NCBI GenBank assembly: GCA_964016885.1
Contig: OZ024766.1
Coordinates: 2,480,001 to 2,544,000 of the forward strand
From: Eledone cirrhosa
Lineage: Eukaryota
Direction: 5' to 3'
DNA length: 64,000 nucleotides
Part shown: one piece after another, positions 1 through 64,000 of the stretch
Layout of the letters: every line of letters begins with the position of its first letter
Position numbering within the stretch: the stretch's first letter is position 1
The notes under the pieces: generated by a model
Told to the model about the DNA's origin: nothing
Database searches by the model: none
What the model saw: the letters and a program-made list of their open reading frames with translations, nothing else
Position numbers and translations under genes: made by a program

Positions 1-652
1 TACTTTGCAGTATTTGTTTCAGCTCTCTACTCTCTCAGTTCAAATCTCACCTAGGTCAACTTCTCCTTTGAGGTCAATAAACAAAGGTACCAGTCTAATA
101 CTGGTGTCGACTCTTCCTCTTTATCTCTTTCTCATTCACTCTCAATAATTCTCTGGAAGAAATCTGCTGTATTCAGACCTGGAGAGGAGATGGGTCCTGG
201 CAGGTTATATAATACCCTAGAAATAACCTATGTCAATAGGTTGCTACTACGACTCCCTCAGGAGTTACAGGTCCATACTAGTAACATCAGAGATAAATTG
301 GAAGCCCATGCTTTACCCCAGGTGATGGAAGGACCCTCAATTACACACAGTACCAGGAAATGTTGCTGTTGGCAAACAAGAGGCTGAAATTTCTGGCAGA
401 GATTTAAAATGAATTCAAAAAGTCAAGAATAGATCAGAGAAAGATTTTAATTTCAAATGAAAATATATTTGTAAAAATGGCCAGCAATGTTTGGAGTCTA
501 TCAAACTGTCAAGTATTCACATTTGATATTGGTGGAAAATAAGTTTAGATTTGTAAGAGGAAGGATGTTTCATGTTTCACAGTTAAAAACTTTCCTTCCT
601 CTGTATGTTTGTGTCTAAGTAACTGTCAGAGAAAAAACATTTCCCACATATT

Positions 653-2068
653 TCAGAGTGTAAAACGTTTTTTACCAGTGTGTGTTATTTTGTGTTTAAT
701 ATATTCACCATTACTAGTGAAAGATTTCCCACATATTTCACAGTGATAGGGTTTCTCTCCAGTGTGCCTTCTTCTGTGAACTAGAAGAACAGCACTATCA
801 GCAAAAGTTTTCCCACATATTTCACAGTGGAAAGGTTTTTCTCCAGTGTGACTACGTATGTGCCGAACAAGATCAGTTTTCTCAGCAAAAGATTTCCCAC
901 ATATTTCACAGTGGAAAGATTTTTCTCCAGTGTGATTACGTATATGCCTAATAAAATTGGAATTCAGTGTGAAAGATTTCCCACAAAGTTTACAGTGATA
1001 GGGTTTTTCTCCAGTGTGTGTTCTTTTATGTACAGTTAAATAACTGCTAGAAGCAAAAGATCGCCCACATATTTCACAGTGGAATGAATTTTCTCCAGTG
1101 TGACTACGTATATGTCTAAGAAGATTAGATTTCACAGTGAAAGCTTTCCCACATATTTCACAATGAAAGGGTTTTTCTCCAGTGTGTGTTCTTTTGTGTA
1201 GAGTTAAATTTCTGTTAGAAGCAACAGATTTCCCACATATTTCACAATGATAGGGTTCCTCTCCAGTATGTGTTCTTTTATGTACAGTTAAATCATTTCT
1301 TTTCATAAATGTTTTCCCACATATTTCACAGTGATAGGGTTTCTCTCCAGTATGTCTTCTTTTATGAACTGTAAGTACAGCATTATCAGCAAAACATTTC
1401 CCACATATTTCACAGAAGAAAGGTTTTTCTCCGGTGTGAATACGTATATGCCTAACAAGATGAGCTTTCTCAGCAAAAGATTTCCCACATATTTCACAGT
1501 GGAAAGGTTTCTCTCCAGTGTGGGTACGTGTATGCTTAACAAGATTAGCTTTCTCAGCAAAAGATTTCCCACATATTTCACAGTGAAAACCTTTTTCTCC
1601 ACTGTGACTACGTATATGCCTAATAAAATTGGAATTCAGCGTGAAAGATATACTACATATTTCACAGTGGAAGGGCTTCTCTCCACTATGTGTCTTTTTG
1701 TGTCTATTCACGGCACTATTACGGGCAAAAGATTTCCCACAAATTTTACAATGATAGGGTTTTTCTCCAGTATGTGTTCTCGTATGTAAAGTTAAATTTA
1801 TGTTAGAAGCAAAAGATTTCCCACATATTTCACAGTGATAGGGTTTGTCTTTAATATGTATGTGTTTGTGTGTGGATAATTCATCTTCTGATGAGAAAGT
1901 TTTCTTACAAATCTCACAGCTATATTCACAAATATTTATGTGTAATGATCCCTGTTCAGTACATGTTTCACTAGGTAAAGGTTTCTCACCACTGTATGTT
2001 TGTGTAACTGTATCTATATTGGTAGAAACAGGTGTGGTAGAAATGTCCAACTGTTTAACGTCCTCCAT
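653..2068 (-). CDS. C2H2 zinc-finger protein (ZNF-1), about 471 aa, 15 fingers, intact
   Basis: ORF 653..2224(-). The ATG of the family leader MEDVK...[10 protein letters not shown] is at 2068, followed by 15 CxxC...HxxxH fingers with TGEKP linkers. A frameshifted finger relic follows the stop. Confidence 0.9.
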   Translation of the reverse strand: MEDVKQLDISTTPVSTNIDTVTQTYSGEKPLPSETCTEQGSLHINICEYSCEICKKTFSSEDELSTHKHIHIKDKPYHCEICGKSFASNINLTLHTRTHTGEKPYHCKICGKSFARNSAVNRHKKTHSGEKPFHCEICSISFTLNSNFIRHIRSHSGEKGFHCEICGKSFAEKANLVKHTRTHTGEKPFHCEICGKSFAEKAHLVRHIRIHTGEKPFFCEICGKCFADNAVLTVHKRRHTGEKPYHCEICGKTFMKRNDLTVHKRTHTGEEPYHCEICGKSVASNRNLTLHKRTHTGEKPFHCEICGKAFTVKSNLLRHIRSHTGENSFHCEICGRSFASSSYLTVHKRTHTGEKPYHCKLCGKSFTLNSNFIRHIRNHTGEKSFHCEICGKSFAEKTDLVRHIRSHTGEKPFHCEICGKTFADSAVLLVHRRRHTGEKPYHCEICGKSFTSNGEYIKHKITHTGKKRFTL

Positions 2069-4208
2069 AGTAATTCTTGAAGAATTATTGAAAGTTCGGA
2101 GTAGGTTTGGCTGTGAAAGACTGATGTCGGGGTCATAAAATGGTAATATGTGTTTGTGTTGTAATACATAAGGATTGTTTATAACGGAGTGTAGAAAAGT
2201 ACACAATATCTGCTGTGTTAACAATACAAATAATACGTACTTTATATTTCAAGTCCAAGTGTAAAGTCAAGAAAGACCAGGAAAGCTAATTGTTCAGATG
2301 TTGGTGATTTAAACCTATTTCTCACTGTCCTGTAAAATGTGGAACAACCAATTCACGATGTAGCGTAGTTTCTCATGAAATGAAATATTTAATCATGTAG
2401 GAGATGGAACACCTACCCTGGAACATGTAGCTCACTCTATGTTATCTACAGAATAGTAACTTTCACCTTAACATGAGATAATTGCTACATAAAATATAAT
2501 TAGATTAATTAAAGTTATAATTAAGATAGCTGGTACGTGGTGTCGTTGGTAATGCTTCACTCTCCTGAATAACACCGGTGTCATACGTTAAAAGTCCCTG
2601 GCATAAGTTGATACCTTCAGAAAGACATTCAATTATATCAATTCACTCCATCAATTGTATCCAACTCCTGGTAAAACAACATCCCCCAGTAAAATAATTA
2701 TTATGTATCAACGAGTCTCTTACCTTGTTATTTGCCCTGGTAGAACAGGCTGGCACATCTTTAAGTATACGTCTGCTCAATCATGCTAATATGGGATTTA
2801 ACGTGTGTAAATATATACATAAATCTAATTTGTAGGTATGTACATATGGCAGAAAATACGAATTTCCCTGTAAATTGAAAAACTTTGACAAACATCTTTA
2901 ATCGATTTTCGGACTTTATTGAACCCTCAACAGGAGACGTGTATATCATCCAACAAATTGAAGATTTGAGTAAGAGAAACCCTATAGTTCCTGTTGATTT
3001 ACTGACACGTGGAAGTGATTAATGATAAGAATGATATTTTAATGATTTATTTTTAGGATATAATTTACATAAATTCAGAAAGATATATTCTTTTAGTGTT
3101 GCAATATTAAAGAAAATGTATAGAGAGGTTGCCCAGTGCCCCTCGTTGCTGTCTTTTGCTCTGGTGTTGGCTCCGTTGTTCACCCCTTCCTTTCCATTTT
3201 CTTTAATATTGCAACATTAAAAGGAATATATCTTTCTGAATGAATCGCGAGCTATTTATAATGTTATCTAAGCATTAGTAATGTTATTTATGTATATATT
3301 TAAAACATATTTGTTATGTTATTCTACTGTAAATTTATTCATATGCTCTGTTAATATTTTCATTCTGAAAGAATTACAAACGATTTGTAATGTTGTTTAT
3401 GAAATAAATATGTATTAAAAGTTACATAAATGTTCAACATTTGACATACAGGACTAAATGTATGAGTAACTTTAGTGAAATAACTATTTTTAGGGATTCA
3501 TGAAGCAACTTTCAATCTCTGAGAAGGCCAGGACCAAAACCTTAAAGTATTATCAGAGGTAGTGTTAAGGAGTTCCAGCTGGATCTGGTCGAGGAGGAAC
3601 AAAAATGACCCTCATACCGTTTGAGGGTGCGTGTTTGTATTTTAGTGCACACTAAGTAACTCCAAGTGACTGAAATGTTGGCGGCGGTGTGGACGTTTTT
3701 GACGTCTCATCATTACCATGACTACCAACGTTATTTGTTCAAACTAAAAAAAACCGTTTAAATACAAGTTGAAAGCAGATGCAACGGAGAGGAGTTCCAG
3801 CTAGATCTTGCCAACAAATCTTAATATGGTTTAAATACACGCTAAGAAATTAAGGACCGAAACATTTGCTTGAGGTGGAGTTTCTTCTCTCAAGAAGCTG
3901 TCCAGCTATCATGAGAGTTTTTTACAACTAGTGTTCGAACCCAGAACTTCGTCATTGGAAAGATAACTTATTATTGTAGCAACAGGGCAGATAGGTAATA
4001 TACTGTGTATAAGTGTTCAAGAGTTACAGATGGAGATATAAATATATATACAAACAAACAACGTATTAAAACTGCCAAGGGAGACAACCCCTACATGTCT
4101 TAATTCAAGTCACAGATTAATCTGATTAGGCAGGCATATGTTTTAATATTAAAAGTTGTTCAAGATGTACCTATCTAATTTACACACACAAATATATATA
4201 TATTATTG

Positions 4209-4277
<69 letters not shown>

Positions 4278-4982
4278 TAAACGGCTGAGTGTGGTCTTCC
4301 CTTGTTTTACGACAGTAGAGGATTATTTGGCTGCTATTTCTACGTTGATACGTAAATAATTATTTTATAGGGTGATGTTGTTTGTTTTACCAGGGCCTGG
4401 ATACAATTGATGGAGAGAATTGATATAACTGAATGTATTAAATTATGTCCTGGACTTTTAACGTACGACACCGGTCACAACCCGGAAAGGGAAACATTGT
4501 CAACGACACCACGTACCTGCTATCTTAATTATAACTTTAATTAATCTAATTATATTTTATGGGGTAATTATCTCATGTTAAGGTGAAAGTTACTATTCTG
4601 TAGATAACATAGAGTGAGCTACATGTTCCAGGGTAGGTGTTCCATCTCCTACATGATTAAATATTTCATTTCATGAGAAACTACGCTACATCGTGAATTG
4701 GTTGCTCCACATGTTACAGGACAGTGAGAAATAGGTTTAAATCACCAACATCTGAACAATTAGCTTTCTTGACTTTACACTTGGACTTGAAATATAAAGT
4801 ACGTATTATTTGTATTGTTAACACAGCAGATATTGTGTACTTTTCTACACTCCGTGGTGAACAATCCTGATTTATTAAGACACACACACACACACACTCT
4901 CTCTCTTACACTTTCTTATACCAACATCAGTCTTACACAGTTATATATCTTCAGAACTTCGAAGAATTCTTCAAGAATTACA
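2069..4982. repeat. Inverted duplication of the ZNF upstream block (about 2069-2720 versus 4350-4982)
   Basis: For example gagtgagctacatgttccagggtaggtgttccatctcctacatgattaaatatttcatttcatgagaaactacgctacatcgtgaattgg at ~4612-4701 is the reverse complement of ~2348-2437. The same block precedes every ZNF copy. Confidence 0.85.
3074..3240. repeat. Hairpin, ~45-bp arms with ~75-bp loop
   Basis: ttcagaaagatatattcttttagtgttgcaatattaaagaaaatg ... cattttctttaatattgcaacattaaaaggaatatatctttctgaa. Confidence 0.7.
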
Positions 4983-6320
4983 ATGGAGGACGTTAAACAC
5001 TTGGACATTTCTACCACACCTGTTTCTACCAATATAGATACAGTTACACAGACATACAGTGGTGAGAAACCTTTACCTAGTGAAACATGTACTGAACAAG
5101 GGTCATTACACAGAAATATTCCTGAATATAGCTGTGAGATTTGTAGGAAAACTTTCTCATCAGAAGATGAATTATCTGCACACAAACACATACATATTAA
5201 AGACAAACCCTATCTTTGTGAAATATGTGGGAAATATTTTGCTTCTAACAATAATTTAACTGTACACAAAAGAACACATACTGGAGAGAGACCTTTCAGC
5301 TGCAAATCATGCGGAAAATCTTTTGACATGAGTAGTGACTTGACTAAACACAGAAGAACACACACTGGAGAGAAACCCTATCACTGTGAAATATGTGGTA
5401 AAGCGTTCACCTATAGTTCTTGCCTTTACATACACACACATAATCATACTGGAGAAAAACCTTTCCACTGTGAAATATGTGGGAAATCCTTTGTCAGAAA
5501 CAGTGAGTTGACTACGCATAAAAGAACACATACTGGAGAGAAACCCTTCCAATGTGAAATATGTGGGAAATCATTTAATTTGAATGGCAATCTTGTTAAA
5601 CACAAACGTAGTCACACTGGAGAGAAACCTTTCAAATGTGAAATATGTGGGAAAACTTTCTCTCTGAATTCCAATCTTGTAAGGCACATACATTGTCACA
5701 CGGGTGTAAAACCCTTTCACTGTGAAATATGTGGGAAATCTTTTGCTCTGAATCACAATCTTGTAAGGCACATACATAGTCACACTGGAGAGAAACCCTT
5801 TCACTGTGAAATATGTGGGAAATCTTTCACTGAAAATACTGGTCTTCTAGTTCATAAAGCAACACACACTGGAGAGAAACACTTCCACTGTGAAATATGT
5901 GGGAAAACCTTTATACAAAGCAGTGATTTGACTAAACACAAAAGAACACACACTGGAGAAAAGGATTATCATTGCGAAATATGTGGGAAATCTTTCTCTG
6001 AGAATTTTATTCTTTTTAGGCACCAACGTACTCACACTGGAGAAAAACCTTTCCACTGTGAAATATGCGGGAAATCTTTTACACAGAATTCTGGTCTCAT
6101 TGTCCACATACGTACTCACACTGGAGAAAAGCCCTTCCACTGTGAAATATGTGGAAAATCTTTTCTAAGCAGCAGCGATTTAACAGTACATAATAGAACA
6201 CACACTGGAGAGAAACCCTATCATTGTGAAATATGTGGGAAATCTTTTGTCTCTAAAGGTAACTTAAATAAACACTATAGCACACACACCAGAGGAAAAT
6301 ATTTCAACTGTGAAACATGA
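4983..6320 (+). CDS. C2H2 zinc-finger protein (ZNF-2), about 445 aa, 14 fingers, intact
   Basis: ORF 4815..6320. ATG at 4983 (MEDVK) follows the acceptor-like tatcttcag; 14 fingers with TGEKP linkers; divergent from ZNF-1. Confidence 0.9.
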   Translation: MEDVKHLDISTTPVSTNIDTVTQTYSGEKPLPSETCTEQGSLHRNIPEYSCEICRKTFSSEDELSAHKHIHIKDKPYLCEICGKYFASNNNLTVHKRTHTGERPFSCKSCGKSFDMSSDLTKHRRTHTGEKPYHCEICGKAFTYSSCLYIHTHNHTGEKPFHCEICGKSFVRNSELTTHKRTHTGEKPFQCEICGKSFNLNGNLVKHKRSHTGEKPFKCEICGKTFSLNSNLVRHIHCHTGVKPFHCEICGKSFALNHNLVRHIHSHTGEKPFHCEICGKSFTENTGLLVHKATHTGEKHFHCEICGKTFIQSSDLTKHKRTHTGEKDYHCEICGKSFSENFILFRHQRTHTGEKPFHCEICGKSFTQNSGLIVHIRTHTGEKPFHCEICGKSFLSSSDLTVHNRTHTGEKPYHCEICGKSFVSKGNLNKHYSTHTRGKYFNCET

Positions 6321-6815
6321 GACACCTTTTTCTTACAAATATAAACCTATTGTCCGCCAACATCATGTAGAAACCCTTAGTAGTTCCACAGATTCTAAAC
6401 ATTGTTTGTCATTTTTTAAATATATTTTTTGTTGGGATTAAATTCTTGTTCATATCTATCTATTCCTTGTCTTCTTGAAGTCATTTTTAATCCATGCAAG
6501 AGATTTCTGCTGCCTCATTCTTTTTCCAATACCAACATTCCCTGTTGTAGTGTGTTATTGAGGGACTTTCTATCAGCTGGGATACTGTTGTCTTGTCTCA
6601 GAAACCTTAGGGGTCAACAGTTAATCTTGGTACCTCGGTAGCAAGGGGGACAACCGTCAATGCATTTCAAACTTAACTAGTTCTCTTCAGGACGATCCCT
6701 GCCACTCTTGCAATTGCTGCATTCGTAGTATTACAGAAGACCCAACTCTCCCACGGTCACAGGCTAAAGCTGAAGCATATGTATAGTATGCAACACCCCA
6801 CCTACTCCCATACAT

Positions 6816-8704
6816 GTCCCACACTGTAAAGTGGTCATGTAGCTGTCACAACAAAAGACACCCAGTCTACACTGTAAAGTGGTCATGTAGCTGTCACAAC
6901 AAAAAGTACCCAGTCCACACTGTAAAGTGGTCATGTAGCTGTCACAACAAAAAGTACCCAGTCCACACTGTAAAGTGGTCATGTAGCTGTCACAACAAAA
7001 AGTACCCGGTCTACACTGTAAAGTAGTCATGTAGGTGTCACAACAAAAGACACCCAGTCCACACTGTAAAGTGGTCATGTAGGTGTCACAACAAAAAGTA
7101 CCCAGTCCACACTGTAAAGTGGTCATGTTGGTGTCACAACAAAAAGCACCCGGTCTACACTGTAAAGTGGTCATGTTGGTGTCACAACAAAAAGTACCCA
7201 GTCCACACTGTAAAGTGGTCATGTAACTGTCACAACAAAAAGTACCCAGTCCACACTGTAAAGTGGTCATGTAGGTGTCACAACAAAAAGTACCCAGTCC
7301 ACACTGTAAAGTGGTCATGTAACTGTCACAACAAAAAGCACCCGGTCTACACTGTAAAGTGGTCATGTAGCTGTCACAACAAAAGACACCCAGTCCACAC
7401 TGTAAAGTGGTCATGTAGGTGTCACAACAAAAAGTACCCAGTCTACACTGTAAAGTGGTCATGTAGGTGTCACAACAAAAAGCACCCAGTCCACACTGTA
7501 AAGTGGTCATGTAGGTGTCACAACAAAAAGCACCCAGTCCACACTGTAAAGTGGTCATGTAGCTGTCACAACAAAAAGTACCCAGTCCACACTGTAAAGT
7601 GGTCATGTAGGTGTCACAACAAAAGGTACCCAGTCCACACTGTAAAGTGGTCATGTAACTGTCACAACAAAAAGCACCCGGTCTACACTGTAAAGTGGTC
7701 ATGTTGGTGTCACAACAAAAAGTACCCAGTCCACACTGTAAAGTGGTCATGTAGGTGTCACAACAAAAAGTACCCAGTCCACACTGTAAAGTGGTCATGT
7801 AGGTGTCACAACAAAAGGTACCCAGTCCACACTGTAAAGTGGTCATGTAACTGTCACAACAAAAAGCACCCGGTCTACACTGTAAAGTGGTCATGTTGGT
7901 GTCACAACAAAAGACACCCGGTCTACACTGTAAAGTGGTCATGTTGGTGTCACAACAAAAAGTACCCAGTCTACACTGTAAAGTGGTCATGTAGGTGTCA
8001 CAACAAAAAGTACCCAGTCCACACTGTAAAGTGGTCATGTAGCTGTCACAACAAAAAGCACCCGGTCTACACTGTAAAGTGGTCATGTTGGTGTCACAAC
8101 AAAAAGTACCCAGTCCACACTGTAAAGTGGTCATGTAGCTGTCACAACAAAAAGTACCCAGTCCACACTGTAAAGTGGTCATGTAGCTGTCACAACAAAA
8201 AGCACCCGGTCTACACTGTAAAGTGGTCATGTTGGTGTCACAACAAAAAGTACCCAGTCCACACTGTAAAGTGGTCATGTAGCTGTCACAACAAAAAGTA
8301 CCCAGTCCACACTGTAAAGTGGTCATGTAGGTGTCACAACAAAAAGTACCCAGTCCACACTGTAAAGTAGTCATGTTGGTGTCACAACAAAAAGTACCCG
8401 GTCTACACTGTAAAGTGGTCATGTAGGTGTCACAACAAAAAGTACCCAGTCTACACTGTAAAGTGGTCATGTTGGTGTCACAACAAAAAGTACCCAGTAC
8501 ACACTGTAAAGTGGTCATGTAGGTGTCACAACAAAAAGTACCCAGTACACACTGTAAAGTGGTCATGTTGGTGTCACAACAAAAAGTACCCAGTCCACAC
8601 TGTAAAGTGGTCATGTAGGTGTCACAACAAAAAGTACCCAGTCTACACTGTAAAGTGGTCATGTTGGTGTCACAACAAAAAGTACCCAGTCCACACTGTA
8701 AAGT
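6816..8704. repeat. 48-bp minisatellite, ~39 copies (SINE-tail related)
   Basis: Unit gtccacactgtaaagtggtcatgtaggtgtcacaacaaaaagtaccca; explains the 16-aa repeat in ORF 6764..9799. Confidence 0.95.
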
Positions 8705-9770
8705 GACTACCACCGTCACTATTACTACCACCACTACCACCATCACCACTACTACCACTATCTCTACTACCACTACCACCAACAACAACACTACCACCAC
8801 CACCATCTCTACTACCACTACCACCATCACTTCCACTACTACCACCACCACCGCCACTATCTCTACTACCACTACCACCACCACCACTGCCATCTCTACT
8901 ACTACCACCACCATCACTACCACCACCATCTCTACTACCACTACCACCACCACCACCACCATCTCTACTACCACCACCACCATCTCCACTACCACCATCA
9001 CCATCACCACCACTACCACCATCTCTACTACTACTACTACCACCACCACCACCACTACCACCACCACCATCACCACAATTACCACCACCGCCACCATCAC
9101 CACTATCTCTACTACCACTACCACCACCACCACTACCATCTCTACTACCACCACCACCACCATCACTACCACCACCACAACTACCACCACCACCATCTCT
9201 ACTACTACCACCTCCACCACCACCACAACTACCACCATCTCTACTACCACTACCACCACCACCACCATCTCTACTACCACCACCACCATCTCTACTACCA
9301 CTACCACCATCACCACAACTATCTCTACTACCACCACCACCACCATCTCTACTACCACTACCACCACCACCACCATCTCTACTACCACCACCACCATCTC
9401 TACTACCACCACCACCATCTCTACTACCACTACCACCATCACCACAACTATCTCTACTACCACCACCACCATCTCTACTACCACCACCACCACCATCTCT
9501 ACTACCACCACCATCTCTACTACTACTACCACCACTACCACCACCACCATCTCTACTACTACTACCACCACTACCACCACTACCACCACAACCATCTCTA
9601 CTACCACCACCACCATCTCTACTACTACTACCACCACTACCACCACCACCATCTCTACTACCACCACCATCTCTACTACTACTACCACCACTACCACCAC
9701 AACCATCTCTACTACCACCACCACCATCTCTACTACCACCACCACAACTATCTCTACTACCACTACCACA
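8705..9770. repeat. Imperfect (ACC/ACT)n trinucleotide-based repeat
   Basis: Continuous cac/tac triplets with recurring atctct; gives poly-T, poly-V and poly-G pseudo-ORFs. Confidence 0.95.
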
Positions 9771-9775
9771 CCCAC

Positions 9776-9838
9776 TATATAAATAGTCAATTTCATCATT
9801 AGCCCGAGTTACAGTCAATTGGATAAGTTTGGGTAAGT
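9776..9838 (+). promoter_or_regulatory. Candidate TATA promoter with a very short first non-coding exon (possibly of the kinase gene)
   Basis: TATATAAA at 9776-9783 and a strong donor GG|GTAAGT at 9832/9833, in a unique island between repeats. The next clear acceptor exon is 17781. No transcript evidence. Confidence 0.3.
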
Positions 9839-10098
9839 TGTCAGTTTAAAACTTTATTTATTAATTACACGGTGTGTATATAATGTATATATATATTATA
9901 TATATATATAATATATATATATATAATATATACACATTGTCTATATATAATGTTTTTATTGGATCGCTAAATTACGGATATAAACACACAAATATATATA
10001 TACTATTATACATACATACACACATATATATCTTTGTTTACTACTGATTATAAACATGCAAATGCTTCATATATACATATATATATACATATATATAC

Positions 10099-10142
<44 letters not shown>

Positions 10143-10144
10143 GT

Positions 10145-10186
<42 letters not shown>

Positions 10187-10286
10187 AGTTTCAGAAGATC
10201 CCGTTAAGGGTGAAAGCAGCGATTCTTTGATTAAACTTTAATCTGTTATTTTAATAAATAAATATATATATATATATATATATATA

Positions 10287-10476
10287 ACGGAGTTGTGGTA
10301 AGGAACCAAATGGACCATAACGCACCAAAGTACTCAATACTTAGGGTAGTAGAGTGGGGGAAAAGGAAAAAAGTATGACCCCGGCGGCAGAGCTCAAGCC
10401 GTTTCGACGGCTATTTCAGTCCAGAAATAGCCGCCGAAACGGCTTGAGCTCTGCCGTCGGGGTCATACTTTTTCCT
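10287..10476 (-). mobile_element. Palindrome-plus-tail element, family A (copy 1), in (TA)n
   Basis: Arms 10364-10417 and 10424-10476 (loop agtcca); tail 10287-10360 is the reverse complement of the tails of the 11368 and 15452 copies; TA repeats on both sides. Confidence 0.8.
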
Positions 10477-10674
10477 ATATATATATATATATCCAGGGGC
10501 ATCGTTTGCCTTATGTGAGGGGGGACAAACCAACATTTGTTGGTCCTTAAAGGAGCAGGTTAGCATTACATATGGTGTCTTTTCCAGACCCTGTCACATA
10601 AGGAAACTTTTACACTAATCAAATTTTATAAATTCCAACGAAGTTCAGAGATATATATATATATATATATATGT

Positions 10675-10716
<42 letters not shown>

Positions 10717-10769
10717 TGATTTAAAACTGCACTATCCAAGTGTTTTTTAGCCTTCATATCATGTTCTCC

Positions 10770-10840
10770 TGTTTTATCTGATGAAAACACAAATATTATT
10801 GCTTGATGATGATTGTTTTTGAAATGCGCATAATAAAATA
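10770..10840 (+). ncRNA. Type I hammerhead ribozyme motif (family F)
   Basis: Stem I tgttttat/ataaaata; CUGAUGA at 10778-10784; long stem II; GAAA at 10821-10824; palindromic UGCGCA; predicted cleavage after AUA at 10832. Confidence 0.7.
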
Positions 10841-10870
10841 TATGGAACTCCTTTAACCATCTTTTGATCT

Positions 10871-10913
<43 letters not shown>

Positions 10914-10931
10914 TGTATAATATGTAATTAA

Positions 10932-10964
<33 letters not shown>

Positions 10965-11235
10965 ACTGCGTTATACACACACATATATATATATATACAC
11001 ACACACACAGGAGCCTTGTTACAGCGGTGTACCAGGACACAAGTCACCCTCCCTTTTGCAGGAACAGGGGGGGGGGGGGACAAACCATCTTTTGTTTGAC
11101 ATAAATTCTTTTGAAACTTATTTTTATATATATATATACACACATATGTGTATGTATGTATGTATGTATATGTATGTGTGTGTGTGTGTGTGTGACGAAA
11201 CTTAAGTCAATTGCATGAACTCATCCTTTATTTAC

Positions 11236-11287
11236 TGCTATATATATTTCGATGATAGCCATTGATTGGCTATGACCTCATCAGGCA
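11236..11287 (-). ncRNA. Type I hammerhead ribozyme motif
   Basis: Minus strand reads ugc CUGAUGA ggucauagcca-aucaa-uggcuaucauc GAAA uauaua UA^ gca. Stem I is short (3 bp). Confidence 0.6.
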
Positions 11288-11367
11288 CTTAGTCAGTTCT
11301 TAGATATGCCAGCTCTGTCTTTATGGTGTTGATGATATCAGAGCCTTGACACCCACACACCACACAC

Positions 11368-11555
11368 AGGAACGAGTAGGACCCCGACGGCTGAGCTCAA
11401 GCCGTTTCGACGGCTAATTCAGTCCAGAATTAGCCGTCGAAACGGCTTGAGCAGCCGTCGGGGTCCTACTCGTTCCTATTACCCACTCTACTACCCTAAG
11501 TATTGAGTACTTTGGTGCGTTATGGTCCACCTGGTTCCTTACCACATTTCCTTCG

Positions 11556-11556
<1 letters not shown>
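11368..11556 (+). mobile_element. Palindrome-plus-tail element, family A (copy 2)
   Basis: Arms 11368-11420 and 11427-11477, then tail attacccactctactaccctaagtattgagtac...ccttcgt ending in (TA)n. Confidence 0.8.
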
Positions 11557-11630
<74 letters not shown>

Positions 11631-12109
11631 AATCCAATTTAAGAATATATATATTTAAGAATCCAATTCAATAAATAGACCAGGATTTTTTTTCATTCTG
11701 ATGATTGAAAGCAACATTTTTTGCTTTTAAGAAACCACTGGTAAATGGAATAATTGCCTTATGTTGTTTATTACATAACTATATATATATATATATATAT
11801 ATATACTAAATGTGAAGACTAAAATCCAAAGAGGGTTCGATAAGGATAAATATATAAGAACTGTAGAGCAAATATTTATTAAAATAACTTCAATAAATAC
11901 TCACACACACAATGAATTATTATAAGACATCCAAACTTCGGGAACTCCGTCACCTCGGGCCACTAAACTCTATTCCTTGCTTTAATTAGTTATACTCCCC
12001 CGCCTACCTAAATTACTTTCTCAATTAATTATTTTAAATGAAATTTGGCTCCAATTTATTTTCACGTGTAGAATTAAACCATGTGGATAATTTCCCATTT
12101 CAAAACTGA

Positions 12110-12365
12110 GATAAACCTCCGGTAATTTCCGTATAAACCTCTGGTAATTTCCGTATAGACCTTCGGTATTCTCCGTATAGACCTTCGGTATTCTCCGTAT
12201 AGACCTCCGGTATTCTCCGTATAAACCTCCGGTATTCTCCGTATAAACCTCCGGTATTCTCCGTATAAATCTCCGGTATTCTCCGTCGGTAATGTCCGTG
12301 CAAATCTCCGGTATTTTCCGTATAAACATCCTGTAATCTCCGTGTAAACCTCCGGCAATCTCCGT
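12110..12365. repeat. 22-bp minisatellite
   Basis: Unit ccgtataaacctccggtattct, ~11 copies. Confidence 0.85.
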
Positions 12366-12719
12366 AATGTGTATGTATGTCAGTTTAGATAAAACAGCAG
12401 TTCAGCTCCCATCACATTTAACTCTTTATCGTAATTTTCTCAATGTGTGTGTGTGTATATATATATATATGTGTATATATGTGTGTGTATGTGTGCGTGT
12501 GTGTATGTGTGCGTGTGTGTGTGTATATATATATATGTGTATATGTGTGCTTTCACCAGATAAAATATAATACAGATTAGTTTTATAAATATGTATGTGT
12601 GTGTATGTGTATATATATGTATGTGTGTATTTGTGTGTAAGTATGTATATATGTGTATTTGTGTGCGCATATGTATATATGTATGTGTATATATATGAAT
12701 ATGAGGGTATATATATGAA

Positions 12720-13430
12720 TGAGGGTGTATATGTATATATGTGAGTGTATATGTATATATGTGAGTGTATATGTATATATGTGAGTGTATATGTATATAT
12801 GTGAGTGTATATGTATATATGTGAGTGTATATGTATATATGTGAGTGTATATGTATATATGTGAGTGTATATGTATATATGTGAGTGTATATGTATATAT
12901 GTGAGTGTATATGTATATATGTGAGTGTATATGTATATATGTGAGTGTATATGTATATATGTGAGTGTATATGTATATATGTGAGTGTATATGTATATAT
13001 GTGAGTGTATATGTATATATGTGAGTGTATATGTATATATGTGAGTGTATATGTATATATGTGAGTGTATATGTATATATGTGAGTGTATATGTATATAT
13101 GTGAGTGTATATGTATATATGTGAGTGTATATGTATATATGTGAGTGTATATGTATATATGTGAGTGTATATGTGTATATGTGAGTGTATATGTGTATAT
13201 GTGAGTGTATATGTGTATATGTGAGTGTATATGTGTATATGTGAGTGTGTATGTGTATATGTGAGTGTGTATGTGTATATGTGAGTGTATGTGTATATGT
13301 GAGTGTGTGTGTATATGTGAGTGTGTGTGTATATGTGAGTGTGTGTGTGTATATGTGAGTGTGTGTGTGTATATGTGAGTGTGTGTGTGTATATGTGAGT
13401 GTGTGTGTGTATATGTGAGTGTGTGTGTGT
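12720..13430. repeat. 20-bp minisatellite grading into GT/AT microsatellite
   Basis: Unit gtgagtgtatatgtatatat. Confidence 0.95.
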
Positions 13431-13599
13431 ATATGTGTATATATGTGTGTGTGTGTGTGTGTGTGTATGTGTGTGTATATGTATATATATATATATATTT
13501 TTTTTTCTTCATAACATTTTGTATACATACATTGTTAATGGTGTAGACTTAAATTATTGGAGAAATTCTCCATGTTTGATTTCCAAACACATTCGGTTA

Positions 13600-13784
13600 T
13601 CTCCGTAATTAGTCAATTTAGTATGTCGGGCCTTTGTCCCCTCTCCCAGGTTTTCTTGATAACTTTCTAAATAATTATTTCTGAATGAAATTTTACCCAG
13701 ATACATTTTTACATTTGTAGAATAAAAAATATAATTTACCGTGTTAAATATCACAACAACCTCCGGTAATCTCCGTCATTTGTA

Positions 13785-13827
<43 letters not shown>

Positions 13828-14840
13828 GGAAAAAATGAAACGAAATTTCATTTCCCACTCTTAGTACGGCTGTTACTTAAATATAAGTATGTATACGTAC
13901 ATACATATATGTATACAGACGTACAGTAGTATGTATATATATATATATACATACATGCACACACATATATATATGTACGTATGGATTCACCGAACATTTA
14001 TTATAATGCTCGGTGTGTTTGTAAACAAACATCCGTATATATATGTAAAGTTAAACCTAACTACATTTTCTTCATAACTTTAATAATTAATATTTCTGAA
14101 TGAAAATTTAGATTTATTTTCACATGTGTAGAATAAAACTATAATTTCCCGTGTTAAATATCACAACAACCTCCGGTAATCTCCGTCATTTGTATATATG
14201 TATATAAAGTTAAACCTAACTACATTAATTTCTTGATAACTTTCTTAATATTTTTTAATGAAATTTTACACGGATATATTTTTACATGCGTAGAATAAAA
14301 ATATAATTTCCCGTGTTAAATATCACAATCTCCGGTAATCTTCGTCATTTGTATATATGTAAGGTTAAACCTAACTTCATTAATTTCTTGATAACTTTCT
14401 TAATTAATATTTCTGAATGAAATTTTAGTTATATTTTCACATGTATAGAATAAAACTATAATTTCCCGTGTTAAATATCACAACAACCTCCGGTAATCTC
14501 CGTCATTTGTATATATGTATATAAAGTTAAACCTAACTACATTAATTTCTTGATAACTTTCTTAATATTTCTGAAGGAAATTTTACACAGATATATTTTC
14601 ACATGTATAGAATAAACTATAATTTCCCGTGTTAAATATCACAATAACCTCCGGTAATCTCCGTCATTTGTATATACGTATATAAAGTTAAACCTAACTT
14701 CATTAATTTCTTGATAACTTTCTTAATTAATATTTCTGAATGAAATTTTACAGATATATTACATTTGTAGATTTAAAACTATTTAATAATATTTCCTGTT
14801 GACAATCATAACCATCTCCGGTAATCTCCGTATAACAATT
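13600..14840. repeat. Degenerate ~160-bp tandem repeat
   Basis: Recurring tttcccgtgttaaatatcacaacaacctccggtaatctccgtcatttgtatat...gttaaacctaac near 13740, 14150, 14310, 14465 and 14625; shares the ctccggtaatctccgt core with the 22-bp array. Confidence 0.8.
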
Positions 14841-15060
14841 TTCCGTCATCAGCATAACTCGGCTTTTTCTCCATAACTTTCATAATTGAAACTTAACAGA
14901 AATAGATGTGGCGTGGTTATTAGGTTAGCTGTGCATTTCACCCCTCCGGAGGGTCGATAAATAAAGTACCAGTAATGCACTATAGTCGTCGATTTAAGCG
15001 ACCTCCCACCCCTCAAATTGCTGGCCTTGTGCCTAAAGTAGAAACACGGATGTAATTTTG

Positions 15061-15128
<68 letters not shown>

Positions 15129-15307
15129 CCCCCACTCTCAACCGCCGAGGTTGACTTTGCCTTTCATCCTTACAGGGTCGATAAAATAAAGTACCAGTAA
15201 TGCACTGGGTAATTGCTGGCCTTGTGCCTAAAGTAGAAACAATTATATATGTATATATGTATATATATTATTCAAAATATTAATAAATGAAGACATTCAC
15301 ATCAATG

Positions 15308-15370
15308 TTTTATTATATATATTTCGGAGGTACTGTGCTGTTTTTTTCAGTACGTCCTCGTCAGATAAAA
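15308..15370 (-). ncRNA. Type I hammerhead ribozyme motif
   Basis: Minus strand reads uuuuau CUGACGA ggacguacug-aaaaaaacagca-caguaccucc GAAA uauaua UA^ auaaaa. Perfect 6-bp stem I and strong stem II. Confidence 0.75.
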
Positions 15371-15451
15371 TACATGAATTGATGTATGACATACCTCAAC
15401 TGTATTCATGGTTCCATTTCGGTCTGCCAAGATATCTGTATATATATATAT

Positions 15452-15655
15452 AGGAGAAAGTATGACCCCGACGGCAGAGCTCAAGCCGTTTTGATGGCTA
15501 TTTCTGGATTAAGTCTTTAGTTCAGAAATAGCCGTCGAAACGGTTTGAGCTCTGCTGTTGGGGTCATACTTTCTCCTATTACCCACTCTACTACCCTAAG
15601 TATTGAGTACTCTGGTGCGTTATGGTCCACCTGGTTCCTTACCACAACTCCTTCG

Positions 15656-15656
<1 letters not shown>
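15452..15656 (+). mobile_element. Palindrome-plus-tail element, family A (copy 3)
   Basis: Arms aggagaaagtatgacccc.../...ggggtcatactttctcct, same tail as the other copies, flanked by (TA)n. Confidence 0.8.
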
Positions 15657-15687
<31 letters not shown>

Positions 15688-15689
<2 letters not shown>

Positions 15690-15900
15690 TTTTAATATAG
15701 ATGAGATTCTACAGGAGTAGAACTGTTTCATTCTTCAGAAATCATCAGTAAAGGCTTTACCTCACATAATTCCTGATGATTTCTGAAGAATGAAACGGTT
15801 CTAGTCCTGTAGAATCTCATCTATATTAAAACCTTTATACTCTGCTATGTATTGAGTACCTTACTTACTGTGGTTACCTCCGATTCAACCCGGAATAACG
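15688..15900 (+). mobile_element. Palindrome-plus-tail element, family D, with a truncated hammerhead-like core
   Basis: ~60-bp arms ggttttaatatagatgagattctacagg...atcatcag and ctgatgat...catctatattaaaacc; tail tatactctgctatgtattgagtacc; right arm has CTGATGA...GAAAC...GTC but no 5' strand of stem I. Confidence 0.75.
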
Positions 15901-15939
15901 TGTGTGTGTATGTATATATATATATATATATATCTATCT

Positions 15940-16349
15940 CTCCGGGAGAGATGACCCCTTAGCCTTTGTCAAGGCAGAATTCTAGGAGAAGGAAAACTCT
16001 GATATAACACCTGCAACCTTGATGGTATCCAATGATGTTGACTTGTTCTTCTTTTTGGTAAATATCATCTTGGTTAAGAGAGTGGGACTGGCTTTGTGCA
16101 GTGCCTTTGCTCGCTATAAAAGCTTCACGGCACAGGCATTGGTTTATATCTGGAGATCTCTCTGCACTTGTCGTCACATGGCACCATGGGCCCAGCACTG
16201 TCAATAATTGTCACAAGTGTAGTGTTTGTACCAGAGTTTTCAAGTCGCTGGCTGGACTAAAAAGTCACACTCGTTCAGCGCATCAGTAGGGGTTCTCCTA
16301 CATGGATATAAAGTAGTGGCCATACTCGAAAACGAGTTGGCAGCCACCA
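15940..16349 (+). mobile_element. LINE 3'-end-derived element (C-terminal C2H2 motif [22 protein letters not shown])
   Basis: Near-identical copy with the same 5' end at 36219-36620, partial copies at 34782-34912 and inverted at 37890-38003; all abut TA repeats. Confidence 0.6.
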
Positions 16350-16652
16350 TATATATATATACACACACACACACAAGAGTCTTACATAAAATTATGGAAG
16401 GTTTTTAGATAAATATAAGTTCTTTAAAACAGGTTTGTGTCATAGAAGCAGAGGTAGTTTCAACTGGTTTTCGTATGAAAAGGGGAAAAACTAACAAAAC
16501 ATAATGGAGTAACTAGAGTATTTGTGGAATTTGGAGAAAATAGGGCAAGAGGCTGATGGTGGTGGGGTCATGGAGGGTTGTGGGAAGAGGGTTGACGTGT
16601 GGGTGGGACATAATAAATGGAGGGGATGGTGGCGGAGAAGCATTTAACACTT

Positions 16653-17593
16653 TAACATTTACATTACTCTATATACACTATTGTATTGTCACAGTAAAGG
16701 CTTTACCTCACATAATACCTCACATAACATTTACATTACTCTATATATACTATTGTATTGTCACAGTAAAGGCTTTACCTCACATAATACCTCACATAAC
16801 ATTTACATTACTCTATATATACTATTGTATTGTCACAGTAAAGGCTTTACCTCACATAATACCTCACATAACATTTACATTACTCTATATATACTATTGT
16901 ATTGTCACAGTAAAGGCTTTACCTCACATAACATTTCACATAACATTTACATTACTCTATATATACTATTATATTGTCACAGTAAAGGCTTTACCTCACA
17001 TAATACCTCACATAACATTTACATTACTCTATATATACTATTGTATTGTCACAGTAAAGGCTTTACCTCACATAACATTTCACATAACATTTACATTACT
17101 CTATATAAACTATTGTATTGTCACAGTAAAGGCTTTACCTCACATAATATCTCACATAACATTTACATTACTCTATATATACTATTGTATTGTCACAGTA
17201 AAAGCTTTACCTCGCATAATATCTCACATAACATTTACATTACTCTATATATACTATTGTATTGTCACAGTAAAGGCTTTACCTCACATAACATTTCACA
17301 TAACATTTACATTACTCTATATATACTATTGTATTGTCACAGTAAAGGCTTTACCTCACATAATATCTCACATAACATTTACATTACTCTATATATACTA
17401 TTGTATTGTCACAGTAAAAGCTTTACCTCGCATAATATCTCACATAACATTTACATTACTCTATATATACTATTGTATTGTCACAGTAAAGGCTTTACCT
17501 CACATAACATTTCACATAACATTTACATTACTCTATATATACTATTATATTGTCACAGTAAAGGCTTTACCTCACATAACATTTCACATAACA
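16653..17593. repeat. 72-bp minisatellite, ~13 copies
   Basis: Unit acatttacattactctatatatactattgtattgtcacagtaaaggctttacctcacataatacctcacata; second array at 32278-32860. Confidence 0.95.
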
Positions 17594-17850
17594 TCGAATC
17601 GATGAGATTTTTATATTATTTATTTTGAGAACAATACCTTAACATCAGCATGAGTAGCAAGTTGCAGCCGATTTTGAATAGAAAGAGGTGAGAGAATTCT
17701 GGACAGATATGGTCAGTTCAAATGCTAAATGTTTAAAATAAAAAGATACGTTAAATATTTTCTTGTTGGGATTGTTTCAGGTTTGTTGAGGACCTACACA
17801 AGATTTTCCACCGTTAGAGAAATATAAGGTGCTGCGTGGTGGCCTACAGT

Positions 17851-17983
17851 ATGGAAGCAGGATCTTCTGAAACTGCTAAGCAAGTTCCATTCTTCCATAG
17901 AGAGGGAGAAATCATACGCTGTGACATAGATGAGTCTGCATTATGCCTGAGTAACTACAATCGAAGTGAAATCTCATTGGAGA
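17851..17983 (+). CDS. CERK-like coding exon 1 ([11 protein letters not shown]...EISLE)
   Basis: Acceptor tttcag|17781, ATG at 17851, donor a|gtaagt; phase 1 joins the next exon. Confidence 0.65.
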
Positions 17984-18754
17984 GTAAGTGGGAGTTTTTT
18001 GTGTGTTCTTTATATTGTTTGTGGTGGTGGGGGTGGGGGTTGTGTGGTGGGGGTTGTGTGATGTTATTGGTGTGGGTGGTGGGGTGGGGGTTGTGTGTTG
18101 GTGGTGTGTTGGAGTTGTGGTGGTGTGGGTGTGGTTGTGGTGTTATTGGTGTGGTTGTGGTGTTATTGGTGTGGTTGTGGTGTGTTGATGGTTGGGTTGT
18201 GTGGTTGTGGTGTTATTGGTGTGGGTGGTGTGGATGGTTGGGTTGTGTGGTGGTGGTGGTGGTGGTGGTTGTGGTGTTATTGGTGGTGTGGTGTTATTGG
18301 TGTGGGTGGTGGTGGTTGTGGTGTGTTCGCGGTGTTATGGTGGTGTTATTGGTGTTATTGGTGTGGTGGTGGGGTTTTGTGTAATTGGTTGTGGTGTGGT
18401 GTGGTGTGGTGTGGTGGTGGTGTGTGTGTGTGTGTGTGTGGGGGGGGGGGGGTGATATTTATTGGGCTTAAGCAGTATACTTGGTAGAGCATCCAACTGA
18501 AGTGACTTGTGGCATTGATCAACAGTTGATAGGCCTTTTTATCTATTTCAGTCCCCAGCAGCCATATTCTTAGCGCCCAGGTAATGGAATACCCAAAGAA
18601 AAAGGACATGTGGAGCCTAAAAATTAATTTCATAAAGTCCTGTGGTGAAAAATCCCTGAAAACATCTTTTGTGACGCTCCTGGGAGCAAAGAAAGACTGC
18701 CAGGCTGTCACCGTTAATATAAATGGCCTCGTCCATTCATGTAAGTATATACTC

Positions 18755-18796
<42 letters not shown>

Positions 18797-19810
18797 CCCA
18801 TCTCTCCCTCTCCACCTTCACTCTCATCTCCTCCCCCCTTTTTTTCATCCTTTCCACCCCACCCTCCCTAAATAAAATATTTTTTCCTCGCACATATCCT
18901 CCCTTCGTTAATTTTCAAAATTTTTAATTTATACAGTATCTTCCAACGGTTTTCAACCCCTCTATGTAAAAAATATATCTCCTCTCAGTTATAAAAACTA
19001 TCTCTTTCTCTCTATCACCCATCTCTCCCTCTCATCTCCTTCCCTTTTCATCCTTCTCCCCCCCCCCTCTCTAAATAAAATATTTTTCCCAATATCACAC
19101 ATCAATCTAAAACCACTTTTCATATGTTGATTTAAAACTGCACTATCAACAAGTGTTTTTTAGCCTTCATATCATGTTCTCCTGTTTTATCTGATGAAAA
19201 CACAAATATTATTGCTTGATGATGTTTGTTTTTGAAATGCGCATAATAAAATATATGGAACTCCTTTAACCATCTTTTGATCTTATATTATGCATACTCC
19301 AGTCCCACAAACTGTAGAGTGCTTCTTATCCGATATCTGCATTGCTTTATTGTACTACAATAAAACTCACCTCCTACATTATATATATATATATATATAT
19401 ATACGATATTAAACAAATGGAAACTACATTTATAAAACCATATTTATTTCATTATATATATTTCAGGGATATCATATTAAAAATATGGTATGCCCTCTTC
19501 AGACAAAATACAATTAAGGTATGTCAAATTTATTTATAAAACTGTTTATATATTGTATTTTGTCTGAAGAGGGCATACCATATTTTTAATATATCCCTGA
19601 AATATATATAATGAAATAAATATGGTTTTATAAATGTAGTTTCCATTTGTTTAATATCGTAAAATACTCCAAAACCTGTTGAGTGCTTTTATATCAGTTA
19701 TAAAATATTTACTCGTTGTAACCCAACAATTTTAAATAAAACTTTTGCATATGTATATATATATATATATACTCCATTATATATATATATACTCCATTTT
19801 TTTATATATA

Positions 19811-19848
<38 letters not shown>

Positions 19849-22800
19849 CAAATGGAAACTATATTTATAAAACCATATTTATTTCATTATACATATTTCA
19901 AGGACACCATGTTAAACTATGGTGTGCTTTCATCAGACAAAATACAATATAGATCAGTTTTATAAATAAATATTGACATACCCTTAAAAAATGCAACCAT
20001 TACCGGGATCTTCCAACAGTAATGGTTGCTGGCCTTGTGCCTTAATCAAATACCATTATTTGGTCAATAAAGCAAAGTACCAGTAATGCGCTGGAATAAT
20101 TGCTGGCCTTGTGCCTTAATCACACCGTTATTTGGTCAATAAAACAAAGTACCAGTAATGCGCTGGGGGTTGATTTGACTTTCCGCTCCCCCAAATTGCT
20201 GGCCTTAATGAGACGCCATTGTTATTTCAGTGCCAAAGAGAAAGAAGAGCCTGCTTGTGATAGTAAACCCAGTAAGTGGCAGAAAGAAGGGGCTGAAGGT
20301 GTTCAACAGTATACTGCCATTGCTCCAGCTGGCCAATATTAAGACTGAATTGTTTGGTAAGTTGAGCTATGGTTTGTCAATGTACTGGTTGTGGCGGTGG
20401 TTGTGGTTGTTGTGGTGTGGTGTTGTGGTGTGGTGCTGGTGTGGTGGTGGTGGCAGTGCTGGTGGTGGTGTTGTAGTGGTGGTGCTGCGGTGGTGGTGGT
20501 GCTGTTGTGGTGGTGGGCAGTGGTGGTGCTGTTGTGGTGTTGTTGTTGTTGTGGTGATGGGTGGTGGTGTTGTTGTTGTGGTGGTGGTGTACATTATAAT
20601 CATGAAACCAACACTAGGAAGGTTGTCATGTCCTTGACACAACTGAAGGGTCCTACTAACCCTTTATTTATTACCATCATTTCCCTTGCTAGCAGGGGTT
20701 GGCCAGACCATCACACACCCAAGTCAGTTGGAAGTAGTGACCAGGTCGCACTGAAGATGGGCCATATGGTTGCATCTTCCTAACAGATGTGCCCAGATTT
20801 TACAGAGGGTACCTGGTGTATTTTATTGTAGCACCAACACTAGGGAGGCTGTCATGTCTTTGACGCAGCTGAAGGGTCCTCCTGGCCCTTTATTCAGCAG
20901 GTTTTCTACATTGATTACTAGTTATTATTGGCTCTCTTATTTCCAGTAACCAAGAAGAAAGGAGATGCTACAGAACTGTTCAAAGACAAAGACCTCTCGC
21001 CTTTTGACGGGTAAGTTGGCCTCTTTCTTTCTTTCTCTCTCTCTTCCTTTCTCTCTCTCTCTCTTCCTTTCTCTCTCTCTCTCTTCCTTTCTCTCTCTTC
21101 CTTTCTCTCCCTCTCTTCCTTTCTGTTTCTCTTTCTTTCTCTCCCTCTCTTCCTTTCTCTCTTTCTCTTTCTTTCTCTTCCTTTCTCTCTTTCTCTTTCT
21201 TTCTCTTCCTTTCTCTTTCTTTCTTTCTCTTCCTTTCTCTCTTTCTCTTTCTTTCTCTCCCTCTCTTCCTTTCTCTCTCTCCCTCTCTTCCTTTCTCTCT
21301 CTCTTTCTCTCCCTCTCTCTCTCACTCAATACCCAGCCAGTTTCATGAGTGCTGCAAAGTCTGAGACCTATTCTCGGAGGAAGTGTCTGCGCAGTCCAGT
21401 CCATCCCACATGCTGTACACCCACTCAGAAGCAGGTGTAGAGAAGTTCATGAATGATGGAGGGCAGGAGGCTGAATTAAGTGCAAGAACTGCAGGAGTTG
21501 GTGCAGCAATGCAGCAGCTTCAGTATCTGGTAATCGGGAGGGAGGTGTAAAAAGCCAAACTCGCTATCTTCAATTTGGTATTCGTGCCAACCCTTACCTA
21601 TGATCGTGAATCTTGGGTAATGACAGAAGGAATATGATCGTGAACACATGTAGCCAAAATGGGTCCCTCTAAAGGGTCTTTGGGGTAACATTACTTGATA
21701 GAATGCACAGCTCGGAGATCAGAGAGTTACTCCAGGTAGAGCTGCTACTTCTCTGAATTGAGATATCACAGCTCGGGTGTTATGGATATGTGGTTAGCAT
21801 GTCTCAGGAAAGAATCACTGGGGAATCATTCCAGGTAGAGCCACTATTTCTCTAAATTGAGATATCACAGCTCGGGTGTTATGGACATGTGGTTAGAATG
21901 TCTCAGGAATGCTAATGTTGCCCTAAAAAAAACGTCGGACACGAGACAAAACATTCAGATTTACCTCAGATGACGGGCGCTATCTCAATTGCATCCTACA
22001 ACAGGGAATTTTTTGGGAGAAAGGGAGAGTTGATTAAATCAACTCCAGTGTGTTACTGGTACTCTGTTTTTCATCCTTACAGGGTCGATAAAATAAAGCT
22101 AACCTCAGCAGGATTTGAACTTGGAATGTAAAGTCTTAATAACAAAATATTGGGGGTTTCTGTGGACTTGGTCGGCTCTATGCACAACGATGGGATCACT
22201 GGCTTAGGGTGATCCCAGCCTCGTTGAGCAAGAGGAAAATTTAGACACGAGGCTAACAATTTTGGGGAAGGGAAAATCGATTAAATCAAACTCAGTGTAT
22301 TACTGGTACTTTATATTATTGAGCCTGTGAGGATGAAAGGCAAGGCTACCCTTGGCAGGATTTCAATTCAGAATGGAAAGGGTCGTAATTAAAATAATCT
22401 AAACTATAATTGTTTCTACTTTAGGCACAAGGCCAGCAATTACCCCAGTGCATTACTGGTACTTTATTTTATCGACCCAGTAAGGATGAAAGGCAAAGTT
22501 AACCTCGGCGGGATTTGAACTCGGATCGTAAAGGGACGTAACTCTGCTGGAAAGCATGGCGTCCGACCTAACGATACTGCCAATCCATCGCCGTTTAAAA
22601 TAATCTAAACTATAATGATGATGATGATGATGATGATGATTTGTTTGTTCTATTTGCAGTGTTGTACTTGTTGGTGGTGATGGGACGTATTACGAAGTGT
22701 TAAATGGACTGCTCACCCAAGCTCAGAATGCTGCCAAGTATGACTTAAACCTACCTGCCACTGAATGGAAGCCGAGTCCTCTGCCTGTTGGTATAATACC

Positions 22801-25800
22801 TAGTGGTAAATATCTCTTTTATATATAACATATCATATACAGGAGGTCCTCAACTTACATACGTCCCAAGGGGCCGTTAGTTGATTTGTTCCAAGTTGAT
22901 TTGTTCCAGTAAGACCATATATGGCTCATTGATACTGCGGGTTTATATATATATATAGACGCTCGCTCTCTCTCGCTCTCTCGCTCTCTCGCTCTCTCGC
23001 TCTCTCGCTCTCTCTCTGGCGAGTAAAATTCCCGAGATCCATGGACGAGTTCTCTCCAGCGGTCTCTGTCCCTCATTATCGCTGCCATGTCCTGCGTCTC
23101 CAACAGACCAGTCTCTGTCCCTCATTATCGCTGCCATGTCCTGCGTCTCCAACAGACCAGTCTCTGTCCCTCATTATCGCTGCCATGTCCTGCGTCTCCA
23201 ACAGACCAGTCTCTGTCCCTCATTATCGCTGCCATGTCCTGCGTCTCCAACAGACCAGTCTCTGTCCCTCATTATCGCTGCCATGTCTTGCGTCTCCAAC
23301 AGACCAGTGTCTGACTTTAGGGCATCAACCAACGTTAACCTTGGTCTTCCCCTTCCCGGGCCCGAGGATAGGAAGAGGAAATGGCTGGTCCGAGTTAGGA
23401 CCCTACTAGGAGAGCCACCCTCCACGGCCCAGGGCACTGGGGAGATCAGGCGACAGTTTGAAGAACTGGATATTGAAACAGAGCCCTTCACCAGAGAGGA
23501 GCTTCAGAGAGCCAAGATCAAGGAGGGCAAGGCTCATGGAGAAGATTACAGGGTTGATAAAATAAAGTACCAGTAATGCACTGGGGTAATTGCTGGCCTT
23601 GTGCCAAAAGTAGAAACAATTATAATTTTTTTTTTTTTTTTTTTTTTTTTCTATTATCCAGGTACAGGAAATGGTATTGCTGAGTATTTGGTGAGTAAAG
23701 ACCCAGTGACAGCAACGCTTGCCATCATCATAGGTATGGTCTACTATCATGTTTGGTTACAGAGGGAGGGACTAGGTGTGGTCTACTATTGTTTGGTTAC
23801 AGAGGGTGGGACTAGGTATGGTCTACTATTGTGTTTGGTTACAGAGGGAGGGACTAGGTGTGGTCTACTATTGTGTTTGGTTACAGAGGGAGGGACTAGG
23901 TGTGGTCTACTATTGTGTTTGGTTACAGAGGGAGGGACTAGGTGTGGTCTACTATCGTGTTTGGTTACAGAGGGAGGGACTAGGTATCGTCTACTGTCGT
24001 GTTTGGTTACAGAGGGAGGGACTAGGTATGGTCTACTGTCGTGTTTGGTTACAGAGGGAGGGACTAGGTATGGTCTACTGTCATGTTTGGTTACAGAGGG
24101 AGGGACTAGGTATGGTCTACTATCGTGTTTGGTTACAGAGGGAAGGACTAGGTATGGTCTACTATCGTGTTTGGTTACAGAGGGAGGGACTAGGTATGGT
24201 CTACTATCGTGTTTGGTTACAGAGGGAGGGACTAGGTATGGTCTACTGTCATGTTTGGTTACAGAGGGAGGGACTAGGTATGGTCTACTGTCATGTTTGG
24301 TTACAGAGGGAGGGACTAGGTATGGTCTACTGTCATGTTTGGTTACAGAGGGAGGGACTAGGTATGGTCTACTATCGTGTTTGGTTACAGAGGGAGGGAC
24401 TAGGTATGGTCTACTATCGTGTTTGGTTACAGAGGGAGGGACTAGGTATGGTCTACTGTCGTGTTTGGTTACAGAGGGAGGGACTAGGTATGGTCTACTG
24501 TCATGTTTGGTTACAGAGGGAGGGACTAGGTGTGGTCTACTATCGTGTTTGGTTACAGAGGGAGGGACTAGGTATGGTCTACTGTCGTGTTTGGTTACAG
24601 AGGGAGGGACTAGGTATGGTCTACTGTCATGTTTGGTTACAGAGGGAGGGACTAGGTATGGTCTACTATCGTGTTTGGTTACAGAGGGAGGGACTAGGTA
24701 TGGTCTACTGTCGTGTTTGGTTACAGAGGGAGGGACTAGGTATGGTCTACTGTCATGTTTGGTTACAGAGGGAGGGACTAGATATGGTCTACTGTCGTGT
24801 TTGGTTACAGAGGGAGGGACTAGGTATGGTCTACTGTCATGTTTGGTTACAGAGGGAGGGACTAGGTATGGTCTACTATCGTGTTTGGTTACAGAGGGAG
24901 GGACTAGGTATGGTCTACTATCGTGTTTGGTTACAGAGGGAGGGACTAGGTATGGTCTACTATCGTGTTTGGTTACAGAGGGAGGGACTAGGTATGGTCT
25001 ACTGTCATGTTTGGTTACAGAGGGAGGGACTAGGTATGGTCTACTATCGTGTTTGGTTACAGAGGGAGGGACTAGGTATGGTCTACTGTCATGTTTGGTT
25101 ACAGAGGGAGGGACTAGGTATGGTCTACTATCGTGTTTGGTTACAGAGGGAGGGACTAGGTATGGTCTATCATGTTTGGTTACAGAGGGAGGGACTAGGT
25201 ATGGTCTACTGTCATGTTTGGTTACAGAGGGAGGGACTAGGTATGGTCTACTATCGTGTTTGGTTACAGAGGGAGGGACTAGGTATGGTCTACTGTCATG
25301 TTTGGTTACAGAGGGAGGGACTAGGTATGGTCTACTGTCATGTTTGGTTACAGAGGGAGGGACTAGGTATGGTCTACTGTCATGTTTGGTTACAGAGGGA
25401 GGGACTAGGTATGGTCTACTGTCATGTTTGGTTACAGAGGGAGGGACTAGGTATGGTCTACTGTCATGTTTGGTTACAGAGGGAGGGACTAGGTATGGTC
25501 TACTGTCATGTTTGGTTACAGAGGGAGGGACTAGGTATGGTCTACTGTCATGTTTGGTTACAGAGGGAGGGACTAGGTATGGTCTACTGTCATGTTTGGT
25601 TACAGAGGGAGGGACTAGGTATGGTCTACTGTCATGTTTGGTTACAGAGGGAGGGACTAGGTATGGTCTACTGTCATGTTTGGTTACAGAGGGAGGGACT
25701 AAGTATGGTCTACTGTCGTGTTTGGTTACAGAGGGAGGGACTAGGTATGGTCTATCATGTTTGGTTACAGAGGGAGGGACTAGGTATGGTCTACTGTCAT

Positions 25801-28800
25801 GTTTGGTTACAGAGGGAGGGACTAGGTATCGTCTACTGTCATGTTTGGTTACAGAGGGAGGGACTAGGTATGGTCTATCATGTTTGGTTACAGAGGGAGG
25901 GACTAGGTATGGTCTACTGTCATGTTTGGTTACAGAGGGAGGGACTAGGTGTGGTCTATCATGTTTGGTTACAGAGGGAGGGACTAGGTATGGTCTACTG
26001 TCATGTTTGGTTACAGAGGGAGGGACTAGGTATCGTCTACTGTCATGTTTGGTTACAGAGGGAGGGACTAGGTATGGTCTATCATGTTTGGTTACAGAGG
26101 GAGGGACTAGGTATGGTCTACTGTCATGTTTGGTTACAGAGGGAGGGACTAGGTGTGGTCTATCATGTTTGGTTACAGAGGGAGGGACTAGGTATGGTCT
26201 ACTGTCATGTTTGGTTACAGAGGGAGGGACTAGGTATGGTCTACTATCATGTTTGGTTACAGAGGGAGGGACTAGGTGTGGTCTATCATGTTTGGTTACA
26301 GAGGGAGGGACTAGGTATGGTCTACTGTCATGTTTGGTTACAGAGGGAGGGACTAGGTATGGTCTACTGTCATGTTTGGTTACAGAGGGAGGGACTAGGT
26401 ATGGTCTATCATGTTTGGTTACAGAGGGAGGGACTAGGTATGGTCTACTGTCATGTTTGGTTACAGAGGGAGGGACTAGGTATGGTCTACTGTCATGTTT
26501 GGTTACAGAGGGAGGGACTAGGTATGGTCTACTGTCATGTTTGGTTACAGAGGGAGGGACTAGGTATGGTCTACTGTCATGTTTGGTTACAGAGGGAGGG
26601 ACTAGGTATGGTCTACTATCATGTTTGGTTACAGAGGGAGGGACTAGGTGTGGTCTACTGTCATGTTTGGTTACAGAGGGAGGGACTAGGTATGGTCTAC
26701 TGTCATGTTTGGTTACAGAGGGAGGGACTAGGTATGGTCTACTGTCATGTTTGGTTACAGAGGGAGGGACTAGGTATGGTCTACTATCATGTTTGGTTAC
26801 AGAGGGAGGGACTAGGTGTGGTCTACTGTCATGTTTGGTTACAGAGGGAGGGACTAGGTATGGTCTACTGTCATGTTTGGTTACAGAGGGAGGGACTAGG
26901 TATGGTCTACTGTCATGTTTGGTTACAGAGGGAGGGACTAGGTATGGTCTACTGTCATGTTTGGTTACAGAGGGAGGGACTAGGTATGGTCTATCATGTT
27001 TGGTTACAGAGGGAGGGACTAGGTATGGTCTACTGTCATGTTTGGTTACAGAGGGAGGGACTAGGTATGGTCTATCATGTTTGGTTACAGAGGGAGGGAC
27101 TAGGTATGGTCTACTGTCATGTTTGGTTACAGAGGGAGGGACTAGGTGTGGTCTATCATGTTTGGTTACAGAGGGAGGGACTAGGTATGGTCTACTGTCA
27201 TGTTTGGTTACAGAGGGAGGGACTAGGTGTGGTCTACTGTCATGTTTGGTTACAGAGGGAGGGACTAGGTATGGTCTACTATCGTGTTTGGTTACAGAGG
27301 GAGGGACTAGGTATGGTCTATCATGTTTGGTTACAGAGGGAGGGACTAGGTATGGTCTACTGTCATGTTTGGTTACAGAGGGAGGGACTAGGTGTGGTCT
27401 ACTGTCATGTTTGGTTACAGAGGGAGGGACTAGGTATGGTCTACTATCGTGTTTGGTTACAGAGGGAGGGACTAGGTGTGGTCTACTGTCATGTTTGGTT
27501 ACAGAGGGAGGGACTAGGTATGGTCTACTGTCATGTTTGGTTACAGAGGGAGGGACTAGGTGTGGTCTACTGTCATGTTTGGTTACAGAGGGAGGGACTA
27601 GGTATGGTCTACTATCATGTTTGGTTACAGAGGGAGGGACTAGGTGTGGTCTACTGTCATGTTTGGTTACAGAGGGAGGGACTAGGTATGGTCTACTGTC
27701 ATGTTTGGTTACAGAGGGAGGGACTAGGTATGGTCTACTGTCATGTTTGGTTACAGAGGGAGGGACTAGGTATGGTCTACTGTCATGTTTGGTTACAGAG
27801 GGAGGGACTAGGTATGGTCTACTATCATGTTTGGTTACAGAGGGAGGGACTAGGTATGGTCTACTATCGTGTTTGGTTACAGAGGGAGGGACTAGGTATG
27901 GTCTACTATCATGTTTGGTTACAGAGGGAGGGACTAGGTATGGTCTACTGTCATGTTTGGTTACAGAGGGAGGGACTAGGTATGGTCTATCATGTTTGGT
28001 TACAGAGGGAGGGACTAGGTATGGTCTACTGTCATGTTTGGTTACAGAGGGAGGGACTAGGTGTGGTCTATCATGTTTGGTTATGCAAGCGATAAATGGC
28101 TGGCTACTAATATGCAAAGCCGGGCATTTATCGCTCGTATTTATTGCTGATATGCAAATCTGGCTGGTCAGTCAGTCTGCTGATATGCAAATCAGGCTGA
28201 TCAGTCAGTCTGCTGATATGCAAATCTGGCTGGTCAGTCAGTCTGCTAATATGCAAATCAGGCTGATCAGTCAGTCTGCTGATATGCAAATCTGGCTGCT
28301 CAGTCAGTCTGCTAATATGCAAATCTGGCTGGTCAGTCAGTCTGCTGATATGCAAATCTGGCTGGTCAGTCAGTCTGCTGATATGCAAATCTGGCTGGTC
28401 AGTCAGTCTGCTGATATGCAAATCTGGCTGGTCAGTCAGTCTGCTGATATGCAAATCTGGCTGATCAGTCAGTCTGCTAATATGCAAATCAGGCTGATCA
28501 GTCACTGTGTATTTCAGAAAATATCATATATTTTCACTAGCTCTGACAGTTTGGCAGGTGAACAGTGAGCTGTACTGATGAAGGGCAATACCCAGAAACA
28601 TTAGTGTCTGCAGTTCTGTTTACATGCCAACACAAGAACAAGAATGAAGGGTTCATTCTACTGACATGGCTATAAAATTGAGGCTTGTTTGCATAATTGC
28701 AAACGAATCGAATGTTATTAATATTCGAAAAAACTCTGATTACATTTATTGTATTCAGCTATGTAGAGTGAAATTTTCTTATCTCTCGCTCTCGCTCTCG

Positions 28801-29140
28801 CTCTCTCTCATTTTATGTCCGCTTTTCCCTGCTTGCAAGGGTGGGACAGGAACTGATTCTGGCTTGATTTCTACAGCTGGATGCCCTTCCTAACACCAAC
28901 CTCATTTACAGTGAGTGCTGGGTGCTTTTTTTTTGCCGTGGCACCTCCACGACCACTTTGCAGAGGAATGATAGGGACCCCAGTCCCTATCATCTCATTT
29001 CTACAGCTGAGTAAACTGGAGCAATGTGAAATAAAGTGCCTTGCTCAAGGAAACAACACAACACCCGGTCTGAGAATTGAATTCACAACCTTTCGATTGC
29101 AAGGCCAATGCTCTAACCACTAAGCCATGTGCCTCCATAT

Positions 29141-29173
<33 letters not shown>

Positions 29174-32100
29174 CATCATTTAATGTACACTCTCTACCTC
29201 TCTCTACCTCCACACCGACACCTACCCACACATCTACACTCACCCATACCTTTACCTCCATACAGGTAAACAACAAGAAATGACCACATATACTATCCAC
29301 CAAAGCTCTGGAAAGTTCTTAACATTCGGGGGTCTGCTCATTGGCTACGGCTTTTTTAGTGATGTCATTTATAAGGCTGAAAACAAGCGCAACCTTGGAG
29401 TTCTAAGATATCCAGGTAGGTTGGAATTTATTGTAACTTTTAAAACTTTCTATGAAACAAAAATACCCATTTTAAAGGCTTTATAAACCAACCCTGCCAA
29501 AAGTAGCTCTGGTTCTATGAAACAAAAATGCCCATTTTAAAGGCTTTATAAACCAACCCTGCCAAAAGTAGCTCTCGTTCTATGAAACAAAAATACCCAT
29601 TTTAAAGGCTTCATATTTAGCCCTTTATAAACCAACCCTGCCAAAAGTAGCTCTCGTTCTATGAAACAAAAATACCCATTTTAAAGGCTTCATATTTAGC
29701 CCTTTATAAACCAACCCTGCCAAAAGTAGCTCTGGTTCTATGAAACAAAAATGCCCATTTTAAAGGCTTCATGTTTAGCCCTTTATAAACCAACCCTGCC
29801 AAAAGTAGCTCTGGTTCTATGAAACAAAAATACCCATTTTAAAGGCTTCATATTTAGCCCTTTATAAACCAACCCTGCCAAAAGTAGCTCTCGTTCTATG
29901 AAACAAAAATGCCCATTTTAAAGGCTTCATATTTAGCCCTTTATAAACCAACCCTGCCAAAAGTAGCTCTGGTTCTATGAAACAAAAATGCCAATTTTAA
30001 AGGCTTCATATTTAGCCCTTTATAAACCAACCCTGCCAAAAGTAGCTCTGGTTCTATGAAACAAAAATACCCATTTTAAAGGCTTCATATTTAGCCCTTT
30101 ATAAACCAACCCTGCCAAAAGTAGCTCTGGTTCTATGGAATAAAACTATTTGTTTTAAAGGGTTCCTATATAAATTAATCAGTTTTAATACTAAATTGGT
30201 TTTAAAAAACTCTACTTTTATAGAACAAAAACCTTCCTTTGTAAATCACTGAAAATTTTTCATTTAATTAATTGAAATTCTGTATTTCATTAGAAATATC
30301 ATCACAAAGGGTTTGTAGCAAAGGTTTCTGTTATGCTACATGGGCTAGGGTTTGTAGCAAAGGTTTCTGTTACGCTACATGGGCTAGGGTTTGTAGCAAA
30401 GGTTTCTGTTACGCTACATGGGCTAGGGTTTGTAGCAAAGGTTTCTGTTACGCTACATGGGCTAGGGTTTGTAGCAAAGGTTTCTGTTACGCTACATGGG
30501 CTAGGGTTTGTAGCAAAGGTTTCTGTTACGCTACATGGGCTAGGGTTTGTAGCAAAGGTTTCTGTTACGCTACATGGGCTAGGGTTTGTAGCAAAGGTTT
30601 CTGTTACGCTACATGGACTAGGGTTTGTAGCAAAGGTTTCTGTTACGCTACATGGGCTAGGGTTTGTAGCAAAGGTTTCTGTTATGCTACATGGGCTAGG
30701 GTTTGTAGCAAAGGTTTCTGTTACGCTACATGGGCTAGGGTTTGTAGCAAAGGTTTCTGTTACGCTACATGGGCTAGGGTTTGTAGCAAAGGTTTCTGTT
30801 ACGCTACATGGGCTAGGGTTTGTAGCAAAGGTTTGTCACGCTACATGGGCTAGGGTTTGTAGCAAAGGTTTCTGTTACGCTACATGGGCTAGGGTTTGTA
30901 GCAAAGGTTTCTGTTATGCTACATGGGCTAGGGTTTGTAGCAAAGGTTTCTGTTACGCTACATGGGCTAGGGTTTGTAGCAAAGGTTTCTGTCGCGCTAC
31001 ATGGGCTGAGAAAAGACAACACCAAGATATGTGTTTGGTAAACAGATCTTTATTGCTGACTCATCATTTCTAAGACATTAGTGTTGTTCCCCTTTACTCC
31101 TCTTGCATTATGGCAGATTATCAGTGCAGTCAACAATCGTAACCTATTTGCTGGTTGTTTGCATGCTCTACAATAGTTTCTTTACTGGTAGACTTCAGAA
31201 AACTGTGGCAGGAATGCTACCACTTAAAATAAAATTTCACCAGAGATATCATCACTGTTTAGCGTCCATTCCCCCCCCCCCCCAACCACATGCTGGCATG
31301 GATTAGATGAGTCGTCCACATTGGGAGACAAGTCTGGCTGGAACTGGCATGGCAACACTGTACCTTACTCTGACGAGGACTAAATTTTTGGCCGGGGATT
31401 TTACAACCGGGTGCCCTTCCTAACACCAACCACACTTACTGTGTGGGACTGGATGGCACTGATACGGGACAGGCCAGTTGGCCACGCTGACCCCATCTCA
31501 CAGCGGAACATATAGTTTTGGAGTCTGGTTCTGGATGGATAGATTAGTAAAATTTAATAAGCAGGGGTTTGAAAAAAAATCTGAAAAATTAATAAGTTTG
31601 GGGAGGGAGATGATTATTTGAGACCCAACAGTAGAAACATTGTAAGTTGTCGGAGGTGGGTTTGGTACCAAAAGGGTTATAATTATGTTTTTATCCTTCC
31701 TTTCTTCCCACAGTTTACATGCTATGGGGTCTCTTTCACAAACGGTTCTTTAAAGTGCATATTAAATATGAAGTACCCAAAGACGCTGCAACTGTGGCAA
31801 ATGGAGGTATTGATTCCACTGTGGAAAATGGAGGCAGAGATAATTTGTCTGCTGTTGGCTGCAAACCAGATGACAATAGGTAAGAACACAATTCTGTTTG
31901 TTTACTTATATATTTACTAGTATAGCACCTGTCAAAAAAAAAAAAAAAAATGGAGTTTAGTGGTGGAGGTAGTGATGGTGATAGTGGTATTGGTGGTGTT
32001 GGTAATGGTTGTAGTAGAGATAGCGGTGGTGGTGGTGTTAGTAATAGTCGTGGTGGTAGTGGTAGGATAGTAGTAGTAGTGGTGGTGACAATAGATGGTA

Positions 32101-35100
32101 GTAGTAGTAGTAGTAGAAGTAAATGTCCAGTTTTTCCAATGGTAAGGTTTGGCACAAATGCTATATTGAAGATAGCTAGTTTGTCTATTACACCTACCAC
32201 CCTTCTTCTGACAATTGAATGTTGAAGCTGGAACATTACTGCACCAGCTCCAGCAATTTTTCCACTTAACCCTTCACCATTTACATTACTCTATATATAC
32301 TATTGTATTTTCACAGTAAAGGCTTTACCTCACATAATACCTCACATAACATTTACATTACTCTATATATACTATTGTATTGTCACAGTAAAGGCTTTAC
32401 CTCACATAATACCTCACATAACATTTACATTACTCTATATATACTATTGTATTGTCACAGTAAAGGCTTTACCTCACATAATACCTCACATAACATTTAC
32501 ATTACTCTATATATACTATTGTATTGTCACAGTAAAGGCTTTACCTCACATAACATTTACATTACTCTATATATACTATTGTATTGTCACAGTAAAGGCT
32601 TTACCTCATATAATATCTCGCATAACATTTACATTACTCTATATATACTATTGTATTTTCACAGTAAAGGCTTTACCTCACATAATACCCCACATAACAT
32701 TTACATTACTCTATATATACTATTGTATTTTCACAGTAAAGGCTTTACCTCACATAATATCGCACATAACATTTACATTACTCTATATATACTATTGTAT
32801 TGTCACAGTAAAGGCTTTACCTCACATAATATCTCGCATAACATTTACATTACTCTATATATATATATATATAAGTGTGTGTGTGTGTGTGTGTGATCAT
32901 TTTATTTTATATTTTTTTCCTCTGCCTTTTCCTTTTTTTTTTCTTTTATAGTGAGATTGATGCCGATCAACTGTCGACTACTGAGGTGAAAGGGGAGGTA
33001 ACTGGTGAGAACATGAGTGAAGCAGGCTTGGGAGTGGAACCTAAGTGGAGTGAGAGCACGACTGAAGATCAGGCTGGAGAAGAGGTGGCTGTTAATAAGG
33101 ATGGTGTCCAAAGTGGAGACCTCGCTATGGCCACCAGCGACGGCCGTTCACCTGTGACTCAGGACAGATCTGTTGATACACCATCTAAAGAAGCTGAGAC
33201 TGCTCAGGACAGATCTGTTGATACACCATCTAAAGAAGCTGAGACTGCTCAGGACAGATCTGTTGATACAGCGTCAAAAGAAGCTGAGACTGCTCAGGAC
33301 AGATCTGTTGATACACCGTCTAAAGAAGCTGAGACTGTTCAGGACAGATCTGTTGATACAGCGTCTAAAGAAGCTGAGACTGCTCAGGACAGATCTGTTG
33401 ATACAGCGTCTAAAGAAGCTGAGACTGCTCAGGACAGATCTGTTGATACAGCGTCTAAAGAAGCTGAGACTGCTCAGGATAGATCTGTTGATACAGCGTC
33501 TAAAGAAGCTGAGACTGCTCAGGACAGATCTGTTGATACAGCGTCTAAAGAAGCTGAGACTGCTCAGGACAGATCTGTTGATACAGCGTCTAAAGAAGCT
33601 GAGACTGCTCAGGACAGATCTGTTGATACAGCGTCTAAAGAAGCTGAGACTGTTCAGGACAGATCTGTTGATACAGCGTCTAAAGAAGCTGAGACTGCTC
33701 AGGACAGATCTGTTGATACACCGTCTAAAGAAGCTGAGACTGTTCAGGACAGATCATTTGATACACCGTCTAAAGAAGCTGAGACTGTTCAGGACAGATC
33801 ATTTGATACACCGTCTAAAGAAGCTGAGACTGTTCAGGACAGATCATTTGATACACCGTCTAAAGAAGCTGAGACTGTTCAGGACAGATCATTTGATACA
33901 CCGTCTAAAGAAGCTGAGACTGTTCAGGACAGATCTGTTGATACACCGTCTAAAGAAGCTGAGACTGTTCAGGACAGATCTGTTGATACACCGTCTAAAG
34001 AAGCTGAGACTGTTCAGGACAGATCTGTTGATACACCGTCTAAAGAAGCTGAGACTGTTCAGGACAGATCTGTTGATACACCGTCTAAAGAAGCTGAGAC
34101 TGCGCAGGACAGATCTGTTGATACAGCGTCTAAAGAAGCTGAGACTGCTCAGGACAGATCTGTTGATACACCGTCTGGTACTTCTGTTGAGACTTCTAAA
34201 GAAGCTGAGGCTGCTGCTACTGACATCTGTCAAGGGAATGTAACTAAAGGTTTGTATGTCAACTTAGTTTATTTTTCTCCTACTGATGTTGGACTGTAAG
34301 ATGGTCGGTAGTGAAGGGAACAGAAGGGCGGTGGCGGAGGAGTGAACAGATGGAGGGGGGGGGAGAAAATACTTGGTCTTGAAAATTTTGTTCTTACAAT
34401 TACTGTTAAGTACCAGTCACACACTGGGGTCAATTTAATCGACTCCCCCCCCCCCCAAAAAAAAAAAATTGCTGGCCTTGTGCCTATATAAGAAAGCATT
34501 GTTACTGTTAAGGGGGAGTTTTCCCACTGTTCATCTCTCGTTTTATTGACATTCTGCTAGACCGGGGACAGTCGATAACGGGGGCTGATTTAGGCACAAG
34601 GCCAGTAATTTGTGGGGGGAGGGCGAAAATCGATTGAATCGATCCCAGTGCATTACTGGTACTATATTTTATCGAAGGAAACAGTTCTAGTCCTGTAGAA
34701 GCCATTTCTGTATTATATATATATATATATATATATTTGTTTGTGGAGGCATGTGGCTGAGTGGTAAGATAAATATGCATGTGTAGTGTTTGTACCAGAG
34801 TGTTCAAGTCGCTGGCTGGACTGAAAAGTCACACTCGTTCAGCGCATCGGTAGGGGTTCTCCTACATGGATATAAAGTAGTGGCCGTACTCGAAAACGAG
34901 TTGGCAGCCACCATATATATAGATGTATGTATATATATTTATATATATACGAATATATATATTTATATACATATAGTAATAATAAATATGAAGACTAAAA
35001 TCCAAAGAGGTCTCGATAAAGATAAATATATATCGAATACATATATATATATATATGTATGCATGTATATATGTATGTATGTACGTACATATGTATATAT

Positions 35101-35211
35101 GTACGTATGTATATATATATATATATGTATATATGTACGTATGTATATATATATATATATGTATGTGTATATGTATGTATGTATGTGTATATGTATGTGT
35201 ATATATGTATG

Positions 35212-35269
<58 letters not shown>

Positions 35270-36893
35270 TGTATGTATGTATGTATGTATGTATGTATGT
35301 ATGTATATATATATATATATATAAATAAAATAAACACATTGTAAATTATCCCTACTACGGCAGTTCGATATTGAACCTCTCACCTCGCTACGAAACAATA
35401 AATACCCATTACTCCTACCAACAAAGCTACCAGAAAACTTGCTGTAAATTTTATATATTTAAAGTATTAAAAACCTTAAATTAATTTATTTAATTATAAA
35501 TACGGAAAGTGTAGAGACAGAAGATAAATAAAACTTCAAAATAATCACAATATCCGACATTGTTTTGAGAATAATAGTGTAAAAAATTGACACCGGTTTA
35601 GGGGTCCACGTAACCTTTGCCCTCTCGCTCCCATGGTGACTTGATGTTCAGATTAAAGAGAGGTGTGCAATAAATTAGTTAATTATTTCATATTTATTCA
35701 TTAATACCAAACAAGGAACAAGATGGGGGGAAAGAAATTTAAAAAAATTACGGTCGTTAAAAAAAAAAAAATTCAGCCATTACCCTCCCATGATGCAACA
35801 GTAGAGGTAAATACTTTGACGATTTAGCGACATCAGTTCCCCAGATTTCTCTCAGCCGAAATCTCAAGAACGATAACTCTGTCTTTACTTAATCGCAAAA
35901 ATGGGTGCAAAAAAGTTTCAGCTGACTTTTTTATGTTTGATGATTGAATCACGTTAAGCGTGAAAGCAGCGATTCTTAACTTAAATTTTAACCTGTTCTT
36001 ATAATATATATGTAATAATATATATATATATATAGATATATATAATTATTTAACATAAATTACTTTACATATATATATATAAATACAGAGAGAGTGTGGC
36101 ACTCCGTCGGTTACGACGAAGGGAATTCGTGTTTTTATTACTAATGATTGAATATGTATGTATGTATGTATGTATATATGTATGTATGTGTATATATATG
36201 TATATATATACATACATATCCGGGAGAGATGACCCCTTAGCCTTTGTCAAGGCTGAATTCTAGGAGAAGGAAAACTCTGATATAACATCTGCAACCCTTA
36301 TGGTATCCAATGATGTTGACTTGTTCTTTTTGGTAAATATCATCTTGGTTAAGAGAGTGGGACTGGCTTTGTGCAGTGCCTTTGCTCACTATAAAAGCTT
36401 CACGGCACAGGCATTGCTTTATATCTGGAGATCTCTCTGCACTTGTCGTCACATGGTACCAGCACTATATGTCAATAATTGTCACAAGTGTAGTGTTTGT
36501 ACCAGAGTTTTCATGTCGCTGGCTGGACTAAAAAGTCACACTCGTTCAGCGCATCGGAAGGGGTTCTTCTACATGGATATACAGTTGTGGCCGTACTCGA
36601 AAACGAGTTGGCAGCCACCATATATATATATAGATGTGTGTATATATATATTTATATATATACGAATATATATATTTATATATATATATAGTAATAATAA
36701 ATGTGAAGACTAAAATCCAAAGAGGTCTCGATAACGATAAATAAATATCGAATATATATATATCTGTGTATGAGGGTATATATCTGTGTATGTATGTATG
36801 TATGTATGTATATATATGTATGTATGTATATATGTATGTATATATATATATATATATGTACGTACGTATGTATATATATGTATGTACATATAT

Positions 36894-36946
<53 letters not shown>

Positions 36947-39900
36947 TCTATATATATATAAAATAAACACATTGTAACTTATTCCTACTACGGCAGTTCG
37001 ATATTGAACCTCTCACCTCGTTACGAAACAATAAATACCCATTACTCCTACCAACGAAGCAACCAGCGAATTTGCTGTAAATTTTATATATTTAAAGTAT
37101 TAAAAACCTTAAATTTATTTATTTAATTATAAATACGGAAAGTGTAGAGACAGAAGATAAATAAAACTTCAAAATAATCATAATATCCGACATCGTTTTG
37201 AGAATAAGTGTAAAATTGACACCGGTTTAGGGGTTCCACGTAACCCTTGCCCTCTAAATATTTAATCATTAGTAATAAAAACACGAATTCCCTTCGTCGC
37301 AACCGACAGAGTGCCACGCTCTCTCTGTATTTATATATATATATATATGTAAAGTAATTTGTTAAATAATTATATATATATATATATTATTATATATAAT
37401 ATTATAAGAATAGGTTAAAATTTAAGTTAAGAATCGCTGCTTTCACGCTTAACGTGATTCAATCATCAAACATAAAAAAGTCAGCTGAAACTTTTTTGCA
37501 CCCATTTTTGCGATTAAGTAAAGACAGAGTTATCGTTCTTGAGATTCGGCTGAGAGAAATTTGGGGAACTGATGTCGCTAAATCGTCAAAGTATTTACCT
37601 CTACTGTTGCATCATGGGAGGGTAATGGCTGACATTTGTTTTTTTAACGACGGCGATTTTTTAAATTTCTGTCCCGCCATCTTGTTCCTTGTTTGTTATT
37701 AATGAATAAATATCAAATAATTAATTAATTTATTGCACACCTCTCTTTAATCTGAACATCAAGTTACCATTGGAACGAGAGGGCAAGGGTTACGTGGACC
37801 CCTAAACCGGTGTCAATTTTACACTATTATTCTCAAAACAATGTCAGATATATTCGTATATATATAAATATATATACATACATCTATATATATGGTGGCT
37901 GCCAACTCGTTTTCGAGTACGGCCACTACTTTATATCCATGTAGGAGAACCCCTAGCGATGCGCTGAACGAGTGTGACTTTTCAGTCCAGCCAGCGACTT
38001 GAAAACAGAATCAGTAGAGCGTCGGAGAACGTTTAGCTGCATAGAGTTGCGGCCCTTACGTTATGAGTTCAAATCCCGCCGAGGTTCACTTTTCCTTTCA
38101 TCCTTCCGGGTGTCGATAAAATAAAGTACCAGTAATACACTGGGATAATTGCTGGCCTTGTGCCCCCAAAAGTAGAAACAATTATTACAGGGTTGATAAA
38201 ATAAAGTACCAGTAATACACTGGGATAATTGCTGGCCTTGTGCCCCCAAAAGTAGAAACAATTATTACAGGGTTGATAAAATAAAGTACCAGTAATACAC
38301 TGGGGTAATTGCTGGCCTTGTGCCAAAAGTGGAAACATTTATTACAGGGTTGATAAAATAAAGTACCAGTAATACACTGGGATAATTGCTGGCCTTGTGC
38401 CCCCAAAAGTAGAAACAATTATTACAGGGTTGATAAAATAAAGTACCAGTAATACACTGGGATAATTGCTGGCCTTGTGCCCCCAAAAGTAGAAACAATT
38501 ATTACAGGGTTGATAAAATAAAGTACCAGTAATACACTGGGGTAATTGCTGGCCTTGTAGAAATAATTGTTGTTGTTGTTGTTGTTGTTAGGCTGGAAGT
38601 ATTTGACGGGATCCTACATGTCGGTTGGTACATTCCTCCATTACGACTTATCTCAGCCAATGATGGGAGCTGTTGATGTCTTCTTGGTTAACAACTTCTC
38701 TGAAATGAAGGACATGTTTAAAAAGGTTCTGTGTTTATCTAAGGTAAAATATCTCCTCTTTCTCCTTCCACCCCACACCTGTTTCCCCATTCACCGTAAC
38801 ATTGCCCTCTACATTCTTGGACAGCTAAACTTTCAGATAACCGCACTACGCACCACACACCACACACCACACACCACACCACGCACCACACACACACACA
38901 CACACACTTTAGCTCGACATCTGACCTTCCATCGGGCACCACAACAACAAAAGACAGCCAATCCACACTGTAAAGTGGTTGTGCTGGTGTCATGACAAAA
39001 GGCACCCATTCCGCACTGTAAGGTGGTTGTGCTGGTGTCATGACAAAAAAGCAGCCAGTCCACACTGTAAGGTGGTTGTGCTGGTGTCATGACAAAAGGC
39101 ACCCAATCCACCCTGTAAGGTGGTTGTGCTGGTGTCATGACAAAAAAGCAGCCAGTCCACACTGTAAGGTGGTTGTGCTGGTGTCATGACAAAAGGCACC
39201 CATTCCGCACTGTAAGGTGGTTGTGCTGGTGTCATGACAAAAGGCACCCATTCCACACTGTAAGGTGGTTGTGCTGGTGTCATGACAAAAGGCACCCATT
39301 CCACACTGTAAGGTGGTTGTGCTGGTGTCATGACAAAAGGCACCCATTCCGCACTGTAAGGTGGTTGTGCTGGTGTCACGACAAAAGCCACCCATTCCAC
39401 ACTGTGAAGTGGTTGTGCTGGTGACACAAAAAAGGCACCCAGTCCCCCCTGTAAAGTGGTTGTGCTGGTGTCATGACAAAAGGCACCCAGTCCACCCTGT
39501 AAAGTGTTTGGTGAGACAAAGGCTATCCATACATGGATTAATCTACATACATGAATGTAAATATAAATACATGCTACATTATCATTGTTAAGCATCTGTT
39601 GTTGTTGTTACTGATTTTTTTTTTTTTTTTTTTTTTTTTCTCCCCCCCTGCATCTTTAAAGACTTTCAAGGGTACAATGTTTACAACGAGACGCCTGCTG
39701 TTGGAAATTCCCGAAGTTGACCCAAACAATGAGAAAGAGATGGCCCTCAACTGCGATGGCGAATACACTATTTTGGACCATCCGATCTTCATACAAATAT
39801 GGTGAGCTGTTTAATAGTGTTGTTGTTGTTGTTGTTTGAATGTAGTCTAATACATGGGGGAGGGGTGCTGCAAATGGAGTAAGAGAAACTAATGTATTAG

Positions 39901-41742
39901 TCCTGGGACAGAGAATCAAACTCTATACCCACACAATATCATTTCTCTCACTACTTATGGTATTGGTGTACACTGCTTTCCTTTTGATTGGTATCTTAAT
40001 GATACTAGTTTAATTAAAACACCGATGCTGGTGACACAACAAAAGGCACCCAGCTCACCCTGTAAAGTGGTTGTGCTGGTGACACAACAAAAGGCACCCA
40101 GCTCACCCTGTAAAGTGGTTGTGCTGGTGACACAACAAAAGGCACCCAGCTCACCCTGTAAAGTGGTTGTGCTGGTGACACAACAAAAGGCACCCAGCTC
40201 ACCCTGTAAAGTGGTTGTGCGCTGGTGACACAACAAAAGGCACCCAGCTCACCCTGTAAAGTGGTTGTGCTGGTGACACCCTGTATATGTGTGTCTGTGT
40301 GTGTACATCATGGTGTATATGTGGAGGGTCGAAAATAAAGTACCAGTAATACAATGGGTCAGTTAAATCGACTTTCCCTTCCCCTTCAATTTACTGGTGT
40401 TGGTGGATTGGCAGTATCGGTAGAGGGTCAGACACCATGCTTTCCAGCATGGAGTTACGTCCCTTTAGATCTGAGTTCAAATCCTGCCGAGGTTAACTTT
40501 GCCTTTCATCCTTACTGGGTCGATAAAATAAAGTACCAGTAATGCACTGGGGTAATTGCTGGCCCTGTGCCTAAAGTAGAAACAATTATTCTTTGTGTGT
40601 GTGTGTGATATTAAATAAATGGAAACTATATTTATAAAACCATATTTATTCTATTATATATATTTCAAGGGTACCAAAACTTTGGTACGCTCTCATCAGA
40701 TAAAATACAAAGTTTTGTTTTATAAATACTGACATATCCAGGAATGATGAGAGCGTACCAAAATTTTGGTGCCCTTGGAATATATATAATAGAATAAATA
40801 TGGTTTTATAAATATAGTTTCCATTTATTTAAAATCATTGTATATTATACTCCAGAAAACCTGTTGGGTGCTTCGAATCAGTTATAAACATATATATTTG
40901 TTGAATTACCAACAAATTAAATATCTCTCTATATATATATTAAATAAATAAATAAAATAAAATAATAATAAAAAAAAAAAAAAAAAATAAATATACACGG
41001 GTGTGTATGATTGTGTATAGAAGATTATATTAATAAGAGGAATTCCAACTTTGTCTGATTTACTCGTTTTATTTACAATCCTTAAAATTTATAATGGTAT
41101 TATAATGAAATAGTATGATAGAATATTAAATGTTAAGTGTTAATTGAACAAGTACTTTCATACTTTCGCAGTTTTCAGGTTCATAATGTGTGGTGACAGT
41201 CAAATATATATAAATAATATAAAATCTAAAGATGGTTAAAAGAGTTCCATGTATTTTATTATGTGCATTTCAAAAACAAATATCATCATGCGATGATATT
41301 TGTTTTTGAAATGCGCATAATAAAATACCTGGAACTCTTTTAACCATCTTTTGATTTTATATTATTTATACTCCAGTCCTATAAACTGTTGAGTGCTACT
41401 TATCCGATATTTGCATTGCTTTATTGTGCTACAATAAAACTCACCTCCTACATTATATATATAATGTGCATTGCCCTATGTACTGTACATGCACTTTTTT
41501 GATGAGTTGTGGTGCACCTGGGCACTGTACACAATATTTCATTATTATTATATCATGACTCATACACTGTTCATTTTCCTGACATTGGTACATTATTCTA
41601 TGTACTATACATGCACCTTTGATGAGTTGTAGTGCACCTGAGCACTGTACACAATAATTTCATTATTATTATATATATATAATCTTTTCATTCTGTAATC
41701 CATAGCTTCCAAGTTGGATTAATTTCTCTGTTTTGTTGTTGA
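17851..41742 (+). CDS. Ceramide kinase-like lipid kinase (DAGK/sphingosine kinase family), 12 coding exons, 2673 nt, ~890 aa
   Basis: Manual GT-AG model with consistent phases: 17851-17983, 18552-18740, 20231-20356, 20947-21010, 22660-22805, 23662-23733, 29266-29415, 31714-31879, 32952-34249, 38592-38743, 39662-39801, 41706-41742. Motifs [34 protein letters not shown]...LGVLRY and NCDGE occur in the order known for CERK/SphK. Confidence 0.85.
18552..18740 (+). CDS. CERK-like coding exon 2 ([10 protein letters not shown]...INGLVHS), putative PH-like region
   Basis: tatttcag acceptor, t|gtaagt donor, open frame in phase 1-1. Confidence 0.7.
19183..19253 (+). ncRNA. Type I hammerhead ribozyme motif (family F), sense strand of the kinase intron
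   Basis: uguuuuau CUGAUGA aaacacaaauauuauu-gcuu-gaugauguuuguuuuu GAAA ugcgca UA^ auaaaaua; predicted cleavage after 19245; tail tactccagtcccacaaactgtagagtgc...ctcctacat then (TA)n. Confidence 0.75.
19445..19510 (-). ncRNA. Type I hammerhead ribozyme motif (family G, left arm)
   Basis: Minus strand reads uauuuugu CUGAAGA gggcauaccauauu-uuu-aauaugauaucccu GAAA uauaua UA^ augaaaua. Confidence 0.65.
19556..19618 (+). ncRNA. Type I hammerhead ribozyme motif (family G, right arm)
   Basis: CUGAAGA at 19564-19570, GAAA at 19599-19602, UAUAUA, UA^ at 19610; stem I uauuuugu/augaaaua; stem II has a small deletion. Confidence 0.6.
19880..19944 (-). ncRNA. Type I hammerhead ribozyme motif (family G)
   Basis: Minus strand reads uauuuugu CUGAUGA aagcacaccau-aguuuaac-augguguccuu GAAA uaugua UA^ augaaaua. 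Confidence 0.7.
20231..20356 (+). CDS. CERK-like coding exon 3 ([21 protein letters not shown]...TELF)
   Basis: DAGK-catalytic C1 motif NPxSG; tttcag acceptor, g|gtaagt donor. Confidence 0.9.
20947..21010 (+). CDS. CERK-like coding exon 4 ([22 protein letters not shown])
   Basis: ttccag acceptor, gg|gtaagt donor, 64 nt. Confidence 0.85.
21360..21910 (+). mobile_element. Degraded RTE-type LINE fragment (post-RT region)
   Basis: Disrupted translation [34 protein letters not shown]...[11 protein letters not shown] resembles an RTE ORF2 C-terminal region. Confidence 0.55.
22411..22594 (-). mobile_element. tRNA-derived SINE with ~22-bp target-site duplication
   Basis: Minus strand has box B gagttcaaatccc, then gactttgcctttcatcc...gtcgataaaataaagtaccag-type core; TSD ttaaaataatctaaactataat at 22389-22410 and 22595-22616. 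Related copies near 30-110, 14905-15245, 22020-22390, 34400-34672, 38005 and 40400-40590. Confidence 0.85.
22660..22805 (+). CDS. CERK-like coding exon 5 ([19 protein letters not shown]...PVGIIPS)
   Basis: ATP-binding GGDG motif; tttgcag acceptor, g|gtaaat donor; not in the ORF track. Confidence 0.92.
23020..23547 (-). mobile_element. RTE-type LINE 3' end with internal 49-bp tandem amplification and an inverted 5' piece
   Basis: Minus strand [39 protein letters not shown]; plus-strand piece [27 protein letters not shown] (pre-RT-like) at ~23460-23547. Confidence 0.65.
23662..23733 (+). CDS. CERK-like coding exon 6 ([24 protein letters not shown])
   Basis: Poly-T tract plus ccag acceptor; g|gtatgg donor. 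Confidence 0.88.
23731..28082. repeat. 42-bp (39-bp variant) minisatellite, ~104 copies, intronic
   Basis: Unit taggtatggtctactgtcatgtttggttacagagggagggac; source of three >1400-aa pseudo-ORFs. Confidence 0.97.
28144..28504. repeat. 33-bp minisatellite, ~11 copies, each with ATGCAAAT
   Basis: Unit gctgatatgcaaatctggctggtcagtcagtct. Confidence 0.93.
28567..28616 (+). ncRNA. Type I hammerhead ribozyme with GUC cleavage triplet, sense strand of the kinase intron
   Basis: gagcugua CUGAUGA a-ggg-caaua-ccc-a GAAA ca-uuag-ug UC^ ugcaguuc; 8-bp stem I (two G-U); predicted cleavage after 28608; A-A at the base of stem II. Confidence 0.75.
28850..29136 (-). mobile_element. tRNA-derived SINE (second family)
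   Basis: Minus strand ggaggcacatggcttagtggttagagc (box A)...tgtgaattcaattc...tccttgagcaaggcactttatttcac; plus-strand copy at ~42170-42400. Confidence 0.75.
29266..29415 (+). CDS. CERK-like coding exon 7 (GKQQEMTTY...[27 protein letters not shown])
   Basis: C4-type motif GYGF.SD...LG..RY; tacag acceptor, g|gtaggt donor. Confidence 0.9.
29447..30137. repeat. 79-bp minisatellite, ~9 copies
   Basis: Unit ttctatgaaacaaaaatacccattttaaaggcttcatatttagccctttataaaccaaccctgccaaaagtagctctgg. Confidence 0.92.
30308..31007. repeat. 39-bp minisatellite, ~18 copies
   Basis: Unit agggtttgtagcaaaggtttctgttacgctacatgggct. Confidence 0.95.
31714..31879 (+). CDS. CERK-like coding exon 8 ([22 protein letters not shown]...KPDDN)
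   Basis: Pyrimidine tract plus cacag acceptor, ag|gtaaga donor; phase 1 to 2 fits both neighbours. Confidence 0.8.
32278..32860. repeat. 72-bp minisatellite, second array
   Basis: Same unit as 16653-17593. Confidence 0.93.
32952..34249 (+). CDS. CERK-like coding exon 9, 1298 nt, acidic insertion with a 45-bp coding repeat (QDRSVDT[A/P]SKEAET[A/V] x ~22)
   Basis: Strong pyrimidine tract plus atag acceptor in phase 2; aag|gtttgt donor in phase 1; unique coding-like flanks; exons 8 and 10 are out of phase without it. Confidence 0.75.
34782..38003. repeat. Complex direct and inverted duplication of LINE-end and unique segments
   Basis: Direct: ~34782-35625 versus ~36489-37255. Inverted: ~35550-36150 versus ~37260-37852, and ~34803-34955 versus ~37852-38003. 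Confidence 0.85.
38005..38560 (+). mobile_element. SINE followed by ~5 tandem 80-bp copies of its 3' tail
   Basis: gagttcaaatcccgccgagg..., then repeats of gggttgataaaataaagtaccagtaatacactgggataattgctggccttgtgcccccaaaagtagaaacaattattaca. Confidence 0.85.
38592..38743 (+). CDS. CERK-like coding exon 10 ([12 protein letters not shown]...KVLCLSK)
   Basis: W..+.G.+ motif of SphK/CERK after the insertion loop; ttag acceptor, aag|gtaaaa donor. Confidence 0.8.
38940..39505. repeat. 46-47-bp minisatellite related to the 48-bp array
   Basis: Unit cactgtaaggtggttgtgctggtgtcatgacaaaaggcacccattcc[ag]; related array at 40026-40280. Confidence 0.9.
39662..39801 (+). CDS. CERK-like coding exon 11 (...[20 protein letters not shown])
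   Basis: C5 motif NCDGE; acceptor after a poly-T tract (alternative in-frame start 39671); tg|gtgagc donor. Confidence 0.88.
40607..40925 (+). mobile_element. Palindrome-plus-tail element, family G
   Basis: Arms ~40607-40697 and ~40746-40836; tail tactccagaaaacctgttgggtgc... Confidence 0.8.
40647..40707 (-). ncRNA. Type I hammerhead ribozyme motif (family G)
   Basis: Minus strand reads uauuuuau CUGAUGA gagcguaccaaa-gu-uuugguacccuu GAAA uauaua UA^ auagaaua. Confidence 0.75.
41209..41453 (+). mobile_element. Palindrome-plus-tail element, family F (both arms truncated inside hammerhead stem II)
   Basis: Arms 41209-41287 and 41292-41370; tail matches 19296-19380. Confidence 0.8.
41706..41742 (+). 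CDS. CERK-like last coding exon ([12 protein letters not shown])
   Basis: catag acceptor in phase 2; resembles the CERK C-terminal strand; TGA at 41740-41742; AATAAA at 41959. Confidence 0.65.
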
Positions 41743-42449
41743 CGTGGAAACCTGAGACTTTCTGGGAACAGCAGCAGCGAGTAAAAACAACCCCAACACG
41801 ACCATCTACAAAACCAACTTGTCTACACATTTAACTACTCCCCCTCCCCGTTAATATTTGCCTCTGTTATAAAACCTTTATATATTTCTTTATAGAATAT
41901 TTTTGTTATATATTTTCATATCTTTGTTATCCACAAACACTGTTTTGATATATTGCTAAATAAAATAGTTACAATTATGAGTTTTCTTATTTTTATATGT
42001 ATTTAAATACACTCTTCATCTCGATCAGACATCATAGTTTTATTTTTATTGTAGCTATGATTAGCTCGCTATTTAGGCAGACACCACAGCTTCAGGTCCA
42101 CTATCCCATTATTTTATTTTGTTTTCTTTCATCCTTCTATCTGTGTTGTATGTTTTATCACATACACATGGAGGCACATGGCTTAGTGGTTAGAGCATTG
42201 GGTTTGCAATCGAAAGGTTGTGAGTTCAATTCTCAGACCGGGTGATGTTGTTTCCTTGAGCAAGACACTTTATTTTTCACATTGCTCCAGTTTACTCAGC
42301 TGTAGTAATGATATGGACTGGGGTCCATATCATTCCACTGCAAAGTGGACGTGGAGGTGCCACGGGGAAAAAAAAAGCACCCAGCCCACACTGTAATGTG
42401 GACGTGGAGGTGCCATGGGGGGACTGGTGTAATTTCTTAAAAGGTTTCT

Positions 42450-42680
42450 TATACTATAATTTCAATGACCGGGTTCAGTATGAATCCGGTGACATCATCA
42501 GGTATTCAAAATATAACAAAGGAATATAATAGACAAAATCCATGGGGCTGAAAATCAGACAAGAGGACGGCCGACCATTTAGCAGCTTCTAGCCCGGTCG
42601 GCTGCCCTTGTTATATTTTGAATACCTGATGATGCCACCCGAGTTATACTAAATCCGGTCACTGAAATGATTATAGTATA
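42450..42680. mobile_element. Palindromic element with a hammerhead-like motif (42622-42679, +)
   Basis: Arms 42450-42522 and 42606-42680; auac CUGAUGA ... GAAA ugauua UA^ guau; base of stem II is imperfect. Confidence 0.6.
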
Positions 42681-42959
42681 TCATCGTTGATCTAGGCCTC
42701 GGAACATCGAAGACCAAACCTAGCTTCATCCCAACCTCTGGGTCTCTAGTGACCCCTTGATTGACATCACATTGTTGATCCATCCCTCAGAACATCGAAT
42801 GTATTCCCCCACCCTCCCAAAAAGAAGTAGTTTACATCATTGGCTGCAAATGAAGCCTCGCAGATTTTATAACAGTTACCTTCTCTTAGAGAATTAATCT
42901 TAATGGCGAGCAAGTGTGTGTGTCAGTCAGTCAGTCATAAAGCCGATGGATCAGGTTAT

Positions 42960-43380
42960 GAAAATGGCAAGAGGGGATATTAGAGCAACTGATTAGAGAA
43001 ATGGTCAAATTAGGTGAGATGCAGTTTGGTTTTGTGTCTGGGAAAAGTACAACAGATGCCCTCTTCTTGGTGAGAAGATTACAAGAGAGGTTCTTAGAGA
43101 AGAATAAGCCACTATACTTAACTTTTGACCTAGAGAAGGCCTTTGATAGGGACTACCAGACAACAGATCCGGGTACCCTAAGGAAATAGCTTGTGAGGAC
43201 AGTGCAAACTTTGTACAGAGGTGCTGTCAGTAAAGTGAGGGTAGGAACGGAGTTTAGTGAGGAATTCCAGATACAGGTAGGTGTACATCAGGGTTTGGTC
43301 CTCAGACTGCTCTTGTTCATTATAGTTCTCCAAGCCATAACGGAGGAGTTTAAGACTGGATGCCCATGGGAACTTCTCCA
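42960..43380 (+). pseudogene. RTE-clade reverse transcriptase fragment
   Basis: QFGFVSGKSTTDA..LQE..DLEKAFDR and GVHQGLVL..LLFIIVL..PWELL RT motifs, with a stop and deletions. Confidence 0.85.
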
Positions 43381-44050
43381 GTCTGCACCAATCTTCTCTT
43401 CACCCCTCCCCATTCATAAGACCTTGCCCTCACCTGTTAAATATCCCACACACCTCGTTGATGCTACAACAATAAAAAACACCCAGTTCATCCTGTAAGG
43501 TGGTCATGCAAAAGTGTGCAGTCCACATTGTAACTTGTTTCGTGTAAAGAAGGGCATCCAGCCTTAGAAACCAAACCAAAATACACATCCATATGAGCAA
43601 GACCTGGTCTCCACACCTGACATGTCTCATAACGTGACAACCTGTTTAACCCATGCAGGTGTGATAAAAATGAACGTTAAATGATAATGTTGATGATGAT
43701 GATGGTGTATAGAAACGAATGTAACATAGTAAAGTACCAAGGATGACAACTCCAACTTTGTTCAATTTAAATCCCATGATAGTATTATTGAGCAGACCTA
43801 TAATTAAAGTTGTTCCAGCCGTGACTATCATATTTATATGTATAGATCTGTCTCTTATTGAAACATGTGTCGTGATTAAAATGATTGGAAATGTATACCA
43901 TGCCTTCGGATCTTTATTTTGATACAAATACTACGTTTTACATAATCTAGCTGTTCCCATAAGTGGAATTTGAGATATACGAAAGCGTGGAGAACTTAAT
44001 ATGGCTAACAAAAGTTTATTGGACCGTATGACACAACCAATAATACACCT

Positions 44051-44091
<41 letters not shown>

Positions 44092-44835
44092 AATGTGTAA
44101 ACTGCAGAATATGGTCTTTGTTGTTATAAGACAGTAGATAGTGATATTGGCTGCTATTTCTACCAGGTCAAGTAACCAGGTAGGAGACTCCCTCGTTGAT
44201 ACGTAATATATATTTCACTGAGTGATGCTGCTTGTGTTACCATGGGTTGGATACAATTGATGGAGTGAATTGATTTAAACTGAAGGTATTAAATGATGTG
44301 AGGGACTTTTAACGTATGACACCGGTCACAGACCGGAAAGAGAAACATTACCAACGACACCACGTACCTGCTATCTTAATTATAACGTTAGTTAATCTAA
44401 TTATATCTTGTGTAGCAATTATCTCATGTTAAGGTGAAAGTTAATATTCTGTAGATAACATAGAGTGAGCTACATGTTCCAGGGTAGGTGTTCCATCTCC
44501 TACATGATTAAATATTTCATTTCATGAGAAACTACGCTACATCGTGAATTGGTTGTTCCACATTTTACAGGACAGTGAGAAATAGGTTTAAATCACCAAC
44601 ATCTGAACAATTAGCTTTCCTGGTCTTTCTTGACTTTACATTTGGACTTGAAATATAAAGTACGTATTATTTGTATTGTTAACACAGCAGATATTGTGTA
44701 CTTTTCTACACTCCGTGGTGAACAATCCTCATTTATTAAGACACAAACAAACACAGACTCCCTCTTTCTTATACCTACATCAGTCTTACACAGTTATATA
44801 TCTTCAGAACTTCGAAGAATTCTTCAAGAATTACA

Positions 44836-46008
44836 ATGGAGGACGTTAAACACTTGGACATTTCTACCACACCTGTTTCTACCAATATAGATACAGTTAC
44901 ACAGACATACAGTGGTGAGAAACCTTTACCCAGTGAAACATGTACTGAACAAGGATCATTACACAGAAATATTCCTGAATATAGCTGTGGGGTTTGTAGG
45001 AAAACTTTCTCATCAGAAGATGAATTATCTACACACAAACTCATACATATTAAAGACAGACCCTATCATTGTGAAATATGTGGGAAATCTTTTGGCAGTA
45101 GAAGTCAATTGACTCGACACTATAGAACACATACTGCAGAGAAACCCTATCATTGTGAAATTTGTGGGAAATCTTATAGTAAGAATAGTCAATTGACTAA
45201 CCACAAAAGAACACACACTGGAGAGAGACCCTATCATTGTGAAACATGTGGGAAATCTTTTAGTAGGAGTTGTCACTTGTCTACCCACAAAATAACACAC
45301 ACAGGAGAAAAACCTTTCAAATGTGAAACATGTGGGAAATCTTTCAGTCTGAATTCCAATTTAATTAGGCATTTAAGTAACCACAGTGGGGAAAAACCAT
45401 TTCACTGTGAAATATGTGGGAATTCTTTCGCTGAGAAAGCTAATCTTGTAAGACATATACGTATTCACACCGGAGAGAAACCTTTTCACTGTGAAATATG
45501 TGGGAAATATTTTGCTCATAGTTCTGTTCTTGTAGTTCACAGAACAACACACACTGGAGAGAAATACTTCCATTGTGAAATATGTGGGAAAGCGTGTGTG
45601 AAAAGCAGTGATTTAACTATACATAAAAGATCACACACTGGAGAGAAACCCTATCATTGTGAAACATGTGGGAAATATTTTGTAACAAGCCGTTCTTTAA
45701 CTATACACAAAAGAACACACACAGGAGAGAAACCCTATCACTGTGAAATATGTGGGAAAAGGTTTGTACGGAGCAGTTCTTTAATTGTACATAAAAGAAC
45801 ACACACTGGAGAGAAACCCTATAACTGTGAAATATGTGGGAAATATTTTGTAACAAGCTGTTCTTTAATTAGACACAAAAGAACACACCCAGGAGAGAAA
45901 CCCTATCATTGTGAAATATGTGGGAAAGTGTTTCTACGGAGCAGTTCTTTAATTGTACATAAAAAAACACACCCTATAACTGTGAAATATGTGGGAAATA
46001 TTTTGTAA
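44836..46008 (+). CDS. C2H2 zinc-finger protein (ZNF-3), 390 aa, 12 fingers, truncated by a 13-bp deletion; 3 relic fingers to 46262
   Basis: ORF track; linker deletion at ~45972 (cac|cctataac). Confidence 0.75.
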   Translation: MEDVKHLDISTTPVSTNIDTVTQTYSGEKPLPSETCTEQGSLHRNIPEYSCGVCRKTFSSEDELSTHKLIHIKDRPYHCEICGKSFGSRSQLTRHYRTHTAEKPYHCEICGKSYSKNSQLTNHKRTHTGERPYHCETCGKSFSRSCHLSTHKITHTGEKPFKCETCGKSFSLNSNLIRHLSNHSGEKPFHCEICGNSFAEKANLVRHIRIHTGEKPFHCEICGKYFAHSSVLVVHRTTHTGEKYFHCEICGKACVKSSDLTIHKRSHTGEKPYHCETCGKYFVTSRSLTIHKRTHTGEKPYHCEICGKRFVRSSSLIVHKRTHTGEKPYNCEICGKYFVTSCSLIRHKRTHPGEKPYHCEICGKVFLRSSSLIVHKKTHPITVKYVGNIL

Positions 46009-46804
46009 CAAACCGTTCTTTAACTATACATAAAAGAACACACATTGGAGAGAAACCACATCACTGTGAAATATGTGGGAAAGCGTTTACACAGACTGCT
46101 GGTCTCATTGTCCACATACGTACTCACACTGGAGAAAAGCTTTTCTACTGTGAAATATGTGGGGAATCTTTCACTAGTAACACTGAATATAATAAACACA
46201 AAAGAACGCACACTGGAGAAAAACGTTCCACCAATATCAAATGTGAATACTTGACAGTTTGATAGACTCCAAACATTGCTGGCCATTTTTACAAATATAT
46301 TTTCAGTTGAAATTAAAATCTTTCTCTGATCTATTCTTGACTTTTTGAATTAATTTTAAATCTATGCCAGAACTTTTAGCCTTGGTTTGTCAACACCAAC
46401 ATTGCCTGCTATAGTGTGTGTAATTAAGGGACCTCTATCACCTGAGGTAATGTCTTGTCTGCTATGATACATTATAGAGGCCTACACCAACATTCCCTGC
46501 TATAGTGTGTGTAATTAAGGGCCCTCTATCACCTGAGGTAATGCTGTGTGTGTCCAGTCTCAGAAATTAAAGAGGGTAACACCAACATTCTCTGTTACAG
46601 TAATTGAAGGAGTAGTTTTACCTGTTTTTCTTTTTCTTTCTGACTCCCTTTTTTTATTGATTTCATTGTTTTGTAAATAATTTATTAATTTTTCATAATT
46701 AATTTTATAAAGTGTATTTATGTCCTAAATTTCATTCTATTTGTTGTTAATAAAATAATTATATTTAAGGAATTTGTCAAGTCTGTAACTTTTTGTTATT
46801 TTGC

Positions 46805-47310
46805 CATCTAAATCTCTGTTATTAACACCATATGTAATGATATCTTGTAAGTAGTTTTAATACATCTAACACCCATCTAAATCTCTGTTATTAACACCAT
46901 ATGTAATGATATCTTGTTAGTAGTTTTAATACATATAACACCCATCTAAATCTCAGTTATTAACACCATATGTAATGATATCATCTTGTAAGTAGTTTTA
47001 ATACATCTAACACCCATCTAAATCTCTGTTTTTAACACCATATGTAATGATATCTTGTTAGTAGTTTTAATACATCTAACACCCATCTAAATCTCTGTTA
47101 TGAACACCATATGTAATGATATCATCTGGTAAGTAGTTTTAATACATCTAACACCCATCTAAATCTCTGTTTTTAACACCATATGTAATGATATCATCTT
47201 GTAAGTATTTTTAATACATCTAACACTCATCTAAACCTCTGTTATTAACACCATATGTAATGATATCATCTTTGTAAGTAGTTTTAATACATCTAACACA
47301 CATCTAAGTC
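46805..47310. repeat. 69-72-bp minisatellite downstream of ZNF genes
   Basis: Unit catctaaatctctgttattaacaccatatgtaatgatatcatcttgttagtagttttaatacatctaacacc; arrays also at 51061-51793, 55226-55958 and 59391-60123. Confidence 0.92.
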
Positions 47311-47813
47311 TCTGGACAGGGGGCCACCAAGGAAGCAATACAAGGAATTTGAACAAATTCCTTGTCACATCGACCATCACTGGTGGTCCACCCGACCTGA
47401 GACATGGGAAGCCTGGTGTCTCACCAACAACTATGCTATCTGCTCCTTGATAAACACCCACAGGGCCACCCTCGAGGACAAGAGTCCTAGGAGGAAGAAC
47501 CACAACTAGTTATCAAACCCTTCTCCAGAGCTTCATCTGTTGCTGTGCCATGCCTGTCCTACGTAGGCCTGACCAGCCACAAGCAGGCCTGGAATCAACG
47601 TAGAACAACTCCTTAACCTTTGTTCTCGAAGCCAAGACATGATAAACGTTATTGAGTTACAGATGGAGATATAAATATATATACAAACAAACAACGGATT
47701 AACACTACAAGGGAAGACAACCTCACCATGGCATAATTCAATTCCCAGATTAGTATGATCGAGTAGGCATATATTTAAATATTGGGAGTTCTTTTAGCTG
47801 TACCCATGTAGTT

Positions 47814-47854
<41 letters not shown>

Positions 47855-48599
47855 ATAACTAAACTGCAGAATATGGTCTTTGCTGTTGTAAGACAGTAGA
47901 GAGTGATATTTGGCTGCTATTTCTACCAGGTAGGAGACTCCCTCGTTGATGCGTAATAAATATTTCACTGAGTGATGTTGCTTGTTTTACCATGGGTTGG
48001 GTACAATTGATGGAGTGAATTGATATAATTGAAGGTCTTTCTGAAGGTATTAAATTATGTCAGGGACTTTTAACGTATGACACCGGTCACAAACCGGAAA
48101 GAGAAACCATTCTCAACGACACCACGTACCTGCTATCTTAATTATAACTTTAATTAATCTAATTAGATCTTGTGTATCAATTATCTCATGTTACGGTGAA
48201 AGTTAATATTCTGTAGATAACATAGAGTGAGCTACATGTTCCAGGGTAGGTGTTCCATCACCTACGTGATTAAATATTTCATTTCATGAGAAACTACGCT
48301 ACATCGTGAATTGGTTGTTCCACATTTTACAGGACAGTGAGAAATAGTTTTAAATCACCAACATCTGAACAATTAGCTTCCCTTGTCTTTCTTGACTTTA
48401 CATTTGGACTTGAAATATAAAGTACGTATTATTTGTATTGTTAACACAGCAGATATTGTGTACTTTTCTACACTCCGTGGTGAACAATCCTCATTTATTA
48501 AGACAAACACACACTCTCTCTCTTACACTTTCTTATACCAACATCAGTCTTACACAGTCATATATCTTCAGAACTTCGAAGAATTCTTCAAGAATTACA

Positions 48600-49829
48600 A
48601 TGGAAGACGTTAAACCCCTGGACATTTCTACCAATATAGATAGAGTTACACAGACATACAGTGGGGAGAAAGCTTTACCTAGTGAAACATGTACTGAACA
48701 AGGATCATTACACAGAAATACTCCTGAATATAGCTGTGGTGTTTGTAGGAAAACTTTCTCATCAGAAGATGAATTATCTACACACAAACTCATACATACT
48801 AAAGACAGACCCTATCATTGTGACATATGTGGGAAATCTTTTGGCAGTAGAAGTCAATTGACTCGACACTGCAGAACACATACTGCAAAGAAACCCTATC
48901 ATTGTAAAATTTGTGGGAAATCTTATAGTAAGAATAGTGAATTGACTACCCACAAAAGAACACACACTGGAGAGAGACCCTATCATTGTGAAACATGTGG
49001 GATATCTTTTAGTAGGAGTGGTCACTTGTCTACCCACAAAATAACACACACAGGAGAAAAACCTTTCAAATGTGAAACATGTGGGAAATCTTTCAGTCTG
49101 AATTCCAATTTAATTAGGCATTTAAGTAAGCACAGTGGGGAAAAACCATTTCACTGTGAAATATGTGGGAATTCTTTCGCTGAGAAAGCTAATCTTGTTA
49201 GACATATACGTATTCACACCGGAGAGAAACCTTTTCACTGTGAAATATGTGGGAAATATTTTGCTCATAGTTCTGTTCTTGTAGTTCACAGAACAACACA
49301 CACTGGAGAGAAATACTTCCATTGTGAAATATGTGGGAAAGCATGTGTGAAAAGCAGTGATTTAACTATACATAAAAGATCACACACTGGAGAGAAACCC
49401 TATCATTGTGAAACATGTGGGAAATATTTTGTAACAAGCCGTTCTTTAACTATACACAAAAGAACACACACAGGAGAGAAACCCTATCACTGTGAAATAT
49501 GTGGGAAAACGTTTGTACGGAGCAGTTCTTTAATTGTACATAAAACAACACACACTGGAGAGAAACACTTCCATTGTGAAATATGTGGGAAAGCATTTGT
49601 GAAAAGCAGTGATTTAAATATACATAAAAGAACACACACTGGAGAGAAACCCTATCATTGTGAAACGTGCGGGAAATATTTTGTAACAAACCATTCTTTA
49701 ACTATACATAAAAGAACGCACACAGGAGAGAAACCCTATCATTGTGAAATATGTGGGAAAGTGTTTGTATGGAGCAGTTCTTTAATTAGACATAAAACAA
49801 CACACACTGGAGAGAAACCCTATCACTGA
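48600..49829 (+). CDS. C2H2 zinc-finger protein (ZNF-4), 409 aa, 13 fingers, truncated; 7 relic fingers to 50442
   Basis: A 2-bp deletion (cactgtgaa to cactgaa) creates TGA; a second nonsense codon (aaa tga aca) lies downstream. Confidence 0.75.
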   Translation: MEDVKPLDISTNIDRVTQTYSGEKALPSETCTEQGSLHRNTPEYSCGVCRKTFSSEDELSTHKLIHTKDRPYHCDICGKSFGSRSQLTRHCRTHTAKKPYHCKICGKSYSKNSELTTHKRTHTGERPYHCETCGISFSRSGHLSTHKITHTGEKPFKCETCGKSFSLNSNLIRHLSKHSGEKPFHCEICGNSFAEKANLVRHIRIHTGEKPFHCEICGKYFAHSSVLVVHRTTHTGEKYFHCEICGKACVKSSDLTIHKRSHTGEKPYHCETCGKYFVTSRSLTIHKRTHTGEKPYHCEICGKTFVRSSSLIVHKTTHTGEKHFHCEICGKAFVKSSDLNIHKRTHTGEKPYHCETCGKYFVTNHSLTIHKRTHTGEKPYHCEICGKVFVWSSSLIRHKTTHTGEKPYH

Positions 49830-52296
49830 AATATGTGGGAAATATTTTGTAACAAGCTGTTCTTTAACTATACATAAATGAACACATACTGGAAAGAAAC
49901 CCTATCATTGTGAAATATGTGGGAAATATTTTGTAAAAAGCTCTTATTTAACTATACATAAAAGCACACACACTGGAGAGAAACCCTATCATTGTGAAAT
50001 ATGTGGGAAATCTTTTGTAAGAGGCCGTTCTTTAATTAGACATAAAAGAACACACACAGGAGAGAAACCCTATCATTGTGAAATGTGTGGGAAAGCATTT
50101 GCACAGAGCAATTATTTAACTATACATAATAGAACACACACTGGAGAGAAACCCTATCATTGTGAAATATGTGGGAAATCTTTTGTAAGAGGCCGTTCTT
50201 TAATTAGACATAAAAGAACACACACTGGAGAGAAACCCCATCACTGTGAAATATGTGGGAAAGCGTTTACACAGACTGCTGGTCTCATTGTCCACATACG
50301 TACTCACACTGGAGAAAAGCTTTTCTACTGTGAAATATGTGGGGAATCTTTCACTAGTAACACTGAATATAATAAACACAAAAGAACACACACTGGAGAA
50401 AAACGTTCCACCAATATCAAATGTGAATACTTGGCAGTTTGATAGACTCCAAACATTGCTGGCCATTTCTACAAATATATTTTCAGTTGAAATTAAAATC
50501 TTTCTCTGATCTATTCTTGATTTTTTCAATTAATTTTAAATCTATGCCAGAAATTTCAGCCTTGGTTTTCAACACCAACATTGCCTGCTATAGTGTGTAA
50601 TTAAGGGACCCTCTATCACCTGAGGTAATGTCTTCTCTGCTATGATATATTATAGAGGCCTACACCAACATTGCCTGCTATACTGTGTAATTAAGAGACC
50701 CTCCATCACCTGTTCTCTGTTATGTTGAATTTTAGAAGCCTACACCAACATTCCCTGTTGTAGTGTGTAATTAAGGGCCCTCTATCACCTTAGGTAATGC
50801 TGTGTGTGTCTAGTCTCAGAAATTAAAGAGGGTAACACAGACATTCTCTGTTATAGTAATTGAAGAAGTAGATTTACCTGTTTTTCTTTTTCTTTCGGAC
50901 TCCCTTTTTTTATTGATTTCATTGTTTTGTAAATAATTTATTAATTTTTCATAATTAATTTTATAAAGTGTATTTATGTCCTAAATTTCATTCAATTTGT
51001 TGTTAATAAAAGAATTATATTTAAGGAATTTATCAAGTCTGTAACTTTTTGTTATTTTGCCATCTAAATCTCTGTTATTAACACCATATGTAATGATATC
51101 ATCTTGTTAGTAGTTTTAATACATCTAACACCCATCTAAATCTCTGTTATTAACACCATATGTAATGATATCATCTTGTTAGTAGTTTTAATACATCTAA
51201 CACCCAACTAAATCTCTGTTATTAACACCATATGTAATGATATCATGTTGTTAGTAGTTTTAATACATCTAACACCCAACTAAATCTCTGTTATTAACAC
51301 CATATGTAATGATATCATCTTGTAAGTAGTTTTAATACATCTAATACCCAACTAAATCTCTGTTATTAACACCATATGTAATGATATCATCTTGTTAGTA
51401 GTTTTAATACATCTAACACCCAACTAAATCTCTGTTATTAACACCATATGTAATGATATCATGTTGTTAGTAGTTTTAATACATCTAACACCCAACTAAA
51501 TCTCTGTTATTAACACCATATGTAATGATATCATCTTGTTAGTAGTTTTAATACATCTAACACCCAACTAAATCTCTGTTATTAACACCATATGTAATGA
51601 TATCATGTTGTTAGTAGTTTTAATACATCTAACACCCAACTAAATCTCTGTTATTAACACCATATGTAATGATATCATCTTGTAAGTAGTTTTAATACAT
51701 CTAATACCCAACTAAATCTCTGTTATTAACACCATATGTAATGATATCTTCTTGTTAGTAGTTTTAATACATCTTAAACCCATCTAAATCTCTGGACAGG
51801 GGGTCCACCAAGGCGGCAATACAAGGTCTGTTTCAACAAATTCCTTGTCACATCGACCATCACTGGTGGTCCACCCGACCTGAGACATGGGACGCCTGGT
51901 GTCTCACCAACAACCATGCTGTCTGCTCCTTGAAAAACACCCACAGGGCCACCCTCGAGGACAAGAGGCCTAGGAGGAAGAACCACAACTAGTTATCAAA
52001 CCCTTCTCCAGAGCTTCATCTGTTGCTGTGCCATGCCTGTCCTACGTAGGCCTGACCAGCCACAAGCAGGCCTACAAGCAATGTAGAACAGCTCCTTAAC
52101 CTTTGTTCTCGAAGCCAAGACATGATAAACGTTATTGAGTTACAGATGGAGATATAAATATATAAACAAACAAACAACGGATTCAGACTACCAGGGGAGA
52201 CAACCTCACCATGGCATAATTCAAGTCCCAGATTAGTATGATCGATTAGGCATATATTTAAATATTGGGAGTTGTTTTAGCTGTACCCATGTAGTT

Positions 52297-52333
<37 letters not shown>

Positions 52334-53085
52334 ATAACTAAACTGCAGAATATGGTCTTTGCTGTTGTAAGAAAGTAGAGAGTGATATTTGGCTGCTATT
52401 TCTACCAGGTAGGAGACTCCCTCGTTGATACGTAATAAATATTTCACTGAGTGATGTTGCTTGTTTTACCATGGGTTGGATACAATTGATGGAGTGAATT
52501 GATATAATTGAAGGTCTTTCTGAAGGTATTAAATTATGTCAGGGACTTTTAACGTATGACACCGGTCACAAACCGGAAAGAGAAACATTCTCAACGACAC
52601 CACGTACCTGCTATCTTAATTATAACTTTAATTAATCTAATTAGATCTTGTGTATCAATTATCTCATGTTAAGGTGACAGTTAATATTCTGTAGATAACA
52701 TAGAGTGAGCTACATGTTCCAGGGTAGGTGTTCCATCTCCTACATGATTAAATATTTCATTTCATGAGAAACTACGCTACATCGTGAATTGGTTGTTCCA
52801 CATTTTACAGGACAGTGAGAAATAGTTTTAAATCACCAACATCTGAACAATTAGCTTTCCTGGTCTTTCTTGACTTTACATTTGGACTTGAAATATAAAG
52901 TACGTATTATTTGTATTGTTAACACAGCAGATATTGTGTACTTTTCTACACTCCGTGGTGAACAATCCTCATTTATTAAGACACTCACACACACACACAC
53001 TCTCTCTCTTACACTTTCTTATACCAACATCTGTCTTACACAGTTATATATCTTCAGAACTTCGAAGAATTCTTCAAGAATTACT

Positions 53086-53994
53086 ATGGAGGACGTTAAA
53101 CACTTGGACATTTCTACCACACCTGTTTCTACCGATATAGATACAGTTACCCAGACATACAGTGGTGAGAAACCTTTACCTAGTGAAACATGTACTGAAC
53201 AGGGATCATTATACAGAAACATTCCTGAATATAGCTGTGAGATTTGTAGAAAATCTTTCTCATCAGAAAATGAATTATCTACACACAAACACATACATAT
53301 TAAAGACAAACCCTATCATTGTGAAATATGTGGGAAATCTTTTAGTTGCAGTCGTGACTTGATTAACCACAAAAGAACACACACTGGAGAGAAACCTTTT
53401 CACTGTGAAAAATGTGGGAAATCTTTCAGTGTGAAATGCAATTTTGTTAAGCATTTACGTAATCACAGTGGGGAAAAACCATTTCACTGTGAAATATGTG
53501 GGAATACTTTCGCTGAGAAAGCTAATCTTGTTAGACATATACGTAGTCACACTGGAGAGAAACCTTTTCACTGTGAAATATGTGGGAAATATTTTGCTTA
53601 TAGTTCTGTTCTTGTAGTTCACAGAACAACACACACTGGAGAGAGATCCCATCACTGTGAAATATGCGGGAAAGCGTTTCTACACAGCAATTCTTTAACT
53701 GTACATAAAACAACACACACTGGAGAGAAACACTTCCATTGTGAAATATGTGGGAAAGCATTTGTGAAAAGCAGTGATTTAAATATACATAAAAGAACAC
53801 ACACTGGAGAGAAACCCTATCATTGTGAAACGTGCGGGAAATATTTTGTAACAAACCATTCTTTAACTATACATAAAAGAACGCACACAGGAGAGAAACC
53901 CTATCATTGTGAAATATGTGGGAAAGTGTTTGTATGGAGCAGTTCTTTAATTAGACATAAAACAACACACACTGGAGAGAAACCCTATCACTGA
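53086..53994 (+). CDS. Chimeric C2H2 zinc-finger protein (ZNF-5), 302 aa, 9 fingers
   Basis: Fingers 1-6 match ZNF-7; fingers 7-9 and the stop lesion match ZNF-4. Confidence 0.75.
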   Translation: MEDVKHLDISTTPVSTDIDTVTQTYSGEKPLPSETCTEQGSLYRNIPEYSCEICRKSFSSENELSTHKHIHIKDKPYHCEICGKSFSCSRDLINHKRTHTGEKPFHCEKCGKSFSVKCNFVKHLRNHSGEKPFHCEICGNTFAEKANLVRHIRSHTGEKPFHCEICGKYFAYSSVLVVHRTTHTGERSHHCEICGKAFLHSNSLTVHKTTHTGEKHFHCEICGKAFVKSSDLNIHKRTHTGEKPYHCETCGKYFVTNHSLTIHKRTHTGEKPYHCEICGKVFVWSSSLIRHKTTHTGEKPYH

Positions 53995-56461
53995 AATATG
54001 TGGGAAATATTTTGTAACAAGCTGTTCTTTAACTATACATAAATGAACACATACTGGAAAGAAACCCTATCATTGTGAAATATGTGGGAAATATTTTGTA
54101 AAAAGCTCTTATTTAACTATACATAAAAGCACACACACTGGAGAGAAACCCTATCATTGTGAAATATGTGGGAAATCTTTTGTAAGAGGCCGTTCTTTAA
54201 TTAGACATAAAAGAACACACACAGGAGAGAAACCCTATCATTGTGAAATGTGTGGGAAAGCATTTGCACAGAGCAATTATTTAACTATACATAATAGAAC
54301 ACACACTGGAGAGAAACCCTATCATTGTGAAATATGTGGGAAATCTTTTGTAAGAGGCCGTTCTTTAATTAGACATAAAAGAACACACACTGGAGAGAAA
54401 CCCCATCACTGTGAAATATGTGGGAAAGCGTTTACACAGACTGCTGGTCTCATTGTCCACATACGTACTCACACTGGAGAAAAGCTTTTCTACTGTGAAA
54501 TATGTGGGGAATCTTTCACTAGTAACACTGAATATAATAAACACAAAAGAACACACACTGGAGAAAAACGTTCCACCAATATCAAATGTGAATACTTGGC
54601 AGTTTGATAGACTCCAAACATTGCTGGCCATTTCTACAAATATATTTTCAGTTGAAATTAAAATCTTTCTCTGATCTATTCTTGATTTTTTCAATTAATT
54701 TTAAATCTATGCCAGAAATTTCAGCCTTGGTTTTCAACACCAACATTGCCTGCTATAGTGTGTAATTAAGGGACCCTCTATCACCTGAGGTAATGTCTTC
54801 TCTGCTATGATATATTATAGAGGCCTACACCAACATTGCCTGCTATACTGTGTAATTAAGAGACCCTCCATCACCTGTTCTCTGTTATGTTGAATTTTAG
54901 AAGCCTACACCAACATTCCCTGTTGTAGTGTGTAATTAAGGGCCCTCTATCACCTTAGGTAATGCTGTGTGTGTCTAGTCTCAGAAATTAAAGAGGGTAA
55001 CACAGACATTCTCTGTTATAGTAATTGAAGAAGTAGATTTACCTGTTTTTCTTTTTCTTTCGGACTCCCTTTTTTTATTGATTTCATTGTTTTGTAAATA
55101 ATTTATTAATTTTTCATAATTAATTTTATAAAGTGTATTTATGTCCTAAATTTCATTCAATTTGTTGTTAATAAAAGAATTATATTTAAGGAATTTATCA
55201 AGTCTGTAACTTTTTGTTATTTTGCCATCTAAATCTCTGTTATTAACACCATATGTAATGATATCATCTTGTTAGTAGTTTTAATACATCTAACACCCAT
55301 CTAAATCTCTGTTATTAACACCATATGTAATGATATCATCTTGTTAGTAGTTTTAATACATCTAACACCCAACTAAATCTCTGTTATTAACACCATATGT
55401 AATGATATCATGTTGTTAGTAGTTTTAATACATCTAACACCCAACTAAATCTCTGTTATTAACACCATATGTAATGATATCATCTTGTAAGTAGTTTTAA
55501 TACATCTAATACCCAACTAAATCTCTGTTATTAACACCATATGTAATGATATCATCTTGTTAGTAGTTTTAATACATCTAACACCCAACTAAATCTCTGT
55601 TATTAACACCATATGTAATGATATCATGTTGTTAGTAGTTTTAATACATCTAACACCCAACTAAATCTCTGTTATTAACACCATATGTAATGATATCATC
55701 TTGTTAGTAGTTTTAATACATCTAACACCCAACTAAATCTCTGTTATTAACACCATATGTAATGATATCATGTTGTTAGTAGTTTTAATACATCTAACAC
55801 CCAACTAAATCTCTGTTATTAACACCATATGTAATGATATCATCTTGTAAGTAGTTTTAATACATCTAATACCCAACTAAATCTCTGTTATTAACACCAT
55901 ATGTAATGATATCTTCTTGTTAGTAGTTTTAATACATCTTAAACCCATCTAAATCTCTGGACAGGGGGTCCACCAAGGCGGCAATACAAGGTCTGTTTCA
56001 ACAAATTCCTTGTCACATCGACCATCACTGGTGGTCCACCCGACCTGAGACATGGGACGCCTGGTGTCTCACCAACAACCATGCTGTCTGCTCCTTGAAA
56101 AACACCCACAGGGCCACCCTCGAGGACAAGAGGCCTAGGAGGAAGAACCACAACTAGTTATCAAACCCTTCTCCAGAGCTTCATCTGTTGCTGTGCCATG
56201 CCTGTCCTACGTAGGCCTGACCAGCCACAAGCAGGCCTACAAGCAATGTAGAACAGCTCCTTAACCTTTGTTCTCGAAGCCAAGACATGATAAACGTTAT
56301 TGAGTTACAGATGGAGATATAAATATATAAACAAACAAACAACGGATTCAGACTACCAGGGGAGACAACCTCACCATGGCATAATTCAAGTCCCAGATTA
56401 GTATGATCGATTAGGCATATATTTAAATATTGGGAGTTGTTTTAGCTGTACCCATGTAGTT

Positions 56462-56498
<37 letters not shown>

Positions 56499-57250
56499 AT
56501 AACTAAACTGCAGAATATGGTCTTTGCTGTTGTAAGAAAGTAGAGAGTGATATTTGGCTGCTATTTCTACCAGGTAGGAGACTCCCTCGTTGATACGTAA
56601 TAAATATTTCACTGAGTGATGTTGCTTGTTTTACCATGGGTTGGATACAATTGATGGAGTGAATTGATATAATTGAAGGTCTTTCTGAAGGTATTAAATT
56701 ATGTCAGGGACTTTTAACGTATGACACCGGTCACAAACCGGAAAGAGAAACATTCTCAACGACACCACGTACCTGCTATCTTAATTATAACTTTAATTAA
56801 TCTAATTAGATCTTGTGTATCAATTATCTCATGTTAAGGTGACAGTTAATATTCTGTAGATAACATAGAGTGAGCTACATGTTCCAGGGTAGGTGTTCCA
56901 TCTCCTACATGATTAAATATTTCATTTCATGAGAAACTACGCTACATCGTGAATTGGTTGTTCCACATTTTACAGGACAGTGAGAAATAGTTTTAAATCA
57001 CCAACATCTGAACAATTAGCTTTCCTGGTCTTTCTTGACTTTACATTTGGACTTGAAATATAAAGTACGTATTATTTGTATTGTTAACACAGCAGATATT
57101 GTGTACTTTTCTACACTCCGTGGTGAACAATCCTCATTTATTAAGACACTCACACACACACACACTCTCTCTCTTACACTTTCTTATACCAACATCTGTC
57201 TTACACAGTTATATATCTTCAGAACTTCGAAGAATTCTTCAAGAATTACT

Positions 57251-58159
57251 ATGGAGGACGTTAAACACTTGGACATTTCTACCACACCTGTTTCTACCGA
57301 TATAGATACAGTTACCCAGACATACAGTGGTGAGAAACCTTTACCTAGTGAAACATGTACTGAACAGGGATCATTATACAGAAACATTCCTGAATATAGC
57401 TGTGAGATTTGTAGAAAATCTTTCTCATCAGAAAATGAATTATCTACACACAAACACATACATATTAAAGACAAACCCTATCATTGTGAAATATGTGGGA
57501 AATCTTTTAGTTGCAGTCGTGACTTGATTAACCACAAAAGAACACACACTGGAGAGAAACCTTTTCACTGTGAAAAATGTGGGAAATCTTTCAGTGTGAA
57601 ATGCAATTTTGTTAAGCATTTACGTAATCACAGTGGGGAAAAACCATTTCACTGTGAAATATGTGGGAATACTTTCGCTGAGAAAGCTAATCTTGTTAGA
57701 CATATACGTAGTCACACTGGAGAGAAACCTTTTCACTGTGAAATATGTGGGAAATATTTTGCTTATAGTTCTGTTCTTGTAGTTCACAGAACAACACACA
57801 CTGGAGAGAGATCCCATCACTGTGAAATATGCGGGAAAGCGTTTCTACACAGCAATTCTTTAACTGTACATAAAACAACACACACTGGAGAGAAACACTT
57901 CCATTGTGAAATATGTGGGAAAGCATTTGTGAAAAGCAGTGATTTAAATATACATAAAAGAACACACACTGGAGAGAAACCCTATCATTGTGAAACGTGC
58001 GGGAAATATTTTGTAACAAACCATTCTTTAACTATACATAAAAGAACGCACACAGGAGAGAAACCCTATCATTGTGAAATATGTGGGAAAGTGTTTGTAT
58101 GGAGCAGTTCTTTAATTAGACATAAAACAACACACACTGGAGAGAAACCCTATCACTGA
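57251..58159 (+). CDS. Chimeric C2H2 zinc-finger protein (ZNF-6), identical to ZNF-5
   Basis: Identical translation in the ORF track, offset 4165. Confidence 0.72.
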   Translation: MEDVKHLDISTTPVSTDIDTVTQTYSGEKPLPSETCTEQGSLYRNIPEYSCEICRKSFSSENELSTHKHIHIKDKPYHCEICGKSFSCSRDLINHKRTHTGEKPFHCEKCGKSFSVKCNFVKHLRNHSGEKPFHCEICGNTFAEKANLVRHIRSHTGEKPFHCEICGKYFAYSSVLVVHRTTHTGERSHHCEICGKAFLHSNSLTVHKTTHTGEKHFHCEICGKAFVKSSDLNIHKRTHTGEKPYHCETCGKYFVTNHSLTIHKRTHTGEKPYHCEICGKVFVWSSSLIRHKTTHTGEKPYH

Positions 58160-60626
58160 AATATGTGGGAAATATTTTGTAACAAGCTGTTCTTTAACTA
58201 TACATAAATGAACACATACTGGAAAGAAACCCTATCATTGTGAAATATGTGGGAAATATTTTGTAAAAAGCTCTTATTTAACTATACATAAAAGCACACA
58301 CACTGGAGAGAAACCCTATCATTGTGAAATATGTGGGAAATCTTTTGTAAGAGGCCGTTCTTTAATTAGACATAAAAGAACACACACAGGAGAGAAACCC
58401 TATCATTGTGAAATGTGTGGGAAAGCATTTGCACAGAGCAATTATTTAACTATACATAATAGAACACACACTGGAGAGAAACCCTATCATTGTGAAATAT
58501 GTGGGAAATCTTTTGTAAGAGGCCGTTCTTTAATTAGACATAAAAGAACACACACTGGAGAGAAACCCCATCACTGTGAAATATGTGGGAAAGCGTTTAC
58601 ACAGACTGCTGGTCTCATTGTCCACATACGTACTCACACTGGAGAAAAGCTTTTCTACTGTGAAATATGTGGGGAATCTTTCACTAGTAACACTGAATAT
58701 AATAAACACAAAAGAACACACACTGGAGAAAAACGTTCCACCAATATCAAATGTGAATACTTGGCAGTTTGATAGACTCCAAACATTGCTGGCCATTTCT
58801 ACAAATATATTTTCAGTTGAAATTAAAATCTTTCTCTGATCTATTCTTGATTTTTTCAATTAATTTTAAATCTATGCCAGAAATTTCAGCCTTGGTTTTC
58901 AACACCAACATTGCCTGCTATAGTGTGTAATTAAGGGACCCTCTATCACCTGAGGTAATGTCTTCTCTGCTATGATATATTATAGAGGCCTACACCAACA
59001 TTGCCTGCTATACTGTGTAATTAAGAGACCCTCCATCACCTGTTCTCTGTTATGTTGAATTTTAGAAGCCTACACCAACATTCCCTGTTGTAGTGTGTAA
59101 TTAAGGGCCCTCTATCACCTTAGGTAATGCTGTGTGTGTCTAGTCTCAGAAATTAAAGAGGGTAACACAGACATTCTCTGTTATAGTAATTGAAGAAGTA
59201 GATTTACCTGTTTTTCTTTTTCTTTCGGACTCCCTTTTTTTATTGATTTCATTGTTTTGTAAATAATTTATTAATTTTTCATAATTAATTTTATAAAGTG
59301 TATTTATGTCCTAAATTTCATTCAATTTGTTGTTAATAAAAGAATTATATTTAAGGAATTTATCAAGTCTGTAACTTTTTGTTATTTTGCCATCTAAATC
59401 TCTGTTATTAACACCATATGTAATGATATCATCTTGTTAGTAGTTTTAATACATCTAACACCCATCTAAATCTCTGTTATTAACACCATATGTAATGATA
59501 TCATCTTGTTAGTAGTTTTAATACATCTAACACCCAACTAAATCTCTGTTATTAACACCATATGTAATGATATCATGTTGTTAGTAGTTTTAATACATCT
59601 AACACCCAACTAAATCTCTGTTATTAACACCATATGTAATGATATCATCTTGTAAGTAGTTTTAATACATCTAATACCCAACTAAATCTCTGTTATTAAC
59701 ACCATATGTAATGATATCATCTTGTTAGTAGTTTTAATACATCTAACACCCAACTAAATCTCTGTTATTAACACCATATGTAATGATATCATGTTGTTAG
59801 TAGTTTTAATACATCTAACACCCAACTAAATCTCTGTTATTAACACCATATGTAATGATATCATCTTGTTAGTAGTTTTAATACATCTAACACCCAACTA
59901 AATCTCTGTTATTAACACCATATGTAATGATATCATGTTGTTAGTAGTTTTAATACATCTAACACCCAACTAAATCTCTGTTATTAACACCATATGTAAT
60001 GATATCATCTTGTAAGTAGTTTTAATACATCTAATACCCAACTAAATCTCTGTTATTAACACCATATGTAATGATATCTTCTTGTTAGTAGTTTTAATAC
60101 ATCTTAAACCCATCTAAATCTCTGGACAGGGGGTCCACCAAGGCGGCAATACAAGGTCTGTTTCAACAAATTCCTTGTCACATCGACCATCACTGGTGGT
60201 CCACCCGACCTGAGACATGGGACGCCTGGTGTCTCACCAACAACCATGCTGTCTGCTCCTTGAAAAACACCCACAGGGCCACCCTCGAGGACAAGAGGCC
60301 TAGGAGGAAGAACCACAACTAGTTATCAAACCCTTCTCCAGAGCTTCATCTGTTGCTGTGCCATGCCTGTCCTACGTAGGCCTGACCAGCCACAAGCAGG
60401 CCTACAAGCAATGTAGAACAGCTCCTTAACCTTTGTTCTCGAAGCCAAGACATGATAAACGTTATTGAGTTACAGATGGAGATATAAATATATAAACAAA
60501 CAAACAACGGATTCAGACTACCAGGGGAGACAACCTCACCATGGCATAATTCAAGTCCCAGATTAGTATGATCGATTAGGCATATATTTAAATATTGGGA
60601 GTTGTTTTAGCTGTACCCATGTAGTT

Positions 60627-60663
<37 letters not shown>

Positions 60664-61380
60664 ATAACTAAACTGCAGAATATGGTCTTTGCTGTTGTAA
60701 GAAAGTAGAGAGTGATATTTGGCTGCTATTTCTACCAGGTAGGAGACTCCCTCGTTGATACGTAATAAATATTTCACTGAGTGATGTTGCTTGTTTTACC
60801 ATGGGTTGGATACAATTGATGGAGTGAATTGATATAATTGAAGGTCTTTCTGAAGGTATTAAATTATGTCAGGGACTTTTAACGTATGACACCGGTCACA
60901 AACCGGAAAGAGAAACATTCTCAACGACACCACGTACCTGCTATCTTAATTATAACTTTAATTAATCTAATTAGATCTTGTGTATCAATTATCTCATGTT
61001 AAGGTGACAGTTAATATTCTGTAGATAACATAGAGTGAGCTACATGTTCCAGGGTAGGTGTTCCATCTCCTACATGATTAAATATTTCATTTCATGAGAA
61101 ACTACGCTACATCGTGAATTGGTTGTTCCACATTTTACAGGACAGTGAGAAATAGTTTTAAATCACCAACATCTGAACAATTAGCTTCCCTGGAGTACGT
61201 ATTATTTGTATTGTTAACACAGCAGATATTGTGTACTTTTCTACACTCCGTGGTGAACAATCCTCATTTATTAAGACACTCACACACACACACACTCTCT
61301 CTCTTACACTTTCTTATACCAACATCTGTCTTACACAGTTATATATCTTCAGAACTTCGAAGAATTCTTCAAGAATTACT

Positions 61381-63628
<2,248 letters not shown>

Positions 63629-64000
63629 TGAAATATGTGGGAAAGCATTTGTACAAAGCAATTATTTAATTAGACATAAAAGAACACACTCTGGAGAGAA
63701 ACCCTATCATTGTGAAATATGTGGGAAAGCATTTGTACAGAGCAATTATTTAATTAGACATAAAAGTACACACACTGGAGAGAAACCCCATCACTGTGAA
63801 ATATGTGGGAAAGCGTTTACACAGACTGCTGGTCTCATTGTCCACATACGTACTCACACTGGAGAAAAGCTTTTCTACTGTGAAATATGTGGGGAATCTT
63901 TCACTAGTAACACTGAATATAATAAACACAAAAGAACACACACTGGAGAAAAACGTTCCACCAATATCAAATGTGAATACTTGGCAGTTTGATAGACTCC

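Follow-up and report, generated by a model that had tools for sequence, protein, structure and literature searches.

Palindromic elements in the window

Seven palindromes, belonging to families A, D, F and G and each carrying one tail of 66-92 nt, lie in the window (the whole 64,000-nt stretch of Eledone cirrhosa DNA analysed here). An earlier note had described this design of palindrome and one-sided tail, and an unbiased scan for short-range inverted repeats in the microsatellite-masked window recovered all seven insertions at the places it had given, among ten inverted repeats in total. One of the other three is a chance pairing of the neighbours G1 and G3; one, at 3073-3241, has neither hammerhead cores nor the tail motif; and the last, H (42450-42680, no strand assigned), is an eighth head-to-head pair with hammerhead cores at 42460-42501 (minus) and 42626-42667 (plus) and an 82-nt loop, where we looked for a tail hairpin and for microsatellite flanks and saw neither.

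Family A comprises A1 (10289-10476, minus strand; palindrome 10364-10476, 75-nt tail 10289-10363), A2 (11368-11556, plus; palindrome 11368-11477, 79-nt tail) and A3 (15453-15656, plus; palindrome 15453-15576, 80-nt tail), with bulged tail hairpins at 10330-10355 (minus; inner stem TACT/AGTA, TT bulge), 11485-11510 and 15585-15610 respectively. The single D palindrome (15688-15899, plus; palindrome 15688-15833) has a hammerhead at 15773-15811, a 66-nt tail and a hairpin at 15839-15859; a short D-like fragment, D2 (34674-34713, plus), retains the 3' half of the hammerhead, lacks a tail and ends at (TA)n. The arms of F1 (41209-41452, plus; palindrome 41209-41370) meet at the apex of hammerhead loop II, and its 82-nt tail has the hairpin at 41370-41396. 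G1 (19404-19749, plus; palindrome 19404-19659) carries a full hammerhead in each arm (19564-19610, plus; 19453-19502, minus), a 37-nt loop and a 90-nt tail with a hairpin at 19666-19686, while G2 (40608-40927, plus; palindrome 40608-40835) carries a full hammerhead only in its tail-less arm (40655-40699, minus), with a 46-nt loop, a 92-nt tail and a hairpin at 40849-40871. Both loops are upstream element sequence, sense in G1 and antisense in G2, just as the earlier note had read them.

Single arms also occur. F2 (19127-19379, 5' end approximate, plus) has a tail, with a hammerhead at 19191-19245 and a hairpin at 19296-19322 (TA bulge), and G1 is inserted within the (TA)n run directly after it. 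Tail-less single arms are F3 (10715-10876, 5' end approximate, plus; full hammerhead motif 10778-10832), M (11690-11779, plus; hammerhead 11698-11743) and K, a new family related to G and F (15272-15440, 5' end approximate, minus; hammerhead 15314-15364), all three ending at (TA)n, together with G3 (19845-19987, minus; hammerhead 19888-19936), our source of native family G upstream sequence. Another single-arm element, J (11196-11300, ends approximate, minus), ends at (CA)n and has a hammerhead core (11247-11284) that fails the strict descriptor.

The one-sidedness of the tails agrees with the earlier note, although their measured lengths exceed at both extremes the 70-90 nt it proposed. Exactly one tail is present in seven of eight hammerhead palindromes (p 0.035 under independent ends), H being the one without. 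All 21 element ends placed by hand (a set that omits H and the hammerheads at 28575 and 6659) are no more than 3 nt from a TA, TG or CA run, against a background of 11%, so that the proposed termination of tails at TA or TG microsatellites is borne out; both ends of each of the seven palindromes adjoin microsatellites, which on either side would mask any target-site duplication. Nothing found here suggests that the (TA)n runs, which sit on both sides of the elements, arose in a telomerase-like way. Compared as inverted repeats, the termini of each of the seven insertions match at only 3-7 of 15 bases, and the tails end in CCGT, TCGT, TAAC, TGCA, TCTC or TACA, none of them CTRR.

The copies span 40-350 bp, too short for an ORF encoding RT and GIY-YIG domains. 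No ORF of a Penelope-like element (PLE) was found in the window when 128 of 170 filtered candidate frames were compared with Pfam (the other 42 being mostly repeated duplicated zinc-finger units or overlapping frames); the matches were a LINE-type RT fragment, zinc fingers, a kinase exon and one weak PH-domain match, and a search of all six frames for 12 short PLE protein motifs gave nothing credible. The RT fragment (42962-43186) looks LINE-like, of RTE type, and is unattached to the palindromic elements. A 20-nt stretch of family A had one match among bacterial genome contigs, in a planctomycete contig of 60% GC with dissimilar flanks, which we judged to be chance.

Hammerhead motifs in the arms

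A type I hammerhead descriptor gave 11 matches in the window, against a mean of 0.02 and a maximum of 1 in 200 shuffles, and seven of the 11 fall in families D, F and G. Full type I motifs are present in D, F, G, K and M, while all three copies of family A lack the CTGANGA core and keep only the 3' half of the hammerhead in each arm. Since F, G and K can be aligned around the ribozyme, and hammerhead parts occur throughout, the term 'unrelated families' in the earlier note was too strong. Its suggestion of a PLE origin is better supported than its authors knew: hammerhead motifs of this kind are found in PLE pseudo-LTRs. The motif in the arms is a diagnostic feature that the note had missed. 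No hammerhead family appeared among the 124 Rfam matches in the window at E up to 10, nearly all of which were microRNA models sitting on microsatellites or palindromes.

F and G have a palindromic stem III, like the small helix III reported for PLE hammerheads (PMC4209133); stem III of D (ACAG/CTGT) equals that of Hydra-1_Amil, and stem III of M equals that of Hydra-1_Obim. Arms within an insertion are 91-100% identical (six insertions measured; the D arms have 3 mismatches per 64 nt). In five of the six, the two arms are 96-100% identical to each other, compared with 82-92% to other copies; A3 is the exception, its arms (91%) being no closer to one another than to A1. In G1 and D the arm with the tail is longer than its partner; in G2 it is the tail-less arm that is longer, by 46 nt. 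A1 and A2 share a 6-nt centre in opposite orientations, and in A1-A3 and F1 the palindrome junction lies in or at hammerhead stem-loop II.

A bulged hairpin in the tails

The earlier note had each tail beginning with an ACTC mini-hairpin. The hairpin is real, but its start is not exact: it begins -1 to 13 nt past the arm end. It is a bulged stem-loop of 21-27 nt, composed of RCTC, an inner stem, a loop, a 2-nt bulge and GAGY-RC. The plain pattern ACTC..TGRGTRC has 10 matches in the window against 1.74 expected; the structured form has eight, every one within a tail, against 0.28 expected, a comparison inflated by the derivation of the motif from these same copies. Plain-motif sites at 21324, and at 35876 with its inverted copy at 37498, have no inner stem and are not tails. 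In all seven palindromes the tail-less arm stops at the foot of the hairpin, and the hairpin keeps its place at the inner insertion boundary in each of the four families.

The outer stem is almost invariant across the window copies, whereas the inner stem covaries, with C-G/T-A and G-C/C-G swaps between F/G and A that keep the pairing; the D and G2 stems include G-T pairs. Thermodynamically the hairpin is weak: folding of the tails was not better than that of their shuffles (z -0.27 to -1.75), only one of six tails has the full hairpin as its minimum-energy fold, and outer-stem pairing probability ranges from 0.05 to 0.88. A covariance model built from F/G found four A/D tails among eight weak matches (E 0.6-4.6), scoring no better than the four unrelated sites. 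The window samples three lineages (A, D and F/G), of which A and D may be related.

The shared tail motif claimed in the earlier note extends to published elements. By eye, we found the hairpin in three of six published Hydra-clade consensuses, namely Hydra-2_Amil, Hydra-2_Ajap and the 5' start of Hydra-1_Ajap, all with GCTC/GAGC, inner stems of 4-5 bp, a TT or TA bulge and AC. The Hydra-1_Crog hairpin has one mismatch, Hydra-1_Amil has a partial motif, and Hydra-1_Obim has no hairpin recognisable by eye, nor does any window family match its end by eye. In three Hydra-clade consensuses the hairpin is 38-47 nt past the point of hammerhead cleavage, and a fourth begins with it; the bearers come from coral, sea cucumber and copepod. 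Compared with ACTC/GAGT in the window, their outer stem shows a compensatory A-T to G-C change. Among 300,000 random 100-mers, 52 had the motif. One full match occurs in Naiad_Mmer, about 390 nt from the 3' end, with about one expected by chance in 584 kb. As a control, eight 8-mers from the 3' side of the hairpin were located at 33 places in the supplement of PMC8557442, a count left incomplete by line breaks and other sequence variants: three are the Hydra hairpins, one the Naiad match, and 29 have no hairpin by eye. We found no description of this hairpin in the literature that we searched, and the main text of PMC8557442 does not mention it, the term 'stem-loop' being absent. The tail motif is the new part, the architecture of palindrome, tail and (TA)n being already published (PMC8557442).

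Origin of the elements

Almost certainly, these elements are end-pieces of PLEs, in which an inverted 5'-truncated copy, a tail at one end and a hammerhead in the pLTR have been described (PMC8557442). The published tail extension is 30-40 bp, and the window tails are twice that length. Endonuclease-bearing (EN+) PLEs are further marked by an ORF for a telomerase-like RT and a GIY-YIG endonuclease, by pLTRs formed through partial tandem arrangement around it, and by target-site duplications that vary in length. The elements probably belong to the Hydra clade, to judge from (TA)n targets, a type I hammerhead of canonical form close to the 3' end, a similar stem III (in D and M) and the bulged hairpin. 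Nearly every Hydra family inserts at (TA)n, and an Octopus member has been described (Hydra-1_Obim, Octopus bimaculoides; PMC8557442); the nearest named proteins likewise place the host of the window among the octopods. Members of that clade differ in having GCTC/GAGC outer stems and a 4-bp stem III, where F and G have a palindromic one; their proteins are marked by RWK, DKT, a CxCX5C linker, no CCHH and a C-terminal endonuclease. Because the window holds no PLE ORF, we infer both clade and mechanism only. The canonical hammerhead and (TA)n insertion found here are not exclusive to Hydra, and Neptune PLEs also show a microsatellite bias. The Naiad clade lacks the canonical hammerhead that the window elements carry.

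Other known systems resemble the window in part. Penelope elements of Adineta vaga and Drosophila virilis (PMC3846280, PMC4209133) have head-to-head inverted pLTRs, palindromic junctions, an optional tail at one end and a hammerhead with a small palindromic helix III, but their pLTRs flank an ORF or captured gene and they make target duplications of 8-10 bp, whereas in the window one truncated end abuts the other directly. Non-LTR retrozymes (bioRxiv 10.64898/2026.07.22.740005) are likewise non-coding, with type I hammerheads derived from PLE pLTRs, but form head-to-tail tandem arrays; in the window the copies are single or head-to-head, with the two ribozymes on opposite strands, and no hammerhead match lies within a tandem array. 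PAc, a Poseidon element of Anolis, cuts and extends both strands in vitro, is predicted to act as a dimer, and has two internal start sites that bound the tail (PMC11167929, Frangieh et al. 2024). By its published description it resembles the window elements in its AT-rich targets and in the tail, delimited by two RT start sites, that comes after the hammerhead; its tail, 30-40 bp long, is part of the ORF, and copying begins in an 'AC-rich stem loop'.

A DNA transposon origin has to be considered, as short non-coding palindromes with TA flanks look like Tc1/mariner MITEs, and Helitrons end in CTRR after a subterminal hairpin. It is very improbable that the copies are MITE- or Helitron-type miniatures, or products of fold-back during repair or assembly at (TA)n, with tails alike by chance: microsatellites would indeed conceal a target duplication, but the termini are not inverted repeats, no CTRR end is present, 5'-truncated single arms occur, and hammerhead motifs are far above chance. 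Arms differing by up to 9% and loops of true upstream sequence speak against a read artefact.

Mechanism of the inverted arms

On balance, the palindromes are best explained as short, 5'-truncated, hammerhead-armed ends of Hydra-clade PLEs, likely copied onto both strands of a cut (TA)n run from two start sites that flank the tail. An RT/GIY-YIG protein encoded elsewhere would bind the hairpin in the RNA, the 5' foot of which would form the inner start site, with the outer site 40-63 nt beyond the hairpin. A dimer would nick both strands of a (TA)n or (TG)n run; one 3' end would prime at the outer site and give the tailed arm, and the other at the inner site and give the tail-less arm, with 1-2 nt of TA homology helping the priming. 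Both cDNAs would stop early, within or just past the hammerhead, and be joined end to end, often via the self-complementary stem II. The longer cDNA would supply the loop, which could therefore be in either orientation, and priming of one strand only would leave a single arm, with or without a tail. That the hairpin is a conserved functional cis-element we consider probable; whether it positions the RT on the RNA, and whether twin priming takes place, we regard as evenly balanced in each case. More tentatively still, and with rather less than an even prospect, the stem-loop kept across molluscs, corals, echinoderms and crustaceans may be the RNA that Hydra-clade RTs bind for an internal start, setting the inner of two sites, so that twin priming on opposite (TA)n strands yields a one-tailed inverted repeat.

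The main competitor, which we think unlikely, is that these are PLE ends whose second arm arose by fold-back self-priming of one strand, the endonuclease then resolving the product at the hairpin, which would be a signal in DNA and not RNA. Head-to-head PLE palindromes have been explained in print by self-priming (PMC3846280) and tails by endonuclease resolution (PMC8557442), and the D. virilis endonuclease required the tail for recognition, as cited in PMC11167929. The junctions in stem-loop II and the private variants common to both arms of one insertion would also suit a fold-back, as the near-invariant outer stem would suit a DNA site read by its sequence. Simple fold-back of a tail-primed cDNA, however, should always leave the tailed arm longer, contrary to G2; the tail-less single arms F3, G3 and K, in which no fold-back is involved, stop close to the same inner boundary; and the G-T pairs in the D and G2 stems suit RNA.

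It is improbable that the hairpin of these PLE ends has no role in priming and is only residual homology, or a DNA motif of promoter or splicing type at a 5' start. Hydra-1_Ajap begins with it, so that it is also the 5' start of a unit, and the weak folding and small number of lineages would fit; but pairing is kept despite two-sided changes at one outer and several inner positions, in four phyla and with wholly different loops, and the hairpin stays at the inner boundary in every family. 

As for the common machinery proposed in the earlier note, one enzyme for all families is unlikely because each PLE family reportedly depends on its own pLTRs (PMC3846280); a better interpretation is that the enzymes are related and each reads a conserved hairpin.

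Significance

The elements themselves are ordinary PLE debris, and their palindromes are easily mistaken for MITEs or microRNA precursors during annotation; PLEs make up 6.83% of the Octopus vulgaris genome. The hairpin is a possible clade marker for ends that lack an ORF and, at 21-27 nt, a target for break-and-rescue mutations, while counts of the longer arm and of tails separate the twin-priming from the fold-back model. PLEs are the closest relatives, or sister group, of telomerase, and in the PLE literature the choice of RNA and the one-tailed inverted ends are described as unresolved. If our reading is true, an RNA structure for RT positioning would be defined in the sister group of telomerase.

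Families of tailed, probably Penelope-like insertions

The seven palindromes with a tail on one arm only that the earlier note had described (A1-A3, D, G1, G2 and F1) were all found in the window, and its Penelope-like reading of them was right: the arms carry hammerhead motifs of the kind found in the pseudo-LTRs (pLTRs) of Penelope-like retrotransposons (PLEs). An unbiased scan gave ten short-range inverted repeats in the window, namely these seven, a pairing of the neighbours G1 and G3, an eighth head-to-head pair (H) and one unrelated repeat; comparison of the opposite termini of each insertion found no inverted repetition between them. The claimed adjacency to microsatellites held for 21 of 21 element ends, (placed by eye, with H and two isolated hammerheads left out), which adjoin TA, TG or CA runs against a background of 11%; microsatellites make up 7.8% of the window.

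PMC8557442 and PMC3846280 describe PLEs that insert at microsatellites as inverted, 5'-truncated copies, one end of which bears a 30-40 bp tail. Thus the design is a known PLE signature and the palindromes are a real feature, with tails of 66-92 nt that are longer than those in print. No PLE ORF was found within the 64-kb window, so PLE membership rests on non-coding features; the elements are likely to be additional PLEs of the Hydra clade.

H (42450-42680) is a head-to-head hammerhead pair with an 82-nt GC-rich loop and arms about 88% alike, lacking both tail motif and microsatellite flanks; it is possibly an old, clipped insertion. Two insertion clusters, 19120-19987 (F2, G1, G3) and 15262-15900 (K, A3, D), have microsatellite spacers in common, which suggests that the same (TA)n runs were targeted repeatedly. 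A further repeat family (10211-10260, 35930-36010, 37399-37546), which has a degenerate core resembling that of the hammerhead, ends at (TA)n and forms part of a large inverted duplication (35860-37546). An inverted repeat at 3073-3241 (47-nt arms, 77-nt loop) has neither hammerhead core nor tail.

The window also holds a C2H2 zinc-finger gene cluster (634-6319 and 44740-64000, showing a period of 84 bp and tandem duplications of 4.16 kb) and a sphingosine-kinase-like gene, with exons from about 18545 to 39799 (+) and minisatellite-filled introns, one exon having its nearest named proteins in Octopus vulgaris and Argonauta hians, which points to a probable octopod host. One intron of this gene contains G1, F2 and G3; none of A, D, G2 and F1 overlaps an exon that was found. 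A LINE-type RT fragment (42962-43400) and two tRNA-like SINE heads (29072-29127, 42179-42236) are unrelated to the palindromes.

Hammerhead motifs in the arms

The core CTGANGA..GAAA occurs 22 times in the window versus 3.4 expected, and the full type I descriptor (stem I, core, stem II, GAAA, stem III, UH, stem I') has 11 matches (average over 200 local shuffles, 0.02). Seven of these fall in families D, F and G and four are new (11698, 15314, 28575, 6659); two full type I hammerheads, at 28575-28608 (+) and 6659-6690 (-), are isolated, with no microsatellite at their ends and no tail hairpin. Family A retains stem III, the GTC cut triplet and the downstream strand, the core being deleted by the junction in 3/3 copies; the F1 junction likewise deletes the core, and the single-arm relatives F2 and F3 have the whole motif. 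An Rfam search of the window returned no hammerhead match, and we infer that the minimal forms here lie outside the Rfam models. PMC4209133 reports such hammerheads in PLE pLTRs, with a palindromic stem III, sometimes as two copies, one per strand, separated by 100-700 bp.

F, G and K can be aligned around the ribozyme, which leaves no more than three lineages (A, D and F/G/K). The word GGTATGTCA, common to G and K and 30-45 nt upstream of the hammerhead (approximately 19516-19522, 19972-19978 and 15394-15400), looks like a putative splice donor; introns within PLE pLTRs are also reported in PMC4209133. Two arrays (16653-17594, 32278-32863) are one 72-bp minisatellite, each unit of which has 29 nt 97% identical to the D centre, just upstream of the D hammerhead, and, by eye, a stretch like the tail hairpin towards its 5' side. 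The minisatellite may have arisen from the end of a D-family element that lost its ribozyme.

A conserved bulged hairpin at the start of the tail

The ACTC mini-hairpin proposed earlier is present in 8/8 tailed copies, and extends beyond a 4-bp hairpin. Its order is ACTC, an inner stem of 2-4 bp, a loop of 3-7 nt, the inner-stem partner, a 2-nt bulge (TT; TA in one copy), GRGT and RC. Inner stems are TACT/AGTA (A), TGC/GTA (D) and CAG(T)/(A)CTG (F and G); they differ on both sides between families, with pairing retained. The structured pattern, defined on the same eight tails, matches eight times, only in tails (0.28 in shuffles). Tail folding energies are no better than those of shuffles, the full hairpin is the minimum-energy fold in 1/6 tails, outer-stem bases pair with probabilities between 0.05 and 0.88, and a model trained on F/G found A/D tails only among eight noise-level matches. 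The hairpin is predicted to be weak and would have to be stabilised by a protein. Several tails have a second, less conserved hairpin near their 3' end (F, 41420-41440; G2, 40897-40916; D; A).

We compared, by eye, six Hydra-clade consensuses from the supplement of PMC8557442 (all of Amil-1 and Amil-2, almost all of Obim-1 and the ends of the remaining three). The hairpin lies 43 nt past the hammerhead cut in Hydra-2_Amil (coral) and 38 nt past it in Hydra-2_Ajap (sea cucumber), with outer stem GCTC/GAGC, a TT or TA bulge, then AC, and inner stems TACAC/GTGTA and TGCT/AGCA respectively. Hydra-1_Crog (copepod) has it 47 nt past the cut, with the inner stem of F and a single mismatch; Hydra-1_Amil shows no more of it than outer stem and bulge, and the nearly whole Hydra-1_Obim consensus has no hairpin recognisable by eye. 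Hydra-1_Ajap carries it two bases from its start, and its 3' end halts short of any tail, matching the window's tail-less arms, which end at the hairpin foot. The motif, as loosened after these consensuses were inspected, occurs in 52/300,000 random 100-mers. Control 8-mers gave 33 places in the whole supplement, including one full match in a Naiad, some 390 nt from the end of the element; in 584 kb, chance alone would give about one. The Naiad match is near chance, and a range wider than Hydra is possible.

A proposed priming mechanism

Exactly one tail is present in 7/8 head-to-head pairs (p 0.035 under independence). The longer arm is the tailed one in G1 and D and the tail-less one in G2, with A1 and A2 opposite to each other; arms of the same insertion are 96-100% alike (5/6 insertions) versus 82-92% between copies, and both arms have one source. 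In PAc, a Poseidon-type PLE of Anolis (PMC11167929), both target strands are cut and extended in vitro, by a predicted dimer; reverse transcription begins at two internal sites bounding the tail, and insertion does not need ribozyme cleavage. Mapped to the window, the inner site would be where the tail-less arm stops, -1 to 13 nt before the hairpin, and the outer one where the tail stops, 40-63 nt beyond the hairpin; the second tail hairpin may be a counterpart of this outer site. Single-arm copies end at the outer site in F2 (tailed) and at the inner site in F3, G3, K, M and D2 (tail-less).

The single tail, the variable longer arm and the common source together favour twin priming, with one of the two sites used on each strand. 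We propose that copying would stop early at the structured ribozyme, that end-joining would follow, often at stem-loop II, and that the hairpin would likely position the RT. The main rival, self-priming with endonuclease resolution (as set out in PMC8557442 and PMC3846280), accounts equally well for the loop II junctions. A simple fold-back of tail-primed cDNA does not yield either arm as the longer. F3 (10715) and F2 (19127) have an identical 5' start, which precedes the hammerhead core by about 65 nt and may be either a preferred stop site or the start of a short non-autonomous unit.

In the searched text of open-access papers, neither the hairpin nor twin priming by PLEs was found to be described. 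This conserved bulged hairpin, which marks the inner boundary of the insertions, appears to be undescribed, and it renders the question of PLE priming testable.

Follow-up and report, generated by a model that had tools for sequence, protein, structure and literature searches.

The window, a 64,000-nucleotide stretch of Eledone cirrhosa contig OZ024766.1 (positions 2,480,001 to 2,544,000, forward strand), is part of a 3.0-Gb genome. Arrays of C2H2 zinc-finger genes occupy each end, and the middle is TA-rich DNA filled with repeats. Hammerhead ribozyme motifs in this DNA were sorted into nine repeat families (A-H and K). The features, with motifs named by core position and strand, were as follows.

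634-6320 and 44740-64000: tandem C2H2 zinc-finger gene arrays
6649-6700, minus strand: hammerhead outside the range of the first-pass annotation, core 6690, helix III TGCA
10290-10478, 11370-11560 and 15450-15660: copies of a different short TA-associated repeat that contains a long GC-rich hairpin and has no hammerhead core
10714-10878, plus strand: family D, minimal 3' end of 165 nt, core 10778, helix III TGCGCA, predicted cut after 10832
11192-11348, minus strand: family E, solo 3' end, core 11284, G10.1-C11.1, helix III TATATA, predicted cut after 11239
11654-11780, plus strand: family K, solo 3' end, core 11698, helix III CCACTGG, predicted cut after 11743
15265-15430, minus strand: family F, solo 3' end, core 15364, predicted cut after 15314
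15690-15835, both strands (15773+/15748-): two back-to-back arms that carry the core letters CTGATGA...GAAA and are rejected by the descriptor
18792-19381, plus strand: family D, 5'-truncated copy of about 590 nt (3' UTR, hammerhead, tail), core 19191, predicted cut after 19245
19402-19752, both strands: family A insertion, inverted and direct arms back to back, then a 100-nt tail
within it, minus strand: A inverted arm, core 19502, predicted cut after 19453
within it, plus strand: A direct arm, core 19564 with 3 nt lost from helix II, predicted cut after 19610
19842-20003, minus strand: family B, solo 3' end, core 19936, helix III TATGTA, predicted cut after 19888
20212-20358 and 22640-22825, plus strand: two exons with DAGK_cat matches (Pfam)
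28085-28780, plus strand: family G, monomer of a 437-nt non-coding head-to-tail unit, core 28575, predicted cut after 28608
32875-34299, plus strand: 474-aa open frame with a 15-aa repeat
40605-40930, both strands: family C inverted pair, intact motif on the minus strand (core 40699, predicted cut after 40655)
41204-41463, both strands: D-type inverted pair, junction inside helix II, so that both arms lack CUGAUGA
42421-42680, both strands: family H inverted pair, U10.1.U11.1; in 42501- helix III is reduced to TTA, and 42626+ is mutated
42962-43498, plus strand: broken LINE-like reverse transcriptase (RT) fragment (Pfam RVT_1), unrelated to the Hydra-type ORFs described below

The zinc-finger arrays contain a 4165-bp unit in three near-exact repeats (53304, 57469 and 61599 region), and no descriptor hit fell in the array at 44740-64000. 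The DAGK_cat exons presumably belong to a ceramide or sphingosine kinase-type gene, the limits of which were not found when 104 of the 129 listed frames, plus two added, were scanned. Insertions of D, A and B lie within 1.5 kb upstream of the first of these exons. The 474-aa frame is perhaps an exon of an unannotated gene, and we take the RT fragment, by its look, to be an RTE-type LINE. The pair at 15690-15835 is possibly a decayed or variant family; pairs resembling it were also seen in loci L240, L243 and L251. A tblastn search found no Penelope-like ORF within the window.

Core, helices and folding of the motifs

A type I descriptor requiring the core (CUGANGA, GAAA), helices I-III and UH gave 11 hits in the region 9800-43500, 5 on the plus strand and 6 on the minus strand. 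All ten cores named by the first-pass annotation were found in place, and the descriptor accepted nine of them; 42626+, already described there as weak, was rejected because of its mutated helix II. Three motifs that had gone unnamed were added, 11698+ and 42501- in the region and 6690- outside it, the last having a related motif in an arbitrary stretch (L256). Cuts that had been predicted after 10832, 19245 and 28608 agreed exactly with the descriptor, and the cleavage triplet was indeed mostly AUA (9 of 11, the exceptions being GUA at 11698+ and GUC at 28575+). Helix III was palindromic in 7 of the 11 (TATATA in 5, TGCGCA in 2). Shuffled sequence gave means of 0.003 hits when the whole region was shuffled and 0.01 when 500-nt blocks were, with a maximum of 1 (300 shuffles each). 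Six decoy cores gave no hits in the window or in 39 arbitrary stretches.

Covariation was assessed in 24 motifs chosen by core letters only, which avoids circularity, from 39 arbitrary 10-kb stretches. Helix I positions 1-4 paired in 96-100% of these, helix II positions 2, 3, 5, 6 and 7 paired in 96%, and the helix III loop was palindromic in 83%. Position 3 of helix II paired in 96% compared to 45% after shuffling; given the common ancestry of the copies, such shuffle values are not probabilities. With one motif per cluster (9 clusters), position 3 still showed G-C, U-A and A-U pairs. The earlier observation that helix II varies while keeping its pairing stands; pairing was kept, in varied pair types, without being demanded. 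At helix II position 4, a C opposes C or U in 9 of 9 clusters and is never paired, while its neighbors covary. The closing pair G10.1-C11.1 occurs only in E and F among the nine families; the others have G.U (A, C), A-U (B, D), U-A (K), U.U (H) or A.A (G). A U.U at 10.1-11.1 is listed for Hydra motifs in the available part of one study (PMC8557442) and described as tolerated in that of another (PMC3088659). At least 11 additional clusters, each represented by two or more copies, were present among all loci, and in several of them the 10.1-11.1 pair is U.U or C.A. Second core-like strings (CTGATGAAA...TTGAAA) were also seen in 3' UTRs (L250 4927, L238 2785, L248 4809 and 7123, and L251 6490); they fail the descriptor and may be relic or variant hammerheads.

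Folding in isolation gave no strong signal for any of 12 motifs (z from +0.96 to -2.67), and the monomer hammerhead fold lay 4-9 kcal/mol above the best fold in 11 of the 12. Only the family K motif, 11698+, had the monomer hammerhead as its minimum-energy fold. Palindromic helix III loops were computed to pair as an 8-bp duplex, and the A, C and H inverted pairs are predicted to form long hairpins (-114 to -162 kcal/mol).

Genome-wide counts were made with a pattern for one subtype, CTGANGANNNC-N14-34-YNNN-GAAA-TRNNYA-TA, which had 105,348 exact matches compared to 10 for a reversed control. Approximately 96% of the subtype matches carry C at helix II position 4. Matches with another base there numbered 4,810 (control 151), and many of those listed are point mutants of the same families. 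The descriptor found 46 motifs, a few of them probably false, in 389,400 arbitrary bases, from which raw extrapolation gives 354,000 motifs (bootstrap 215,000-515,000); 22 of the sampled motifs match the subtype pattern, indicating that the sample is 1.6-fold high, and the calibrated total is approximately 220,000 motifs of all types.

These data bear on whether the motifs could be chance matches in AT-rich, TA-repeat DNA. The TATATA loops do look like TA background, the folding z-scores are weak, and the Rfam search that had been proposed as a check returned 106 matches at E<=5, none of them to a hammerhead family. Such a reading is scarcely credible against 11 hits where shuffles gave 0.003-0.01, 105,348 genome pattern matches where the reversed control gave 10, and 96% pairing at five helix II positions for which no pairing rule was set; we regard it as refuted by the shuffles, the reversed-pattern control and the rule-free helix II pairing. 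Judged by core and helices, the window motifs are confirmed as real minimal type I hammerheads.

Repeat families and the elements behind them

The suggestion that several sequence families were present was borne out by the nine repeat families. First-look genome DNA searches, with 40 candidates scored for each family, returned 1229 candidates for A, 496 for B, 813 for C, 154 for D, 220 for E, 765 for F, 1977 for G, 2008 for H and 1488 for K, figures that are not copy numbers. Best-copy identity was 94-99% except for F and H (80-91%). In the window, the D copy at 18792-19381 is 98.5% identical to L237, the B copy at 19842-20003 is 98% identical to L232, and the A arms are 97-99% identical to the pLTR of an intact element (L291), the pair being predicted to form one long hairpin of -162 kcal/mol. 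The plus-strand arm of the C pair (from 40745) lacks C3, has GGAA instead and then runs into the tail. The G copy has a short helix II, a GUC triplet and an expanded internal 33-nt repeat (28145-28504).

Each family has two fixed 3' ends, at about +100 and +200 from the core (the K reference is too short for the second). Per family, 23-29 of the 24-29 loci have a TA run after their 3' end, as do 18 of 20 loci for G, compared to a background of 0.32, in agreement with the TA association first described. Between the two 3' ends, a tail motif, ACUC...GU(U/A)GAGUGC, was recognized by eye in A, C, D, E, F and H, with variants in K and G; by regular expression it was found in 1-28 loci per family compared to a background of 0.009. 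Among 185 non-focal copies, the 5' start lay upstream of the core in 127, inside it in 29 and downstream in 23. Only 6 of the 185 started within 3 nt of the cut, about the number expected from an even spread, which argues that the inserted templates were uncut or religated. An inverted partner was present in 6-19 loci for seven families, in 0 of 29 for E and in 5 of 20 for G, and same-strand repeats were present in 0-4 of 24-29 loci per family. In H, the inversion is found repeatedly at a strong hairpin that lies upstream of the core, and its junctions vary; a fixed two-headed H master is not favored because copies are unlike one another in junction letters and in spacing (125-141 nt). Judged from sequence, the window copies are short, 5'-truncated, often inverted, independent 3'-end insertions at TA repeats.

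Family A led to intact elements. One followed A locus had hammerheads 3783 bp apart around an ORF for RT and a putative endonuclease, plus an inverted third copy. A protein search with family A gave 150 scored matches at 94-100%, and 4 of 8 long-frame loci examined (L291, L292, L295 and L296) had an unbroken ORF between two pLTR hammerheads. In full family A elements the pLTR hammerheads are 3724-3892 bp apart. The L291 motif is identical to 19502- of the window. The first-pass annotation had offered Penelope-like pLTRs as background for such motifs, and family A ORFs between hammerhead-bearing pLTRs substantiate that link.

The intact ORF of family A encodes 741 aa, and named relatives of the element protein came from Argonauta hians. 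Predicted with 74 homologues, the family A fold had a pLDDT of 90 (the single-sequence fold, at pLDDT 33, was unusable), and its best structural match was telomerase TERT (E 6e-10). YRDD is present in 75 of 75 aligned rows. RWR lies at 37, in an RW(K/R) column with K in 43 and R in 17 of 75 rows, DKT at 120, CNCRDRSKC (CxCX5C) at 600, CDLC at 698, E at 704 and CRH at 725; across the 75 aligned rows these motifs are conserved. YVG and the later E are kept in 65-68 of 75 rows, Pfam gave no GIY-YIG match, and the fold matches listed are polymerases; the putative C-terminal endonuclease is thus assigned by motifs. Pfam returned no RT or endonuclease family for ORF pieces, five homologues and a 651-aa frame. 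A sequence search of solved structures returned nothing for one protein and, with the protein alignment as query, a best E of 0.024 (retron RT). The available part of a study of Penelope-like elements gives RWK, DKT in place of DKG, a CxCX5C linker, and CxxC and CxH around E as marks of the Hydra clade (PMC8557442, section 11). By these motifs the element ORFs appear to be Hydra-type; the Neptune clade was dropped because DKT and CxCX5C fit Hydra.

Other families were tied to ORFs in fewer loci. ORF traces occurred in 2-6 of 20-30 short loci per family, some of them only neighbors. Chance neighbors do occur, since the ORF adjacent to B in L233 is unrelated; it and the ORF beside H in L245 were set aside. 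The links retained were ORF-to-UTR for C (L235/L236, 91.6% over 2.4 kb) and D (L237/L238, 95% over 1.7 kb), an upstream ORF with 83% DNA identity to family A for B (L232), and, in one locus each, two direct pLTRs flanking ORF remains for E (L239) and a 1-kb UTR joined to an inverted ORF piece for F (L244). For K there were two loci; in L327 the putative endonuclease region lies upstream of a K-type motif, at a distance of 290 nt, and L328 has an inverted piece. No ORF link was found for H in L283, L290, L329, L330 or L331. Coverage by other copies was 29 at the hammerhead and dropped to 1-6 across the ORF. These data suggest that seven of the nine families (A-F and K) belong to coding Penelope-like elements, whose 3' ends they represent.

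Family G differs. L250 carries two complete G hammerheads in tandem, 437 nt apart, with a longest frame of 48 aa, and head-to-tail read-through from 3' end to start was seen in 8 of 20 G loci. G is the only non-autonomous family among those assigned, and was likely moved by Penelope-like machinery. In the parts of the literature on metazoan non-LTR retrozymes available (PMC7761336; bioRxiv 10.64898/2026.07.22.740005), the unit is likewise non-coding and head-to-tail with one type I hammerhead, but it measures 150-300 bp compared to 437 nt for G, and G occurs mostly as monomers or partial tandems with inversions and a tail, in the insertion style of Penelope-like elements. A retrozyme-like family absent from the window was seen in L272 (G000:C11:15000001-15010000), where positions 455-3365 hold seven tandem hammerheads with a period of about 482 nt, U.U closing and a CTAG loop.

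Origin and activity of the window copies

Three accounts of the copies were weighed. If most families were non-autonomous retrozymes spreading as small circular RNAs, the non-coding tandem unit of G would fit, H may be similar, copies spanning the cut site would fit a religated circular template, and the array of seven hammerheads with a 482-nt period in L272 would be a separate example. Against this, seven families extend into kilobase UTRs and ORFs, and same-strand repeats are as rare as reported above (0-4 loci per family). We consider this account unlikely for most families, and the first-pass view of a mainly non-autonomous system of ribozyme-bearing elements is not supported, as seven of nine families are tied to ORFs, G alone is a non-coding tandem and H is unlinked.

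The copies could instead form an array kept by the host to cut or control the transcript of the lipid-kinase gene or of the zinc-finger arrays. Two DAGK_cat exons do lie nearby on the plus strand, and there is a local 3-8-fold excess of motifs. However, hundreds of dispersed copies resemble those of the window at 86-99%, the window copies lie on both strands (5 plus, 6 minus), and there is damage in helix II of 19564+, in helix III of 42501- and in the C arm, as well as a D pair lacking its cores. A role of this kind is very improbable. The excess itself is modest, and the density claimed at first is upheld only to that extent. The region has 11 motifs in 33.7 kb, whereas 389 kb of arbitrary DNA has 46 (bootstrap P 0.034, with region bounds drawn after the fact); it is 3-8-fold denser than average (bootstrap P 0.009-0.034, again with bounds chosen afterward) and has 9 subtype-pattern matches where 1.2-1.9 are expected. 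The whole window has 12 motifs in 64 kb, and both neighboring 10-kb stretches have none. TA content of the region is not above average and so does not account for the excess, nor does simple random insertion account for it fully. The idea of a local system gives way to one of independent insertions of genome-wide families, given the exact subtype matches across the genome.

Taken together, these data lead us to hold with considerable confidence that at least seven Hydra-type Penelope-like families carry these type I hammerheads in their 3' ends, as does the non-coding G in its unit, and that the lone copies are likely inert. In the available part of the work on a Poseidon element, two internal RT start sites, uncut RNA as the main substrate and protein-assisted cleavage are described (PMC11167929), and elsewhere weak hammerhead cleavage with a requirement for dimers is described (PMC4209133). 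The ends and 5' starts found here agree with the Poseidon data, and by analogy the Poseidon scheme may extend to the Hydra elements here. The element protein would bind its own RNA near the conserved tail motif and nick TA-repeat DNA. Reverse transcription would start at one of two internal sites and copy through the uncut hammerhead, usually stopping 45-90 nt upstream of the core, and frequent fold-back of the copy would produce the inverted arm. In full elements the ribozyme is likely slow and conditional, needing a palindromic helix III dimer or help from the protein, and its cutting would trim tandem or read-through transcripts. Lone copies have no partner on their own strand, and inverted pairs would be trapped in their long hairpins; both are likely inert, but as the K monomer fold comes at no cost, not every lone copy need be.

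A more speculative proposal, to which we give little weight, is that Hydra-type hammerheads are a protein- or dimer-gated subclass, with the unpaired C and the tail motif as a switch read by the element's own RT protein. If it were true, more than 100,000 intact copies would be latent cut sites in host transcripts, fired in trans upon expression of an element, and the inverted pairs would be a large source of double-stranded RNA.

Comparison with known systems

The element class and its ribozymes are already known, which makes the window itself ordinary. The scale, the shared tail motif and the C.Y mismatch at position 4 of helix II were not found in the literature searched, although the mismatch may already be in Luense 2017, Arkhipova 2017 or the supplement figures of Cervera 2014. 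The families are likewise new to the literature searched (octopus hammerheads, the mismatch and Hydra work) and may be catalogued in Repbase or Dfam. The main text of a 2026 curated repeat study of Octopus vulgaris, as far as it was available, makes no mention of ribozymes. Counts per genome in the accessible portions of published work are about 2,000-9,000 minimal hammerheads, and 14,255 retrozymes for axolotl. The count of one subtype here, 105,348 or more motifs with an intact core, is approximately 10 times as high. Young intact elements, sister families and a non-coding passenger offer natural covariation for the question of what hammerheads do in Penelope-like elements, and the C.Y mismatch and tail motif are specific, mutable RNA features.

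The closest relatives, on the parts of the paper available, are the Hydra-clade elements, including Hydra-1_Obim of Octopus bimaculoides (Craig et al. 2021, PMC8557442). These share a single ORF with RT and a C-terminal endonuclease (putative here), RW(K/R), DKT, the CxCX5C linker, CxxC and CxH, the TA target, a hammerhead near the 3' end and an inverted 5'-truncated copy. The end of the published Hydra-2_Amil sequence has, by eye, a stretch resembling the tail motif. In contrast, the listed Hydra-1_Obim hammerhead differs by eye from all nine families here. Hydra elements also tend to be less than 3 kb with a tail of 30-40 nt, whereas the unit here is 3.7-3.9 kb, with a 1.3-kb 3' UTR and a tail of about 100 nt. 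By eye, the listed Hydra rows show neither perfect 6-nt palindromic helix III loops nor the helix II C.Y mismatch.

Known minimal hammerheads, as described in the portions of the literature available, also have a long helix II, a palindromic or minimal helix III and predicted dimer cleavage, and occur mostly as dispersed single motifs of truncated elements, and also as opposite-strand pairs 100-700 bp apart. The families here differ in having G10.1-C11.1 only in E and F and in mostly lacking an extra base after A9. Poseidon PAc of Anolis (Frangieh et al. 2024, PMC11167929, in its available part) appears alike in its two internal RT starts giving the tail, its AT-rich target and its uncut RNA template. 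It belongs to another clade, and in it hammerhead and start codon overlap; in the elements here the start codon comes approximately 240 nt downstream of the core.
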